Shown here piece after piece: positions 1 through 64,000 of a DNA stretch of 64,000 nucleotides; the stretch's first letter is position 1, and each line of letters begins with the position of its first letter. The DNA is taken from contig CAVPJW010000005.1 in the NCBI GenBank assembly GCA_963705525.1, positions 19,796 to 83,795 of the forward strand. Reading direction: 5' to 3'. This DNA is from an uncultured Acidobacteriota bacterium (GTDB lineage: Bacteria > Acidobacteriota > Vicinamibacteria > Vicinamibacterales > CAVPJW01). The notes beneath the pieces were generated by a model that did not search any database, was not told where the DNA came from, and saw nothing but the letters and a program-made list of their open reading frames with translations. A program made the position numbers and the translations under genes.

Positions 1-1413
1 ACGAGTTCACGGACAAGTCGATTGCGCCAGCATACCGCGTGCTCGACACAGGCGTGGCAATTGTGTCACTGGTGCTGGGCCTCATCCTGCTGAACCTGCC
101 ACACGACGCGCAGCACCTCGGGTCGTTCCTCGAGACGCGGATCACGCTCAAGAACGCGTTGCTCCTGTGCGGCCTGACACTCGCGTGGCCCTCCATGTTC
201 GCCGCCTTCGGCCTCTATCGCCTCGAAGAACTGAACACATTCACCACCGAGTTAAGTCGCGTCGCCAAGGCATGCACACTTGGCAGCGCGTTTGCGATCG
301 TCGTGGCGCTTACGAGCATGAGCGGCGCCTTCGGGGCGCTCTCGGTGCTCGTCTTCCTGCTGACCGTGACCATCGGCACGCTGTGCGCCCGTGCAGTCGG
401 GCGTCGGCTTCTGCGAGCCGTGGCCAGACACCAGGCACGTCCACCACGTCATCATCGCCGGCACCGGACCGGGAGCGGTGCAGCACTACCGACAGATAGC
501 GGAGCAGACTTCATACAACGTGCTCGGGTTCGTGGACACGATGGCGGTTGCGCCGCCGCTCGGCGCGTCCGGTCCACCGTTTCTGGGAACGATCGATGAC
601 CTCGAGAGAATCCTGGTGGCCCGCGCGGTAGACGAAGTGCACATCTGGCTACCAGTCAAGTCGTGCTACGCGGCAATCGAGCAGGTGATCGAGACCTGCG
701 AGAGAGTCGGGGTGGAGTCGAGTTACGAGGCCGACATCTTCCGCCGGTCGTTCGCCCATTCCGGGCAGACGCAGCCGACTCGGTCGTCGCGAGGAAGGTC
801 GCGCGATGACTATCGCCTCTGGACCAAGCGGGTCATCGACGTGTGCGGGGCGCTGGTCGGCCTCGTGGTGTTCTCACCGGTCATGCTCGCGGCGGCAACC
901 GCAGTCAAGTGGACGAGTCCTGGACCGATCCTCTTCACGCAGGAGCGTTTCGGACTTAACCGCCGCCGCATGAGGATCTACAAATTTCGCACGATGATCG
1001 CCGATGCCGCGGCACGACAGGCGGAATTCGAGGATCAGAACGAGGCCGACGGGCCCGTGTTCAAGATCCGGCACGATCCGCGCGTGACTCCCGTGGGCCA
1101 CTTTCTTCGGAAGACCTCGATCGACGAGCTGCCGCAATTGCTGAACGTGCTGAAGGGCGAGATGTCGCTGGTGGGACCTCGGCCCATGGCCGTTCGCGAC
1201 GTCTTCCGTTTTACGGAAGCATCGTTGATGCGTCGATTCAGCGTGAAGCCGGGGCTGACCTGTCTCTGGCAGATTAACGGCCGAAGCAACACGACGTTCG
1301 GTCGGTGGATTGAGCTCGACCTGGAATACATCGACCGGTGGTCACTGGGTCTTGACCTCGCAATCTTGGTGAGAACCGTACCGGCGGTACTGAAGGGCGA
1401 AGGGGCAGCCTGA
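1..1413 (+). pseudogene. Polyprenyl-phosphate glycosylphosphotransferase (EPS priming enzyme, WbaP/EpsB type); 5'-partial at window edge, one frameshift near 430-440 (or assembly error)
   Basis: The frame-3 ORF (open to base 1, ends 599) encodes the multi-TM N-terminus. The frame-1 ORF 391-1413 continues with HVIIAGTGPGA and the bacterial sugar-transferase domain ([53 protein letters not shown]). The frame switch lies at RAVARH | HVHHVIIAG. Confidence 0.85.
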
Positions 1414-1454
1414 ACCAAGGCCGTCTCTGACACGGGTGGAAGCGAGAGGGTGAT

Positions 1455-2420
1455 ATGAGGCGCGACTCGAAGATTTTCGTCGCCGGCCATCGCGGCCTGG
1501 TCGGTTCGGCATTGATGAGGCATCTCGAAGCCGCCGGGTACGATCATCTGCTCACCGCCACGCGCGACCAGCTCGACCTCCGCGATCAGGCGGCGGTCAA
1601 CTACTGGTTCCGCGCGAACCGACCGGAGTATGTCTTCCTCGTAGCCGGGACCGTGGGCGGCATCTTGGCGAACTCGTCGCGGCCCGCCGAGTTCATCTAC
1701 GACAACCTGCTGATCCATGCGACGGTCGTGCACGCCGCCTATCTGTACGTTAGCCGCAAGTTGCTGTATCTGGGGAGTTCGTGCATCTACCCTCGCGACT
1801 GTCCGCAGCCCATCAAAGAGGAATACCTGCTGACCGGCCGTCTTGAACCATCAAACCAGCCGTATGCCATTGCGAAGATCGCCGGCATTGAGTTATGCGC
1901 CGCCTACCGCCGGCAGTACGACAGTCCTTTCATTTCCGCGATGCCGACGAATCTGTACGGCACGAATGACAACTTCGACCTAACTTCGTCGCACGTGCTG
2001 CCGGCGCTCATCCGGAAGTTCCATGACGCCAAGCTGGCGGGCACGAGTACGGTCACGATTTGGGGCAGCGGTCGACCACGACGCGAGTTCCTGCATGTCG
2101 ATGATCTCGCCGATGCATGTGTGTTCCTGATGGACCACTACGACGATGCCCTTCATATCAACGTGGGCACGGGAATCGATCTATCCATCCGGGAACTGGC
2201 GGAGCTGGTGCGGGAGATCGTGTATCCGGACGCCACGCTTCAGTTCGATGCGACCAAACCTGATGGCACGCCACGGAAGCTCCTCGACGTCTCGCGCCTG
2301 CACGAACTGGGCTGGCGTCACAGCATCGAGCTGAAGGCGGGGATCGAGCAGACGTACGCGTGGTTTACGGAGCAATACGCCCCAAGCACGACCGCGCGGT
2401 CAACACTCGTCCAAGTGTGA
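1455..2420 (+). CDS. fcl: GDP-L-fucose synthase (GDP-4-keto-6-deoxy-D-mannose 3,5-epimerase/4-reductase)
   Basis: Intact 321-aa ORF. Motifs: [13 protein letters not shown] nucleotide-binding N-terminus, [17 protein letters not shown] (YxxxK), [24 protein letters not shown]. Colinear over its full length with Fcl/WcaG. Confidence 0.92.
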
Positions 2421-2467
2421 ACATGCGAGCCGATCAGGCTTGGTTCGCCACTCAAGATCTTACGTGA

Positions 2468-3340
2468 ATGATGAGCACCCCACGAGCAACGCAGCCCGGC
2501 GCCAGTGCCCCTGATTCGTCGGAGGACGCATACCCATCGATCGGCTGGCCGAGAAAATACGACGCCTTTGGGGTGGGGATCTCGGCAACCACCTACGCTG
2601 AAGTGGTTGATGTCCTGACCCAGTGCGCCAAATGCCATCGCCCGGCCATCGTCGATTTCACGCCCGTGTCCGTGCTGACGGAGGCGGCGTATGACAATGC
2701 GTTTCGCGCCAGAATTAACAGCTTCGATCTGGTCTGCCCTGACGGTCAACCTGTCCGATGGTGCCTCAATTATTTCCACAATGCGGGCCTTCTGGAGACC
2801 GTGTGCGGCACCACGACGACTCTCCGGCTCTGCGAACGCGCTGCGACAGAGAAGATCGGCATCTACCTGTACGGCTCGACCCCGGACACATTGCGACGAC
2901 TTCAGGCGAGTCTCCTCTGCCAATTTCCAGATCTCCGGATCGTCGGCGCTGAGTCCCCGCCATTCGTAGCCCTCAACCGCGAGGAACACAAGGCGGTCGC
3001 TCGTCGAATCAACGATTCGGGGGCCGGCTTCCTATTCGTCGGAATCGGCTCTCCTAAGCAGGAGAATTTCGCGTGGGAGCAGAGAGCCAGTATCCATGCG
3101 GTCCAGCTTTGCGTGGGCGCGGCATTTGACTTCATCGCGGGCACGAAAGAACGCGCGCCCCGCTGGATGCAGCGGGTCGGACTCGAATGGCTGCATCGCG
3201 CCGTCACTGAACCTGCACGGCTTGGCAAGCGCTACGTTGTTGGAAACTTCCGATTCGCGATGCTACTCGCGCCGGAACTCATCCGTCGTGCCAGGAGTCA
3301 GGTTGGCACACGCATTCGGACCGAGCGGCGGCTGAACTGA
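2468..3340 (+). CDS. WecB/TagA/CpsF-family glycosyltransferase
   Basis: 290-aa ORF with family-typical IYLYGSTPDTL, FLFVGIGSPKQENF, VGAAFDFIAG and GLEWLHR motifs. Confidence 0.85.
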   Translation: MMSTPRATQPGASAPDSSEDAYPSIGWPRKYDAFGVGISATTYAEVVDVLTQCAKCHRPAIVDFTPVSVLTEAAYDNAFRARINSFDLVCPDGQPVRWCLNYFHNAGLLETVCGTTTTLRLCERAATEKIGIYLYGSTPDTLRRLQASLLCQFPDLRIVGAESPPFVALNREEHKAVARRINDSGAGFLFVGIGSPKQENFAWEQRASIHAVQLCVGAAFDFIAGTKERAPRWMQRVGLEWLHRAVTEPARLGKRYVVGNFRFAMLLAPELIRRARSQVGTRIRTERRLN

Positions 3341-3415
3341 CAGGCCCATCCACATCGGCGAACACTCAGACTTCAGGGGAGCACACAGGTCGGCACATCA
3401 TGGAACAGACGGCCA

Positions 3416-3680
3416 TGAGAACATCCAGAGAGCGCCGGAGAGGCCACTTGCTCACGAACAGTTCATGGGGAATCGTTTCCCATGTATCTCAGACGGTCTT
3501 TCTAAGCCTCTTCTTCATCGTTATCGCGAGGAGGTACCCAACCGAGGAGTTCGCCAAATACGTCATCGCAACAGCCTAACCCAAATTTTATCGGCGTTCT
3601 CTTCGTTAGGCCTGGGCACCTGGTTCATCAGGGAGATCGTCGGTACAGATGACCGGGCGTCATGGGAACGCCATGCCAGA
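3416..3680 (+). pseudogene. N-terminal stub of a polysaccharide flippase (PST/MOP family), frameshifted and truncated
   Basis: ATG at 3416 reads MRTSRERRRGHLLTNSSWGIVSHVSQTVFLSLFFIVIARRYPTEEFAKYVIATA then a stop. The next frame continues LTQILSAFSSLGLGTWFIREIVG. This matches the typical first ~75 aa of Wzx-like flippases, and nothing follows. Confidence 0.4.
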
Positions 3681-3806
3681 TAGCTGGCATTCGCAATATC
3701 CAGAAACGCGATCACGAGTTCAGCAGCAAGATCGTCGTAACAATCGGCAACTTTTGCGGCGGTATCAAGAACTTCACGCGTCCCGGGATTCCTCCTGGCC
3801 AACGTC

Positions 3807-4775
3807 GTGGACGAGGTGGTGGTGGGACTGCCGGTCAAGTCGCTCTATGCGGAGGCGGCGCGCATCGTCTCGGTTTGTGAAGAGCAGGGGATCATCGTCA
3901 GGTGCCTCTCGAACATCTTCGACCATGCGCGTGGCCACTCGCAGGTCGATGAACTCCACGGCCATGCGGTCGTCACGGTCTCGTCCGGCGCGAGGTTCGG
4001 CCTGGCGACCGGCGTCAAGCGGGCGCTCGATGTCTGCGTCTCGGCGCTGCTGCTGCTCCTGCTGGCGCCTCTCGCCGGCGTCATCATGCTGGCCATCAGG
4101 CTGACGTCGCCCGGGCCCGTGTACTTCGCGCAGGAACGGTTGGGGCTGAACAAGCGACTGTTCAAGATGTACAAGTTCCGGACGATGGTGGCAGGGGCGG
4201 AGGTGAAGCAGGCTGAACTGGAGCGGTTGAACGAGGCGGACGGTCCGGTGTTCAAGATCCGGAGTGATCCACGAATGACGCGGCTTGGACGGTGGCTACG
4301 GAAGACGAGCCTCCACGAACTGCCGCAACTTCTCAACGTCCTGAAGGCCGACATCAGCCTGGTCGGACCGCGCCCCCTGCCGGTCCGGGACTACGAGCGA
4401 TTCGGCGAGGACTGGCATCGGCGCCGGTTCAGCGTGAGGCCCGGCATGACATGCCTCTGGCAGGTGAGCGGCCGGAGCGACACGTCTTTCGACCGGTGGA
4501 TGGCGCTGGACATGAAGTACATCGACACCTGGTCGCTCGGGCTCGACCTACGGATCCTGGCGAAGACGATTCCGGTGGTTCTCAGTCGATCTGGTGCAGC
4601 CTGCCAGCCGGTGGCTACGGTCAGACCGGCCATGCGATCGGATCAGGCTCGGAGTCGGCCCCAGACCAGCGGCCGAGGCCGCGTACACTCGATCGTGCTG
4701 GATGTCACCAGGTGCCTATCTGTGGTCGTTCGCTGCAATAACCCAGTGCCCCCAATCGTCACGGATCAGGCCTGA
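3807..4775 (+). CDS. Truncated paralogue of the priming glycosylphosphotransferase (catalytic domain only, with a ~60-aa read-through tail)
   Basis: VDEVVVGLPVKS..., one TM (VSALLLLLLAPLAGVIMLAI), [52 protein letters not shown]. The frame is closed by TAA at 3738-3740, so the N-terminal TM/Rossmann half is absent. Where the paralogue ends ...GAA-TGA, this copy reads GAA-TGC and runs on. Confidence 0.75.
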   Translation: MDEVVVGLPVKSLYAEAARIVSVCEEQGIIVRCLSNIFDHARGHSQVDELHGHAVVTVSSGARFGLATGVKRALDVCVSALLLLLLAPLAGVIMLAIRLTSPGPVYFAQERLGLNKRLFKMYKFRTMVAGAEVKQAELERLNEADGPVFKIRSDPRMTRLGRWLRKTSLHELPQLLNVLKADISLVGPRPLPVRDYERFGEDWHRRRFSVRPGMTCLWQVSGRSDTSFDRWMALDMKYIDTWSLGLDLRILAKTIPVVLSRSGAACQPVATVRPAMRSDQARSRPQTSGRGRVHSIVLDVTRCLSVVVRCNNPVPPIVTDQA

Positions 4776-4799
4776 ACCGCTCAGGCGAAGACGCTACAT

Positions 4800-6184
4800 G
4801 TGACTTTGCCTCGATTCGGAACAGCAGCTCTATTGGGAATTCTGGTTGCCACGGCGAGTATTGTGTATGAAGACCGACTGCCTCTGCTTGAGCGCAGGCG
4901 GCATAAGCTTCCATATCGCAGATATCTTGCTTTTGGGATCGTTAGGGCTTATTGCCACTCGTCGGTTGGTTGTGCCCGAGTTCACGATGGTACGGACGCC
5001 ACTCGACCGGCCGCTCCTGATCTTCTTCGGGGTGACGCTTCTCTCGACTGTTATTGCGCTCTTGCAGTCATCGGTCGACTTTCATGAAGCTCTCAGGGCC
5101 ACCCGCGTCTTCTCTTATTACTTGACCTTCTTCGTTGTCACCAATCTGGTCAGGGAACGCCGCCAACTCGCCTTCCTGTTGAATGGCATCTTCATTCTTG
5201 CGACCTTGGTTGCCGCGGCGATGATAGGACAATACCTGCTGGGTGACTCCGTGACCCTTTTGCCCGGCCGGGTTGAGGCCTTGGAAACTCAGGGCACAGC
5301 GTTTGAGGCCGTTACGCGAATAGCCCCACCCGGTTTTTCAATCGTCCTGGTTTCGTTCGTGACAATCTCTTGCATCCTGGTGTTCGAAAGAGTGAAGCCG
5401 ACAGGATTGCTCAAATTCTCTCAATGTGGATTGATGGGCATGGCGCTCGTGGTCACCTTTCTCCGCAGTTATTGGGCCGCATTGTGCGTAGTCCTGTTTC
5501 TGATGGTGTGCCTCGTCAGAGGCGCCGACAGGCGAAGATTCATGGGTTGGGGGATGGTGGTCATATGCCTCGGCAGCGTTGATTCTGCTCGTCGTATTCA
5601 ACGACACAAACTCATTGGGCTCGAGGTTGTTGGTGGCGTTTGGGGATAGGCTGGGCACACTTTCCAGCAGCGGGACGTTTCAGGGTGGCGATAGCTCCGT
5701 AGAATGGAGAATGATCGAGAATCGCTATGCTTTCTCTGCGATCGCGTCAAATCCAGTGGTAGGCCTGGGAATGGGAGCCATATACAGACCATGGGATTCC
5801 ACACTTGACTTCCGGGATGCCGATGGTGTTGACCACGACTTCAGGAGGCACATTCATAACGGTCACCTATGGATTCTGCTGCAATCGGGTCTGCTTGGCT
5901 ATCTCAGTTTTGTGTGGCTGTCGCTTGCCTTCCTGATGCGTGGGTTCACGCATTGGCGCAGCGTACCCAACGACCGGATGAGGAGCGTGGTGTTGGGTTT
6001 TACCCTCGCCTATCTGGCCGTGTTCATCGCCGCAGTGGCCAATTCTTCATTCATGCAGTGGAACTGGACTCCCGTCATTGGAATCATGATGGGCATCAAC
6101 GAGGTTGTTCTGAGGCAGGTCAGGGAGGATGAGTCATCAGCCTTGATCAGTCCGTTCAGATCCGCAAGCAGCCACGAGCGATGA
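4800..6184 (+). pseudogene. wzy: O-antigen ligase/polymerase-like (Wzy) membrane protein, frameshift near 5578 (possibly another near 4895)
   Basis: ORFs 4846-5649 and 5579-6184 are consecutive halves of one multi-TM protein. The second half carries the Wzy_C-type loop (EWRMIENRYAFSAIASNPVVGLGMG ... HIHNGHLWILLQSGLLG). ORF 4800 encodes a plausible first TM in a third frame. Confidence 0.7.
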
Positions 6185-7658
6185 GGAGGCTCATCAAGAA
6201 CCTGGCGATCTATGCGCCGTCACAGTTCTTACCCGCTCTTACCGCCTTTGTCACTACTCCAATTCTCACGAGGCTCTTCCTTCCGGCGGAGTACGGCGAT
6301 TGGTCAATTGCATTGAGCGCCATCGCATTCCTGGTTGCGCTGGCCGGCTCTGGTCTGGGTAGCGCCTCGATACGCTTTTACCCGAGCTATAAGTCGAAGT
6401 CGACCCTGAACATTTTCTTCGGGACCATCGGTGTGTCTATTGGCGCAGCCATCACTGTTGTTGCCGGGGCCAGTGTTCTCACTCTCGTTTTGCTCAGGCA
6501 GTTTCTGCCTGCTGCGCTGGTAAGACTGTTACCTCTCGTCATCCTGATCTTTGTGGCCCAGAGTATCGTCGGCATTGCGATGGCTGTTGTCAGAGCTCAA
6601 GGGCGCAGCGGACTATACACATCGTTTCAGCTCGCAACGAACTACGGTGGCCTTGGACTTGGGCTGCTCCTGGTTGCGGTATTCGGTTTCCGAGTTGAGG
6701 GTCTCCTGTGGGGCACGTTTCTAGCCCTTCTCGTGAGTCTGCCTTTTCTGGTTTCCCAGACCACCAAAACTGTGGGCATTCGGATGCAGCACTTTCGCCT
6801 TGCGGATGCCCTCCAAATCTGGCGGTATGCCTGGCCGTTGACTCTGGGGAGTCTGGCCATGTGGGGATTGCGGCTATCCGACCTATTTATTATCAGATCA
6901 TTTTCCTCCGCGCGCGATGTGGGGCTCTACTCGGTGTCATATAACCTCTCCGCCAGGAGCATTGAGCTTCTCGTGGCATTGTTTCTGCTGACGGTGTCAC
7001 CTTTGGTCTACAGCACTTGGGAAACGGAGGGACGAGAGGCAACTGAATCGACCCTGACCGCAGTCACCCGGATTTACCTGGTCCTGTGCGTGCCAGCGGC
7101 TGTTGGGCTGACCGTTCTGGCTGTTCCGTTTGTATCGCTACTGACAGCGCCGGATTTCCATGAGGGTGCCAGAATCGTCGGCTTTGTGGCATTTTCCAGC
7201 CTTGTGTGGGGACTGGCGAACATCGCCATGATGGGCTTAACGATAAGAAGCAAGCACGTCGACTCGGAGCCAACCAGCTTGTGGCTGCCTCCACACACGT
7301 CGCTTTGCAGTTAGTGTTCGTGCCTCGCTTCGGTTACATGGCGTCGGCCATCTCGACGCTGATCGGCTACACCGGCTTGCTGCTCTTGAACACTCATGGC
7401 TCACGATCACAACTGACCTGGCGAGTTCCGTTCCGTACACTGCGAAACGTTAGTGCTGGGTCAATGGTGATGGGATTGGTTGCCTGGGGAATATATGGAC
7501 TCTCTGGCGAAGGGAGCGAGGTATCAATAGCCTATCTTTTTCTGAGCGTCGCGGTGGCGGTTCCTACCTATGTCGGTTGCCTTTGGTTGCTGGGTGAGGT
7601 GAGGGAGGCGGAGAAGAGTGCGGTCCTGGAGCTATGGGATGGCGTGGTGGGTAAGTGA
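6181..7658 (+). pseudogene. wzx: Polysaccharide flippase (Wzx, MOP/PST family), frameshift near 7232
   Basis: ORF 6181-7314 (about 10 TM, N-terminal MRRLIKNLAIYAPSQF...LTRLFLPAEYG) continues in ORF 7206-7658 (KKQARRLGANQLVAAS...FGYMASAISTLIGY). The junction ACGATAAGAAG fits a 1-nt loss in an A run. ATGA overlap with the wzy stop. Confidence 0.78.
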
Positions 7659-9676
7659 GGTTCAGATCGGTGCCGCACTATCGCCAGCGCATCCGGGAAC
7701 TGGGCGCTTTGGGAACACTGCAGCGTATCTGGGCGCGGCTCATGAATCGGCTCGTTCTGCGGGGTCAGTCGTTGTGGTGGGGCTGGAGGGCTCGTCAACA
7801 AATGAGCGATGCTGCCCTGCTGGCTCGCACGACAGGCGACTGGCGCTCCGTGGATGCCCTCCTCGAAGACCTGGCCAGCCGTCCTGCCTCGTCGTTCATG
7901 CTGCCACATGAATCGCCGGATGAGACGGCCGCGATCCTTAATCGCTACTACCCTGAGTATGTCTCAGCCCTCCTCGCCGCTGCGGACGCCTGCTGCCGGA
8001 ATGAGCTTCGGCTGCTCGGCAGGTGTTTCCGTTTTCCGGGAGGCATCGATTGGCAGACGGATCCCGTCACAGGTTGGCGCTGGCCTCTGGTGCATAGAAG
8101 CCGCGTAGGTCGGTATCTTGGGTCTGAGCGCCCGGTTGATCTCATAGTCTTCTGGGAGCTCAACCGGCACCAGCACTTCATCACCCTCGGGATCGCCTTC
8201 TGGCTGACCGGCGACCAACGGTACGTGGATACCTTCAGCTCCCAGGTTCAGAGTTGGATCGAGACCAATCCACTGCAGCACGGCGTCAACTGGTTTTATG
8301 GCCTGGAGGTATCGATTCGCATAATTGCCTGGACTGTGGCGTTTCAGTTCTTTCGCACGTCACAACGATTCCAGGAGAAGACCGGCGAAGCCTTCCTGAA
8401 GAGCCTGTGGCAGCAGGCCGATTTCCTGAGGAGTCACCTGCGAACAGCCAGAAGCAAGGAAGATGTACCTAACAACCATCTACTGGCGGAACTGACAGGT
8501 CTGGTCCTCGTCGGGGTCGGCTTTCCCCGAGTTCCGCGCAGCGGCAGCGTGGCGTGAAACCGGTCTACGTCTGCTCAACCAGACAGGCAGCTGCACAAAC
8601 GCACCCTGACGGCGTTAACAAGGAACAAGCGACCGGGTACCACCGTTTCGTAGCCGAGCTGCTGCTCCTGATCGTGGCGCGCAGTCGTCAGGGCGCGCTG
8701 CCGCGTGCGCCTATTCTGGAGGATACGCTGGAGCGGATGCTGGACTATGTGCTCTTTACCTCGACACCGGCTGGAACTGCGCCGATGTGGGGTGATTCCG
8801 ATTACGGACGCGCCCTGGGCCTGGGACAAAACAAAGACTTCTGGGACTTCCGTCCACTTCTGTCGGCAGGGGCAGCGTTGTTTGGCCGACCTGACTGGAA
8901 GTTTGCGGCCGGCCGCTTCGACGAGGAGGCGTTTTGGCTCCTGGGCTCTGACGGTCTGGATCGTTGGGAACAGCTTGACGCTCATCCGCCCGAGCAGACC
9001 TCGCGGGCCTTTCCGCAGGCGGGCCTGTACGTCATCCGCGATGCGTGGGCGGCAGATACGGATGTCGCTTTCTTCCGGTGTGGTCCGTTCGGACTAGGAG
9101 GCGAAGGACATTGTGCCCACGCGCACTGTGATCTTCTCAGCTTTGTTCTGTGGGTAGGCGGTCGACCGCTGCTCGTAGACTCGGGCACCTACATGTACCA
9201 CGGCCCCTGGAGGGATCATTTTCGTCTTACAGCAGCCCACAACACGGTGATGGTCGATGGCCGCGAACAGGCTATCCCAATGCCCAATTTCAATTGGCAG
9301 CAGATCCCCGAGGCGAAGTGTATCGACTGGACCGGGGAGCGTGTGACAGGGGCATTGACCTATTCCGGCCAGGTGGAGTTTATCCGAGAGCTGGCCCATC
9401 CACGACCAGGTGTCTGGGAGTTGGTCGACAAGTTTACTGGGCAGTGATGAACACAGAATGGAGTGGTTTTTTCATTTTGCTCCTGGCCTGGATTTGCATC
9501 TACACGAAGGAGGGCATACGCTTACAGTGCTTAAGGAAGGCCGCTCCTTCGTGATCGTGCACATTCCGGGCAACGGGGTCCGCCCCCAGTTGAGAGACAC
9601 CTGGTATTCATGCCAATACGGGGTTAAACAAGGCACCCGAGAACTGTATGCCATGGTGGCAAGGGGAACCAGGTAA
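7655..9676 (+). pseudogene. Heparinase II/III-like (alginate-lyase/heparinase superfamily) protein, three frame changes (~8528, ~8583, ~9441)
   Basis: FWELNRHQHFITLGIAFWLTGDQRY, NWFYGLEVSIRIIAW, NNHLLAELTGL, then FPEFRAAAAWRETGLRLLNQ in a third frame, then HPDGVNKEQATGYHRF, GHCAHAHCDLLSF, AAHNTVMVDG. The C-terminus lies in ORF 9410-9676. An extra C in a CCCC run is seen at 8525-8528. GTGA overlap with the wzx stop. Confidence 0.8.
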
Positions 9677-9752
9677 GGGAGCGTCGTTCCACTGGCAGTT
9701 TCATCTCGCTGGCGAGGAACGCCTGCGAACAGGAGAACATTGCGATCACACT

Positions 9753-9767
9753 GTGTACTGAGTCAGA
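9753..9767. repeat. IS630-family insertion sequence, left terminal inverted repeat (approximate boundary)
   Basis: Imperfect 15-bp terminal inverted repeat (12/15): GTGTACTGAGTCAGA at 9753-9767, pairing with TCTGAATCACGACAC at 10896-10910. The flanking dinucleotide on this side is CT, not the TA seen to the right of the other repeat. Confidence 0.5.
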
Positions 9768-9827
9768 ACAAAGTGAAGCAATAATACGGTCAGATTCGTA
9801 CGTGGTGTACAGGCTGCAGGACACCGC

Positions 9828-10913
9828 ATGCGACTCGGCCGCGCCGTCCTTGGATTCGTCTTGAGTCGGTCTGAGCGTACGACCCTGGAGCAGTATGCCC
9901 GTCGTCCGACGACCGCGCAGGGCCTGGCGCTGCGGGCGCGCATCGTGCTGCGCTGCGCCACCGGCGCGACACACACGGCTATCGCGGCCGATCTGGACGT
10001 GACGATCCAGACCGTGGGCAAGTGGCGCAAGCGCTTCGTGGCCACCCGCATCGCCGGCCTGCTCGATGAGCCGCGCCCGGGGGCGCCGCGCAAATTACCG
10101 ACGCGCAGATTGAACGGGCGATCGCCACGACGCTCGAGTCGCCTCCCCGCGATGCGACCCAGTGGAGTACGCGCGACTTGGGGAAACACGAGGGCCTGAG
10201 TCAGTCGGCTGTGGCGCGCATCTGGAAAGCCTTTGCGCTGCAACCGCACCCGACCGAGACCTTCAAACTCTCGAAAGACCCGGTGTTCATTGACAAGGTG
10301 CGCGACATCGTCGGGTTGTATGTGCAGCCGCCGGATCGGGCCTTGGTGCTCTGCGTCGACGAGAAGAGCCAGATTCAGGCACTCGATCGCACGGCGTCGC
10401 TGTTGCCCATGCGTCCGGGCCTGCCCGCGCGCCGCACGCACGACTACGTGCGGCACGGTACGACGCCGCTCTTCGCGGCGTTGGACGTCAAAGCGGGGAC
10501 CGTCATCGGGGCCCGCCACGCGCGGCACCGGGCGCAGGAGTTTCGTCATTTTCTCAACTGGATCGACGCGGCCGTCCGCCGGGCCTCGACATTCATCTGA
10601 TCCTCGACAACTACGCCACCCACAAAACGCCGGCCATCCATCGGTGGCTGCTGCGGCATCCGCGCTACCATCCGCACTTCACCCCGACCAGCGCATCCTG
10701 GCTGAATCTGGTGGAGCGCTGCTTTGTGGAGCTCACCCGCCAGCAGATCCGACGCGGGACGCACCGCGGCACCAAGGCCCTTCGGGACGCGATTCTCACG
10801 TATATTGCCCTCGGGAACGACACGCCACGGCCCTTCGTCTGGTCCACAACGGCCGACGAGATCCTGGAAAGCGTCGCCCGCTTTGTACGCGGATCTCTGA
10901 ATCACGACACTAG
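9828..10913 (+). pseudogene. IS630-family DDE transposase, broken by three single-base frameshifts
   Basis: HTH region (TVGKWRKRF), ...PRPGAPRK | ITDAQIERAI..., VLCVDEKSQIQALDR, THDYVRHGTTPLFAALD, ...IDAAV | PGLDIHLILDNYATHK, HFTPTSASWLNLVERCF, ...SVARF | CTRISESRH-stop. Each break sits at a short homopolymer (AAA at 10092-94, CC near 10577, TTT near 10882-84). Confidence 0.88.
10896..10910. repeat. IS630-family insertion sequence, right terminal inverted repeat (approximate boundary)
   Basis: TCTGAATCACGACAC at 10896-10910, the 12/15 inverted partner of 9753-9767. TA follows at 10911-10912. The element as a whole spans about 1.16 kb (9753-10912). Confidence 0.5.
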
Positions 10914-10926
10914 AGATGAGAAACAC

Positions 10927-12252
10927 ATGAAGACGGTGCTCATCATTGCTCGCGTGTTTCCTCCCTTTCAATCTGTGGGCCACTCAATTCGGATGGTGAA
11001 GTTCGCCAAGTATCTTCCGGCGTTGGGCTGGTTGCCGTCAGTGCTGACTATTGACGACCGCAGAGAGTATGAGTTTGATCGTAAGCAGGGCAGTGACACA
11101 CTGCTGTCGGAACTTCCACGAGATGTCTTGATCTATCGGACTGTTGCAGGAGAGCCGTCCGTACCGTTTCTTGAGCGAGAGAAGGCATTTGGCCGGCGGA
11201 ACTGGCTGACAAGAGCGCTCGTGAAGATTCTTGGCGGAGCACGTCGCTGGGTATTCCGAAACATCTATCTGCCGGACCGTTGCGTTGCTTGGGTACCCTT
11301 TGCGGTAAGACTAGGTCGACAGATTATCAGGCGAGATGGCATTGATGTCATCCTTGTCACATGCCCTCCTCACTCGGCGAGCTTAGTTGGTGTGTTCCTG
11401 AAACGACTGACGGGCAAGTCGCTCATTTTGGATTTCCGCGATGATTGGATTGACACACCCTGGTACCATTCGAGGCCCGCATTGATTCGTATGATCCACC
11501 GACGCCTGGAGAACTGGGCAGTCAAGACCGCAGACAAGGTCATCTTGGTCACAGAATCGAGTAGAGCCGCGTTCGTCGACCGCTATGCGACACAGCCCAG
11601 TAACAAATTTGTCATCATCTCCAATGGTTGTGATCTTGCGGACTTTGCTCAGCTCGATTCGATGACGCCGGCACCCCGCAACTCGAAGTTCACGATTGTG
11701 CATGCGGGGTCCCTGAACGTATCAGCGTTTTGGGGACGCAGCCCAGCCGCGCTCTTTCAAGCTATCCAGCGAATCCTTTTACAGCAACCGGGGCTGGGAG
11801 AGAAGCTAACCCTAGCGTTCGCCGGTGATTTCCCAGAAGAGTATCGACGGTTGGCCGACGAACTGGGTGTCGCGCGCGTGATCAAGGTGCTGGGACCTAT
11901 GCCCCATAACGAAGTCCTGCGCTTGATCAAGTCGGCCGACCTGCTGCTAGCCATAAACTACGAGGGCTGGTCCACTCTGATCCCAGGGAAGATATACGAG
12001 TACTGGGCTGTCGGCGGTCCTCTGATTCTCTTGCTGAGTTGTGCCGGCGCGGCTTCACTATTCGTGCAACGGCACGGCCTAGGACTGACAGTCGATCCCG
12101 CCGATGTGGCCGGAATACAAGAAGCGATCCTAACGGCATATCGCCAAGGCAACACGGCCGCGCCGCCGCGGATAAGCACCGACGGAATTGAAGCGTTTGA
12201 CCGCCGGGCATTGGCTAGGCATCTTGCCGAGGTTCTGTCAGAGGTAATGTGA
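10927..12252 (+). CDS. GT4-family glycosyltransferase (copy 1 of a duplicated gene)
   Basis: Intact 441-aa ORF from ATG 10927 (MKTVLIIARVFPPFQSVGHSIR...). C-terminal GT-B features: FTIVHAGSL, ADLLLAINYEG..LIPGKIYEYWAVGGP. The ORF-track entry 10711-12252 fuses it to the transposase tail. Confidence 0.8.
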   Translation: MKTVLIIARVFPPFQSVGHSIRMVKFAKYLPALGWLPSVLTIDDRREYEFDRKQGSDTLLSELPRDVLIYRTVAGEPSVPFLEREKAFGRRNWLTRALVKILGGARRWVFRNIYLPDRCVAWVPFAVRLGRQIIRRDGIDVILVTCPPHSASLVGVFLKRLTGKSLILDFRDDWIDTPWYHSRPALIRMIHRRLENWAVKTADKVILVTESSRAAFVDRYATQPSNKFVIISNGCDLADFAQLDSMTPAPRNSKFTIVHAGSLNVSAFWGRSPAALFQAIQRILLQQPGLGEKLTLAFAGDFPEEYRRLADELGVARVIKVLGPMPHNEVLRLIKSADLLLAINYEGWSTLIPGKIYEYWAVGGPLILLLSCAGAASLFVQRHGLGLTVDPADVAGIQEAILTAYRQGNTAAPPRISTDGIEAFDRRALARHLAEVLSEVM

Positions 12253-12277
12253 TTCTTGAAATTGTCGGTCCTGACAT

Positions 12278-13060
12278 GTGTCAAAAAAAGTAGCCAGACA
12301 ATTTGTCTTGGAATTCCAAAGACGCGTCAACTTATTCCCGAAATCGATCTGCCTAGTATCGGGCGCTCCCCGCTCGGGAACTACGGCCCTTGTCGACTGG
12401 CTCGGAGACCAGCCAGGCGTTGCGGCATTCCAGGAATCTCGGATATTGGTGAGTGCCCACGCCTTTATGGAGGAAGTGTGGAGATTTTCAAGTCTAAGCA
12501 GAGACAGCCTAGCATTAGTCCGACTGGCGCGCCGCCTTATCGTCGAATATTACACCGGTTCGAGGATCCTCATAGGAAAGAGGCTCCTTGTAGATAAGGA
12601 GCCTCTCGAACCCATTGCCTTCCCGTCAAGAGACTATGAGCAATTCATCAAGAACATCAAGACGCTCTTTCCGGAAGCCAAGCTTCTCCTGGCAGTTCGT
12701 GATCCGCTTGCCACGATTTGGTCGATGTCACAACGGCCATGGGGTGAGTCTCTGACGAATAGGGAAGCGAGAGACTTTGCCATTGAAGAGTACACACACA
12801 ACTGGAACTCCTGTGCCGACCTCATATTGCAATGCTGCTCCAATCGAAACACCTGCATCGTTCAGTTCGGGCGTCTAATGAACGATCCAGAGAATGAATC
12901 GAGGAGAATATGCGAGTTCCTAAGTATTCGCAACGGGAAGCCGTTCGAACCGCGCGAGACTAAAGACATTGGATTCAGTAGAGAAGAACGGGAGCAAATC
13001 GTGCATGCTACCCGGTCAAGGGTTGAATTGCTGAATGCCAAAGGAATATCCGGTCTATAG
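12278..13060 (+). CDS. PAPS-dependent sulfotransferase family protein
   Basis: 260-aa ORF with a GTG start. 5'-PSB loop SGAPRSGTTAL and 3'-PB-like LLAVRDPLATIWS. Visibly AT-richer than the flanks (by eye, not computed). Confidence 0.72.
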   Translation: MSKKVARQFVLEFQRRVNLFPKSICLVSGAPRSGTTALVDWLGDQPGVAAFQESRILVSAHAFMEEVWRFSSLSRDSLALVRLARRLIVEYYTGSRILIGKRLLVDKEPLEPIAFPSRDYEQFIKNIKTLFPEAKLLLAVRDPLATIWSMSQRPWGESLTNREARDFAIEEYTHNWNSCADLILQCCSNRNTCIVQFGRLMNDPENESRRICEFLSIRNGKPFEPRETKDIGFSREEREQIVHATRSRVELLNAKGISGL

Positions 13061-13099
13061 TGGAGTCGAATACGAGGAGTCGAATACAATGGCCCCGCT

Positions 13100-13427
13100 C
13101 AGCATCAGGTCTGACGAACTGGTTCAGTTGACCGTCGGGCACACATGGTGGCCGATGTCGCAGGAAAGAGAATCCTAATCCGCCACATCGCAGGCCCGAA
13201 GACCGTCGCGGGAACCCGCGCCGCGGCGTTCGGGACCACACGCCGCAGACGTCGCCAGACGGCCTCCGCATCCCACGGCGCATGCGCGATGAAGTGCTGA
13301 AAGGCTGATACGACGTCGGCTCGCTGACGCGCGCGAGCATCGCCGACATCGATTTGCGCGCGCTGTCGCCCAGCAGTCCGTCGACATATACCCGCAACGA
13401 CACGTGCTGCGCCGGAGTTGCCGACAC
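13100..13427 (-). pseudogene. N-terminal remnant of an IS701-like (DDE_5) transposase, frameshifted and 3'-truncated
   Basis: Minus-strand frames read ...LRVYVDGLLGDSARKSMSAMLARVSEPTSYQ | AFQHFIAHAPWDAEAVWRRLRRVVP.... This is typical of IS701-family N-termini (Y..GLL...RKS....yq.lqhF...a.WD). No DDE core follows. Confidence 0.45.
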
Positions 13428-13618
13428 TGGTTGCTGCGGGCCGTGTCAACGGCTTTGAGACGACCTGGTGATTCAGCATCTACTGTAGCAACTCCGCGGT
13501 GTTGATCGTCGAGATCGGCAGTAGTCAGACAAGGGATCACACGACAGTCAGAGGGCGTAGCACGACCGTCGCCGGGTGGTGATATCCGCGGGTTGCGTGA
13601 CTGATTCAGAGGGTGCCG

Positions 13619-15512
13619 ATGTGCGGTATTAGCGGCGTCGTCCTGAGCGCACCTCACCGGGCTGCCGCAGGGGAGGCGCTCGCCGCCGACATCTCCGCGA
13701 TGAATGCTGCGGTTGCGCACCGTGGGCCCGATGGGTGCGGCATGTACATTGGCGACGGTGTCGGCCTCGGGCACCGTCGCCTCGCGATTCTCGACCTAAG
13801 CCAGGCAGCCGCTCAACCGATGTTCAATGTCGACAGCAGTTTGGTGTTGGTATTCAACGGGGAAATCTACAACTACTTGGAGTTGATCCCAGAGCTTAGG
13901 GCGGCGGGGTACGAGTTCCGCACGCGCTCGGACAGCGAGGTGATCTTGCACGCTTACGCCGCCTGGGGTGATGCCTGTGTGCACCGCTTCAACGGCATGT
14001 GGGCCTTCGCGATCTGGGACACACGCCGTAGGCGTCTCTTTGCTTCGCGTGACCGCTTCGGAGTCAAGCCATTCGTGTACCTCGAGCGCGACGGTGATTT
14101 CCTGTTTTCCAGTGAAATCGCCGGCATACGCGCCGTGCGCCCCGTGAACGAGGCGAACCTTGGCAAGGTCCACGACTTCCTCGCCTACGGATACCGCACC
14201 AACGACGGGGACACGTTCTTTGCGGGCATTAGAGAATTACCACCGGCACACAATCTGGTTCTGGAAGACGGCCGGGTCCGACTTTCCCGCTACTGGCATC
14301 TACCCAGCCAGGAACAGGACGCGGGCACGGAGGCGCAGCTTACCGAGCGGTTCCGTGCGCTACTGCGCGATGCGATACTGCTCCGCTTTCGCAGCGATGT
14401 GCCCGTGGCGCTACTTCAGAGCGGCGGTCTCGACTCCTCTGCGATTTGTCGCGTGGTTGATGACGAGATAGCGGCGGGCCACCTTGGCGTCGCATCGGTC
14501 ACTGCTTTCACGTCGGTGTATCCCGATCAGCGTTTCGACGAGAGTGCCGTCGTGCGGGACTTGCTCGCAGGGTGTCGGCACATAGAATCCGTGACGATCG
14601 CCCTCCGACGGCACAACCCTGGCGTCGGCCCTTCCGGAGTTTGTCGCAGCCATGGGAGAGCCCGTCTATAGCACAACCGCGTTTGCGCACTGGCGCCTGA
14701 TGCGCGCTGTTCGCGACCGGGGCGTCAAGGTGGTCATCAACGGCCAAGGGTCTGATGAGGCCTTCGCCGGCTATGCCAAGCACATTGTCGGGTACCGGTT
14801 GCTCGATCTGCTTCTTTCTCGCCCCCTTCTTGCGTTTGCCGAGGTCCGGGCGATTCGCCGGAAGCTCGGGTTTAGCCTCCCAATGATGCTGTCCCAGGTC
14901 GCGAAGGCAATTGGCGGGCGGAGGGTTGCATCGAAGGTTCGCGCGCGCTTCATGGAGGGCTCTATTCAACTACTCGAGCCGACATTCCATCACGCTTACG
15001 ATCGCCACCTCAGGGATCAGTCGGCGCGCCTAGCGCCGCGGAATCTCGAACACCACCTCCGCACGCAGATCGAGCACTTTGGCTTCAATCAAATCCTCCA
15101 TTACGAAGATCAATCTTCGATGAGCTGCGGGATCGAGATCCGGTCACCTTTCATCGACTATCGCCTGATGGAGCTCGCCTTTACGTTGCCAGATAGCCAC
15201 AAGTTCTCCGGTGGAATGACGAAACGCCTGGTGCGACAAGCATTTGCTTCCGAACTGCCCGAGCGGATTATCCATGAAAAGGAGAAGATCGGCTTCGGCA
15301 CGCCGTTTGAGTCGTGGATGAGGGAGCCAGCGCTCCGCAGCGCAGTCGCTCGATTGGCGACGAGCCCAGAATTTGCGGCGAGGCGCATATGGCGCGCGCC
15401 CAAGGTGCGCCATCGTCTCCTAGATCAGAAGGGGCCTGGAGCCCGGTTTCCCGCTTGGCGCTTCATCAATGTCGAACTATGGGCACGGGCATGCGGCATT
15501 GTGAATCTCTAG
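13619..15512 (+). pseudogene. Asparagine synthase-family (glutamine-hydrolysing) amidotransferase, frameshift near 14600
   Basis: MCGISGVV Ntn-glutaminase start, HRGPDG, NGEIYNY, PP-loop LLQSGGLDSSAI. Then a frame switch (HIESVTIA | PSDGTTLASALPEFVAAMGEPVYST) and INGQGSDEAFAGY. Confidence 0.88.
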
Positions 15513-15631
15513 CGGGACAGCTCCTCAGGCGCCGCATTCAGGCAAGGCGTCCAAGTGAGCCCTGTGAGCTTAGATGCTCCACGCGAAGTCGGTGACATGA
15601 TGACACTGGCCGGAGAGCGGAATGCGACTCG

Positions 15632-16279
15632 GTGGGCCCCAGGTCTTGGCGTGGGGCAACCGTGAAACGCCTACTACTTGCGTCCGCGCGACGACTCCGG
15701 ACTCACCTCGCCGTATGGAACAAGGGACGCTTTCTCGCATACGGAAGGGACTTGCACGTTGGTCAGGGGTCTAGGCTTTGGGCACCTAAGCGGCTCACCA
15801 TCGGAAACAGCGTTTACATCGGGAAGCACGTTCATATTGAAGCGAACTGCACCATTGGTGACTATTGCCTGTTGGCGAACCGGGTGGCCATCATTGGACG
15901 GCATGATCATGACTTCTCGGCGGTCGGCTATCCCGTGCGCTATGCACCCTGGATTGGAAGCACGCGTATGCCCAGCCGGCACATCGATGAGATGGTCGTT
16001 CTCGAGGGCGACGTGTGGTTGGGGTACGGCGTTGTCGTACTGACCGGGGTCACCATCGGCCAGGGAGCCATTGTCGCAGCGGGTAGCGTCGTGTCCAAGA
16101 GCATCCCGGCCTATTGCATCGCGGCCGGGGTACCTGCCCGGGTGATAGCCCAACGCTTCGCCAAGAGGGAGGACATAGCACGGCACGAACAGGCTATCGC
16201 CGCGGGGACATTCATATTATCCGAACAAGGTTACGATGAGTGTCGCATTGAGCCCGGGTTTCCGCCAACCGAGACTTGA
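15632..16279 (+). CDS. Hexapeptide-repeat (LbH) O-acetyltransferase
   Basis: IGNSVYIGKHVHIEANCTIGDYCLLANRVAIIG ... VVLEGDVWLGYGVVVLTGVTIGQGAIVAAGSVVSKSIPAYCIAAGVPARVI. The start is uncertain (GTG 15662 is possible). Confidence 0.8.
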   Translation: MGPRSWRGATVKRLLLASARRLRTHLAVWNKGRFLAYGRDLHVGQGSRLWAPKRLTIGNSVYIGKHVHIEANCTIGDYCLLANRVAIIGRHDHDFSAVGYPVRYAPWIGSTRMPSRHIDEMVVLEGDVWLGYGVVVLTGVTIGQGAIVAAGSVVSKSIPAYCIAAGVPARVIAQRFAKREDIARHEQAIAAGTFILSEQGYDECRIEPGFPPTET

Positions 16280-17382
16280 TGAGTAAGGTCGTCGTCCTCC
16301 AGCACCGGTTGCTGCACTATCGCACGGCCCTATTTGATGAGCTACGGGCCGCCTGCACACGGCGCGGCATTGAACTTCATCTCGTCCACGGCCAGGCCAC
16401 GCGGCGCGAACGAGCCAAGAAGGATGAGGGATGTTTGCCTTGGGCTACCAAGGTCACGAACCGGGTTTGGGAGGTTGGAGCTCGCGACTTTGTGTGGCAA
16501 CCGTTTCCACGCGACCTGCATGATGCGGACCTGGTTGTGATTATGCAGGAAAGCCGCCTCTTGTCCAACTACCCCTTGTTACTCAACCGTTTCTTCAACG
16601 GTCCGAGGATAGCCTTCTGGGGCCATGGCGCCAACTTGCAGAGCGCCAGACCCGACGGTTGGCGGGAGAAATGGAAGAGAGTGATGCTGACCCGTGTGGA
16701 TTGGTGGTTCGCCTATACGGAATCAACAGTGGACATCGTGCGCGCCGCGGGGTTCCCTCCACAGGACATTACCAAGCTCGATAACGCTATCGACACACGC
16801 GGCTTCAGACGTGACCTGGCTGGAATAACCGACGCTGACTTAGCGACGGCCAGGAGGGCGCTCGGAGTTGACGCCTCTGCGCCAGTTGGCATTTATTGCG
16901 GCTCCCTGTATCCGGACAAGCGGTTGGACTTCTTAGTGGAAGCTGGGGATCGAATCCACGCTCAGGTCCCGGCTTTTCATTGTGTGGTTATCGGCGACGG
17001 CCCGTCCATGCCGAGGCTTCTTGAGGCAACAACACTCCACCCATGGCTGCATGTTCTAGGGGCCCGCCACGGACCCGACAAGGCCCTGTACCTTCGGATG
17101 GCCAGCTTCATGCTGAATCCAGGCGCCGTGGGCCTACACATCGTTGATGCGTTTTGTGGCGGGTTGGTTCTCCTGACGACCGAGACTGCAAGACACGGCC
17201 CGGAGATTGCGTACCTAAGGCATGGGGAGAACTCCTTTATGACCCGTGACAGCGCTGAGGAATATGCTGCGACCGTCGTGTCGTTGTGCCACGACCCCGC
17301 ACGCTTCAACCGGGTTAAGGCAGCGGCATTGGCCGATGCAGAACGCTACACTCTGGGCAACATGGTGGCACAACTTTGCTGA
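16279..17382 (+). CDS. GT1/GT4-family glycosyltransferase
   Basis: 367-aa ORF. ATG overlaps the upstream stop (TGATG). GT-B C-terminal half: VGIYCGSLYPDKRLDFLVEA, VVIGDGP, MLNPGAVGLHIVDAF. Confidence 0.78.
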   Translation: MSKVVVLQHRLLHYRTALFDELRAACTRRGIELHLVHGQATRRERAKKDEGCLPWATKVTNRVWEVGARDFVWQPFPRDLHDADLVVIMQESRLLSNYPLLLNRFFNGPRIAFWGHGANLQSARPDGWREKWKRVMLTRVDWWFAYTESTVDIVRAAGFPPQDITKLDNAIDTRGFRRDLAGITDADLATARRALGVDASAPVGIYCGSLYPDKRLDFLVEAGDRIHAQVPAFHCVVIGDGPSMPRLLEATTLHPWLHVLGARHGPDKALYLRMASFMLNPGAVGLHIVDAFCGGLVLLTTETARHGPEIAYLRHGENSFMTRDSAEEYAATVVSLCHDPARFNRVKAAALADAERYTLGNMVAQLC

Positions 17383-17423
17383 AGGCATTGCACGGTGTCT
17401 CGCCTCCGTCAAGAGGCTCTAGG

Positions 17424-18230
17424 ATGAGTCGCTGCCCTTCGCTTCCTGTTCTCGTTTACCACAAGGTCGGCCCAGGCAAGGACAGATGGTCCTCCCCAGC
17501 CGCCCAGTTTCTTTCGCACGTTCGGTACCTCTCACAGCGTGGTTATAGAACCTTGACGGCTGGTGAGTACGAAGCGTGTGCACTAGGTGAGGTCCCGGAG
17601 CCTGGCAAGGCGGTTCTGATAACGTTTGACGACGCTTACGCATCCAGCTTCACGCGTGTGTTACCGACCTTGGAACGCTTTGGCATGCATGCACTGGCCT
17701 TTGTCATTACGCAGAGAGTTGGCAGTGGGCCGCCGAGGCGTGGTCCTATTGACACGACGTCCGAGGATGAGGCCTACCTGCGCTGGGCCGAGATCGAAGA
17801 GATGGTTGCGAGTGGCGTGTTTGAGGTCCACTCCCACAGTCACGCGCACGCGCGGTGGCATGCTTCCCGGACTGACATAGACGAGTACTTGGGGGAAATG
17901 GAGGACGACCTTACGACCTCACGGAGGTTGCTCGCAGAGCATTTTAGCGCTGTGGTCCCAAGGCATTTGGCGTGGCCATGGGGTGAGTCCACGAAGGAGA
18001 CTCGCGCTTTGGCGCGGAGACTGGGGTTTGACTTTCAATACACCGTTGGAAATGACTTCAACACACACTCGACTCCATTGGATCAGATAAATCGCCTGTG
18101 CTGCGACGGCCTATCCCTTCCCGCTTTTGTGCTGCGCCTAGAGTTCTTTCGAAGCTCGTTGCCGAGTCGTGTGTATCCACTCGTCCGTCGGAAATATCAC
18201 TGGATGAATAGTGCGGTAACGAACAAGTAG
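17424..18230 (+). CDS. Polysaccharide deacetylase (CE4 / NodB-homology)
   Basis: PVLVYHKV, VLITFDDAYASSF, LAFVIT, WAEIEEM, EVHSHSHAH. AAGAGG lies 8 nt upstream of ATG 17424. Confidence 0.85.
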   Translation: MSRCPSLPVLVYHKVGPGKDRWSSPAAQFLSHVRYLSQRGYRTLTAGEYEACALGEVPEPGKAVLITFDDAYASSFTRVLPTLERFGMHALAFVITQRVGSGPPRRGPIDTTSEDEAYLRWAEIEEMVASGVFEVHSHSHAHARWHASRTDIDEYLGEMEDDLTTSRRLLAEHFSAVVPRHLAWPWGESTKETRALARRLGFDFQYTVGNDFNTHSTPLDQINRLCCDGLSLPAFVLRLEFFRSSLPSRVYPLVRRKYHWMNSAVTNK

Positions 18231-18239
18231 GTTACCGAG

Positions 18240-18540
18240 ATGCTGACGGGTTGTTGCGTTCTTGTCTTCGGCATCGGGCGGGCCAGCCATATGGCAAGGG
18301 ATTAGAGGTGAAACATTTCGACAATAATGTTTCGATGTCGAGACTCATTGGCGGCAATAAGGCATTTATTTAACAGGCGCTTCCCCACATTTCCGCCATG
18401 ATGTGCGATTCGCTGGAGGAGGTCGTGCAAGGCGCCGATGGCGTTATCGTGGGCCACGAGTTGCAGGATGGGGAGCGTACTTGGTCAGGCTTTTAAGACC
18501 GGAGCAACTGCTTATCGATTTGGTAAAGATGGTCTCGGGG
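18240..18540 (+). pseudogene. Degenerate 3' remnant of a GDP-mannose 6-dehydrogenase (AlgD-like) gene
   Basis: Frames read GKGLEVKHFDNNVSMSRLIGGNKAFI / FPHISAMMCDSLEEVVQGADGVIVGHE / LLRPEQLLIDLVKMVSG. This is colinear with the AlgD C-terminus as I recall it (LIGKGYELRIYDRNVEYARVHGANKEYIESKIPHVSSLLVSDLDEVVASSDVLVLGN...KKLVDLVG). Interrupted by stops and frameshifts. Confidence 0.5.
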
Positions 18541-18638
18541 CGCTCATCCTCTGGTGCATATGAAGGTATCTGTTGGTAGGCGGGCGCCTTCAGGCTGTCC
18601 AATGGTCCTTTGAGCGTCGTCGTGATCAGGGAAGTGAT

Positions 18639-19868
18639 ATGCGCATTTTGATGATTGCGAACTATCTGCCCTATCCACAAGTGTCAGGGGGTCGAATACG
18701 TATCTACAATCTTCTCCGTCGGGTTGCGAATCGACATGAAGTCTCATTAGCCGCGTTACTGGAGTCTCCGGAGGATGCCGAGGGTGTGTCTCACTTGAGG
18801 CAATTCTGCGCCAGGGTCGAGACAGCCGGCTTGGATCGACGCAGCCGCCTCGCGAAGGCACCGGGCATGCTTCGCTATGCCTTGGAGGGCAAGCCGCCGG
18901 ACCTCAAGCTGCTACACTCTGAAGAACTCGTGGGAAAGATCGAGCGGCTTTTCTCCACGCGTGACTTTGACATCGTACAGATAGAATCAGTCATGGGGCT
19001 GTATCTGGCGACGCTTCCCAAGAGCAAGCGCTACAAGAGCATTATGATGTTCCAGAATTGTGCGTCCCATCAATTTGGGCGGATGTCGCAGGTGGAGGAG
19101 GGCTGGGACAAGAAGCTAAGAGCCTGGATCAATGGCGTCAGCCTGGGGTATTGGGAACCCCGCTACGCGGAGAAGTTTGATCGCTGCACAACCGTATCCG
19201 AACTGGACCAGCAACTATTGCTGAAGGCCAATCCAGGTCTGCAGATAGACGTGATTCCTAACGGCGTGGATATCGAGAAGTATCAACCATTGCCTCTGCC
19301 CCCGGAGGATGCACCGCCCTCGCTGATGTTCATTGGCAGCATGGCATACCCGCCGTGCGTTGATGCGGTGCTCCATTTTTGGAGGGAGAGCTTTCCCCTC
19401 ATCCGTCACGCGATCAACCCGATGGAGTTGTGGATCGTTGGGGCCGATCCTCACCCCGCGGTGCTGAACCTCAAGGGAAGTGCCGTGCATGTCACAGGTC
19501 GAGTGGCAGATGTGATTCCCTATTATCAGCAAAGCACCGTATGCGTAGTCCCGCTACGTGCCGGTGGCGGCACACGGTTAAAGATCCTGGAGGCAATGGC
19601 GCTCGGTCGTCCGGTCGTGTCGACGACCATAGGATGTGAAGGGCTTGAGGTGGTTGATGGTAAACATCTCTATATAGCCGATACTCCCGAGCAGTTCGCG
19701 GAGAAAACCGTGCGCCTTTGCCGCGATCGCCAGCTGTACAAGCATATGGCTGCCAATGCCCGCCAGTTGGTGGAGACCCGCTATGGGTGGGATAAGATCG
19801 CCGAGCGGCTGATGGATGTGTACGAGCAGGTGTCCGCCAACGGAAGTGGTAAAGCCACCGGCCAGTAG
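18639..19868 (+). CDS. GT4-family glycosyltransferase (resembles the PEP-CTERM/EpsH1-associated sugar-transferase subfamily)
   Basis: MRILMIANYLPYPQVSGGRIRIYNLLRRVANRHEVSL N-terminus; VVPLRAGGGTRLKILEAMALGRPVVST. Intact 409 aa. Confidence 0.8.
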   Translation: MRILMIANYLPYPQVSGGRIRIYNLLRRVANRHEVSLAALLESPEDAEGVSHLRQFCARVETAGLDRRSRLAKAPGMLRYALEGKPPDLKLLHSEELVGKIERLFSTRDFDIVQIESVMGLYLATLPKSKRYKSIMMFQNCASHQFGRMSQVEEGWDKKLRAWINGVSLGYWEPRYAEKFDRCTTVSELDQQLLLKANPGLQIDVIPNGVDIEKYQPLPLPPEDAPPSLMFIGSMAYPPCVDAVLHFWRESFPLIRHAINPMELWIVGADPHPAVLNLKGSAVHVTGRVADVIPYYQQSTVCVVPLRAGGGTRLKILEAMALGRPVVSTTIGCEGLEVVDGKHLYIADTPEQFAEKTVRLCRDRQLYKHMAANARQLVETRYGWDKIAERLMDVYEQVSANGSGKATGQ

Positions 19869-20054
19869 AGGCGCGGAGGCTTGCGCTGGTGCAAGTCCGG
19901 AGCGCCTGATCTGTTCACCCACAATCGAGGGATATGCTCACAGATGGGTCGCGCCGCTGCGCGCGGCCGAACACCTCGCGTGCACATCCCTATAGCACAG
20001 GTGCGGCGATGGGACGGGGCGAAGGGTGACTACGCGCCAGGAGCACGTTCGCTA

Positions 20055-22018
20055 ATGTGCGGCATCGCCGGGCTTTGGACCCTGAGCGGGGCCCCATCCG
20101 ACTTGCTCGCGGCAACCGCGCGGGCGATGGCCGATGCAATGGTCCACCGCGGACCGGACGACGCAGGCACATGGACCGAAGAGGAAGCCGGGATCGGATT
20201 TGGCCACCGGCGCCTCGCGATCGTGGATCTTACGCCAGAGGGCCATCAGCCGATGGGCTCGGCCGACGGGCGGTGGGTGATCTCGTTCAATGGCGAAATC
20301 TATAACTACAAAGCGATTCGCGCCGAACTTGATGCGGCGGGCGGACCCTTACCGTGGCGTGGCCATTCGGACACCGAGGTGCTGCTCGCCGCGATCGTCC
20401 GCTGGGGAGTCGAGGCGAGCCTCGACCGCGCCGTCGGTATGTTTGCTATCGCGCTCTGGGATCGAGCAGAGCGTACGCTATACCTCATGCGTGACCGCAT
20501 CGGTGAGAAGCCGCTCTACTACGGGCTGTGCGCCGACGACTTGGTGTTTGGTTCGGAGCTAAAGGCGCTGCGTGCGCACCCACGTTGGCGCGGTGACATC
20601 GATCGTGACTCTGTCGCGGCATTCATGCAGTATTCCTGTGTGCCTGCACCGAGGTCGATCTATCGGGGCGTCAACATGCTCCCGGCAGGCACATTCCTGG
20701 TGATTCGGCCCGACCATGTGTCCAGGCGCGTGTTGCCAGTGCCAAGGCGCTATTGGTCACTGACCGAAGCCATCGCCGCGGGGCGACGCTCCCCCCTTGT
20801 ACTGAGCCAGACCGAAGCGGCGGACATGGTCGAGCAACAGCTCCGCGTGGCAATCGCTGGCCAGATGGTCGCCGACGTTCCCGTTGGCGCGTTCCTTTCG
20901 GGCGGCATCGACTCTTCGGTTGTCGTGGCACTGATGCAAGCACAGGCCACCCAGCCGGTTCATACCTTTGCCATTGGGTTCACCGAGGCTGAGTACAACG
21001 AGGCCGGCCACGCGGCGGCAGTCGCGAAGCACCTCGGGTAACTGATCACACTGAGCTCATCGTGAGCCCGGATGAAGCGCGGGCTGTGATTCCCGAGCTT
21101 CCCGATGTTTACGATGAGCCGTTCGCGGATTCGTCGCAGATTCCGACGCTCCTCGTCTCCAAACTCGCGCGTCGGCACGTGACCGTAAGCCTTTCCGGCG
21201 ACGGGGGCGATGAGACGTTCGGGGGCTACAGCCGGCACTGGGGTCCCGATGCGCTTGGGCGGCGATTCATACACCAGTCGCGGCTGGTGCGCGCGGCTGC
21301 AGCGCGCGTCCTCACAGCAGTCCCCACTCGGGGCTGGGATGGCGTATTCAGGACTCTGGGGCTTGTATTCCCGTCCGCGCGACGCGTCACGATGCCCGGC
21401 GACCGCATTCACAAATCGGCGCGACTGGTCGGCGCCACAGGCGAAAGCGACCTCTACGAACGCCTCGTCTCAGTTTGGCATCCGTCCGCCGTCGTTCTTG
21501 GCGCCACCGCACAACGGCTCCCGGACGAGGTAACGCCGGGTCTCAGCGTTGCCGGGGAGCGCATGATGGTTCGCGACACGCTGCGCTATCTGCCCAACGA
21601 TATTCTGGCGAAGGTCGATCGCGCCGGCATGAGCGTTAGCCTGGAGAGCCGTATGCCGCTGTTGGATCACCGCCTGCTGGAGCTTGTCTGGCGATTGCCC
21701 GCCGAGGACAAGCTGGCCAACGGCGTCGGGAAGCGTGTCTTACGCACGGTGCTACACCGCTACTTGCCCCGGGCACTGGTCGAGCGGCCGAAGCAGGGGT
21801 TCTGCATTCCGGTGGATCGTTGGTTGCGCGGCCCGCTGCGCGAGTGGGGCGAGGGACTCCTCGATCCGGTGCGCATTCGTCGGGAGGGGTTTTTCGCTCC
21901 GCAGCCGATCAGCGCAGCGTGGCGTAACCATCAAGCCGGTCGGCGCAATTTGGCGGATCAGCTGTGGACCGTGCTCATGTTTCAGGCTTGGCTCGAGCGA
22001 TACGGCCACACCATCTGA
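20055..22018 (+). pseudogene. Asparagine synthase-family amidotransferase (second copy), frame break at ~21040
   Basis: MCGIAGLW start at 20055, HRGPDD, NGEIYNY, PP-loop FLSGGIDSSVV, ...AKHLG-stop. Then TDHTELIVSPDEARAVIPELPDVYDEPFADSSQIPT and LSGDGGDETFGGY follow in the next frame. Confidence 0.88.
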
Positions 22019-22205
22019 ACGCACCAGGGAGCGTGGCTCGCCCGAGTGCAATTGCCTTGATTCCCGGACGTGGTCGCTGTCTTCATGGGGTCAGCTACTG
22101 CGTCCTGTTCCTCGCGACGGTCTGCTCGGCGGTGAACCGGGTGCTGTCGTGAGCCTCCGCGCCTCGCGGCAGACCATCTCAAGGGCAAGGAGCCACGAAA
22201 GGCAA

Positions 22206-23563
22206 ATGAACAAGGTGCTTATGATTGCCCGCGTCTTTCCGCCCTTCCAATCCGTGGGACACTCAATTCGGGTGGTCAAGTTCATCAAGTACCTGCCGGC
22301 GTTGGGCTGGCTGCCGTCAGTCCTGACTATTGACGACCGAACGGAGTATGAGTTCGATCGTAAACAGGGTAGTGAAACCTTGCTTTCGGAGATCCCGCAA
22401 GAAGTGTCGATCTATCGGACAGCTGCAGGGGAGCCGTCGTTGAGAGTTTCTGGAAAAGGAGAGGGAATTTGGCCAGCGGAACTGGCTGACAAGAGTGATT
22501 GTGAAGGTTCTGGGTGGAGCACGTCGTTGGGCATTCCGAAACATCTTTCTGCCGGACCGGTACCTTGTCTGGCTGCCTTTCGCTCTAAGACGGGGGCGAC
22601 AGATTGTGAGGAGTGAAGGAATCGATGTCATCTTTGCCACATGCCCACCTCACTCTGCTACCCTGGTTGGCGCATTCTTGAAACTGATTGACGGGCAAGC
22701 CGCTCATTCTGGATTTCCGCGATGATTGGATTGACACGCCCTGGTATCATTCCAAGCCCACAATTATTCGCATGATCGATCGCAGGATGGAAAGCTGGGC
22801 GGTCAAGACAGCCGACAAGGTTATCCTGGTCACGGAATGGAGCAAGAACGCGTTCCTGGAGCGCTATCCCACAGAGCCCAGTGATAAATTCGTTTTCATT
22901 CCCAATGGTTGTGATCTTGCGGAGTTTGCTGTGCTGAATTCGATGACGCCAGCGCCCCGCAACTCCAAGTTCACGATTGTACATGCAGGATCCCTGAACG
23001 ATTCAAAGGATTGGACACGCAGTCCAGCGACGCTCTTTCAAGCCGTCCAGCACATTCTGCAACGAGCAACCAGAGCTGGCGGAGAAACTGACCTTGGCCT
23101 TTACGGGGTTCCTCCCAGAAGGACATCAGGCAGTTGGCAGAAGAAATGGGCTTGTCAGGTGTGGTCAAGGAGTTGGGGTTTCTGCCGCGTGATGAAGTTT
23201 TGCGCCTCTATGCAAGCAGCCGACCTGCTGCTTGCCATCAATTACGAGGGCTTTTCTACCCTGATCCCTGGCAAGATCTATGAGTACTGGGCTGTCGGTG
23301 GCCCGCCGATTCTCTTGCTCAGTTGTCCTGGCGCCGCGGCAAGCTTCGTGGAACAGCACAGCCTCGGACTCACGGTCGATCCTTCCGATGTAGCCGGGAT
23401 ACAACAAGCCATCCTGACGGTATATCGCCAAAGCAAGACGGCCGCGCCGCTGCGCGTGAGCACCGCCGGCATCGAGGCGTACGATCGCCAGGCATTGACC
23501 CGTAAACTTGCACAGGTTCTAGCACGTATGAGTTGTGACTGTGACTCATGTCCGGGCAGATAG
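22206..23563 (+). pseudogene. GT4 glycosyltransferase, diverged duplicate of 10927-12252 with about five frameshifts
   Basis: MNKVLMIARVFPPFQSVGHSIRVVKF... aligns residue by residue with copy 1. The alignment jumps frame near 22440, 22685, 23055, 23125 and 23215 (for example QPELAEKLTLAFTGFLPEGHQA and LAEEMGLSGVVKELGFLPRDEVLRLY lie in other frames). Confidence 0.82.
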
Positions 23564-23631
23564 CTCTTGTTGATCCACGCTAACGCCTTGGCGCATGGAG
23601 CATGCGGCATCAGCGCATGTGGCAGGCCAGT

Positions 23632-23652
23632 CGCCCTAGAGCAACTAGGGCG
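23632..23652. other. Perfect 8-bp inverted repeat (CGCCCTAG-agcaa-CTAGGGCG) at the GC-content break upstream of sulfotransferase 2
   Basis: Read directly from the sequence. No T-tract follows. The sequence becomes markedly AT-richer immediately downstream. Confidence 0.4.
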
Positions 23653-23669
23653 CTAGAATGTGAGGAAAA

Positions 23670-24551
23670 GATGACTGAACCGAAAGATCTATGGGTATTT
23701 TGGCCATCACAAATGTGCCAGTACGTGGTTCGGAGAGATATTTTCCGATGTTTGCCTTGACCTTGGACTTCGTTACAAAATCGTTTATAGGAAGCAGGAT
23801 TTCAATGGCGATCTGAGAAGGTACATCACGGAAAACAACATTGATTTCATAGCGTACGCCAATGCCGATTTCAGCCAAGTCGCCAAGTTGGAAAATCTTG
23901 TTGGGATCCATGCTGTGCGAGATCCGAGAGACATTATTGTTTCTGCCTACTTCTCGCATCTCAAGACACATTCAACAGATACTTGGCCGGAATTGATAGC
24001 ATATCGCAAGAAACTGCAACAGTGCGATCAAGAAACCGGCCTCTTCCATGAGATCGCCTTCAGGAAGGAGCAGTTCGATGAGATGAGATCTTGGAAGGAT
24101 TTTCACGGCGATAACATCATGCAGGTGCGCATGGAGGATGTTACCTCAAGGACCTATCAGTCCATGTTGTCGATCGTCGGCTTCTGGGATTGGTAAATGT
24201 AGGAACGTTACGGCTTCTCGAAAAGGCTCGAGTACTTGTTTGCAAAGCTTCTCAGAAATATCGAGTTCAAGGTTGGGAGTGCCGCTTCCTCGGATTCTTC
24301 ATGCTTTGCCAGCTGAGAGAATACTGGGAATAGTATGGAAAAACGAGTTTGAGAAGAAGTCAGGTGGAAGGAAGATAGGCGAAGAAAACAAAGATAGCCA
24401 TTACAGAAAAGGTGTTCACGGGGATTGGAAGAACTACCTGACCAGAGATCATATAGCGCTAATTAAGCAGCAGTACGACGACGTCATATTGCGATATGGT
24501 TATGAAAGGTCTCCAGAGAAGCACCGCGGGATAGCAGGGCTTGACGGATGA
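23670..24551 (+). pseudogene. Sulfotransferase (Sulfotransfer_1-like), at least 3 frameshifts
   Basis: ATG 23670 (MTEPK), then the next frame KIYGYFGHHKCASTWF (5'-PSB-like), HAVRDPRDIIVSAYFSH (3'-PB), and after breaks near 24190 and 24290 ...SHYRKGVHGDWKNYLT. This is the most AT-rich stretch of the window (by eye). Confidence 0.65.
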
Positions 24552-24599
24552 GGAGGCCGCTCAACTCACGTTGTTGCAGGGATTACCGCACCGTCCGGA

Positions 24600-24735
24600 T
24601 CTGACCGGATCGCTCAGCCGGCCGTGCAACGCGTGCATCGACTTGCGCTCGCTGTCACTGAAGAGCCGCTCGACATAGGCCGAAGATGGGCCTGGCAGGC
24701 GACGACCGCAGCGTACGGACGACCGTCCCGACCTG
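24600..24735 (-). pseudogene. Short N-terminal stub of an IS701-like transposase (related to the stub at 13100-13427)
   Basis: The minus strand reads ...AYVERLFSDSERKSMHALHGRLSDP.... Compare VYVDGLLGDSARKSMSAMLARVSEP in the first stub. About 30 aa only. Confidence 0.35.
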
Positions 24736-24903
24736 AAATTGGAAGCCGTAGGGCATAACCGGGCCCCGCAGAGCTTGGAATCGATCTACTCAAGACGGGG
24801 GGACGTCAATGTGGCCCGAAGAGGCGCATGTCATCGACCTTATCGCCCGCGTCCGCGCCGCGAAAAGTCCAGCTGTTGGAAAGAACTGCGGCGAAAAGTT
24901 CCA

Positions 24904-26400
24904 ATGATTGGAAAACTCCGGCAAACCAACGGCGGAACACTTGCCGCAACGTTCAGCCTTTTGCTCCTTGCGCTGCACGTCGCGGTTGCGTCGCTGGTCA
25001 CGAGCGACGGTTTCTTGAGCCCTGATTCCACCGGCTATCTGGCTCTCGCGCGAAATATGCTGGACGGCCACCTACTGCCTGATGGAGTTGCAACATCGCG
25101 GCGGCTTCGCGCATTTTTCTACGCAGCCGCCGCTGTATGCCGCCGGCATCGCGGCCGTCGGCGCGATCCTGCCGCACAACGCGATCGCCATCTTTGCCGC
25201 CTCGAAAATCTTCAACGTGATTTGCGCGGCGGCGACCATATGGATGCTGGCCCGCGCGCTTCCTAAGCAAGGATGGAGGGCCGGCTTGCTTCTGCTGGCC
25301 ATGCCGTTTCTTTCTCTTTTCACGTTCACATGGTCGGAGGCGCTTTTCATTCCATTGATGATCGCATTTGCGATTTCGTTCGACCGGCTGCGCGCCGGCA
25401 CAGAGCCGGCTTCTGGAACCGCCATTCTGGCCGGCCTGATTTCTTGCGCACTGATCGCGACGCGGTATGCCGGAATTTTTGCGCTGCTGGTGCTGGCGTT
25501 TGCAGCAGCTGTTGCGTTTCTTTGTCGTGACAAGCGGCGCGGAATTTTGGCCGCTTCTGCTGCGATGATGGGAGGCGTGGCACTCGCTTCGATTGTAATG
25601 TGGAACAGGCATGGCGGCGGGCTGGCCGGGAATCGCGCGGCGGCACCCGAATCGCTTATGGATCTGACCATGCAGGCCGGCCTCGCCCTTCTCGTTGCGA
25701 CGGACCTGATGGTGCGCGAACTTGGAACGTGGAAACGGACCGCCCTGGCGCTGATGACCGGCGCAATCGAAGCCGCGGCGGTCGTTCACGTCGGCGTGGT
25801 TCTTCGGCAGTGCCCGACATCTTCTCCGGCGACGATGTTCACTCTTCCCGCACCATGGCCATCGTGGGTGCCATTTATCTGGCGTGCATTATCGCGCTTC
25901 GCTTCGCCGTGCGATTCGATGCGCTCGGCTATCGGCTTCTTGGCCCCGGTGTGTTTTGCCTGTTCGTGGCCCTCGTGTTTTACGCCGAGCACGCGTTTCC
26001 TTCCGCTGCGTTGCAGGTTTTTCGCCGCTGGTGGATTGCGATCATCGTGATCGGTTTTTTGATGGGGTCGCCTCTTTATCTGCTCGACCATGCGCGGCCT
26101 TTTTATCTGCCGGAATGCGCGAGAATCCTGCGGCAGTATGAATCAGTTCCACCGCAGGCCATCGTCGCATTTGGCGACATGCACCTTCGATATCTTCGGC
26201 CGGACCTCGACAGCGTTTCGCCGCTCGATCCGCCGCACGCGATGCAGCCCGAGACGATGGCCGCGTTTCTGGAACGGATCAAGTCATCCCCCGCCGGGCA
26301 CGTTGTCATAGAAATGCGGCCCCCTTCGGAAATGGCGACGGAGGATCGCGCGGCGTTCATGCGGCAGCACGAAGGTGAAAGGTTTGTCGTCATCCGCTGA
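24904..26400 (+). pseudogene. Multi-pass membrane protein, GT-C/ArnT-like glycosyltransferase or polymerase (function uncertain), two frameshifts (~25080, ~25800)
   Basis: MIGKLRQ..LLLLALHVAVASLVTSDGFLSPDSTGYLALARNMLDGH, then FSTQPPLYAAGIAAVG... with 8-10 TM helices across three ORFs (24739, 25082, 25600). Soluble C-terminal ~110 aa. Confidence 0.4.
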
Positions 26401-27884
26401 CACTTACCTGCTTGGGAGTAAGTGCCATTGGTAAGCTCCTATATCTGGGGCCGAACCTTGGGGAACGATGGCTCCGGCGAAGTCTGAAGCTAATCCAACA
26501 TTAACCCCGGCATTGATTGCAGGAGAAGACGGCTGGAGCCGGAAATCGAACGTGGCCGGACTCACCATCAGCGGATCGGCAGAGACGACCGTGGGTTCCC
26601 AGGTGTTTACCGTCACTGCGATCCTTCCATGTGCCAGCGGTCACATCTCCCAATGCCACCATCCCCGTGACTCCATACGTGCGAAAGAGCGCATTGTGGC
26701 TATGGATCATCGATCCAGCCGTGTTGACGTAGACACACAAATTTCCATACCGGTTGGTGCCGGTGTTATAGATGAGATTGTTTCTGGCCGTCACGACTCC
26801 GATGGTTTGCGATGAATCATACAGACCAATACCACCCGTGGTGTAGATGACGTTATTGAAGAAGCGCAGCGCAGCGCCAGTGTAGTCTACGGCCGTCCCG
26901 CGCATGATCGCGATGCCACCGCCACCCGGGATCCAGCGTGCCAGACGCGAATTGATTGTAATACACGTCGGCCGTGATGGCCTGCCCTGGTTGAATAAAC
27001 AGCGCCCATTTGCTGGTCACTCTAATGTTGTTGTAGCGAACCGTAACGCCCGTGGGGAAATAGCCCGGTAGAGGCTCGTTGCTTTCGATGTGAAATCCGT
27101 GTCCGAAGCCTGATGCGCCCGTCGTGATCGTGTTGTGCTCGACCACGACGTTTGTCGTTTTGTTGTTGAGTTGTAATCCGTAACCAGTGGGCGTGTTTCG
27201 CCTGCCATAGTTCGTGATCGTGTTGTACCCGATATATGAGTCGCGAATGTGCGCGGGCACGGCACCGAGATCCGAGCGCCCTGGATAGAACGACAGCGCT
27301 TCATCATCGACCCCGTCAATCGTCACACGCTGAATCGTGATGTTGGACATGTCGTTGTGCCACGGTTGCACCAGCAAGCCCAGTCGATAATCGCCCCCGT
27401 TCCCGCAATTCGTGATGGTCACGTCTTGGATGGTGATAAACCTCTCCGCGTTTTGCACGGCGCCGATGCTGTTACCTCCATCAGGTCCCCCAATGATCAG
27501 GCCAAACGTCTGCGTGTTGTTGCCATCCACCGTCACGTTCTGGAAGGTCACATAACTGGCGCCGACGATATTAACGACCGCGTTGTTGCCCCAGGCGCGA
27601 TTCCCGCTCGATCGGATCACGGCATTCGCGCCCGATCCCCACAATCCGCCGTCCCAGACAATCGGCGCGCCGGTCGTTCCCCCGTGACTGATCTTCAATG
27701 CGGTCGTGGATGCCCACACATCGCCACGCTTGAGCGCAATCGTGTCTCCAGGCAGGAGCGTGGTGCTCGCGCATACGCTGGTGCAGCCGTCATCCCAGGC
27801 GCGTGGGCAAACGGGTGTCCTGGTGTCAAACCCCGTGTTGGCGTCAGACGCCGGCTTCGACACGTAGAACGATCCTCGTCGGCG

Positions 27885-28759
27885 ACGTGGGCGGTAGGTT
27901 GATGGCGTTGACGCTGATCGTGACATCGGCGGTCGCCGAGAGCGCACTGTCGGTGGCGGTCAAGCGGAGCACATAGGTCCCGGCCGACTGAGAAGCTCGC
28001 GGTGGTGCTCTGGGCGTTGACGTTGCCAAAGGTGACCGTGCCAGGGCCGCTGACTCTCGACCAGGTCCGAATCAGGGCGCTGCCCGCGGGCAGACCGTCG
28101 TCGGACGCCGTGCCGTTCAGGCTAGCTGAGGCCGGCAGCGTAATCGACTGATTGGATCCCGCGGAAACGGTGGGCGGCTGATTGACAGCCTGCGCGGCAT
28201 TGACGGCGATCGTCACGGTGGAACTCGTGGTCAGCGCCCCGTCAGTCGCGGACATTCCAAGCACATAGAGACCGGCCGCGGAGAAACTGGCGGTGGTGCT
28301 GCGGGCGGCGCTATTGCCGAACGTGATGCTGCCCGGACCGCCGACCTTGCTCCATTGCGTGGTCAGCGTACTGCCCCCTGGGAGGCCGTCATCGCTGGCG
28401 GTGCCATTCAGGCTCGCCGAGGCCGGCAGCGTGATGGTTTGAGGGGATCCGGCACTGACGGTCGGCGCCTTATTGGCGCCGTTGACCGCGACGGTGACAT
28501 CGGCCTTCGCCGAGAGAGCGCCGTCGGTGGCCGTGAGCCGCAGCACATACGTGCCGGCAGCGGAGAACGTGGCGGTGGTGCTCGGAGTGTTGACGTTGCC
28601 GAACGTGACCGTGCCAGTGCCGCTGACTTTGGACCAGCTCCGGGTGAGCGTACCTCCCGTGGGCAGACCGTCATCCGAGACCGTGCCGTTCAGGCTGGCC
28701 GGCACCGGCAGCGTGACGGCCTGATTGAATCCGGCACTGACGGTGGGCGGCTGATTGAC
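27885..28759 (-). repeat. About four tandem ~285-bp coding repeats (PKD/Ig-like units)
   Basis: Repeated protein units (...PTVSAG.NQ.ITLPASASLNGT.SDDGLP...) with recurring DNA strings such as GCCGTTCAGGCT.GC.GAGGCCGGCAGCGT. Confidence 0.7.
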
Positions 28760-28783
28760 TGCAGGTATGTAGAAACTTAACCG

Positions 28784-29674
28784 GGAGCCAGCGGCCCCAT
28801 AGTCGTACCCGCTCGAGGAGGTGAGCCACCGAAACTCGCCGATCCCCGGGCGCCACACGATCAGATCCGCTTTCCCATCTCCGTCGAGATCACCAGTCAG
28901 CGGCACATCGGGGACACCACCCACCGAGCCCCACTGCCTGGTGCCGGCGGCCGCGGAGTTGTACCCGGTCGAGGAGGTGAGGCAGGAGAACGTGCCGGTC
29001 CCCGGTCGCCAGAAAATCAAGTCTGCCTTGCCGTCCCCGTCGAGATCGCCGATGAGCGGCACATCGGGAACACCGCCCACCGAACCCCATTGCTTCGAGC
29101 CGGCGGCTCCATAGTTGTACCGGCTCGAGGAGGTGAGCCAGAAAAACTTGCCGGTCTGCGGGCGCCAGAAAATCAGGTCCGCTTTACCGTCCCCGTCGAG
29201 GTCACCCATCCGCGGCACATCGCCCGACGAACCCCACTGCCTCGCTCGGGCAGCCCCATAGCTGTACCCGCTCGACGACGTGAGCCAGAAGTATTTGCCG
29301 GATCCAGGGCGCCAGATGATCAGGTCCGCTTTGGCGTCGCCGTCGAGGTCACCGGTCAGCGGCACATCGCCCACCGAGCCCCATTGCTTCGTGCCGGCGG
29401 CTCCTTCGTTGTAGCCGCTCGACGACGTGCGCCAGCGAAACCGGCCGCTCCCTGGACGCCACAGGATCAAATCCGCTTTGCCGTCGCCGTCGAGGTCATC
29501 CATCAACGGCACATCGGAGCCATCACCCACCGAGCCCCATTGCTCCGTGCCGGCGGCCCCGTAGCTGTAACCGCTCGACGATGTGAGCCAGTGAAATTGG
29601 GCGGTCCCCGGACGCCACACGCTCAGGTCCGCCTTGCCGTCGCCGTCGAGGTCACCCACCAGCGGCACATCCGA
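28784..29674 (-). repeat. Six tandem ~140-150-bp coding repeats (FG-GAP/VCBS-like units)
   Basis: A recurring DNA core, ..TCCGCTTTGCCGTCGCCGTCGAGGTCA.C....AGCGGCACATCG.., is seen six times. Confidence 0.75.
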
Positions 29675-30306
29675 GGCACCACCGGCCGCGGCCTGCGCCG
29701 ACGCGGGCGAGGATGGCACGACCGCCACGGGCATCAGGAACCACGCGAGAAAAAGAAAGACGATCATGATCAGACGGCAGCGCGCCGACCGCGTCATCCG
29801 CCGTCCCAGTTTATTCAGATTAAGAACACTGAACATAACAGACCATCGCCAGCCCCGGGGCCGACTATTGCTGTGCATCCGCCAGGCCCACGGCTGACCT
29901 GGTTCAGAACAATGAAAAATCAGTGAACCGAGTCGATCTCGAACAGACCGACTCAGGACCCGGACATGCACTAACCTCTCCAGAAATTCCTCGAACGAGG
30001 AATCAGGCGTGCTGCTTTTCTACGATTGGGGAACCGACGTGGCGTTTTTCTGCGTGGATTCTGCTTCCGGCGGGCGCTTCACGGGTCAGGCCCGAGGCGA
30101 TCACACGGGTCGTGCCGCCTGTTGAGCACCGATTTCTGCGTGTATGGTTTCGCGTGCTCGGAGACTCCAATTACACTTTCGAGTCTGCCGCACATTTCTG
30201 AAACGCCAATCAGAAAAAAGATCTTCTTCTCGCCCGAATGGGCCCGTCTGATCGCGTCGTGATTCCGTGAGAAACCTTGTGCAACGGAAGGTTCAGGGCG
30301 GATCCA

Positions 30307-30336
30307 TTGACCATCCCTATCTGAGGGGTGTATATT
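30307..30336 (+). promoter_or_regulatory. Putative sigma70-type promoter of mazEF (TTGACC, 18 nt, TATATT)
   Basis: -35 at 30307-30312 and -10 at 30331-30336. The mazE ATG at 30349 implies a very short leader. Confidence 0.4.
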
Positions 30337-30348
30337 CAATGTAGATAC

Positions 30349-30594
30349 ATGACCACACCAACGCACATCTCAAAGTGGGGCAACAGTCTCGGCCTTCGGC
30401 TGCCGAAATCGGTGGCGCGCGAGGCCCAGCTCGACGAGGGCGACAAAGTGGAGGTGTCGGTCAGGAACGGCACGATCGTGGTCAGGCCCACCCGCCCCTC
30501 CTATTCCCTCGACGATCTCGTCGCCAGGATTACGCCGCGCAATCGCCACGGCGAGAGCGACTGGGGCACGCCCGTCGGCCACGAGCCGTGGTAG
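30349..30594 (+). CDS. mazE: MazE/AbrB (SpoVT-AbrB fold) antitoxin
   Basis: MTTPTHISKWGNSLGLRLPKSVAREAQLDEGDKVEVSVRNGTIVVRP is a classic MazE N-terminus. It overlaps the toxin gene by 7 nt. Confidence 0.85.
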   Translation: MTTPTHISKWGNSLGLRLPKSVAREAQLDEGDKVEVSVRNGTIVVRPTRPSYSLDDLVARITPRNRHGESDWGTPVGHEPW

Positions 30595-30932
30595 CTCGGG
30601 CGTACGTACCAGACGCGGGCGATCTGGTCTGGCTGACGTTCGATCCGCAAGCCGGACATGAACAGCGAGGCCGCCGGCCGGCGCTGATCGTCTCACCCCG
30701 CATCTACAATGCGAAGGCACGCCTCGCCCTTGCCTGCCCCATCACGAGTCGAGCGAAGGGCTACCCGTTCGAGGTGCCGCTCCCACCGGGCGGCACGATC
30801 GTCGGCGTTATCCTGGCGGACCATGTCAAGAATCTCGACTGGCAGGCCCGTAAGGTGGCCTTTGAGCGGAAAGCGCCGGCGGATGTCCTCACGGATGTAC
30901 GGGAACGCCTCAGAGCCTTACTCGGCCTGTAG
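30588..30932 (+). CDS. mazF: MazF/PemK-family endoribonuclease toxin
   Basis: GTG 30588. YVPDAGDLVWLTFDPQAGHEQRGRRPALIVSPRIYN...ACPITSRAKGYPFEV...ILADHVKNLDWQAR. Confidence 0.85.
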   Translation: MVARAYVPDAGDLVWLTFDPQAGHEQRGRRPALIVSPRIYNAKARLALACPITSRAKGYPFEVPLPPGGTIVGVILADHVKNLDWQARKVAFERKAPADVLTDVRERLRALLGL

Positions 30933-31146
30933 CAGCTTCAGCTGATCGTGGTCCTCTAGCGCCCGAAATAAAATCCCCCGCCGCCGAGCAGCAGCACCAC
31001 ATCTGTCCCTCTTTGAACAGACGCACACGTGCCCTATTGAACACCCCAGTGCGCCCGTAGGCTCATAGACTGGTTCGATGCCGCACTCCCCCACCACCAC
31101 CGTCGCTCGCGTGACTGACTCGGACACCAGACTTGCGGAGGTCGCG

Positions 31147-31326
31147 ATGGACAATGCCACGCCGCGGGTCGCGGACAAAGATGTTCACAAAGGCGCGAAG
31201 GAAGAGGACCGCCCCGGGCCTGCACGGTCGAGCCATCCGGGGCTCGACAAGAACGGACTGCCGAACGATCCGATCGCCATCGCCCAGGATGCACTGGGCG
31301 CGAACGCGGACAGGTCGCAGGGCTGA
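31147..31326 (+). CDS. Small hypothetical protein (59 aa)
   Basis: GGAGG lies 5 nt upstream of ATG 31147. Hydrophilic; ...GLDKNGLPNDPIAIAQDALGANADRSQG. No family recognised with certainty. Confidence 0.35.
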   Translation: MDNATPRVADKDVHKGAKEEDRPGPARSSHPGLDKNGLPNDPIAIAQDALGANADRSQG

Positions 31327-31483
31327 GCGATCGCAGCCGCATGCTGTATCACGGCCAGCGACCTTCTAGATCGCGTGCCGCGCCACGACTCACGCTGTCA
31401 CGGCCGGCGCGCCACAGGCTGGTGTTCAGAAATGAACAGACGTGAGCAGGACCGAGGGGAGAGGATGTGGCAAGGAGTTCATC

Positions 31484-31672
31484 ATGCCACTCATTCAACT
31501 CGTCGAAGTCCTGATCGTCGTCGGCGTCCTCCTCTATCTGGTCAACCGCCTCATCCCGATGGCCGGCTCCATCAAGCAAATCTTGAATGCCGTCGTGGTG
31601 ATCGGCGTGGTCTTGTGGCTCCTGAATGTCGTCGGACTGCTCGGCAATATCGCCAAGATCCGCGTCGGGTGA
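31484..31672 (+). CDS. Small two-TM membrane protein (resembles the Thivi_2564 family)
   Basis: AAGGAG RBS. MPLIQLVEVLIVVGVLLYLVNRLIPMAGSIKQILNAVVVIGVVLWLLNVVGLLG. Confidence 0.6.
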   Translation: MPLIQLVEVLIVVGVLLYLVNRLIPMAGSIKQILNAVVVIGVVLWLLNVVGLLGNIAKIRVG

Positions 31673-31688
31673 GCGGCGCCGGCCGGGG

Positions 31689-33113
31689 TCAGTCGGTCAG
31701 GCGGATCGACTGCGCCACGCGCTGGAACGAGCGCTGGTATGTCTGATACTCGGCCTGCGGCGCGACGGTGATGCAATAGAAGAGGTTGCCGTCGCGAAGC
31801 AGCGTCGTGAAGACCGTGACCGTTTCTCCACGGCCGGTCACCTCCGAAACGTTGTTCAGTTCTGCTACGAGCGCGTCGCGACCTGACAGCTTCGTGTTCT
31901 GCGGTCGGCCCGTCGCGCGAAGCGACGGGTTCGACTGCGCGAGACTGTCGATGAATTCCTGGGTCGCGTCCTGAAGCGAGTGGATCTCGTTGCGAGCAAA
32001 ACCCAGCTCCACGCCATGGGTAAAGACGGTGCGGCCCTGCACCTGCCCGTAGGCGCCGTCGGGCACGAATGTCACCGAGACGCTCGTCGCCACCTCGCGC
32101 CAGTTGTCGGGGACGCTCACGCGAAACAGGTTCCCCTCTTTATAGGTCTTGGACCGGGATGACGGCGGGGCGACGCGAGTGCCGATGGTGCGCGCGTCAG
32201 GCGCCGGTTGTCCCGACGTCGTGGACGGCTCCTTGCCCTTGCGGGTCACCTCTTCGGTCGTCGGCGCCGGCGACATGCTCCGCAGCCGATCCTGCACGCG
32301 CGCGAAATCGCGGGTGTCGCCCGCCTGACCCTCGATTCGCACGTGCGAGGCTTCCTGGCGGATGTAGTCCTCGCGATTACCGGGGTTGGGGTGGTCGCTC
32401 ATGAATTGCGGGCCGCCACCGCCGCCCTGTTTCTCGATCGTCTGGAACATGTGCATCAGATCGAGCGGGTTGTATCCGGCGCGCGCCATCAACTGAACGC
32501 CCAGCAGATCGGCCTGCTTCTCGTATTCACGACTGTAGCGAAGAAAATAGGTGCCCAGACCGAACTGCGTGCCCTGCGAGATCACCTGGCCCACGTTTCC
32601 GCCAATGATGGCGCCGACGATCGCGCCCGCAATGGCGCCAATCTCGAAGGGCTTCTGTTTGGTCGCCGCGGCGGTCCCGTGTCGCAGAATCACGTGGCTG
32701 AGCTCGTGCGCCATGACGCCGGCGACCTCGCCCTCCACCGCTGCGGCCTGAATCATGCCGCGGTTGACGTACATGGGGCCGCCCGGCAGCGCAAACGCAT
32801 TGATCTCGCGCACGTTGATGGCTTTGAAGGAGTACCCGAACTCTTTATGCTCCAACTCGGCGGGTATCACCTGCACGAGGTGCCGGCCGATTCGATCCAG
32901 GAACGACTCGATGCCGTCATCGCGAAGGAGCGGCAACTGTTGCTCGACTTCCTTCGCGGCCTGCTGACCAAGCTCCACATCCTGCGCGGGGGTGTACTTA
33001 TTCTTCGGCGGCGTGATGCGCGTCTGCGCAATCGCCAACGACGCAAACGCCATTAGGAGGAAGGCGGCGGCCCACAGAAGGCGATCGAGAGGGCGGTGTC
33101 GGATCGGCGTCAT
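31689..33113 (-). CDS. M48-family zinc metalloprotease with signal/TM anchor and a C-terminal extra domain
   Basis: HELSHVILRHG (HExxH) and LMARAGYNPLDLMHMF. Start chosen at MTPIRHRPLDRLLWAAAFLLMAFASLAIAQ (33113). Confidence 0.85.
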   Translation of the reverse strand: MTPIRHRPLDRLLWAAAFLLMAFASLAIAQTRITPPKNKYTPAQDVELGQQAAKEVEQQLPLLRDDGIESFLDRIGRHLVQVIPAELEHKEFGYSFKAINVREINAFALPGGPMYVNRGMIQAAAVEGEVAGVMAHELSHVILRHGTAAATKQKPFEIGAIAGAIVGAIIGGNVGQVISQGTQFGLGTYFLRYSREYEKQADLLGVQLMARAGYNPLDLMHMFQTIEKQGGGGGPQFMSDHPNPGNREDYIRQEASHVRIEGQAGDTRDFARVQDRLRSMSPAPTTEEVTRKGKEPSTTSGQPAPDARTIGTRVAPPSSRSKTYKEGNLFRVSVPDNWREVATSVSVTFVPDGAYGQVQGRTVFTHGVELGFARNEIHSLQDATQEFIDSLAQSNPSLRATGRPQNTKLSGRDALVAELNNVSEVTGRGETVTVFTTLLRDGNLFYCITVAPQAEYQTYQRSFQRVAQSIRLTD

Positions 33114-33422
33114 AGGCAGCTGGCTCCGCTGAACGTGACACCACCGAGTGTACCGTGCCGATCGCATCGAGCCTTGTGCAGAACAGGACAGTGTCATCAC
33201 GCGAAGCAGCGCCTTGCGCGCATCGTTGCCGCGCGTGCTAGTCGGTCCGGCGGCGAGCCGCGACACGGACCATTCCCTCGGAGGTCCGGCTGCGATAGGA
33301 TGACCTCCGCGGCCCGCGCAGCGGCGCGCGAGTCTCGGCGGGCCTTGAAACCGACCCGTTGCTCGTCGAGACCCTGCGGATGCCGAGGGCGCGTTTTGCG
33401 GGCCGGAAAGGCAAGGACCGCG

Positions 33423-35522
33423 ATGTCGCGAATAGGGTGGCGGGGCTTCGTGCGCGTCGTGCCGATCGCTCTCGGGCTGGCATGCCTGACCACTTCGATC
33501 GGTGCGCAGCCCGGCTCAACCGGGTTGAAGAACGGCGAGTGGCCCACCTATGGCGGGGATCTGCGCAATTCCCGATATTCCCCGCTCACGCAGATCACCG
33601 CCGACAATTTCAGCGACCTTGAAATTGCGTGGCGCTTCAAGACCCACAACCTGGGCACGCGCCCTGAGTACAAGCTGGAGGGCACGCCGCTCATGGTCGG
33701 GGGTGTCCTCTATGCGACCGCCGGCACGAGGCGATCGGTGGTGGCGCTCGATGCCGCGACGGGTGAGCTGCGCTGGGTACACGTCGAGCGCGAGGGCGCT
33801 CGCGGCGCGAACGCGCCGCGGCAGCTGTCCGGCCGCGGCCTGGCGTATTGGACCGACGGCAAAGACGAGCGCATTCTCTACGTGACGCCCGGATACCGCC
33901 TCATTGCCCTCGATGCCACGACCGGTGCGAGGGTTCCCACCTTTGGAACCGACGGCATCGTCGATCTGAAGCTCGACAACGATCAGCAGATCCAGCCGGA
34001 TCTCATTACAGGGGAAATCGGGCTCCAATCGGCCCCTGTCGTCGCCGGAGATGTCGTCATCATCGGCGCCGCGTTCAGAGAGGGACACACGCCGAAGAGC
34101 ATGACCAACAACAAGGGGTACGTCCGGGGTTTTGATGTCCGCACCGGCCGCCGCCTCTGGATTTTTCACACAATCCCCGGGCCCGGCGAGTTCGGTCACG
34201 ACACGTGGCTGAACGATTCGTGGAAGTTCACGGGCAATACAGGCGTCTGGAACCAGGTCGCCGTGGATGAAGAACTGGGAATGGTCTATCTGCCGGTGGA
34301 AACGCCAACGGGCGATTTCTATGGCGGCCATCGTCCTGGCGCAAATCTCTTCGCCGAGAGTCTCGTGGCGATCGATCTTCGGACGGGCGAGCGAAAATGG
34401 CACTACCAACTGGTTCATCATCCGATCTGGAACATGGACATTTCGACGCCGCCCATCCTCGCCGACATTACGGTCAACGGACGCGAGATCAAGGCGGTCG
34501 CACAGGCTGGCAAGCAGGCGTTTCTCTATGTCTTCGACCGGGTGACCGGGCAGCCCGTGTGGCCCATCGAGGAACGTCCCGTCGAGAAAGGCGATGTGCC
34601 CGGCGAGTGGTACTCACCGACGCAGCCGTTTCCAACCAGGCCTCCGCCGCTCGATCACCAGGGCGTCACGATCGACGGCCTCATCGACTTCACGCCCGCG
34701 CTTCGGGCGGAGGCTGTGAAGCAGTTGTCCCGCTACAAGCTGGGTCCTGTCTTCACGCCTCCTGTCGTGAGCCGGGTGGAGGGCCCGATCGCCGCATTCA
34801 GATCGTCGGGCGGAGCGAACTGGGCCGGCGGCGCGTACGATCCCGAGACCCATATCCTTTACATGCCCTCATACACGTCGCTGGTCCCCGCGGGACTCGT
34901 GCCGCCGCCCACCCGGGAGTTTTCAGACATGCGGTATGTGTTGGGGATCGCCGGTGAGGAAGTCCGGGTCAGGCTGGGCCCGGGTGAGAACGCGGGGGCC
35001 GATTCTCGGCCGCCGGCCGCCGCTGCCCCGGGCGCCGCGGGTGAAGGATCTGGCGATCTCAGCGTGCAGGGATTGCCCTTCATGAAGCCGCCTTACGGAC
35101 GCATCACCGCGATCGATCTCAATCGTGGCGAGTTCGTGTGGCAGATTCCTCACGGAGCAACGCCGGATGTCGTTCGAAATCATCCCGCGCTCAAGGGTAT
35201 CGATATTCCACGCACGGGCCAGGGCGGCGCAGGCAGCGTAGGAGTGCTCGTCACCAAGACTCTGCTCATTGCGGGCGAACCAGCCTACACGACGTCGAAC
35301 GGCCTCCGGGGCGCAATGCTGCGCGCCTACGACAAGGCAACCGGGAAAGAGGTCGGCGCGGTTTACATGCCAGCCCCGCAAAGCGGCTCGCCGATGACGT
35401 ACATGCTGAACGGCAAGCAATACATCGTCGTCGCCGTCAGCGGCGGCAACTATTCGGGCGAGTATCTGGCGTTTGCGCTGCCCAATGAAGCTTCGCCAAC
35501 CGCTCAGGCCGCGCGCCACTGA
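33423..35522 (+). CDS. PQQ-dependent (quinoprotein) dehydrogenase, secreted
   Basis: Signal peptide MSRIGWRGFVRVVPIALGLACLTTSIGAQ. NGEWPTYGGDLRNSRYSPLTQI; propeller W-motifs (ALDAATGELRW, AIDLRTGERKWHYQLVHHPIWNMD). Confidence 0.85.
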   Translation: MSRIGWRGFVRVVPIALGLACLTTSIGAQPGSTGLKNGEWPTYGGDLRNSRYSPLTQITADNFSDLEIAWRFKTHNLGTRPEYKLEGTPLMVGGVLYATAGTRRSVVALDAATGELRWVHVEREGARGANAPRQLSGRGLAYWTDGKDERILYVTPGYRLIALDATTGARVPTFGTDGIVDLKLDNDQQIQPDLITGEIGLQSAPVVAGDVVIIGAAFREGHTPKSMTNNKGYVRGFDVRTGRRLWIFHTIPGPGEFGHDTWLNDSWKFTGNTGVWNQVAVDEELGMVYLPVETPTGDFYGGHRPGANLFAESLVAIDLRTGERKWHYQLVHHPIWNMDISTPPILADITVNGREIKAVAQAGKQAFLYVFDRVTGQPVWPIEERPVEKGDVPGEWYSPTQPFPTRPPPLDHQGVTIDGLIDFTPALRAEAVKQLSRYKLGPVFTPPVVSRVEGPIAAFRSSGGANWAGGAYDPETHILYMPSYTSLVPAGLVPPPTREFSDMRYVLGIAGEEVRVRLGPGENAGADSRPPAAAAPGAAGEGSGDLSVQGLPFMKPPYGRITAIDLNRGEFVWQIPHGATPDVVRNHPALKGIDIPRTGQGGAGSVGVLVTKTLLIAGEPAYTTSNGLRGAMLRAYDKATGKEVGAVYMPAPQSGSPMTYMLNGKQYIVVAVSGGNYSGEYLAFALPNEASPTAQAARH

Positions 35523-35545
35523 GAATTGACAAGGAGACGTCACCG

Positions 35546-36055
35546 ATGCGCACGTTGATTCTGTTGGTTGCACTTGCGCAGGCAGGCTCGAAACCGATTC
35601 CGGCGACCGACGTGTCGGCCGCTGATATTCAGGCCACGCTCAAACAGGCGATTGAGAAGAAGGTGACCGACATACCGATTCGGACGGTCGACGCCGGTGG
35701 CCACAACATCGGCATCGGTCTGGTCCATCGGCCCAAGGGCACGGGTCTCCCGGGCGGCGCGTCGCACGACAAGGTATCGGAGGTGTATCACGTCCTGGAG
35801 GGCTCTGGGACGCTCGTGACCGGCGGCACGCTGGTCAACCCTCAACGACGTGAGAGCGGCGCCGAAGTCGTCACGCAGATCAACGGGCCCGGGGTGAGTG
35901 GCACCGCGATCGAGGGTGGTGTGAGCCGCAGGATTGCCAAGGGCGACGTGGTCATCATCCCCGCGGGCACGCCGCATTGGTTCCCCGAGATTCAGGAATC
36001 GATCACGTACACCGTCGTGCGAGTCGATCCGAGCCAGGTCGTGACGCTCAAGTGA
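35546..36055 (+). CDS. Secreted cupin-domain protein
   Basis: Signal peptide, SEVYHVLEGSGTLVTGG ... GDVVIIPAGTPHWF. 24 nt downstream of the PQQ dehydrogenase. Confidence 0.7.
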   Translation: MRTLILLVALAQAGSKPIPATDVSAADIQATLKQAIEKKVTDIPIRTVDAGGHNIGIGLVHRPKGTGLPGGASHDKVSEVYHVLEGSGTLVTGGTLVNPQRRESGAEVVTQINGPGVSGTAIEGGVSRRIAKGDVVIIPAGTPHWFPEIQESITYTVVRVDPSQVVTLK

Positions 36056-36070
36056 GCCACCCTGCACGAT

Positions 36071-37906
36071 TTACCGACTCTGATTCGATTGCCGACGAGG
36101 CTGCCACGCCGGCGTCCCATCCTCCCACTGGTTGTCCGTCAGCTGCTGCACGTCCGTCCCATCAGCGCGCATCACAAACAGCTCCCCGTACGCCTGCGGC
36201 GCATCTGTGTAGATCGCCTCGTCCTTGAATCCCATCCGCGACGACGCGAAGACGACGTGCGTGCCGTCGGGCGACCACCCCTGATGCGCATCGTTGCCGC
36301 GCGTGTTGGTGAGGCGCTTCACGTTCGTGCCGTCGGGATGGATCGTGAAAATCTCATAGTTCCCATCGTCGAGCCTCGAGAACATGATCAGATCTCCACG
36401 CGGCGACCAGAGCGGAAAGTTGTCGTAGCCCTCGGTCAGGCTGGTCACCGCCTTCGTCCTGATGTCCATGATGCGAAGGCCGCCGCCACCGTCGGGACCG
36501 AATGTGCGATACACGAAGCGCGACTCGTCTGGCGCCATCGACGGAAAGGCGTTGTTGTTCGGGCCGGTCGTGATTTCGTGAAAGCCACTGCCGTCAGGAT
36601 TGATCATCGCAATCTGCGCGCCGCCTTCGGCGCGTTCGCCCGGCTTCAGAAACACCCCATTGAATCCATTGAAGAATCCGTTGAACACGCCGACGCTGAA
36701 GATGATCTGCCGTCCCCCCGGCGACCATTGCGGCCCGAGGACGTTGCGCGTGGGATCCCGGTAGATGACGTGACCGATGTCATCACCGGGCATCGCGACG
36801 ACCAGTGCTGAGCCCCGCACGGTGCCGGTACGGGGCCGCTCGACCATTGCAAAACGATCGCCGTCGGGACTGAACGACGGCAGCACCATGCCCAGAGACA
36901 AGGCGTACTGCGGATTGCGGCTCCAGACGCGATGCCACGTGGGAGCGGGCGCGTCCAGCCGCTTATGAAAGACGATGCGCTTGCCGTCGGGCGACCAGGC
37001 GGCGGCGCGAATGGGACCACGCGGTCCACGCGCGCCGTTCGAATAGTAGACGCCGGCTTCGTCAGTATCTTTCCGGATGTAGCCCACCTCACCGGCTGAC
37101 ACGAACGCCGGATTGAACTTGACGCCAGCGCCCGACGTGACCTCGGTGACGGCGTTCGTCGCGACGTCGATGGACACGAGTCGCGTGTCGTTCCCCGGCA
37201 GCGGATTGGGCCGACGAATCTCGAGTGTCTTCTCTCCTGTCGTGCAGTACGCGATCACGCGCCGGCTATCCGACGCCCATTTCGGACTGCCGCAGAAGCC
37301 GCCGAGCTCGCCGATGCGTTTTTCACCCGACCCGTCCGGACGCACGACGTACAGATCGGCGAGCTGCAGGCGCTCCCATCGTCCTCGCGTAAATGGCAGC
37401 GTGCTGTCGCGATCGGACGAGAACGCAATCCACTGTCCATCAGGCGACCACGAGGGCCGGAAGTCGCCACCGCTGCCGGATGTCAGCGCGCTCGCTTTCC
37501 TCGTCTCCAGATCCATCGTCCACAGGTTCGCGAAGCCGGCGGCACGCGTGCTGACAAACACCACGTGCCGTCCGTCTGGCGAGAACGACGCCTGGTCGTC
37601 GTATGCGGGATTGTCGGTGAGCCGCTCGAGTGCGCTTCCGTCCGGCTTCACGCGGTAGAGATCCGCGGAGCCGTTCCGATCCGAGGTGAACACAATGGAG
37701 GCACCATCGGGCGACCAGGTGGCGTCGTAGTCGACGTCTCGCTCGGTCAGGAGTGGATGTTCGTCGGAACCGTCCGCGGCGGCGATGAACAGCCCGACCT
37801 GGCCCGGACCGGGGAAGACGCGCGTGAACAGGATGGTCTCGGGTGCCGTCGCGCCTGCACCCAGAGCAGCCGCGGCGGCGACGAGGAGGACCAGGCCTGT
37901 GCGCAT
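36071..37906 (-). CDS. TolB-like PD40/WD40 beta-propeller repeat protein
   Basis: Many PD40 units (SPDGASIVFTSDRNGSADLYRVKPDGS, SFSPDGRHVVFVSTR, SWSPDGQWIAFSSDR...). Signal peptide present. Confidence 0.82.
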   Translation of the reverse strand: MRTGLVLLVAAAAALGAGATAPETILFTRVFPGPGQVGLFIAAADGSDEHPLLTERDVDYDATWSPDGASIVFTSDRNGSADLYRVKPDGSALERLTDNPAYDDQASFSPDGRHVVFVSTRAAGFANLWTMDLETRKASALTSGSGGDFRPSWSPDGQWIAFSSDRDSTLPFTRGRWERLQLADLYVVRPDGSGEKRIGELGGFCGSPKWASDSRRVIAYCTTGEKTLEIRRPNPLPGNDTRLVSIDVATNAVTEVTSGAGVKFNPAFVSAGEVGYIRKDTDEAGVYYSNGARGPRGPIRAAAWSPDGKRIVFHKRLDAPAPTWHRVWSRNPQYALSLGMVLPSFSPDGDRFAMVERPRTGTVRGSALVVAMPGDDIGHVIYRDPTRNVLGPQWSPGGRQIIFSVGVFNGFFNGFNGVFLKPGERAEGGAQIAMINPDGSGFHEITTGPNNNAFPSMAPDESRFVYRTFGPDGGGGLRIMDIRTKAVTSLTEGYDNFPLWSPRGDLIMFSRLDDGNYEIFTIHPDGTNVKRLTNTRGNDAHQGWSPDGTHVVFASSRMGFKDEAIYTDAPQAYGELFVMRADGTDVQQLTDNQWEDGTPAWQPRRQSNQSR

Positions 37907-38102
37907 CCGCGGATTCTACCGCGGGCGCTCGCGGAGGGGTTGAGCGAATCGAAAGGTCAGTCGGTGGCCTGGACGCGAGACTGCCCTTTCAATTCACGAT
38001 TCTTATCCGACCTCGATATCGGCGACAATGATCGTGGGACGAGTGCGGCGGGTCACGTGACCGGTCGACAACGGGCGCTGGTCAGTTGGAAGCCACATTC
38101 CC

Positions 38103-39251
38103 ATGTCGCGCATGACCGTGAGCCACGAGCCCGGAGCTCCTGCGGGCGGCCGCGTCCGCCGAGGCCTGGCATTTCTGTCGAGCACGATCCGGCGACTGAC
38201 GCCCGAAGCCTGGAACCAATCTCCAAATCCGCCGGCCCCCGACGCCGGATACCAGATCCGGCTGGCTCAGGAAATCAAGGCCTTCGAGTCCTGCAAGAAC
38301 GTGCACGAGCTGCCAGAAATCTTCCACTACTGGTCGAACACCTATCTGGTTCCGAAGTTCGAGCCGTTCGGCTTTCGCAATGCAATTGAATTCGTGTGCC
38401 TGTACATCACGCGGGTCTGTAGGGCCTTTCCCGCCGAATCATGCCGGCTGGTGAGCATCGGCTCGGGCAACTGCGATCTGGAAATTCAGATCGTGGAAAG
38501 GGTCGTCGCGTCCGGCACAAGGAACTTCACGCTGGAGTGCATCGACGTCAATCGGGACATGCTGCGTCGCGGCAGATCGCTGGCCGAAGAGAAAGGCCTC
38601 GCCGATCAGATGTCCTTCACCTGCGTCGACCTCAACACCTGGCGTCCTCAATCACAGTGTCATATCGTGATCGCGATTCAGTGCCTGCACCACTTCGTCG
38701 GCCTGGAATCGCTGTTCGAGACGATTCGGCGGGCCCTGCATCCACGCGGGTTCTTCCTGGTGGACGACATGATCGGGCGGAACGGCCACATGCGGTGGCC
38801 GGAGGCGCTCACGCTGGTCAACGACATCTGGAACGACTTGCCCGACAAGTACAAATACAACCACCAGCTGAAACGCCTGGACCTCGAGTTCGACAACTGG
38901 GATTGCTCGGTCGAGGGCTTCGAAGGCATCCGGTCGCAGGACATTCTGCCCCTTCTGATCGCGCACTTTCATTTCGACTTCTTCATCGCCTTCGGCAACG
39001 TGATTGACGTCTTCATCGATCGGTCTTTCGGCCACAACTACGATGCGGCGAGCGCACACGACCGCGCGATCATCGATCGCATCCACGCCATCGACGACGA
39101 CGCCATCGAACGGGGCATCGTCACACCGACGCACATGCTTGCGGCCATGTCGACGGACAGCACGGGCCCGACGACCATCTACAAGCACCTGACGCCGGAA
39201 TTCTGCGTCCGCCAGTCGCGGGGTGAGCCTCGCCAGACCCCCGCGCCATGA
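38103..39251 (+). CDS. Class I SAM-dependent methyltransferase
   Basis: Motif I LVSIGSGNCDLE, CIDVN, IVIAIQCLHHF, post-III RGFFLVDDMIG. Confidence 0.75.
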   Translation: MSRMTVSHEPGAPAGGRVRRGLAFLSSTIRRLTPEAWNQSPNPPAPDAGYQIRLAQEIKAFESCKNVHELPEIFHYWSNTYLVPKFEPFGFRNAIEFVCLYITRVCRAFPAESCRLVSIGSGNCDLEIQIVERVVASGTRNFTLECIDVNRDMLRRGRSLAEEKGLADQMSFTCVDLNTWRPQSQCHIVIAIQCLHHFVGLESLFETIRRALHPRGFFLVDDMIGRNGHMRWPEALTLVNDIWNDLPDKYKYNHQLKRLDLEFDNWDCSVEGFEGIRSQDILPLLIAHFHFDFFIAFGNVIDVFIDRSFGHNYDAASAHDRAIIDRIHAIDDDAIERGIVTPTHMLAAMSTDSTGPTTIYKHLTPEFCVRQSRGEPRQTPAP

Positions 39252-39263
39252 TGGAGGTTTTTC

Positions 39264-40100
39264 ATGGCTCAGCATCCTTCGCTCCTTCTGGTTGCTCTGC
39301 TCTGTGCTACCGCTGTCACAACCGCCGAGGCGCAGTCGCCATCGCCGCTGAGCAAGGCCGACATGAAGGCGTTCCTGGAGCATGCGCCCGTCGTTCGAAG
39401 TGAGCGCCTGCAGAAGGGCATTACGCGGCCGTGGCGGCTCACTCTCCGCGACGAGCGGCTGACGCACGACGCAGAGTTTCAGAGCATCGACGAGCGAAAG
39501 GCAGAACGATACGTGGACAAATCGAAACGGGGCGAACTCGATTTCGTCGATTCGTATCGCTACAACATCGCCGCGTACGCGGTTGCCGAATTGATCGGCC
39601 TCGACGAGATGATGCCGATCTCCGTCGAGCGGCACTGGCAAGGCACGCCGGGCTCGATCACCTGGTGGGTAGACGACGTGATGATGGATGAGGGGGAGCG
39701 GCGCAAGACAGGTGCCACACCACCAGACAGGGACGCCTGGAACAAGCAGATGGACATGATGGACGTGTTCACGGCACTGGTCTACGACACAGACCGAAAT
39801 CCGGAGAACGTCTTGATCGGCGCCGGGTGGAAGGTGTGGATAATCGATTTCACGCGCGCGTTCCGCACCTGGCCAGAGCTCGAGAGCCCCAAGCTGCTGA
39901 ACCGCTGCGATCGATCACTTCTGGATCGTTTGCGGAGCCTCAAGAAGTCCGACGTCGAGGCCCGCACGAAGAGCCAACTCGTCGCAGCGGAAGTCCGCGG
40001 ACTCATGGCCCGGCGCGACAAGCTGGTCGCCCATTTCGACTCGCTGATCGCCGAGCGTGGCGCGGCGCGGGTGCTGTTCGACTACTACCCCCATCCGTAA
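39264..40100 (+). CDS. Secreted hypothetical protein with a PI3/PI4-kinase-like / protein-kinase-like catalytic signature
   Basis: Signal peptide MAQHPSLLLVALLCATAVTTAEAQ and a GGAGG RBS. YNIAAYAVAELIGLDEMMPISV, DTDRNPENVLI (D..PEN.L catalytic-loop-like), WIIDFTRAF (DFG-like). Confidence 0.5.
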   Translation: MAQHPSLLLVALLCATAVTTAEAQSPSPLSKADMKAFLEHAPVVRSERLQKGITRPWRLTLRDERLTHDAEFQSIDERKAERYVDKSKRGELDFVDSYRYNIAAYAVAELIGLDEMMPISVERHWQGTPGSITWWVDDVMMDEGERRKTGATPPDRDAWNKQMDMMDVFTALVYDTDRNPENVLIGAGWKVWIIDFTRAFRTWPELESPKLLNRCDRSLLDRLRSLKKSDVEARTKSQLVAAEVRGLMARRDKLVAHFDSLIAERGAARVLFDYYPHP

Positions 40101-40413
40101 TTCCTGACCGGCTGGTTCTCATCTCCCACGCAGCACCACCGAAATCAACCAGGACAATTCCCGCCGCCGACATCTGCTGTCACGTCTCTTGCATCCGACA
40201 ATGCGAACAATCGTCTGAGGATCGCAAACCCTTCCGCACGATTGATCGTCTCAACAGGAAGGATCGTGAACAGAACGTATCAAGCATCCGACGCATACAA
40301 AATCACGAAGGCTTCTGATTCGTGCGATTGGATCCCCGGCGCAAGCCCACTCACGAAAGGCAACAGCCAGTCACAGCGCACGGCGTTTTCGTCACACGCC
40401 CACGGGACTCACC

Positions 40414-40719
40414 ATGAGGCCAAGTAGATTTACCCCAGAGGAGATCCTTGAAATTCTCCGTGAGGGAGATGAAGGCAAGAGAGTCGTCGACATCTGCCGC
40501 GATCATGGGATTCACAAGAATACTTACTACGGATGGAGAGCCCGCCGCCGCCTCTCGAGAGACGAGGCCGACGACGAGGCAACAGGTGCGGCCAACAGAT
40601 CGACGGGTGCTGGCGGAGACGCCCGCGACCTTGAGGTCGAGAACAGACGGCTCATGCAGGTGTTGACTACGCAGGCGCTCGAGATCGTGATGCTCAAGGC
40701 GGAGATTTCGAAACGCTAG
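40414..40719 (+). mobile_element. Solo IS3-family OrfA (HTH/leucine-zipper transposase subunit); no OrfB
   Basis: RFTPEEILEILREGDEGKRVVDICRDHGIHKNTYYGWR ... LEVENRRLMQVL...EIVMLKAEISKR. No DDE ORF or slippery A-run follows. Confidence 0.65.
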
Positions 40720-41075
40720 CCATCGGTCTTCCACGCTTCCCTTCTTCAAGATCTCGAACACCCTCCCAATTAATCCATTCAATCGATTGAACTCACCGCG
40801 CGATCTCTGCTGCGCGTGGACGTCGCTCGTGCTCGTCGTCAAGGGACGAAACAGCCATTTGACGGTGACCAGGGCCGTGTTTGCGCCTCGAACGCAGGGC
40901 CCGGTGTCGTCGTTACAGAAAGAGACAAACGTGCAGGCGACGTCTCCGGATGAGGCATGTTCGTTGCACTTCCGTAACGCACGTTCGCAATCGAACACAT
41001 GAAACATCCGGAAGTTCGCATGACCGCGACTTCGTCTTCATGTCGAGGAATTCAGCAGGCGCCAGAGGAGGCTGC

Positions 41076-43949
41076 ATGATGGCAGAGAAGTATCGGAGCT
41101 TACGTAAGATCCTGATGATGGTGGTGCTGGCGGCGGTCGCCGCGACACCGGCGTTCGCGCAGTTGGGCCAGGGCCGCTTGACCGGCACCGTGACCGACTC
41201 GCAGGGCGCGGTCTTGCCCGGCGTCACCGTGACGGCCAAGTCACCGGCCCTCATCGGCACGCAGGTGTCCGTGACCGAGGCGGACGGGAACTATCGGTTC
41301 CCATCGCTGCCCTCCGGTGAGTACTCCCTCACCTTCGAGCTCTCGGGATTCCAGACGTTGAACCGTGAGGGGATCAAGGTCAGTCAAGGCCAGACGATTA
41401 GCGTCGATTCCCAGCTGCAGCTGGCGACCCTGGCAGAGACCGTGACGGTCACGGGCGAATCACCCATCGTGGACGTCGCGACGACGAAGATCGGCGCCAG
41501 CTTGAAGGCCGACGTGCTCGCGGCGGTCCCGAACTCGACCGACGTGTGGGGCGCGCTCTCGTCAGCGCCCGGCATCCGCATGCAGGGGTTTGACGTGGGC
41601 GGCAGCCACAAGAGCCAGCAGTCGGGCTACGAAGTCTTCGGCGTGCAGAACCAGGCGCGCACGGTGTCGGATGGTGTCGACCACACCGAGGGCGTCGGCG
41701 GCACGGGCTTCTACGAAGACTACTTCGCCAACGAAGAGGTCTCGGTCAGCGCGCTCGGATCGGACGTCGAAATGAACGCGCCCGGCGCGGCCATTGTCAC
41801 GACGATCAAGAGCGGCGGCAACGTCTACAAGGGCCTCTATCAGATCACGTATGAGCCCGGCGAATTCGTGGGCGACAACAACAACGCGGAGCTGGAGGCG
41901 CGCGGCTTCACGGGCAACCCGAACCTGCTCTTCTGGGAAGGCCACGCGGATATCGGCGGCCCGATCAAGAAGGACAAGTGGTGGTTCTACGGCGCGTACA
42001 ACCACTTCAAGATCGACAAGCAGATCTCGGGCGTCGATCCGGACGTCGCGACCGACCTGGGGATCTTCGACAACCTGACCGGCAAGACGACGTTCAAGGC
42101 CAGCCAGAACAACACGATCATCGGTTACTACCAGCAGGGCCGGAAGCAGAAGCCGAAGCGCGGCCTCTCGTCGTTGCTTCCGGCAGAGTCAGTGCGTGCG
42201 CAGGACAGCTGGTCGCGGATGTGGAAGGGGGAATGGCAGCGCGTGATGTCGAATCGCGCGTTCCTGAGCGTGACCGGGGGCAGCTTCCGTCTGAACTGGC
42301 CGATGGCCGTGCAGGTGGATCCGGCCGTGCGGCCGCCCCAGATCTTCCGCGACACGACGGCGGTGGCGGGCGCGGGCTGGAACGCGTTCCAGACGATCCG
42401 CAACAAGCCGCAGATGAAGGCGCAGATGACCTACTTCCTGCCGGATGCCAAGGGCAGCCACGACTTCAAGTTCGGGTTCGAGTATCTGTATGACTCGTAC
42501 CGGTATGGCCACAACGGCACGTCCGGGCCGATTCGCTACTCGTATCCGACGGCGGGCGCGTCCCCCGATCGCATCCGGTTTGCCGACGTCGGCGCGCCGG
42601 GCGACTACGGGACGGGCTGGAAGGCAGGCTCGAACGTTGACCAGCACTACAGCTTCTACGCGCAGGATCGGTGGGCCCCGAACGACCGCTTGACGATCAC
42701 CGCCGGACTGCGGATGGATTACCAGAAGGTCGGCTATCTCGACGCCCTCCGCACACCGCTCATCACGGACACGCTGGCCGACGGGACGCAGATCTTCCCG
42801 ACATCGACCACGGTCAATGGCCAGACCCTCGTCACCAATACGGACTTCTCGCCGCGCGTCGGCGCGACGTATGACCTGAGCGGCAGGGGCCGGACGGTGC
42901 TGAAGGCGTTCTGGGGCCGGTACTACAACAACCTCGCGGACGGGTTCTCGAGCGCCAACCCGGGCGGCACCAACTACGCCGAGTACAACTTCAGCGACCT
43001 CGACGGCAATGGCCTTTACAGCGGGCCGCAGGAACTGGGCGCGGAGCGGCTCCGCATCGGCGGGGCAAGCACCGGCGTCAATTCCGGTTTGAAGACGCCG
43101 CACACGGATGAAATCAGCGGGACGATCGAGCACCAGTTCTGGGGTGAATCGTCGGTCCGTGGCACCTTCGTGCGCAAGATGCAGCGCGACTTCCTGCCCT
43201 TCTACACGGCGACGTTCGTGCCGGCGTGGTTCGGCCAGCTGAACGTGCCGGTGACGGTGACGGCCGGCAACAACGAGACGTTCAACCTCGTGGACGTTTC
43301 CGCGGCGCTGGCGCCGCTCAACACGGCCCTCTTCGACAACATCCCGGACAGCGACTTCAACTACAACACGATTGAATTCGCGTTCAACAAGCGGATGGGA
43401 TCGAGGATCTTCTTCGAGACCAGCTACGATCACATCTGGCGCGACGAGCTCCGTTCGCCGGACGTGTCGACCTTCGGCACGCTGAGCCCGCTCACGACCG
43501 ATCCGTTCCCGGTGAACTACTTCCTCAACCCGAACCCGTCGGTGTCCAATCGGCAGAAGACGACGATGTGGCACTACCAGGCGCTCGGTCGCTACACGTT
43601 CCCGTACGACATCGGGTTTGCCGTCAACTGGCGTCTGCAGAGCGGCTTCCCGTACTCGCGCGTGATCTCCGATCAGACGACGACGCCCACACTCAACGTG
43701 ACACCGAGCCCGTTCTTCGTGGAGAACCTGGACAACAACCGCTCCGACCTGGTGTCCTTGATGAACTTCCGCGTGGACAAATCGTTCCCGGTCGGCGGAC
43801 GCGCCCGCATTACGGCGATGTTCGACCTCTACAACGTGTGGAACGCGAACCCGGTGACGAACTTCAATCCGAGCAGCGATGCGTTCGGCAACATCATCGC
43901 GGTGTTGGACCCGATCGTGGCGCAGGTTGGTGCCAGACTGGAGTTCTAG
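41076..43949 (+). CDS. TonB-dependent receptor-like outer-membrane protein with N-terminal carboxypeptidase-regulatory-like domain
   Basis: GAGGAGG RBS and a signal peptide. GRLTGTVTDSQGAVLPGVTVTA...ADGNYRFPSLPSGEYSLTFELSGFQT. Long beta-barrel ending ...VGARLEF (terminal Phe). Confidence 0.85.
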   Translation: MMAEKYRSLRKILMMVVLAAVAATPAFAQLGQGRLTGTVTDSQGAVLPGVTVTAKSPALIGTQVSVTEADGNYRFPSLPSGEYSLTFELSGFQTLNREGIKVSQGQTISVDSQLQLATLAETVTVTGESPIVDVATTKIGASLKADVLAAVPNSTDVWGALSSAPGIRMQGFDVGGSHKSQQSGYEVFGVQNQARTVSDGVDHTEGVGGTGFYEDYFANEEVSVSALGSDVEMNAPGAAIVTTIKSGGNVYKGLYQITYEPGEFVGDNNNAELEARGFTGNPNLLFWEGHADIGGPIKKDKWWFYGAYNHFKIDKQISGVDPDVATDLGIFDNLTGKTTFKASQNNTIIGYYQQGRKQKPKRGLSSLLPAESVRAQDSWSRMWKGEWQRVMSNRAFLSVTGGSFRLNWPMAVQVDPAVRPPQIFRDTTAVAGAGWNAFQTIRNKPQMKAQMTYFLPDAKGSHDFKFGFEYLYDSYRYGHNGTSGPIRYSYPTAGASPDRIRFADVGAPGDYGTGWKAGSNVDQHYSFYAQDRWAPNDRLTITAGLRMDYQKVGYLDALRTPLITDTLADGTQIFPTSTTVNGQTLVTNTDFSPRVGATYDLSGRGRTVLKAFWGRYYNNLADGFSSANPGGTNYAEYNFSDLDGNGLYSGPQELGAERLRIGGASTGVNSGLKTPHTDEISGTIEHQFWGESSVRGTFVRKMQRDFLPFYTATFVPAWFGQLNVPVTVTAGNNETFNLVDVSAALAPLNTALFDNIPDSDFNYNTIEFAFNKRMGSRIFFETSYDHIWRDELRSPDVSTFGTLSPLTTDPFPVNYFLNPNPSVSNRQKTTMWHYQALGRYTFPYDIGFAVNWRLQSGFPYSRVISDQTTTPTLNVTPSPFFVENLDNNRSDLVSLMNFRVDKSFPVGGRARITAMFDLYNVWNANPVTNFNPSSDAFGNIIAVLDPIVAQVGARLEF

Positions 43950-44017
43950 GGAGTTAGACCTGGTCGGCTCAGGGCTCAAGACCTGACACAACTGAGCTGA
44001 CCGCTGAAAGAGATGAC

Positions 44018-44050
44018 GCCGGGTCCTTCAGGGGACCCGGCGTTTTTTTT
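44018..44050 (+). terminator. Rho-independent terminator
   Basis: GCCGGGTCC-ttcagg-GGACCCGGC followed by a T9 run. Confidence 0.85.
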
Positions 44051-44198
44051 TGAGCAGACGCATGGTCGTGCGCGGTTTGGACGGGCGCCTGAGTGCGGCC
44101 GCGCGATCCTTGACTTTCGTCTTATCTTCGCCTATCGTGCTGCCTTTCCGCGGCCCGTTCCGGGGCCATTTTCAGGCAGGCAGAACGTGGAGGGCGAC

Positions 44199-44678
44199 AT
44201 GGACCAGAAGGCGCTGTTTCTCAAGATCTGGGAGAAGGAAGCTCCCGCCACCCGAAAGGTCATCTCGCGGATACCCGAGGGCTCGGGATACCGGCCGGAC
44301 GCAAAGTCACGCACGGCCCGGGAGATTGCCTGGCTGATCGTGCGTGAGGAAATCGTCCTCGCCGACGGACTCGAAAAAGGCAAGCTCCAATGGGAAGAGC
44401 TGCCGGCGCCGGCGACCATCAAGGAGATTCTCGCCACCTACGATCGCCATCACGAAACGCTGCTCAAGCGGCTCGAGGCCATCGAACCGGCGCGGTGGGA
44501 GCGCGCGGTGCCATTCATGTTCGGCGATCAGGAAGTCATGAAGGAAACCGGCTACGACAACGCCTGGGGCTTCCTGCTCGACATGATCCATCATCGCGGC
44601 CAGCTCTCCACGTATCTGCGCCCGATGGGTTCCACCGTACCGCAGATCTACGGACCGAGCGCCGACGAACCGATGTAG
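44199..44678 (+). CDS. DinB-family (four-helix bundle) protein
   Basis: 159 aa. ...TAREIAWLIV..., LDMIHHRGQLSTYLRPMG. Confidence 0.78.
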   Translation: MDQKALFLKIWEKEAPATRKVISRIPEGSGYRPDAKSRTAREIAWLIVREEIVLADGLEKGKLQWEELPAPATIKEILATYDRHHETLLKRLEAIEPARWERAVPFMFGDQEVMKETGYDNAWGFLLDMIHHRGQLSTYLRPMGSTVPQIYGPSADEPM

Positions 44679-44701
44679 CTGGCTGTCGCCCTCCATTCCC
44701 G

Positions 44702-44731
44702 AGCCGAGCTCTCGACGGGGCTCGGCTTTTT
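44702..44731 (+). terminator. Probable rho-independent terminator
   Basis: AGCCGAGC-10 nt-GCTCGGCT followed by TTTT. Confidence 0.5.
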
Positions 44732-44804
44732 CATCTGTACTGCGCGGCGCCGAACCCCGGAACCCTGAACATTGGAACCTGGAACCGGCGCTTTTCTTAC
44801 TACA

Positions 44805-47045
44805 ATGCCTGCCGAGACTGACGCCATGACACCCACCACCCTGTCCGTTCGCGTCCCGCTTGTCGCGTGCCTGCTCGTCGTCTGCTTCGGCCTGCTGGTG
44901 AGCTCCGAAGAGTGGAAGCCACGACATGCACTGATATCACCCACCGGCGTGCTGAATCTCGGCGCGGTCGCGCTCCCGGGAGAAGTGCTGCTCGACGGTC
45001 CGGCGGATCCGATCGATCAGCCAGGGTGGCTGGCGGGCATGAAGGCCTGGCGCACCGAACGCCTGACACGCATGCGCTACGACGCCGGCGAGTACAACCG
45101 GCCCGAGCTCGCGTGGACCGAGCGCGTGTTCTCACAGAATCAGTTGTTGATCTGGGATCGAACCTTCTATGACCCCGAGCAGCGCAAGTACACGGTCGAT
45201 CGCTATCTGGCGGATGTCGAATCGCGGCTGGGTCCGATCGACGCGGTCCTGATCTGGCACGTCTACCCGAACCTGGGTGCGGACGACCGCAACTCGTTCG
45301 ACTTGCTGCGGGATCTCCCTGGCGGCATCCCCGCCCTCAAAGATGTCGTCGACCAATTCCACAGGCGCGGCGTCAAGGTGTTCTTCCCTACGCTCGCGTG
45401 GGACACGATGACACGCCCGGAGGGCAAGCCCGTCTGGACTGCGCTCGCGGAGGTCCTCAAAGAGATCGGCGCCGACGGGATCAACTTCGACACGCTCGAA
45501 TCGCCGCCCGTGGAGTTTCATCGGGCATCCCTGGCAGCCGGGCATCCACTCGCGCTCGAACCTCAGTTCGCCATTCGCGACGAGTCGCTCACGTGGAGCA
45601 CGCTCAGCTGGAACGACTGGGTCACGTGGGAGGACCTCGACTATCCATTCGTGCCGATGGTGAACAAGGCCAAGTGGCTCGAACCTCGCCACATGGTGAA
45701 CGTGACCGATCGGTTCACGCGCGACAAGACCAACAGCCTGCAGCACGCGATGTTCAACGGCGTGGGCTACGCGACCATGGAGAACCTCTGGGGCTTCTGG
45801 TACGGGATGACGCCTCGTGACGCCGAGACCGTGCTGCGCATCACCCGCATCGAGCGCGCGGTTCCGTCGCTGCTGGTCAGTTCCGAGTGGGAGCCGCATT
45901 CGCCGACGATGCAGCCCGGCGTCTTCGCGAGCCGGTTTCCTGGTGCGGACGGAACGCTCTGGACGCTCGTCAACCGGAATGAATACGCCGTCACCGGCGA
46001 GCAGCTGCGCGTGCCGGGCTCCGAGGGCCAGAGGTACTACGATCTCTGGCGTGGCGTCGAGCTCACGCCGACGCGCGTCGGCGACACGGCCACGCTTCAA
46101 TTCTCCATCGAAGGGCTGGGCTTCGGCGCGGTGTTGGCCACCACGTCCGAGCCGCCCGCGGGCAGCCTCACGGATCTCCTCGCCTTCATGGCCGAGCGCT
46201 CATCCCGCCCATTGAGCGCGTACTCCCGTGAGTGGAAGCCGCTCTTGCAGACGATGGTCGAGATCCCGAAGACGAAGGCGGCCGACGCCCCTCCTCCGGG
46301 CATGATCGAGATCAGGGGCGGCGACTACGACTTCACGGTCCGCGGGATCGAGATCGAGGGCGGGAACGACGCGGGCGTTGACGTGCAGTATCCGTGGGAG
46401 GACGCGCCGCGGCGATTCCATCGGCAGCGCATGCGCATCGACCGCTACTTCATCGACCGGACGCCCGTCACGAATCAGGCATTCAAGGCCTTCCTCGATG
46501 CCACGCGCTATCGTCCCGCGGATGATCACAATTTCCTGCGCGACTGGCAGAACGGAACCTTCCCGGACGGATGGGCGGCGAAGCCGGTGACGTGGGTCTC
46601 GATCGAAGACGCGCGGGCGTACGCCGCCTGGGCCGGCAAGCGTCTGCCTCATGAATGGGAATGGCAGTTCGCCGCACAGTCGAGCGACGGCCGCCGGTAT
46701 CCCTGGGGCCAGGAATGGAACGCGAGCATGGTATCGCCTCCCGATCACGGCCCCACGCGGCGGCCGCCGGCGGATGTCACGGCGTTTTCGCACGCGGCGA
46801 GCCCTCATGGCGTGCTGGATCTGGTGGGCAACGTGTCGCAATGGACCGACGAGTTCCGCGACGAGCACACGCGCGCGGCCATCGTCAGGGGGGCCGCGTC
46901 GTACCAGCCGCTCGGTTCGATCTGGCATTTTCCGCAGACGTATCGCCTTGACGAGCATCAGAAGTACCTGCTGATGTCGCCGGGACGCGATCGCAGCGGG
47001 ACGATCGGCTTCCGGCTGGTCGTGGATGCCCAGCGCGCGCCATGA
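44805..47045 (+). CDS. Membrane-anchored fusion: glycoside-hydrolase-like TIM-barrel region plus C-terminal FGE-sulfatase (SUMF1) domain
   Basis: N-terminal TM (VPLVACLLVVCFGLLV). The C-terminus has RIDRYFIDRTPVTNQAFKAFLDATRY, VTWVSIEDARAYAAWAGKRLPHEWEWQFAA, YPWG, HGVLDLVGNVSQWT. The start could be 44805 or 44826. Confidence 0.72.
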   Translation: MPAETDAMTPTTLSVRVPLVACLLVVCFGLLVSSEEWKPRHALISPTGVLNLGAVALPGEVLLDGPADPIDQPGWLAGMKAWRTERLTRMRYDAGEYNRPELAWTERVFSQNQLLIWDRTFYDPEQRKYTVDRYLADVESRLGPIDAVLIWHVYPNLGADDRNSFDLLRDLPGGIPALKDVVDQFHRRGVKVFFPTLAWDTMTRPEGKPVWTALAEVLKEIGADGINFDTLESPPVEFHRASLAAGHPLALEPQFAIRDESLTWSTLSWNDWVTWEDLDYPFVPMVNKAKWLEPRHMVNVTDRFTRDKTNSLQHAMFNGVGYATMENLWGFWYGMTPRDAETVLRITRIERAVPSLLVSSEWEPHSPTMQPGVFASRFPGADGTLWTLVNRNEYAVTGEQLRVPGSEGQRYYDLWRGVELTPTRVGDTATLQFSIEGLGFGAVLATTSEPPAGSLTDLLAFMAERSSRPLSAYSREWKPLLQTMVEIPKTKAADAPPPGMIEIRGGDYDFTVRGIEIEGGNDAGVDVQYPWEDAPRRFHRQRMRIDRYFIDRTPVTNQAFKAFLDATRYRPADDHNFLRDWQNGTFPDGWAAKPVTWVSIEDARAYAAWAGKRLPHEWEWQFAAQSSDGRRYPWGQEWNASMVSPPDHGPTRRPPADVTAFSHAASPHGVLDLVGNVSQWTDEFRDEHTRAAIVRGAASYQPLGSIWHFPQTYRLDEHQKYLLMSPGRDRSGTIGFRLVVDAQRAP

Positions 47046-48583
47046 CGCGGCTGGCCTCGGTCGATCTGCTGGTCATTCTGCTGTACCTCGCAACGGTGGG
47101 AGGCGTGGCCTTCCGCGTCAGCCGTCGTCAGACGACCACATCCGAATATTTCGTCGCCGATCGGAAGCTGCCCGGATGGGCTGTCGCGTTCAGCATCGTC
47201 GGCACGATCATCAGCAGCGTCAGCTTCGTCGGGTTTCCCGGCGCGGCGTTCTCGCAGGACTGGCGTCTGCTCGTGCCGAACATGAGCGTGCCGTTCGTGC
47301 TCATCGCCGTGACGCTGTTCGTCGTTCCTTTCTACCGTCGCGTCGTCCGTATGAGCAGCTACGAGTATCTCGAGCGACGGTTCGGCATCCTCGCGCGCCT
47401 CTACGGATCCTCGGGTTTTCTGATCCTGCGGACCGTCGACCTTGGGTTCACACTGCTCCTCACCGCGATTGCGCTCGAAGTGGTCAGCGGCTGGAACATT
47501 CGCAGCGTGATCGTCGGCATCAGCGCGTTCACCATCGTGTACACGCTGGCGGGCGGCATCGAGGCCGTCGTGTGGAATGATGTCGTGCAGGGTGTTGTGC
47601 TGGCGACCGGCGCCGTGACGATCCTGGCGTTCATCCTCGCCGGCGTGCCGGGGGGCGCCGGCACGGTCGTGTCATCGGTGTGGGCGAGCGGCAAGTTCGG
47701 CGTGGGCGATCTCACACTCAGCTGGAACAGTCTGTTCGGCGAGCACCCGACGTTCTGGATGTTCCTTCTGAGCGGCTTCGCGCACTTCGGGCGCGCTTAC
47801 AGCATCGAGCAGAACGTCGTGCAGCGCTATCTCGTCGCGCGGACCGACCGTGAGGCTCAGCGCGCGGCCTTCACGGGTGCGCTGTCATGCCTCGTCATCT
47901 GGGTGACATTTTTCTTCATCGGATCGGCGCTCTGGGCTTTTTATCGTGTGAGCGCGATGCACCCTCCGACCGATGTGATCGCGCACCCGGACAACATCCT
48001 TCCCTATTTCATTGCCACCGAACTCCCGCACGGCCTCATCGGGCTCATCCTCGCCGCGATACTCGCCGCGGCGATGCAGGCGTTCAGCGCCGATCTCACC
48101 AGCGTCGGCACCGTGGCCACGGAGGACTACTTCGCCCGTTTCTGGCCGCACACCACCGACCGGCAGCGCCTCATGTTCGGGCGGCTCGCGATTCTCTGCG
48201 GAGGACTCCTGGCGATGGCCGTCGCGCTTCAGCTCACCGAGTCGCGCACAAGGGCCGTCTACGAACTGTTCGTGATCCTGGCGAGCATCGTCGCCGGCGG
48301 TCTGCTGGGTCTTTTTGGTCTCGGCTTTCTTTCCGTGCGCGCGACTCGGAGCGGTGCGTACGTCGGGCTGGCGTGCTGTATCGCCTTTGTCGCCTGGGCC
48401 ACGATGACCGGACCGCTGAAGGTGGATCTCGGTTTCAACTATCGGATGCACCCGCTGATGATTGGCCTCATCAGCCACATCGTCTTGTTCGGGTGCGGCT
48501 ACGCCGCGAGCCTCGTTCTGGTCGATCAACCTGCGTCGCGCGACCTGACGATCTGGAGCCTCTGGGAGAAACGGACCGCATGA
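47042..48583 (+). CDS. Sodium:solute symporter (SSF/SLC5 family)
   Basis: YFVADRKLPGWAVAFSIVGTIISSVSFVGFPGAAF and about 13 TM helices. ATGA overlap with the upstream stop. Confidence 0.85.
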   Translation: MTRLASVDLLVILLYLATVGGVAFRVSRRQTTTSEYFVADRKLPGWAVAFSIVGTIISSVSFVGFPGAAFSQDWRLLVPNMSVPFVLIAVTLFVVPFYRRVVRMSSYEYLERRFGILARLYGSSGFLILRTVDLGFTLLLTAIALEVVSGWNIRSVIVGISAFTIVYTLAGGIEAVVWNDVVQGVVLATGAVTILAFILAGVPGGAGTVVSSVWASGKFGVGDLTLSWNSLFGEHPTFWMFLLSGFAHFGRAYSIEQNVVQRYLVARTDREAQRAAFTGALSCLVIWVTFFFIGSALWAFYRVSAMHPPTDVIAHPDNILPYFIATELPHGLIGLILAAILAAAMQAFSADLTSVGTVATEDYFARFWPHTTDRQRLMFGRLAILCGGLLAMAVALQLTESRTRAVYELFVILASIVAGGLLGLFGLGFLSVRATRSGAYVGLACCIAFVAWATMTGPLKVDLGFNYRMHPLMIGLISHIVLFGCGYAASLVLVDQPASRDLTIWSLWEKRTA

Positions 48584-49740
48584 AGATCACAGGGATCAGG
48601 GACATCGTCGTTCCACTGCGCTCGGAGATGCGCAACGCGTACATCAGCTTCTCCGAGATGACGGCGTCAGCCGTCGCCATTCATACCGACGTGATCCGCG
48701 ACGGTCGCGCCGTCGTCGGCTACGGCTTCAATTCGAACGGCCGGTACGCTCAGAGCGGCATCATGCGCGAACGGCTCATCCCTCGCCTGCTCGACGCCTC
48801 GCCTGGCGCGCTGCTCGACGACGCGCGGGAGAATCTGGATCCAGCGAAAGCCTGGAAGGTGATGATGGCCAACGAGAAGCCTGGCGGCCATGGAGATCGG
48901 TCCGTGGCCGTTGGCACACTCGACATGGCCTTGTGGGATCTCGTCGCCAAGATCGAAGGAAAGCCGCTGTACCGGCTGCTGGCGGACCGGTACCGCGACG
49001 GCCATGCAGACGAAGACGTGTATGTGTATGCCGCTGGTGGCTACTACTATCCAGGGAGAGATATACCAGGGTTGCTGGAGGAGATCGGGCGCTATCTCGA
49101 TCTCGGGTACACGACGGTCAAGATTAAGATTGGTGGCGCCTCGCTGGCCGACGACCTGGCTCGAATCGAGGCGGTGTTGAAGTTAATCGGCTCGGACTGC
49201 GAGCTTGCTGTAGATGCCAACGGCCGGTTCGATCGCAAGCAGGCCCTGGCCTACGCCTCGGTGCTGAACGCCTACCGGCTCAAATGGTACGAAGAGCCTT
49301 GTGATCCGCTGGACTTCGAGGTCCTGGCCGAAACGGTCGAAGCGTCAACCAATCCGGTGGCGACGGGTGAGAACCTCTTTTCGCTGCCTGACGCGATCAA
49401 TCTCGTTCGCTATGGAAAGATGAACAAGGATCGCGACTACCTGCAGTTCGACCCCGCGCTCAGCTACGGCACGGTGGAATATCTTCGCATTCTCGGCATG
49501 CTCGGTTCGAACGGTTGGTCCACGCGTCGATGCATTCCGCACGGCGGACATCAGATGGCGCTTCACGTCGCGGCGGGATTGGGCCTGCACGGCAATGAAT
49601 CGTACCCAGGAGTATTTCAGCCGTTCGGCGGTTTCGCCGACGGTGTGCCCGTCGTGAAGAGCCGCGTCAGGCTGCCAGACGTGCCGGGCATTGGCATCGA
49701 ACGCAAGCAGAATCTCTACGAGGTCTTTCGACAACTATGA
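48580..49740 (+). CDS. Enolase-superfamily enzyme (mandelate racemase/muconate-lactonising family; probable acid-sugar dehydratase)
   Basis: MKITGIRD..., TVKIKIGG, AVDANGRF, KWYEEP, ATGENL, IPHGGH. ATGA overlap. The 617-aa ORF-track entry carries a spurious N-terminus. Confidence 0.85.
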   Translation: MKITGIRDIVVPLRSEMRNAYISFSEMTASAVAIHTDVIRDGRAVVGYGFNSNGRYAQSGIMRERLIPRLLDASPGALLDDARENLDPAKAWKVMMANEKPGGHGDRSVAVGTLDMALWDLVAKIEGKPLYRLLADRYRDGHADEDVYVYAAGGYYYPGRDIPGLLEEIGRYLDLGYTTVKIKIGGASLADDLARIEAVLKLIGSDCELAVDANGRFDRKQALAYASVLNAYRLKWYEEPCDPLDFEVLAETVEASTNPVATGENLFSLPDAINLVRYGKMNKDRDYLQFDPALSYGTVEYLRILGMLGSNGWSTRRCIPHGGHQMALHVAAGLGLHGNESYPGVFQPFGGFADGVPVVKSRVRLPDVPGIGIERKQNLYEVFRQL

Positions 49741-51122
49741 TCGTCCACGATCCAGCCACGCTCGACACCGTCGGGGAATGCGCGGACATCGGCCCGGAGG
49801 GCGCCGGCGCATTCGTCGATGCGGCACACTCGGCCTTTCTCGACTGGTCGCGCACGACGCCGGATCGTCGGGCGACATTGCTCGACGAGCTGGCCACGCT
49901 CGTCGAGTGTGATGCCAGAGAAATGGTGACGCTCATCGTGCGCGAAAGCGGCAAGCCACGCCGTGAAGCAGCGCGTGAGGTTGCTTCGGCCGTTGCCTTC
50001 CTGCGCTGGAACGCAGAAGAAGGGCGCCGCGCGTACGGGCACTGGATTCCTTCATCGTCGGCCGAGACCCGGATGTGGACCATCCGCCAACCCGTCGGCG
50101 TCGTCGCGGCCATTACACCGTGGAATTACCCGCTCAACACGCTCTGCCGCAAGGTGGGCCCGGCCCTCGCCGCGGGATGCACCGTCATCGCGAAGCCTGC
50201 ACCCGAGACGCCGTTGAGCGCGGTGCGACTGGCAGGTCTGTCGCGCGATGCTGGCTTTCCTCAGGGCGTCCTGCAGGTCGTCACGACGTCCCGCGCGGCC
50301 GAAGTCGTCGAAGTCTGGATGCAGGATCCGCGTGTGCGGAAGATTGCGTTCACCGGTTCCACGGAAGTCGGGCGGAGCCTTCTGCGGGGCGCGGCAGACA
50401 CGATGAAACGTGTGTCGCTGGAGCTGGGCGGCAACGCTCCCGTTCTGGTATTCGCCGATGCCGATCTGGATCGTGCCGCCGACGCCATTGTGGCGTCGAG
50501 GTACCGGCATGCCGGACAGACGTGTATCTGCGCGCAACGGATCTATGTCGAGGCCGGCGTCAAACAGGCGCTCGTGGAAGCGCTCACCGCTCGAATCGGG
50601 CGCCTCAAGGTGGGAAATCCGATGAACGAAGAGACCGACGTCGGTCCACTCATCCACGACCGCGCGCTGGCTCGAGTCACCGAGCACATCGACGATGCGG
50701 TCAAGAAGGGGGCGCAGGTTCGGGCCGGCGGACAGAAGGTCCGGCTTTCTGATCGGGAACGCGGCTGCTTCTTCCAACCGACGCTGCTCGACGAGATCAC
50801 CCCCACTGCTCGAATCATGCGGGAGGAAACTTTCGGTCCTGTTCTGGCCGTTCAGTCCTTCGAGAACGAAACCGACGCGCTGGCGCGAGCGAATGCGACC
50901 GAATACGGGCTTGCGGCATATGTCTTCACGCGCGACCTCGGCCGGTCAATTCGTGCGGTGGAGGCGCTCGAGTTCGGCACGGTCGGCGTCAACAGCGTGG
51001 CGATCATCGCGCCGCAGCTGGCATTCGGCGGCTGGAAGTCGAGTGGAGTGGGACGCGAGAACGGCGCCGAGGGCCTGGCGGAGTATCTCGAGACCAAATC
51101 GGCGGTTGTTTCGATCGCCTAA
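49737..51122 (+). CDS. NAD(P)-dependent aldehyde dehydrogenase (semialdehyde dehydrogenase type)
   Basis: ITPWNYP, FTGSTEVG, ELGGNAP, AGQTCICAQR, EETFGPV. ATGA overlap. Confidence 0.9.
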   Translation: MIVHDPATLDTVGECADIGPEGAGAFVDAAHSAFLDWSRTTPDRRATLLDELATLVECDAREMVTLIVRESGKPRREAAREVASAVAFLRWNAEEGRRAYGHWIPSSSAETRMWTIRQPVGVVAAITPWNYPLNTLCRKVGPALAAGCTVIAKPAPETPLSAVRLAGLSRDAGFPQGVLQVVTTSRAAEVVEVWMQDPRVRKIAFTGSTEVGRSLLRGAADTMKRVSLELGGNAPVLVFADADLDRAADAIVASRYRHAGQTCICAQRIYVEAGVKQALVEALTARIGRLKVGNPMNEETDVGPLIHDRALARVTEHIDDAVKKGAQVRAGGQKVRLSDRERGCFFQPTLLDEITPTARIMREETFGPVLAVQSFENETDALARANATEYGLAAYVFTRDLGRSIRAVEALEFGTVGVNSVAIIAPQLAFGGWKSSGVGRENGAEGLAEYLETKSAVVSIA

Positions 51123-51130
51123 AGATTCCA

Positions 51131-51171
51131 GGTCCTGAAGGACCTTGAGGACCAAGAGGACCTGAAGGACC
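51131..51171. repeat. Five exact-register 9-bp units, GGTCC then 4x GGACC (GGTCCTGAA GGACCTTGA GGACCAAGA GGACCTGAA GGACC)
   Basis: The pentamers start at 51131, 51140, 51149, 51158 and 51167. They fill the 51-bp spacer between convergent stops (51122 and 51174). The first two units form the hairpin AGGTCC-tgaa-GGACCT. Confidence 0.8.
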
Positions 51172-51173
51172 GG

Positions 51174-51938
51174 CTACCGCAAGCTCGCCACCGTCTCTGC
51201 GGCTTTCTCCAACAGAAAGATGTGCTCGCTGCCCGCGCTCACGAAGCGCATGCCCCGGTGCAGCCATTTCCGGGCCGTCGCCGCGGCCCGCATGTGAATG
51301 CCTGGTGCGACGCCATGCCGCTGGCACGCCGCAATCAGCCGATCCACGTGCGCGACCAGCGTGGGATTGTCGAACTCTCCTGGAATGCCGAGCGAGATGG
51401 ACAGATCGGCGGGGCCGATGAGCGCAACATCGACAAACGGCAATTGCAGCAGCTCGTCTGCATGATCGATGGCCCACTGATTCTCGAACTGCACGATCAC
51501 GAGCGTGTGCGCATTCCTGTGCGCGATCACCTCGGGCAGGCTCGCCTTTTCGTATTCGAGGTGGGGCCCGCCGAGTCCATAGCCGCGAATGCCGTCCGGA
51601 GGAAATCGCGTCCATGACAGCGCCTCGCGCAGTCGCGCGACATCGTTCGCGCGAGGGAGGATGATGCCCTGCGCGCCGGCGTCGAGCGCGCGTGCGACGA
51701 GGGAGTACGAGAACTCCCCGACGCGGACAATCGGCGTCGCGCCGGTGGCGCCAATGGCGCGCACGAGCCGTTCGATCGACTGCTGGTCAAAGGGGCCGTG
51801 CTCGGCATCGACCCAGACAAAGTCGAAGCCGGCCGCGGCAAGGAGGCGGCCGAGCTCCGGCGAATCGAGGTGCTGGATCTGCGTTCCAACCGCTGTACCG
51901 CCAGCCTTCAATAGTGATTTGGTCCTGTTTGGCCGCAC
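51174..51938 (-). CDS. HpcH/HpaI-family 2-keto-3-deoxy-acid aldolase
   Basis: FVWVDAEHGPFD, PIVRV, GIILPRAN, FPPDGIRGYG, VIVQFEN. Confidence 0.85.
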   Translation of the reverse strand: MRPNRTKSLLKAGGTAVGTQIQHLDSPELGRLLAAAGFDFVWVDAEHGPFDQQSIERLVRAIGATGATPIVRVGEFSYSLVARALDAGAQGIILPRANDVARLREALSWTRFPPDGIRGYGLGGPHLEYEKASLPEVIAHRNAHTLVIVQFENQWAIDHADELLQLPFVDVALIGPADLSISLGIPGEFDNPTLVAHVDRLIAACQRHGVAPGIHMRAAATARKWLHRGMRFVSAGSEHIFLLEKAAETVASLR

Positions 51939-52336
51939 GCCCTGTTCCCTTCCGGACCGCTAGAGCGCCTTGGTCCGCGCCAATGATACGCGGCCGGCGC
52001 CGGCTGGCGTCAAGGCGCACATCGTCCATCACGGGATTAGTCTGACAAAATCGCTGCGTATCGCCGACAAGTGGCTCGCCGCCGTGCGCGCCGTGCCAGC
52101 GGATCATGTTCAGGCGACGCCCTGACCAAGCCCTGGCGCAGCGCCTTGCGCGACCGGACCGCTGGGCAGGAATGCCGCGTCTCGGCCCGCTCGGTTCACC
52201 ATTCGCCTCACGGATTAGGGAGCTTCATCACATAGGCGGAACCGCGGCCCTTCTCATACGTTAACGTTGACAGCGGCACAACGTGTGACCTGCTGAACCC
52301 GGCGACGAGTATGTTTTCGAAGAAGGAGAGCTCCTG

Positions 52337-53641
52337 ATGAGATCGGCGATTGCGCTTCTGGCCTGGCTCGCGGCCGGTGCGGCCGGCGTCGCGGCCCAAT
52401 CGATGTTCCACGGCAACCTCGCGCACACGGGCGTCTACGAGCAGCCAGGCCCGCGGCAGTTCGGCAGCGTCAAGTGGACCTTCAAGACCGGGAGCGCCAT
52501 CGTCGCGTCGCCCACTATCGCCGACGGCGTCATCTATGTCGGGAGCACTGACGGGTTCATCTATGCCATCGATCAGGAGACCGGAAAGGAGAAGTGGAAG
52601 CACAAGACCCGGCAGCAGGTCACGTCGAGTGCCGCGATCGCCAACGGGCTGGTGTACTTCGAGTCGACCGACGGTGTGCTGTACGCGCTCGCGGCAGATA
52701 CGGGCAAGCTCAAGTGGGGGTTCATGACCGAGAACGAAAAGAGGTTCGAGGCCAAGGGCACCCACGGATACCCGCCAACCGACCAGACGATTCCCGACGC
52801 GTGGGATCTCTTCACGTCATCACCGGCCGTTGCCGGCGGGAAGGTGTATTTCGGAAGCGGCGACGGCAACGTGTACGCGATCGACGCCGACACCGGTGTC
52901 GTGCAGTGGCGATTCGCCACGAAGGACGTCGTGCACGCATCGCCCGCGGTTGCGAACGGCGTGGTGTACATCGGCAGTTGGGACAGCAACCTCTACGCAC
53001 TCGACGCCGACACGGGCGCGGAGAAATGGCGTTTCAAGGCAGGCGAAGATCCCATGTATCACAACCAGGTGGGATTCCAGTCGTCGCCGGCGGTGGTGGA
53101 CGATACGGTCTACGTTGGCTGTCGCGACGGACACGTGTATGCGCTCGACGCCGCGACCGGACGGAAGAAGTGGGATTTCTCGACCAGCAAGTCCTGGGTC
53201 CTCGGCACGCCTGCGGTGGCAAACGGAACGGTCTACGTCGGCACCTCCGACTCGTTCCGTTTCCACGCGCTCGACGCGAAGAACGGTCGTCCGCGATTTA
53301 CGGTGGATGCGAAGGGCTGGGTGTATTCGTCCGCGGCGCTCGCCGGCGATCTCGCATACGTGGGTTGCACGAACGGCAAGCTCTACGCGATCGATATCAA
53401 GACGGGCACAATCGCGTGGGAATACCAGACCGAGAGTGCCCGCACGGACACGCTCAAGGTGTTGAAGCCTGATGGCGGAATCAATCGGGCCGCGTTCACT
53501 CCCGTGTTCAACAACTATCAGGACATGGACCTGGACATCTACCGGATGTTCTCGGTCGGAGCGATCTTCTCGTCACCAGTGGTTGATCGCGGAGTGGTGT
53601 ACTTCAGCAGCGCCGACGGAACGCTCTACGCGATTCAATAG
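52337..53641 (+). CDS. Secreted PQQ-like (BamB-like) beta-propeller repeat protein
   Basis: Signal peptide. Repeats of the form VYVGSTDGFIYAIDQETGKEKW, VYFGSGDGNVYAIDADTGVVQW, VYVGCRDGHVYALDAATGRKKW. Confidence 0.8.
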   Translation: MRSAIALLAWLAAGAAGVAAQSMFHGNLAHTGVYEQPGPRQFGSVKWTFKTGSAIVASPTIADGVIYVGSTDGFIYAIDQETGKEKWKHKTRQQVTSSAAIANGLVYFESTDGVLYALAADTGKLKWGFMTENEKRFEAKGTHGYPPTDQTIPDAWDLFTSSPAVAGGKVYFGSGDGNVYAIDADTGVVQWRFATKDVVHASPAVANGVVYIGSWDSNLYALDADTGAEKWRFKAGEDPMYHNQVGFQSSPAVVDDTVYVGCRDGHVYALDAATGRKKWDFSTSKSWVLGTPAVANGTVYVGTSDSFRFHALDAKNGRPRFTVDAKGWVYSSAALAGDLAYVGCTNGKLYAIDIKTGTIAWEYQTESARTDTLKVLKPDGGINRAAFTPVFNNYQDMDLDIYRMFSVGAIFSSPVVDRGVVYFSSADGTLYAIQ

Positions 53642-53643
53642 AC

Positions 53644-53734
53644 AGGTCCTATGGGTCCTCAAGGTCCTTGAAATGCTGCAGGAGCCTGGAACGTGACCAC
53701 CAGGACCTGAAGGACCCCGAGGACCTAAAGCACC
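53644..53734. repeat. Second 9-bp-periodic GGTCC/GGACC element: 3x GGTCC (53645, 53654, 53663), ~35-nt centre, 3x GGACC (53703, 53712, 53721) forming ~24-nt imperfect inverted arms
   Basis: AGGTCCTATGGGTCCTCAAGGTCC compared with the reverse complement of GGACCTGAAGGACCCCGAGGACCT gives 20/24 matches. Lies between convergent stops (53641 and 53748). Confidence 0.75.
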
Positions 53735-53747
53735 ACTCGTGTTCCTG

Positions 53748-54818
53748 TTAGTAATTGATCGAAGGATTGTCGCCCGGATAGATGATACCGACGACGTCCA
53801 TGCCATCCGGGTGAGTGCACTGCAGCGAGTGGAGCTGCTTGCTGGGGAAGAAGATCACGTCTCCCGCTTCGACATCCGCCTTTCTCGTCTCGGTCCACAT
53901 GCAGCCCGTGCCGGACAGAATGATCAGCGCCTCTTCGTAGAGGTGCCGGTGCGGTTCGGCCTTCGACTGCGGAATGAATCCGATGAACTGCGCCGCCGTG
54001 GTGGCGCCGAGTGACTTGTCCACCAGCATCTGAAAGAAGCGGACAGCCATCCGCTTGCGCTCTTCCTGATTGACGACGGCGACTCGCTCGGGCCAGCCTG
54101 TATCGAAATTATCCGGCATGCGCGAGGGCCATTCGGGCTCGTCGGCAGCCGGACACGGCGAGACGAACACCTTGAGCGGCGTTCCATTCTGCGAGGCAAG
54201 GCTGAAGGCTTCGTTGGGGCGAACATACACACCGGTCGCGGGACCAACCGGGAACGTACGCCCGGAGATAGTCACCGTTCCCGATCCGTCGGCCACGAGC
54301 AGAATGACGTGGCGATCACCAAATCCCATCACAGGCGACGGACCGGTCGACACCTCGCAGTAGAACTGCGATTGATACCGGGCGCCCTGTGCCGGCGAGA
54401 TGACCGCGCAGTAGCGGAGCCCGTCGCGCTCGCGGAGCGCTGCCCGCCCCATCGCGAACACGTAACAGCCTCCGTCGAGCATCGCGCGCGCATCATCACC
54501 CGCGGAAATTGTGGGGATCATCCGGTTCTGCGGGCTGTTGGGATCATCTTCGCGGTACGCACCAGGCAGGTTGTTGTGCGCTCCGTCGCAGAAGGGCCGC
54601 TCACAGGTTCGCTTACAGCCGCAGAACAGCACCTCCTCCCCCGCTGCCCGGGCGGTGTACGGCACGGGCCTGAACGTGCTGCCGCGATGTGAGCCGTCGC
54701 AGAACGGCTGGTTCTGACTCCGACCGCACGCGCACCACAGGTACGTGCGGCCCTGTTCGAGCTCACAGAAGTACGGCTTCAGTCTCGGACTGAGTGGTTC
54801 CCCTCCGTCAACGGCCAT
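53748..54818 (-). CDS. Tandem CDGSH [2Fe-2S] domains fused to a bicupin
   Basis: CACGRSQNQPFCDGSH and CGCKRTCERPFCDGAH, then two cupin barrels (...HRHLYEEALIILSGTG...GDVIFFPSKQLHSL). Confidence 0.75.
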   Translation of the reverse strand: MAVDGGEPLSPRLKPYFCELEQGRTYLWCACGRSQNQPFCDGSHRGSTFRPVPYTARAAGEEVLFCGCKRTCERPFCDGAHNNLPGAYREDDPNSPQNRMIPTISAGDDARAMLDGGCYVFAMGRAALRERDGLRYCAVISPAQGARYQSQFYCEVSTGPSPVMGFGDRHVILLVADGSGTVTISGRTFPVGPATGVYVRPNEAFSLASQNGTPLKVFVSPCPAADEPEWPSRMPDNFDTGWPERVAVVNQEERKRMAVRFFQMLVDKSLGATTAAQFIGFIPQSKAEPHRHLYEEALIILSGTGCMWTETRKADVEAGDVIFFPSKQLHSLQCTHPDGMDVVGIIYPGDNPSINY

Positions 54819-55068
54819 CGGCTCCCCTGATTCTCCCCCTGCCTGTCGATTCGATGCGCGAGGTTGCGCAATGGTGGCACGGCCTCGGCGTCACGGGCAA
54901 GTCCTGACGATCGCGCGATCGGGCCGCCAGATTTCTACCGTAGAATGAAGCGTTCCCGGAGATTCGACACGCGATGGTGAAGGGCGAGTTGACCGCGAAT
55001 GAAGCGAAGCCGACCAACCGGCTGCCGGGTCGCATGCCGCCGCCTCTCCGGAACGGCAGCTAGGTCGC

Positions 55069-57348
55069 TTGGCCCCTTGTCGAATAGCGTGCCTGCTGGG
55101 CATCCTGGCCATCGGTATTCCGACCGGTGCGTCGGCTCGCACGCCCCACGAGAAGCCGTCCGCCGGTCCAGCGATCGACGTCAATCGCATCGACCCTGCG
55201 ACGTTCAACGCAATCGCCACGCGAATCCCGGAAGGCCAGACCATCAGGATCGACGGCCACTTCGACGAAGACGTCTGGAAGACGGTGCGGCCGATGGCCG
55301 ACTTCATCCAGCGTGAACCCGACTTCGGCGCACCGTCCACCGAGCGGACCGAAGTCCGCATCCTCTACGACAACCGCACCCTCTTCTTCGGATTCTCGGC
55401 GTACGACAGCGACCCGGCGGGCATCCGCGCCACCGAGCTGAAGCGCGACTCCGGACTGAGCAAGGGCGACCAGATCAAGATCGTCATCGACGCCTTTCAC
55501 GATCACCGGAACGCGCTTGCGTTCAACACCAATCCGCTCGGTGCACTGAAGGACGCCAATACCGTGGACGATGGGCGCATCGTGAACTACGACTGGAACG
55601 CGGTATGGCGCTGCAAGACCAGCCGCGACGAGCATGGCTGGTACGCGGAGATGGCGATTCCTCTCAGCCAGCTGCGGTTCAAGAACCAGATTGGCGAGAG
55701 CATCTGGGGCCTCAACCTGTGCCGGACGATCATCCGGAAGCACGAAGAGACCTACTGGGTTCCGTATCCGCGTGAATGGGGACCCCAGGGGTTCACGCGG
55801 ATGTCGCATGCCGGGCAGCTCACGGGCCTCACCGACGTGACGGTGCCGCGCAGGCTCGAATTCCTGCCGTTCGCCGCTCCCACCGTCGCGAAAGACTACG
55901 AGGCGAAGACGGCGGCTGACGTGAAACAGAAGTACGGCTTCGACCTCCGCGTCGGCGTGACATCGCAAATCACCGCCGACATCACCTACAAGACCGACTT
56001 CGCCCAGGTCGAGGCCGACCAGGAGATCGTGAACCTGTCGCGGTTCAGCATCTTCTTCCCGGAAAAGCGCCAGTTCTTTACTGAGAGCGCCGGCATCTTC
56101 GACTACGGTCGAAGCGGCAGTGAGACCACGTATCTCGGCGGCGACAGCGGAGGCGACACGACGCCGGGCCTCCTCTCCATTTTCTACAGCCGGCGCATCG
56201 GCCTGCAGGACGCGAGAGAGGTGCCGATCATCGCCGGCGGAAAGGTCACCGGACGTGCGGGGCCGTACACGCTCGGCGTGATGAACATCGAGACCGACTC
56301 GGTCGATCAGCCCGGGTTGATGGTGCCGAAGGCGAACTACGCGGTGGTGCGCGTCAAACGGAACGTCCTGGCCAAGAGCTCCGTCGGCGCGATCGTGCTC
56401 AATCGCGAGGGCGGATCGAGCGACTTCAACCGGTCCGCCGGCATCGATACCGCGCTCTCGTTCGGTCAGCACACGAACATCACGGGGCTTCTGGCCCGCA
56501 CGTTCTCGCCGGAACCCATCGGCAACGATTGGGCGGGCGCCGTGGACTACGCGTGGCAGAGCGATCGCTTCACGTACGACGCCACATATCTCGACATCGG
56601 CGAGCGCTTCAACGCCGAGATGGGCTTCATCCCGCGCACCGATATCCGCAACACGAAGGTTTCGGCCGCGTGGACTCCACGACCCGGTTGGCCCGGTGTG
56701 CGTCAGCTGACCTTCGGCGGCAAGGTGGATTACTACGAACGGCACACGGGCCAGACGTCGTCTCGCACGCAGGAACTGAATTTCTCGCTCGAACAGCAGA
56801 ACAGCGCATTCTTCAAGGCGAGCATCGATCGCGATTACGACTTCCTGCCGGTTCCCTTCACCATCGGGCCGGCCACGCTCCCCGTCGGCGGATACAACTG
56901 GGATACGTTTCGCGCGAGCTACAGCATGGACTCGAGCAAGAGGATCTACGGGACGGGCGCGATCGAGCTCGGAGGGTACTACAGCGGCGACAAACAAACC
57001 TACAAGTTCAATCTCAATTTCCTGCCGGCCCGGGCCCTCCTGATCGAACCGAATTACACGCGCAACCACGTCACGCTTCCGGGCTCGCCATCGTTCGTGA
57101 CCAATGTCTTCAACACGCGCGTCAGCTATTCGTTTTCGCCGCAGCTGTTCCTGAAAGGCTTCGTCCAGTACAACGACGATCGCCGGCTGACGACCTTCAA
57201 TTTTCTCTTCTGGTACATCTACAAGCCTGGTTCTGACCTCTACATCGTGTACGACACAGGATGGGACACCGACGCGAATGGACTGGGCCTGAATCGCGTG
57301 CGTGCGCGAGCCCTGGCGGTCAAAGTCACGTACTGGTTGGGGAGATAA
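55069..57348 (+). CDS. CBM9-like / DUF5916-family outer-membrane or secreted protein
   Basis: Signal peptide. IDGHFDEDVWKTVRPMADFIQREPDFGAPSTERTEVRILYDNRTLFFGFSAYD. Long beta-rich C-terminus. Confidence 0.7.
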   Translation: MAPCRIACLLGILAIGIPTGASARTPHEKPSAGPAIDVNRIDPATFNAIATRIPEGQTIRIDGHFDEDVWKTVRPMADFIQREPDFGAPSTERTEVRILYDNRTLFFGFSAYDSDPAGIRATELKRDSGLSKGDQIKIVIDAFHDHRNALAFNTNPLGALKDANTVDDGRIVNYDWNAVWRCKTSRDEHGWYAEMAIPLSQLRFKNQIGESIWGLNLCRTIIRKHEETYWVPYPREWGPQGFTRMSHAGQLTGLTDVTVPRRLEFLPFAAPTVAKDYEAKTAADVKQKYGFDLRVGVTSQITADITYKTDFAQVEADQEIVNLSRFSIFFPEKRQFFTESAGIFDYGRSGSETTYLGGDSGGDTTPGLLSIFYSRRIGLQDAREVPIIAGGKVTGRAGPYTLGVMNIETDSVDQPGLMVPKANYAVVRVKRNVLAKSSVGAIVLNREGGSSDFNRSAGIDTALSFGQHTNITGLLARTFSPEPIGNDWAGAVDYAWQSDRFTYDATYLDIGERFNAEMGFIPRTDIRNTKVSAAWTPRPGWPGVRQLTFGGKVDYYERHTGQTSSRTQELNFSLEQQNSAFFKASIDRDYDFLPVPFTIGPATLPVGGYNWDTFRASYSMDSSKRIYGTGAIELGGYYSGDKQTYKFNLNFLPARALLIEPNYTRNHVTLPGSPSFVTNVFNTRVSYSFSPQLFLKGFVQYNDDRRLTTFNFLFWYIYKPGSDLYIVYDTGWDTDANGLGLNRVRARALAVKVTYWLGR

Positions 57349-57354
57349 GCGCGG

Positions 57355-58740
57355 CTACCGCAGCCGGATCTTCTGAAACGACGAGCCCGCGGCCGCGCCA
57401 CCTGCTGATGGTTGCTCGGTCAGGACGTACAGCGTGTCGCCGGACAACGTTGCCGCGGTGGGATCGGGCATGGCGAGATTCTCATCGAAGAGCTCCAGCG
57501 ACTGCGCGCGTCCTCCGGATGCGGCCAGCCGCACGCGGACGGCGCGTCTCCGTCCATCCTGAGTCTGGATCCCGACGATCGTGTTCTGGTCCGCCCGGAG
57601 CCGTTCGAATCCGGTGAGCGGCACGTCCTTCGGCCCGCCGACCGGAGTGGCCTTGCCCGTCGCCAGATCGACCCGCGCGATCCCCTTGGCATGCGCCACA
57701 TACACCATGCTGTCGTTGATGGGTCCGATGGTGACGGGCGTCTCGAGGCGGAGCGTCGCCGCCACTTCGAACGTGCGCTGACCGGCGCCCACACGAAAAA
57801 TTCGCTTACCGATTGAATCGAGAACAAACACGGTACCGCGCTCGGTGATGGCAACATCACTGAATCGCGCCGGCAGGAATTGATCGGGCAATGACAGACG
57901 CTGGAGCGGCCGGCCTGATACGAGCTGCAGCTTATGAAGCGAAGAGGCGCGTCCGGCGTCGCCTCCGGCATCCGATCCGTCGGCGCTGACAACCCACAGA
58001 TCCCCGCGCCGTGGATCGATCTCGAACGCCATGATTTCGTAGAAGCCCGCAGACGATGAATCCACCAGATTGAGCACGTGCTGCGATCGCTGGTCAACGA
58101 CCAGCAACTTTCGCGCGCCGCGCTCGCCCACCACGAAGCGGCTCGACACGTCGTCGTATGCCAGGCCCGTCGAGTTGAGAAGTCGGCCCGGAAGGTTGAG
58201 CACACTCTCGGGCCTGGTGGACGAGCGTTTATCGGAAACGGAGGGAACAACCGCCGGGGTGGCCCCGTCGCTCGACGACGGGGGGACCTTCGCGGCGGGA
58301 GCCGTGGCAGCGACCGACCGCGAGGTGGCAGGCATCGTGAGGCCCGCGGCCGGGCGTGCAAGCGCCCCGGCGATCAGCGCTTCGACGTCCGGCCAGCCCG
58401 GTAAACTTCTCACGCCCTGGAACTCGTCGTTCGAAACCGCGTCGCTGGCCACTCCCATTTCGGCCACCCGCCGCAACATCACCAGGGCATCGTCCAGCCG
58501 TCCACTCAGACTTTGCGCGCGTGCGAGCAAGTACATCAGATTCGGATCGCGCCGGGGACCCGTCTGGACTGCTCGCCAGGCGAGATCGTGAAAGCGCTCG
58601 TAGTCGCGCCGCTCGAACGCCTCGAGCGCCATCTGGCGACACTCATGCCACTCTTTGCAATCGGCAGGAGGCTGGGCCTCTCTGTGCGGCGACGAGCTTC
58701 CGATCAGGAGAACGAAGGAAATGACCTGAAATGCGCCCAT
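57355..58740 (-). CDS. Hypothetical secreted protein (TPR-like N-terminus, Pro/Ser/Ala linker, beta-propeller-like C-terminus)
   Basis: Uninterrupted 461-aa ORF with a signal-like N-terminus. No confident family assignment. Confidence 0.5.
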   Translation of the reverse strand: MGAFQVISFVLLIGSSSPHREAQPPADCKEWHECRQMALEAFERRDYERFHDLAWRAVQTGPRRDPNLMYLLARAQSLSGRLDDALVMLRRVAEMGVASDAVSNDEFQGVRSLPGWPDVEALIAGALARPAAGLTMPATSRSVAATAPAAKVPPSSSDGATPAVVPSVSDKRSSTRPESVLNLPGRLLNSTGLAYDDVSSRFVVGERGARKLLVVDQRSQHVLNLVDSSSAGFYEIMAFEIDPRRGDLWVVSADGSDAGGDAGRASSLHKLQLVSGRPLQRLSLPDQFLPARFSDVAITERGTVFVLDSIGKRIFRVGAGQRTFEVAATLRLETPVTIGPINDSMVYVAHAKGIARVDLATGKATPVGGPKDVPLTGFERLRADQNTIVGIQTQDGRRRAVRVRLAASGGRAQSLELFDENLAMPDPTAATLSGDTLYVLTEQPSAGGAAAGSSFQKIRLR

Positions 58741-58809
58741 GGGACCGAAGACATCTGCATTATCACCCGGCTGCCGAGTCGAAGATCGTGTGAACCGCGC
58801 GATCGCGAG

Positions 58810-61314
58810 CTATTGAGCTGATGGGCGTGCCAATTTGAGCAAGGCGCAGCCGCGCTTCAAAGGAACGTCGAAGACGGCGGAGTCTCCTGACACAACTGAA
58901 TCGAGGGTGACCTCGTCGCGCTCTCCGGGGTACAAGACGTGCGCCCTGGCGCCAAGACCTCGAAGCGTGACACGCGCGCGCGCGAGACGATGCGCGAGTC
59001 CCACGAAGACGAGATAGCCGCCCGGAACCTCGAAGACATTGGCCTTGACTGCCGGGTCATCCACGCTGACGACGCCCGGTGTGAGGACCCATTTCTTGCC
59101 TCTCATCGCATTGAAGAGCGGACCGTAATCCAGATACAGCCGTTCGTTCCATGCTGTGGGCAACATCGTGTGGTCGTTGCCTGGATATGGCACCGTGGGA
59201 AACGCGCCCAGATAGAGATGCCGCTGGAGGTAGGCGTCCGGATCGGGTTTCAGCGATTCGTCGTCTCTCGTCCAGCAAACCAGGGGCTTCCGAAGGGCGA
59301 GAAACGCACTCGTGTTCAGGTTGAAGGGAAAGTCACCGTGCTCGTCGTAGAACCCGTCGACCTCGCGCATCAACTCCAGCCGGCGATCCATGTCGTTGCC
59401 GAAAATCACCTTCCCGGCCCGATGCATGATCGGTCCGAGCTCGTCCATCAGGGACATCCACGAACGGCGCATATGTCGGGATGGTCCGTCTATCCAGCTC
59501 ACGCCGTCATCAGCATTCGGGTTGTACCGTGTGATCCAGTCCATTCGATCGATCGCGATGCCAGAAGAATCGGGCAGCGTCTCGACGTGCCGTTTCGCCT
59601 GCCCCAGGAGGAAACGTCGGTAGGCCGGATCTCCACAGTCCATGATGACGGCCTTGCCCCAGGTCCAGATCGGATCAGGGCTCTTCAGGACCGCGCCTTC
59701 CAGCTGCCTGTGCAGCAGGTCGTTGGGATCCCTCCAGAGGTCCGCATCGCGTCGGGCGCGCCGAGGCGGCGCGGGATAGACGATGTTGCCTCCAAATTCC
59801 GTCACGTTGAAGTAGTTGAGTACGTGGAAGCCGGCCTGGCGCATGGCGGTCGAGTACGCCGCCATCTTCCGAAGCGTCGTCTGACCGTACCGACCCTCGT
59901 CGCCCGGACCGTAGACGCCTTCTCCTCCGCCGGCGAATCGGTTCCAGACCTCATCTGATTTCACGGGAGGAAGGAACATGCCCATGTATGGAAAGTCGAG
60001 GCTCGCCTTCCAGTTCATGGTGAAACCCATCGCCGCCAGCTTCGGCGCGTCGATCTCTCCCTCCCACCCGGAGTACGCTCCTCCTCCGCCAATCTCATGA
60101 ACGCGCGCGTTCGGTGGCTCGAAATACACAGGGTAGCGCTCGACGATCGCCGCGAGCGCGGCGCGCACGTCCGGTTCGTGCACGACGATGTCCATGTGAA
60201 ACCGGACATCGTGGGTCGGGCCACCGTATCGGTTGAAGGCCCGCGAGAATCGCACGCTGCCGTCCCTCGTCGTTGAAACCTGCAGATCGATCAGGACGTC
60301 GTCCGGCGACTGGATGAAGGACACACCGATTCCGGCCCGTCGATCGATGATCGTGGCCATCGGCAGTGACAGGCCGTCCTCTCGATTGAAGAACGCGCCG
60401 TAGTTGTACGTGCGGTCCTCGAAGGGATGGGACTCGAGGGGATCCTGCCATTTCCAGCCGTAGCCCCGCGGCAGCCATACCTCGGCGCCGCCGGGATCCG
60501 GCCATGTGAACGTGGTGTCAACTGGAGCAGTCCAGGGTCGGTTCGACTTCGACCGCGATGTCCAGTCCCACGCAATGCCGCCGCGCGCTTCTCGAAAAGC
60601 CGCCGACTCTTCGATCGTCCTCGAATCATCGGGAGAGACGTACGGCCCCATGCCTCCGTGGGCCCGCATGTCGATTCGCTTGCCGTCTGCGAGCGTGAAG
60701 CCGTCGAGCGAATCGCCAACGGTGAAGAATGTCAGCGCGCCGCTCTGAACGCGGCTCGGCGCACCAGAGGCCTCCCGGGTCGAGAGGCCAGAATCTGGCA
60801 GGATCGAGTCGGCGACGAGTTCCGCCTCGGCCCAGTCCGCGTGGTCTGCGTAGGTTCCTTCGCGCGAGTAAGTGATGACCAGGCGAAGCGCGTTGGTGCG
60901 CTCCAGATCCACATCGATACGCGCCGCAGGCGTGTCTACCTTCATCAGGGCGCTCTCGAAGAGCTTCCGCCCGTCGCCAAACACCTGAAAGATGGCGTTC
61001 GCTTCTTTGGGCTTGGAGACCGTCGCGTCTACACCGACCCACGCGCGAAGCCGCGAATAGCGCCCCGCGATCAGGTAGACCAGGTCGCTTCGTGCGTGCG
61101 TGCTGACGCCATGCTCGAACGTGCGATCGCCGATCCTGATGGGCGCGCCGTCCGCGCTCTTGTCCATGAGGAGCACGCCCCAGCCCTGGTTGGCCAGGCG
61201 AGGAACGACCGAGCTCAGCCGAATGGCAGCGCCTGTCTGATGCGCGGTCAAAGGCGGAGCCGTGAAGGCCACCCAGGCGAGGCACACACCGACCGTGAGG
61301 ATCGATCTGGACAT
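58810..61314 (-). CDS. NPCBM/NEW2 domain protein with a large uncharacterised (glycoside-hydrolase-like) C-terminal region
   Basis: Signal peptide MSRSILTVGVCLAWVAFTAPPLTA. NQGWGVLLMDKSADGAPIRIGDRTFEHGVSTHARSDLVY...RLRAWVGVD...FQVFGDGRKLFES...ADWAEAELV. Confidence 0.75.
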   Translation of the reverse strand: MSRSILTVGVCLAWVAFTAPPLTAHQTGAAIRLSSVVPRLANQGWGVLLMDKSADGAPIRIGDRTFEHGVSTHARSDLVYLIAGRYSRLRAWVGVDATVSKPKEANAIFQVFGDGRKLFESALMKVDTPAARIDVDLERTNALRLVITYSREGTYADHADWAEAELVADSILPDSGLSTREASGAPSRVQSGALTFFTVGDSLDGFTLADGKRIDMRAHGGMGPYVSPDDSRTIEESAAFREARGGIAWDWTSRSKSNRPWTAPVDTTFTWPDPGGAEVWLPRGYGWKWQDPLESHPFEDRTYNYGAFFNREDGLSLPMATIIDRRAGIGVSFIQSPDDVLIDLQVSTTRDGSVRFSRAFNRYGGPTHDVRFHMDIVVHEPDVRAALAAIVERYPVYFEPPNARVHEIGGGGAYSGWEGEIDAPKLAAMGFTMNWKASLDFPYMGMFLPPVKSDEVWNRFAGGGEGVYGPGDEGRYGQTTLRKMAAYSTAMRQAGFHVLNYFNVTEFGGNIVYPAPPRRARRDADLWRDPNDLLHRQLEGAVLKSPDPIWTWGKAVIMDCGDPAYRRFLLGQAKRHVETLPDSSGIAIDRMDWITRYNPNADDGVSWIDGPSRHMRRSWMSLMDELGPIMHRAGKVIFGNDMDRRLELMREVDGFYDEHGDFPFNLNTSAFLALRKPLVCWTRDDESLKPDPDAYLQRHLYLGAFPTVPYPGNDHTMLPTAWNERLYLDYGPLFNAMRGKKWVLTPGVVSVDDPAVKANVFEVPGGYLVFVGLAHRLARARVTLRGLGARAHVLYPGERDEVTLDSVVSGDSAVFDVPLKRGCALLKLARPSAQ

Positions 61315-61331
61315 TCGTGTCGGGAGTCGCA

Positions 61332-62417
61332 CTACTTCGCGGCCGCGGTGCTGCCAGTCGGATGGAGCAGGAGCTTTTGCACGCGCCAGTTCAGGATCTC
61401 GCCGACATACAGCTCGTTCTCAGAAGGACAGGCGATTTCGTGAATCCACCCGAACTGCTTGGGCTGTTTGCCTGACTTGCCGAGCACGCCGAGCACCTTT
61501 CCCTCGAGCGACAGCTTGTAGAGACGCCCGGGAAAGGCGTCCGACACATACAAGAATTGGTTGGGTCCCGGCGTGATGCAGACCGCCCACGGAGCGCCGT
61601 TCTGCGCGGCGGCGCCTTCAGCGGACGGCGGGTTGCCGATCGCCGGCTTCGCGTCGGCAGGAATCGGCACGTCGACGGTGATCTGGCGAACGAAGGTGCC
61701 GTTCGAGTCGAACACCTGGATTCTCCGGTTCCCTCGATCCGCGACGTAGATATTGCCTTTGGCGTCGGCCGTGATGCTGTGAGGCGTATTGAACTGCCCC
61801 TGTCCGTTGCCGGGCTCACCAAACGACTTCACCCAGTCGCCGTTCTTGTCAATCTTCGCCACGCGCGAGTTGACGTAGCCGTCGCTGATGAACGCATTGC
61901 CCTGCGTGTCCCACGTGACGTCGGTGGGTTGCCGGAACATCCCGTCAACGGGCGGGCGCGGAGGCGTCGGATGCGTCCAGGCTTCAGCCCCTTCGTCGGA
62001 CGCTTCCTTCTTCCGTCCGAAGACCATCAGCACCTGGCCCTCTGGACTGAACTTGACGACCATGTCGGAGCCCTTGTCCACGCACCAGATGTTGTCATCC
62101 TTGTCCACGCGCACCGTGTGCGCGTACGACCAGGCATAGAGGTTCTTGCCGATCTCCCGAATGAACTTCCCGTCGGCGCCAAACTCGAGAAGCTGCGAGG
62201 CGGTCGCCGCATACGCGGGCCCCGTCGTGTTGCCGCGAGAAAACACGAAGAGATGTCCCTTCGAATTGACCGCGACGCCTGACGCCTCTCCAAGGTAGAG
62301 ATCGGGCGGCAGCTTGAGAAAATTGGGCACCGATTCGAATGGAATTTCTGGCGCAGACTGTTGCGCAAACGCCGGAACGGCGAGCAGCATGAATGATGCG
62401 AGGAACCAGTGTTTCAC
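61332..62417 (-). CDS. NHL-repeat six-bladed beta-propeller (peptidyl-alpha-hydroxyglycine lyase-like family)
   Basis: GGGAGG RBS and a GTG start at 62417, plus a signal peptide. GQFNTPHSITADAKGNIYVADRGNRRIQVFD, FRQPTDVTWDTQGNAFISDGYVNSRV. Confidence 0.8.
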   Translation of the reverse strand: MKHWFLASFMLLAVPAFAQQSAPEIPFESVPNFLKLPPDLYLGEASGVAVNSKGHLFVFSRGNTTGPAYAATASQLLEFGADGKFIREIGKNLYAWSYAHTVRVDKDDNIWCVDKGSDMVVKFSPEGQVLMVFGRKKEASDEGAEAWTHPTPPRPPVDGMFRQPTDVTWDTQGNAFISDGYVNSRVAKIDKNGDWVKSFGEPGNGQGQFNTPHSITADAKGNIYVADRGNRRIQVFDSNGTFVRQITVDVPIPADAKPAIGNPPSAEGAAAQNGAPWAVCITPGPNQFLYVSDAFPGRLYKLSLEGKVLGVLGKSGKQPKQFGWIHEIACPSENELYVGEILNWRVQKLLLHPTGSTAAAK

Positions 62418-62442
62418 CGTCGGCCTCCCTGCGGAGAAAAAG

Positions 62443-63321
62443 TTACGGTTGTGCGGCTGGATCATACAGCAAAGGAAAGAATTGCCCGCCCATCGCCTGG
62501 CCGGCCGGAATGGGCGGAACGCCCTTGAGAAGTGGCGTGTCGGACATCGATCGCGTGCCGTCCTTGAAAACATTGATGACCGTAGCCCGGCGGGGGCGGT
62601 CGGTCCGATTCTCAAAGGAGCCGTGGACCATCAGCGGATGATGAAAGGAGGCTTCACCGGCCTTCAACTCGACCGCCACCGGATGCCACGCCCGCTTCTG
62701 CTCGTTCGAGAGCACCGACTGAATCGCAAGCATGTCGCCGGCGAGCCCGGTGACCGGCAACAGCCGCCAACGGTGGCTTCCCGGTACGTAGTGGAGGCCT
62801 CCGTTCTCGCGCGTCGAGTGGTCGAGGCCGATCCAGCACGTGAGGTGCGTCATCGGCTCCGTCCGCGTCCAGTACGAATAGTCCTGGTGCCACGCGACGA
62901 CGCCGCCATGGTGCGGAGGCTTGCAGAAGAGCTGATCGTGCCAGAATCGAACAGCGCCGCCGAGGAGCTGCGACGCAGGCACCGTGAACGCCGGGTTCCA
63001 GAGCACGTCATGAAAGCCGGCGGTGATCCGCCAGGCGCCGAGCGCGTGGAACAGCACCGTCTCGGGAGAGGATGATTCGTTCGAATGGTACTCGTAGAAG
63101 AGGTGGTGGCCCGGGTGCCCCGGATCGAACAGCGTGTCCAGTTCCCCGCGCAGCCGGTCTACCTGACCTTCATCGAGAATCCGCACGCCTGCCAGATAAC
63201 CATTCTCGTGAAAAAACTGAAGCTGTTCGGGCGTCAGCCGGAACCGCGCCTCATCTCCAGGCGAGCGCGAAGGGAAGAGATCCGACACGGGGCGATGAAC
63301 CGCTGAAAGGTCTTGAATCAT
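62443..63321 (-). CDS. Phytanoyl-CoA dioxygenase (PhyH) family Fe(II)/2-oxoglutarate oxygenase
   Basis: [15 protein letters not shown] (HxD), [20 protein letters not shown]. Confidence 0.85.
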
Positions 63322-63365
63322 TTCTGAAACCTCGCCTGAGAAGCCGGACCCTTGCGTAAGGCCGA

Positions 63366-64000
63366 TCACCGCTCGGTGACGGGCGTCAGGATTATGGCAA
63401 ATCCTCCACCCGGCGCCATGTGCAGATTGAGAACTGATCGGGCATTGATGATGGTGCGGGTTTGCAGGAGGCTCGTGGCGGTCACATCGGCATCAGGACC
63501 GTCGGCAAACATTTCAGCGATGTAGTTCCCCGGCCCGACGAACGCCAGCAGGAGACTGACATCCCGTGCGTCCCAGTTGGTGATCCCTCCCATATACCAC
63601 GTGTCCCCTTGACGTCGGGCTATGGCGACGAACTCTCCCACCGCGCCATGCAGCACTTTCGTCTCGTCCCACGTCGTCGGCACGCGCTCGATGAATTCGA
63701 TCCCATTCTGTCCTCGGTACGCCTCCGGATAACCCCACACCATCGCCAGTGGCGCCTCGAAGACGACATATCCTGTCGCCTCGGATGCCAGGACAAACGA
63801 TTGCAGGCTCGGCTGTGCCGGCATCTCGTACCGAAATGCCACACCCTCGTCGAACGCGCGAAGAATGATGCTGATTCGACGCCTCTCTCCGGCCGCCTCC
63901 TGAAGGGAGACCGACACCTCGGAAAATCTATTCGGGATCGTTCGTCGCGGACCCGCCACAGGTGTCCAGGTCTCATCGGAGACCCGATTCGTTGTGTCGA
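63366..64000 (-). pseudogene. GH97-family glycosidase remnant: N-domain fragment joined in frame to the C-terminal domain, catalytic barrel missing; 5'-partial at window edge
   Basis: ...ILRAFDEGVAFRYEMP...LASEATGY directly followed by VVFEAPLAMVWGYPEAY...FIERVPTTWDETKVLHGAVGEFVAIARRQGDTWYMGG...[13 protein letters not shown]. The frame stays open to base 64000. Confidence 0.55.

Follow-up and report, generated by a model that had tools for sequence, protein, structure and literature searches.

Indels left in long-read (Nanopore or PacBio) assemblies, among them consensus artefacts of collapsed haplotypes, are known to create false pseudogenes (PMC8445201; PMC12007338). Such errors vary from one assembly to another of the same DNA and become worse at low coverage or where haplotypes are mixed (PMC8445201; PMC12313526; PMC12007338), and the authors of the MFD metagenome-assembled genomes (MAGs) state that residual indel errors remain at low coverage (PMC12313526). 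The window analysed here, a stretch of 64,000 nucleotides from a Vicinamibacterales (Acidobacteriota) metagenome contig, resembles such assemblies in that its ORFs are split into apparent pseudogenes by indels only. Typical residual Nanopore errors are deletions in long homopolymers, whereas those in the window are mostly +1 insertions of A or T outside runs; unlike typical long-read errors, they are also not contig-wide but confined to two sub-segments of one island. Decaying, pseudogene-rich loci are a second described system to which the window bears a likeness, with many disrupted genes beside an IS element and a truncated relic. It departs from them in the lack of nonsense codons, of relaxed dN/dS and of conserved-residue loss; moreover, the disruptions are not reproduced in a contig that is 99% identical, and real decay is visible only in the relic at 18162-18576. 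We consider it very probable that these frameshifts are errors in the consensus of a long-read metagenome assembly, concentrated in poorly read-supported parts of an accessory EPS island.

The island itself compares well with Wzx/Wzy surface-polysaccharide loci. Like these, it has a priming transferase, Wzy, Wzx, several GT4 glycosyltransferases and sulfotransferases, together with AsnB-like amidotransferases, an acyltransferase and a deacetylase, and like the strain-variable members of this class it has a lower G+C content than its flank and a mosaic identity to another haplotype. The Bac_transf, Wzy_C, Polysacc_synt and GT4 families occur in it together (Pfam), and orthologous cassettes are present in two other loci, L161 and L163. 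This Wzx/Wzy locus is horizontally mobile and varies between strains. Its polysaccharide product is probably sulfated, and compared with known loci it is ordinary except for the presumed consensus errors superimposed on it. The features are the following.

3..1413, plus strand: priming sugar transferase (CoA_binding_3 and Bac_transf); one +1 at ~423-437
1455..4775, plus strand: clean block with NAD-dependent epimerase/reductase (fcl-like), WecG/TagA-family glycosyltransferase and second Bac_transf transferase; full-length single-frame Pfam matches
4800..6184, plus strand: wzy-type polymerase; +1 at 4884 and 5563
6181..7658, plus strand: wzx-type flippase; -1 at 7243 (AAA to AA)
7655..9761, plus strand: heparinase II/III-like protein; +1 at 8510, 8580, 9436 and 9653
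9828..10913, plus strand: IS630-family transposase; -1 at 10092, 10574 and 10882
10927..13060, plus strand: clean block with GT4 copy 1 and sulfotransferase 1
13613..15512, plus strand: AsnB-like amidotransferase 1; one +1 at ~14600
15632..18230, plus strand: clean block with hexapeptide acyltransferase, GT4 and polysaccharide deacetylase (Pfam)
18162..18576, plus strand: UDP-glucose/GDP-mannose dehydrogenase relic; ~95-140 C-terminal codons only, in-frame TAA at 18371
18573..19868, plus strand: GT4 glycosyltransferase, intact (Pfam; full-length single-frame homologue matches)
20052..22018, plus strand: AsnB-like amidotransferase 2; +2 ('TA') at 21039-21040
22179..23563, plus strand: GT4 copy 2; five +1, at 22440, 22684, 23063, 23124 and 23206
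23671..24551, plus strand: sulfotransferase 2; -5 at 23684, -1 at 24185, +1 at 24199, +1 at 24269
24904..26400, plus strand: GT-C-like membrane protein (weak DUF2142 match); -2 at 25072, -1 at 25847 (C4 to C3)
26407..29836, minus strand: FG-GAP/PKD/beta-helix gene, ~1130 aa; +1 at ~26612, 26925, 27873 and 27987
28001..64000, no strand: control region; no frame disruption found

Events were located first by Pfam profile coordinates split across adjacent frames and then by frameshift-aware protein-to-DNA alignment against intact homologues. This gave 28 frame-disrupting indels in the first 28 kb and none in 28-64 kb; under a uniform rate, such a distribution (28/28 events in the first 28 of 64 kb) has a P value of ~1e-10. 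The first-pass annotation had counted about 25 disruptions, all in the first ~28 kb, had held that uniform error would not cluster in this way, and had seen no comparable frameshift density in the rest of the window. All of this stands: each gene that it had called broken was found broken again and nearly every position was matched, with the three breaks given for the heparinase-like gene becoming four +1 events upon alignment to homologues. The events are uneven within the island as well, with ~2 per kb at 4.9-10.9 and 21.0-28.0 kb and ~0.1 per kb elsewhere. The ten broken genes contain no nonsense codon. One candidate, at 24194 in sulfotransferase 2, was rejected, as it results from a -1/+1 pair 14 nt apart.

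For several genes the profile matches themselves change frame. In the priming transferase, CoA_binding_3 positions 2-77 lie in one frame and positions 80-169 in the next, as confirmed against the L057 and L063 homologues. Asn_synthase positions 2-68 and 84-353 are in different frames in AsnB-like 1 (also by blastx to many homologues and frameshift-aware alignment), and positions 2-71 and 72-354 are in adjacent frames in AsnB-like 2, where the residues of homologues are contiguous over 21038/21041. The heparinase-like gene has its Pfam N and C domains in separate frames; it was aligned to its counterparts of 664 and 693 aa in L161 and L163, and its nucleotide alignment shows single T and A insertions that lie outside any run. 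After frame correction, wzy is ~61% identical to the intact 494- and 496-aa proteins of these two loci, and wzx is 71-74% identical to their intact 495- and 499-aa proteins. For GT4 copy 2, the indels were placed against the GT4 proteins of L161 and L163 and against the paralogue, copy 1. Those of sulfotransferase 2 were placed by the frameshift-aware method against intact homologues of ~285 aa (identity of up to 85%), and those of the GT-C-like gene (homologues P0272-P0274) by alignment to P0273 and comparison of the window with the contig L166, described below. Neither sulfotransferase 2 nor the GT-C-like protein had a match of 90% identity or more in the protein collection. Exact look-ups of 26501-26905 (minus strand), 24138-24551, the fcl-like gene and a PD40-repeat gene (36071-37906) returned no record, but such blanks are uninformative because the choice of start codon affects this type of matching.

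The right-hand boundary of the affected region was studied in the beta-helix gene. The 'gene' first seen here and an 'intact' 758-aa FG-GAP/PKD ORF belong to one minus-strand gene, of which the former encodes the C-terminal part; the error-rich zone therefore ends mid-gene, at 27987. The complete protein has a signal peptide, FG-GAP repeats, three PKD domains and a right-handed beta-helix (Pfam on the N-terminal part, three-frame reading, and alignment to P0122, P0123 and P0124), and all four indels are in the 3' 1.6 kb of the gene. The extra base at 27985-27989 is confirmed by the spacing of the PKD repeats, which is 292 nt versus 291 nt. Misassembly of these repeats as the cause of the boundary was rejected, as they are only 65-80% identical at the DNA level. 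Beyond the boundary, in 28-64 kb, Pfam searches of the major ORFs revealed no adjacent same-strand ORFs matching one family, a codon-model Viterbi analysis gave no frameshift in any real gene, and the M48 peptidase aligned to three orthologues (~83-86% identical) without a shift. This check is less sensitive than the one on the left side because homologue-based alignment was possible for one gene only.

An independent public contig, L166 (ENA ERZ25039602), overlaps the window from 18.3 to 27.7 kb at 86-99% identity. Stretches of 86%, 93% and 99% identity make up a mosaic, and L166 has one GT2 gene that the window lacks. As a reference L166 is imperfect, being of poor quality too and perhaps derived from a related data set. 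This assembly of the same or a closely related haplotype covers 14 of the frameshift sites of the window and keeps the frame at 12 of them. In the 86-93% part these are 21039 (where it reads HLGTHHTELIV), 22440, 22684, 23063 and 23206 (four of the five shifts of GT4 copy 2), and 23684, 24185, 24199 and 24269 (all four sites of sulfotransferase 2). At 25072, 25847 and 26925, the last in the beta-helix gene, its base count restores the conserved protein ('DGHGYCLMELQH', 'MFTLPRTMA' and 'GTLDPGGGGIA', respectively). Conversely, L166 has at least five shifts of its own, at 25663, 26121, 26910, 26997 and 27220, where the window is in frame. Over the ~2.9 kb at 24786-27711, the two are 99.2% identical and differ by 12 mismatches and 10 indels, the latter adding up to 12 gap bases; the substitutional identity is 99.6% and the indel:substitution ratio is ~1:1. 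The 12 substitutions, of which 7 are synonymous and 5 non-synonymous in the corrected frame, look like true polymorphism in selected genes. For the left segment, genome and metagenome contigs contained no near-identical second assembly (best matches, 75-81% identical), and the case for artefact at 4.9-10.9 kb and at ~430, ~14600, 27873 and 27987 is made by the indel spectrum and the selection tests only.

The first-pass annotation had offered two explanations, genuine decay of an accessory EPS locus and a consensus that is locally poor because the island has low coverage or varies between strains. L166 supports the second, with 12 of the 14 shifts absent, different ones of its own, mosaic identity and the presence or absence of GT2. 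The first fits badly with genes that have no nonsense codons, an unchanged dN/dS and intact conserved residues. In the form of recent pseudogenisation, it would mean that an older wzy-wzx-heparinase...GT4-sulfotransferase cassette became redundant through the IS630-associated arrival of a second block (GT4 copy 1, sulfotransferase 1, AsnB-like 1 and others) and is now decaying by frameshift. Indeed, the broken EPS genes belong largely to the cassette whose genes are contiguous in L161 and L163, most of the interposed block is unbroken, an IS630 element lies at the junction, and the stop codon of the dehydrogenase relic, common to both assemblies, represents real decay nearby. We nevertheless regard pseudogenisation as improbable. 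Most of the testable sites are in frame in the near-identical L166, indels are as frequent as substitutions between the two assemblies, the events are mostly insertions outside homopolymers, and the affected zone ends in the middle of a gene. The disruptions are indels rather than substitutions (28 indels against 0 nonsense codons), and with 12 indel bases to 12 substitutions in the ~2.9 kb shared at 99% identity, the indel:substitution ratio is far above biological values.

Selection points in the same direction. The annotation had proposed a search for relaxed selection, and none was detected by dN/dS, a type of test that is blind to very recent inactivation: frame-corrected window genes compared with intact L161 gave 0.16-0.29, which is not above the 0.20-0.37 of L163 versus L161, both intact. 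For GT4 copy 2, dN/dS was 0.13-0.41 in each inter-frameshift segment, and sulfotransferase 2 carries the conserved residue in all 42 columns with at least 95% conservation across 116 homologues. The frame-corrected genes are shown to be under purifying selection. In the organism itself, the wzy, wzx, heparinase-like, GT4 copy 2 and both AsnB-like genes, jointly with the sulfotransferase 2, GT-C-like and FG-GAP/PKD/beta-helix genes, are most likely unbroken and functional.

Of the 28 indels, 19 are +1 and six are -1, with one each of +2, -2 and -5, and where the inserted base is unambiguous it is mostly a single A or T between unlike bases. The annotation had placed several breaks in short homopolymers. 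Some 5-6 of the 28 do lie in such runs, without any enrichment over the background: close to events, the longest run has a mean of 2.46 nt versus 2.28 nt for background positions, and runs of at least 4 accompany 3.6% of events versus 7.2% of background positions. The homopolymer association typical of Nanopore errors was not seen among the 28 events, and we infer that the spectrum suits a low-depth or mixed-haplotype consensus better than homopolymer miscalling. AGGCA and GCAGT, which resemble methylation motifs, are in weak excess near events, with 6 versus 0.87 expected (uncorrected P of 2e-4, marginal after multiple testing), which hints at a context-specific error. Surface-polysaccharide loci are classic phase-variation targets, and the sites could in principle be programmed or phase-variable frameshifts of contingency loci that toggle EPS genes. 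As the sites have no homopolymer or short-tandem-repeat tracts, number up to five in one gene and differ between near-identical assemblies, we give this a negligible probability. It is also highly improbable that the indels are real and reflect a recent, insertion-biased and homopolymer-independent frameshift process acting independently in co-occurring strains, for example, local hypermutation of the EPS island.

A mixed case, in which most indels are artefacts and a minority are real, is possible, although we think it rather unlikely. The candidates are the -1 shifts of the IS630 transposase, which may be a defective IS copy, and the sites at 23124 and ~26612. The latter two are shifted in the window and in L166 alike, and the IS630 events are all deletions, unlike the insertion-dominated remainder; defective IS copies are common. 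However, downstream of 23124 dN/dS between the two haplotypes is 0.16 at a dS of 0.74, and therefore a frameshift inherited by both is excluded. At ~26612 the assemblies differ in detail (two compensating indels and a mismatch), and the weak motif excess hints at context-specific error. Mixed lesions shared between strains were found only in the dehydrogenase relic and not in the ten broken genes.

If the shifts are consensus errors, low depth, mixed co-occurring strain haplotypes or both may have left parts of the island with poor read support. The platform was probably Nanopore, with metaFlye and Medaka, because the closest relatives are Microflora Danica long-read MAGs (Nanopore-only MFD MAGs) and L166 has a Flye-style contig name. 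By automatic annotation, this Vicinamibacterales MAG would be credited with a 'decaying' EPS island and with about ten pseudogenes, and pseudogene counts, coding density and pathway calls, including that of sulfated-EPS synthesis, would be wrong. Residual long-read errors can be sharply local, tracking strain-variable islands, and can thus escape notice in quality scores computed for a whole contig.

Beneath the shifts the biology is ordinary, with a large secreted protein of FG-GAP/PKD/beta-helix type and a wzy-wzx-heparinase-GT4-sulfotransferase cassette that is shared horizontally. The cassette is common to different phyla and contiguous in L161 and L163. An orthologous island was not found in related genomes; relatives with a 79-86% identical M48 peptidase have no synteny beyond M48, and among the best 80 loci retained no relative of AsnB-like 1 exceeded 49% identity. 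The duplicated GT4/sulfotransferase pairs, the IS630 insertion and the dehydrogenase relic are signs of real rearrangement. The transposase gene lies between the heparinase-like gene and GT4 copy 1, and its indels were placed by alignment to WP_131690191.1. The frame-corrected protein is ~61% identical over 98% of its length to single-ORF IS630 transposases, a family of DDE transposases of about 350 aa with N-terminal HTH domains, and HTH domains were detected in it by Pfam. Neither terminal inverted repeats nor a TA duplication could be recognized around the gene. The IS630 insertion in the island is real. The relic, recognized by tblastn and frameshift-aware alignment to a 439-aa L161 protein, is a genuine pseudogene fragment, and its TAA at 18371 and the flanks are identical in L166. 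The clean genes align in one frame over their full length: GT4 copy 1 to the L161 and L163 GT4 proteins (65-69% identical), sulfotransferase 1 to Sulfotransfer_3, and the acyltransferase and GT4 of the 15632..18230 block to L044 ORFs (52-56% identity). The 290-aa WecG/TagA protein of the first clean segment (2468-3340) has exact matches on Logan contigs from two runs, ERR15459715 and ERR12036778.

Judged from its Pfam matches, the first 28 kb of the window encode a Wzx/Wzy-type polysaccharide locus. The G+C content of this island is 0.53-0.62 over most of its length and rises to about 0.65 around 20-22 kb; beyond 28 kb it is 0.60-0.66. The GT4, sulfotransferase and AsnB-like genes of the island include paralogous pairs, and the genes follow one another as listed here.

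Gene order in the island (Pfam)
1, priming transferase
2, epimerase/reductase
3, WecG/TagA-family transferase
4, second Bac_transf transferase
5, wzy
6, wzx
7, heparinase II/III-like protein
8, IS630 transposase
9, GT4 copy 1
10, sulfotransferase 1
11, AsnB-like 1
12, hexapeptide acyltransferase
13, GT4
14, deacetylase
15, GT4
16, AsnB-like 2
17, GT4 copy 2
18, sulfotransferase 2
19, GT-C-like membrane protein (weak DUF2142 match)
20, 26407-29836, minus strand, one large FG-GAP/PKD/beta-helix protein

Frame-disrupting indels were located with a frameshift-permitting protein-to-DNA aligner written for this analysis. Its references were the cassette proteins of four homologous contigs with an intact cassette (L161-L164), an annotated IS630 transposase, beta-helix homologues (P0122-P0124), GT-C-like homologues (P0272-P0274), and AsnB and priming-transferase homologues from other loci. 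The alignments gave 28 such indels in the island, with one at or near every break reported in the first-pass annotation and a fourth in the heparinase-like gene, at 9653, that had not been listed. Pfam profile coordinates continue across frames in the priming transferase, the heparinase-like gene and both AsnB-like genes. The breaks assigned to a beta-helix gene exist, but this is not a separate gene; it is the 3' part of the gene with the 758-aa FG-GAP/PKD ORF, and the spacing of its PKD repeats (292 versus 291 nt) independently reveals an extra base at 27985-27989. The claim that disruptions are confined to the first ~28 kb also held, with 28 events to the left and none to the right, where the check is less sensitive, as only one gene could be compared with close homologues. 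That gene, an M48 peptidase (31.7-33.1 kb) with 79-86% identity to proteins of Vicinamibacterales (Acidobacteriota) MAGs, showed no shift in alignment with three orthologues. Elsewhere on the right side, neighbouring ORFs fall in different families and a codon-model Viterbi analysis found no shift in any real gene. By our own calculation, a uniform rate would give such an asymmetry with a P of about 1e-10. Within the island, the segments 4.9-10.9 and 21.0-28.0 kb have a density of about 2 events per kb, and the segments 0.45-4.9 and 10.9-21.0 kb have almost none.

Most of the 28 events are very probably artefacts. The best GT-C-like homologue, P0272, proved to be this very gene with another set of frameshifts, and its contig, L166 (ENA ERZ25039602, contig_39540, 10.26 kb), overlaps the right part of the island.

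Matches of L166 to the window
18277-23521, 86% identity
23665-24550, 93% identity
24786-27711, 99.2% identity

The 99% stretch differs by 12 substitutions (in corrected frames, 7 synonymous and 5 non-synonymous) and 12 indel bases. At 25072, 25847 and 26925 of the window, the number of bases in L166 is the one that yields the conserved protein, and at 25663, 26121, 26910, 26997 and 27220 it is L166 that is shifted and the window that is in frame. To the left of this stretch, L166 keeps the reading frame at 21039, 22440, 22684, 23063, 23206, 23684, 24185, 24199 and 24269; it has extra shifts of its own, of which seven fall in the GT4 and one in the sulfotransferase. Site by site, 12 of the 14 window shifts that it covers are therefore not reproduced in L166, which is itself error-ridden and may not be a data set independent of the window's; the left error-rich segment and about 4-6 other events lie where there is no second near-identical assembly. 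Both assemblies carry a shift at 23124 and at ~26612, with different details at ~26612. Between the sulfotransferase and the GT-C-like gene, in the interval 6303-7333, L166 also carries a 302-aa GT2 glycosyltransferase gene, where the window has only 236 nt (24550-24786), a presence/absence difference between island haplotypes.

Against intact L161, the frame-corrected window genes gave dN/dS values of 0.28 (wzy), 0.16 (wzx), 0.21 (heparinase-like gene), 0.29 (GT4 copy 2) and 0.19 (sulfotransferase 2), each no higher than the value for the same gene between L163 and L161, where both copies are intact, so selection does not appear relaxed, although such tests are blind to very recent inactivation. 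For GT4 copy 2, the comparison with L166 gave 0.24 at a dS of 0.52, with 0.13-0.41 across all segments between frameshifts. Downstream of the shared site 23124 the value was 0.16 at a dS of 0.74, which excludes common inheritance of a frameshift by the two haplotypes. Among 116 homologues of sulfotransferase 2, 42 columns show conservation of 95% or more, and the window protein has no deviation in any of them; the same test on intact homologues gave 0-2 deviations. Of the two explanations first offered, a locally poor consensus is favoured by L166, and decay finds no support in dN/dS or the conserved columns. These data do not fit decay, which we regard as very improbable for most of the 28 events, but they do fit random, assembly-specific consensus errors lying over intact genes. 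That at least a few of the events are real is rather unlikely.

The indels are mostly gains of one base (+1, 19; +2, 1; -1, 6; -2, 1; -5, 1), and the sole +2 is the 'TA' at 21039-21040. Nucleotide alignment to L161 showed that the unambiguous insertions are a single A or T flanked by unlike bases, as in GTCGGGG[T]CGGC, AACCAG[A]CAGG, AAACTG[A]TTGAC and TAAATG[T]AGGAAC. No homopolymer enrichment was found at the indel sites and no nonsense codon in the broken genes; a stop at 24194 is only apparent and results from a -1/+1 pair 14 nt apart. GT4 copy 2 regains its frame after three successive +1 events, and each intervening segment continues to align with the references in its shifted frame. Within 8 nt of the 28 sites, AGGCA (6 versus 0.87 expected, uncorrected P of 2e-4) and GCAGT/ACTGC (5 versus 0.69 expected) are weakly over-represented, and GCAGT is present at both doubly shifted sites. 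This excess, marginal after multiple testing, may reflect a context-specific, perhaps methylation-related, basecalling error.

The errors are sharply local, both between island and flank and between segments of the island; for this the best explanation, which we infer, is that read support was poor or mixed in strain-specific parts of the island. Three observations agree with this explanation. The island exists in at least two haplotypes, the window type and the L166 type; a protein from a clean segment (2468-3340) has its exact sequence on Logan contigs of ERR15459715 and ERR12036778; and in the protein collection nothing reached 90% identity to sulfotransferase 2 or the GT-C-like protein. 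False pseudogenes from long-read indels, and further such artefacts from haplotype collapse, are described in the literature (PMC8445201; PMC12007338). Many of the M48-matching MAGs, with which no synteny was found beyond that gene, belong to the Microflora Danica long-read catalogue, which is Nanopore-only and whose authors describe Nanopore-associated errors that persist in MAGs of low coverage after a single Medaka round (PMC12313526).

Some features of the island are genuine. The IS630 element, which separates the heparinase-like gene from GT4 copy 1, is real and carries three -1 shifts of its own; terminal inverted repeats and a TA duplication were not found. After the last frameshift, the window frame runs stop-free into the ATG of GT4 copy 1 (10927); CTRISESRH, the true C-terminus of the transposase, lies in a different frame and stops at 10910. 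The gap preceding the GT4 at 18573 contains a 5'-truncated UDP-glucose/GDP-mannose dehydrogenase relic (18162-18576), whose in-frame stop, a TAA at 18371, is shared unchanged by L166. This relic is a true pseudogene fragment and an example of real decay in the island, and in L161 a full dehydrogenase gene stands just upstream of a GT4, matching its place.

With frame-corrected sulfotransferase 2 as the query, intact homologues of about 285 aa were found, up to 85% identical. The pairs L161/L162 and L163/L164 carry intact wzy, wzx, heparinase-like, GT4 and sulfotransferase genes (57-89% identity to the window copies in HSPs), with a UDP-glucose dehydrogenase in L161/L162 only. Gemmatimonadales and Sedimentisphaerales MAGs, as well as JGI metagenome contigs, contain the same cassette with protein identities of about 60-89%, and it has the appearance of a sulfated-polysaccharide module that moves horizontally. 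Its relatives (L161-L164, L167-L173) are assigned to different phyla, and the window copy (4800-9761 and 22179-24551) is interrupted by about 12 kb that hold other EPS genes. The 26407-29836 protein (about 1130 aa, secreted) has about seven FG-GAP-like repeats, three PKD domains, a right-handed beta-helix and the usual C-terminal end '...DFRLQ..SPAI.AG...GAY'. Its place beside the EPS locus makes a polysaccharide lyase or depolymerase a possible identity. In L161, too, a beta-helix gene follows the cluster, on the opposite strand.

Just outside the island boundary, a PemK/MazF-family toxin gene (~30612-30932) and the small co-oriented ORF upstream of it (region 30345-30932) probably form a type II toxin-antitoxin pair. 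At the window end, a minus-strand ORF that runs off it (63369-64000) has part of GH97_N (profile positions 54-126) followed directly by GH97_C, an odd order with no catalytic domain between the two.
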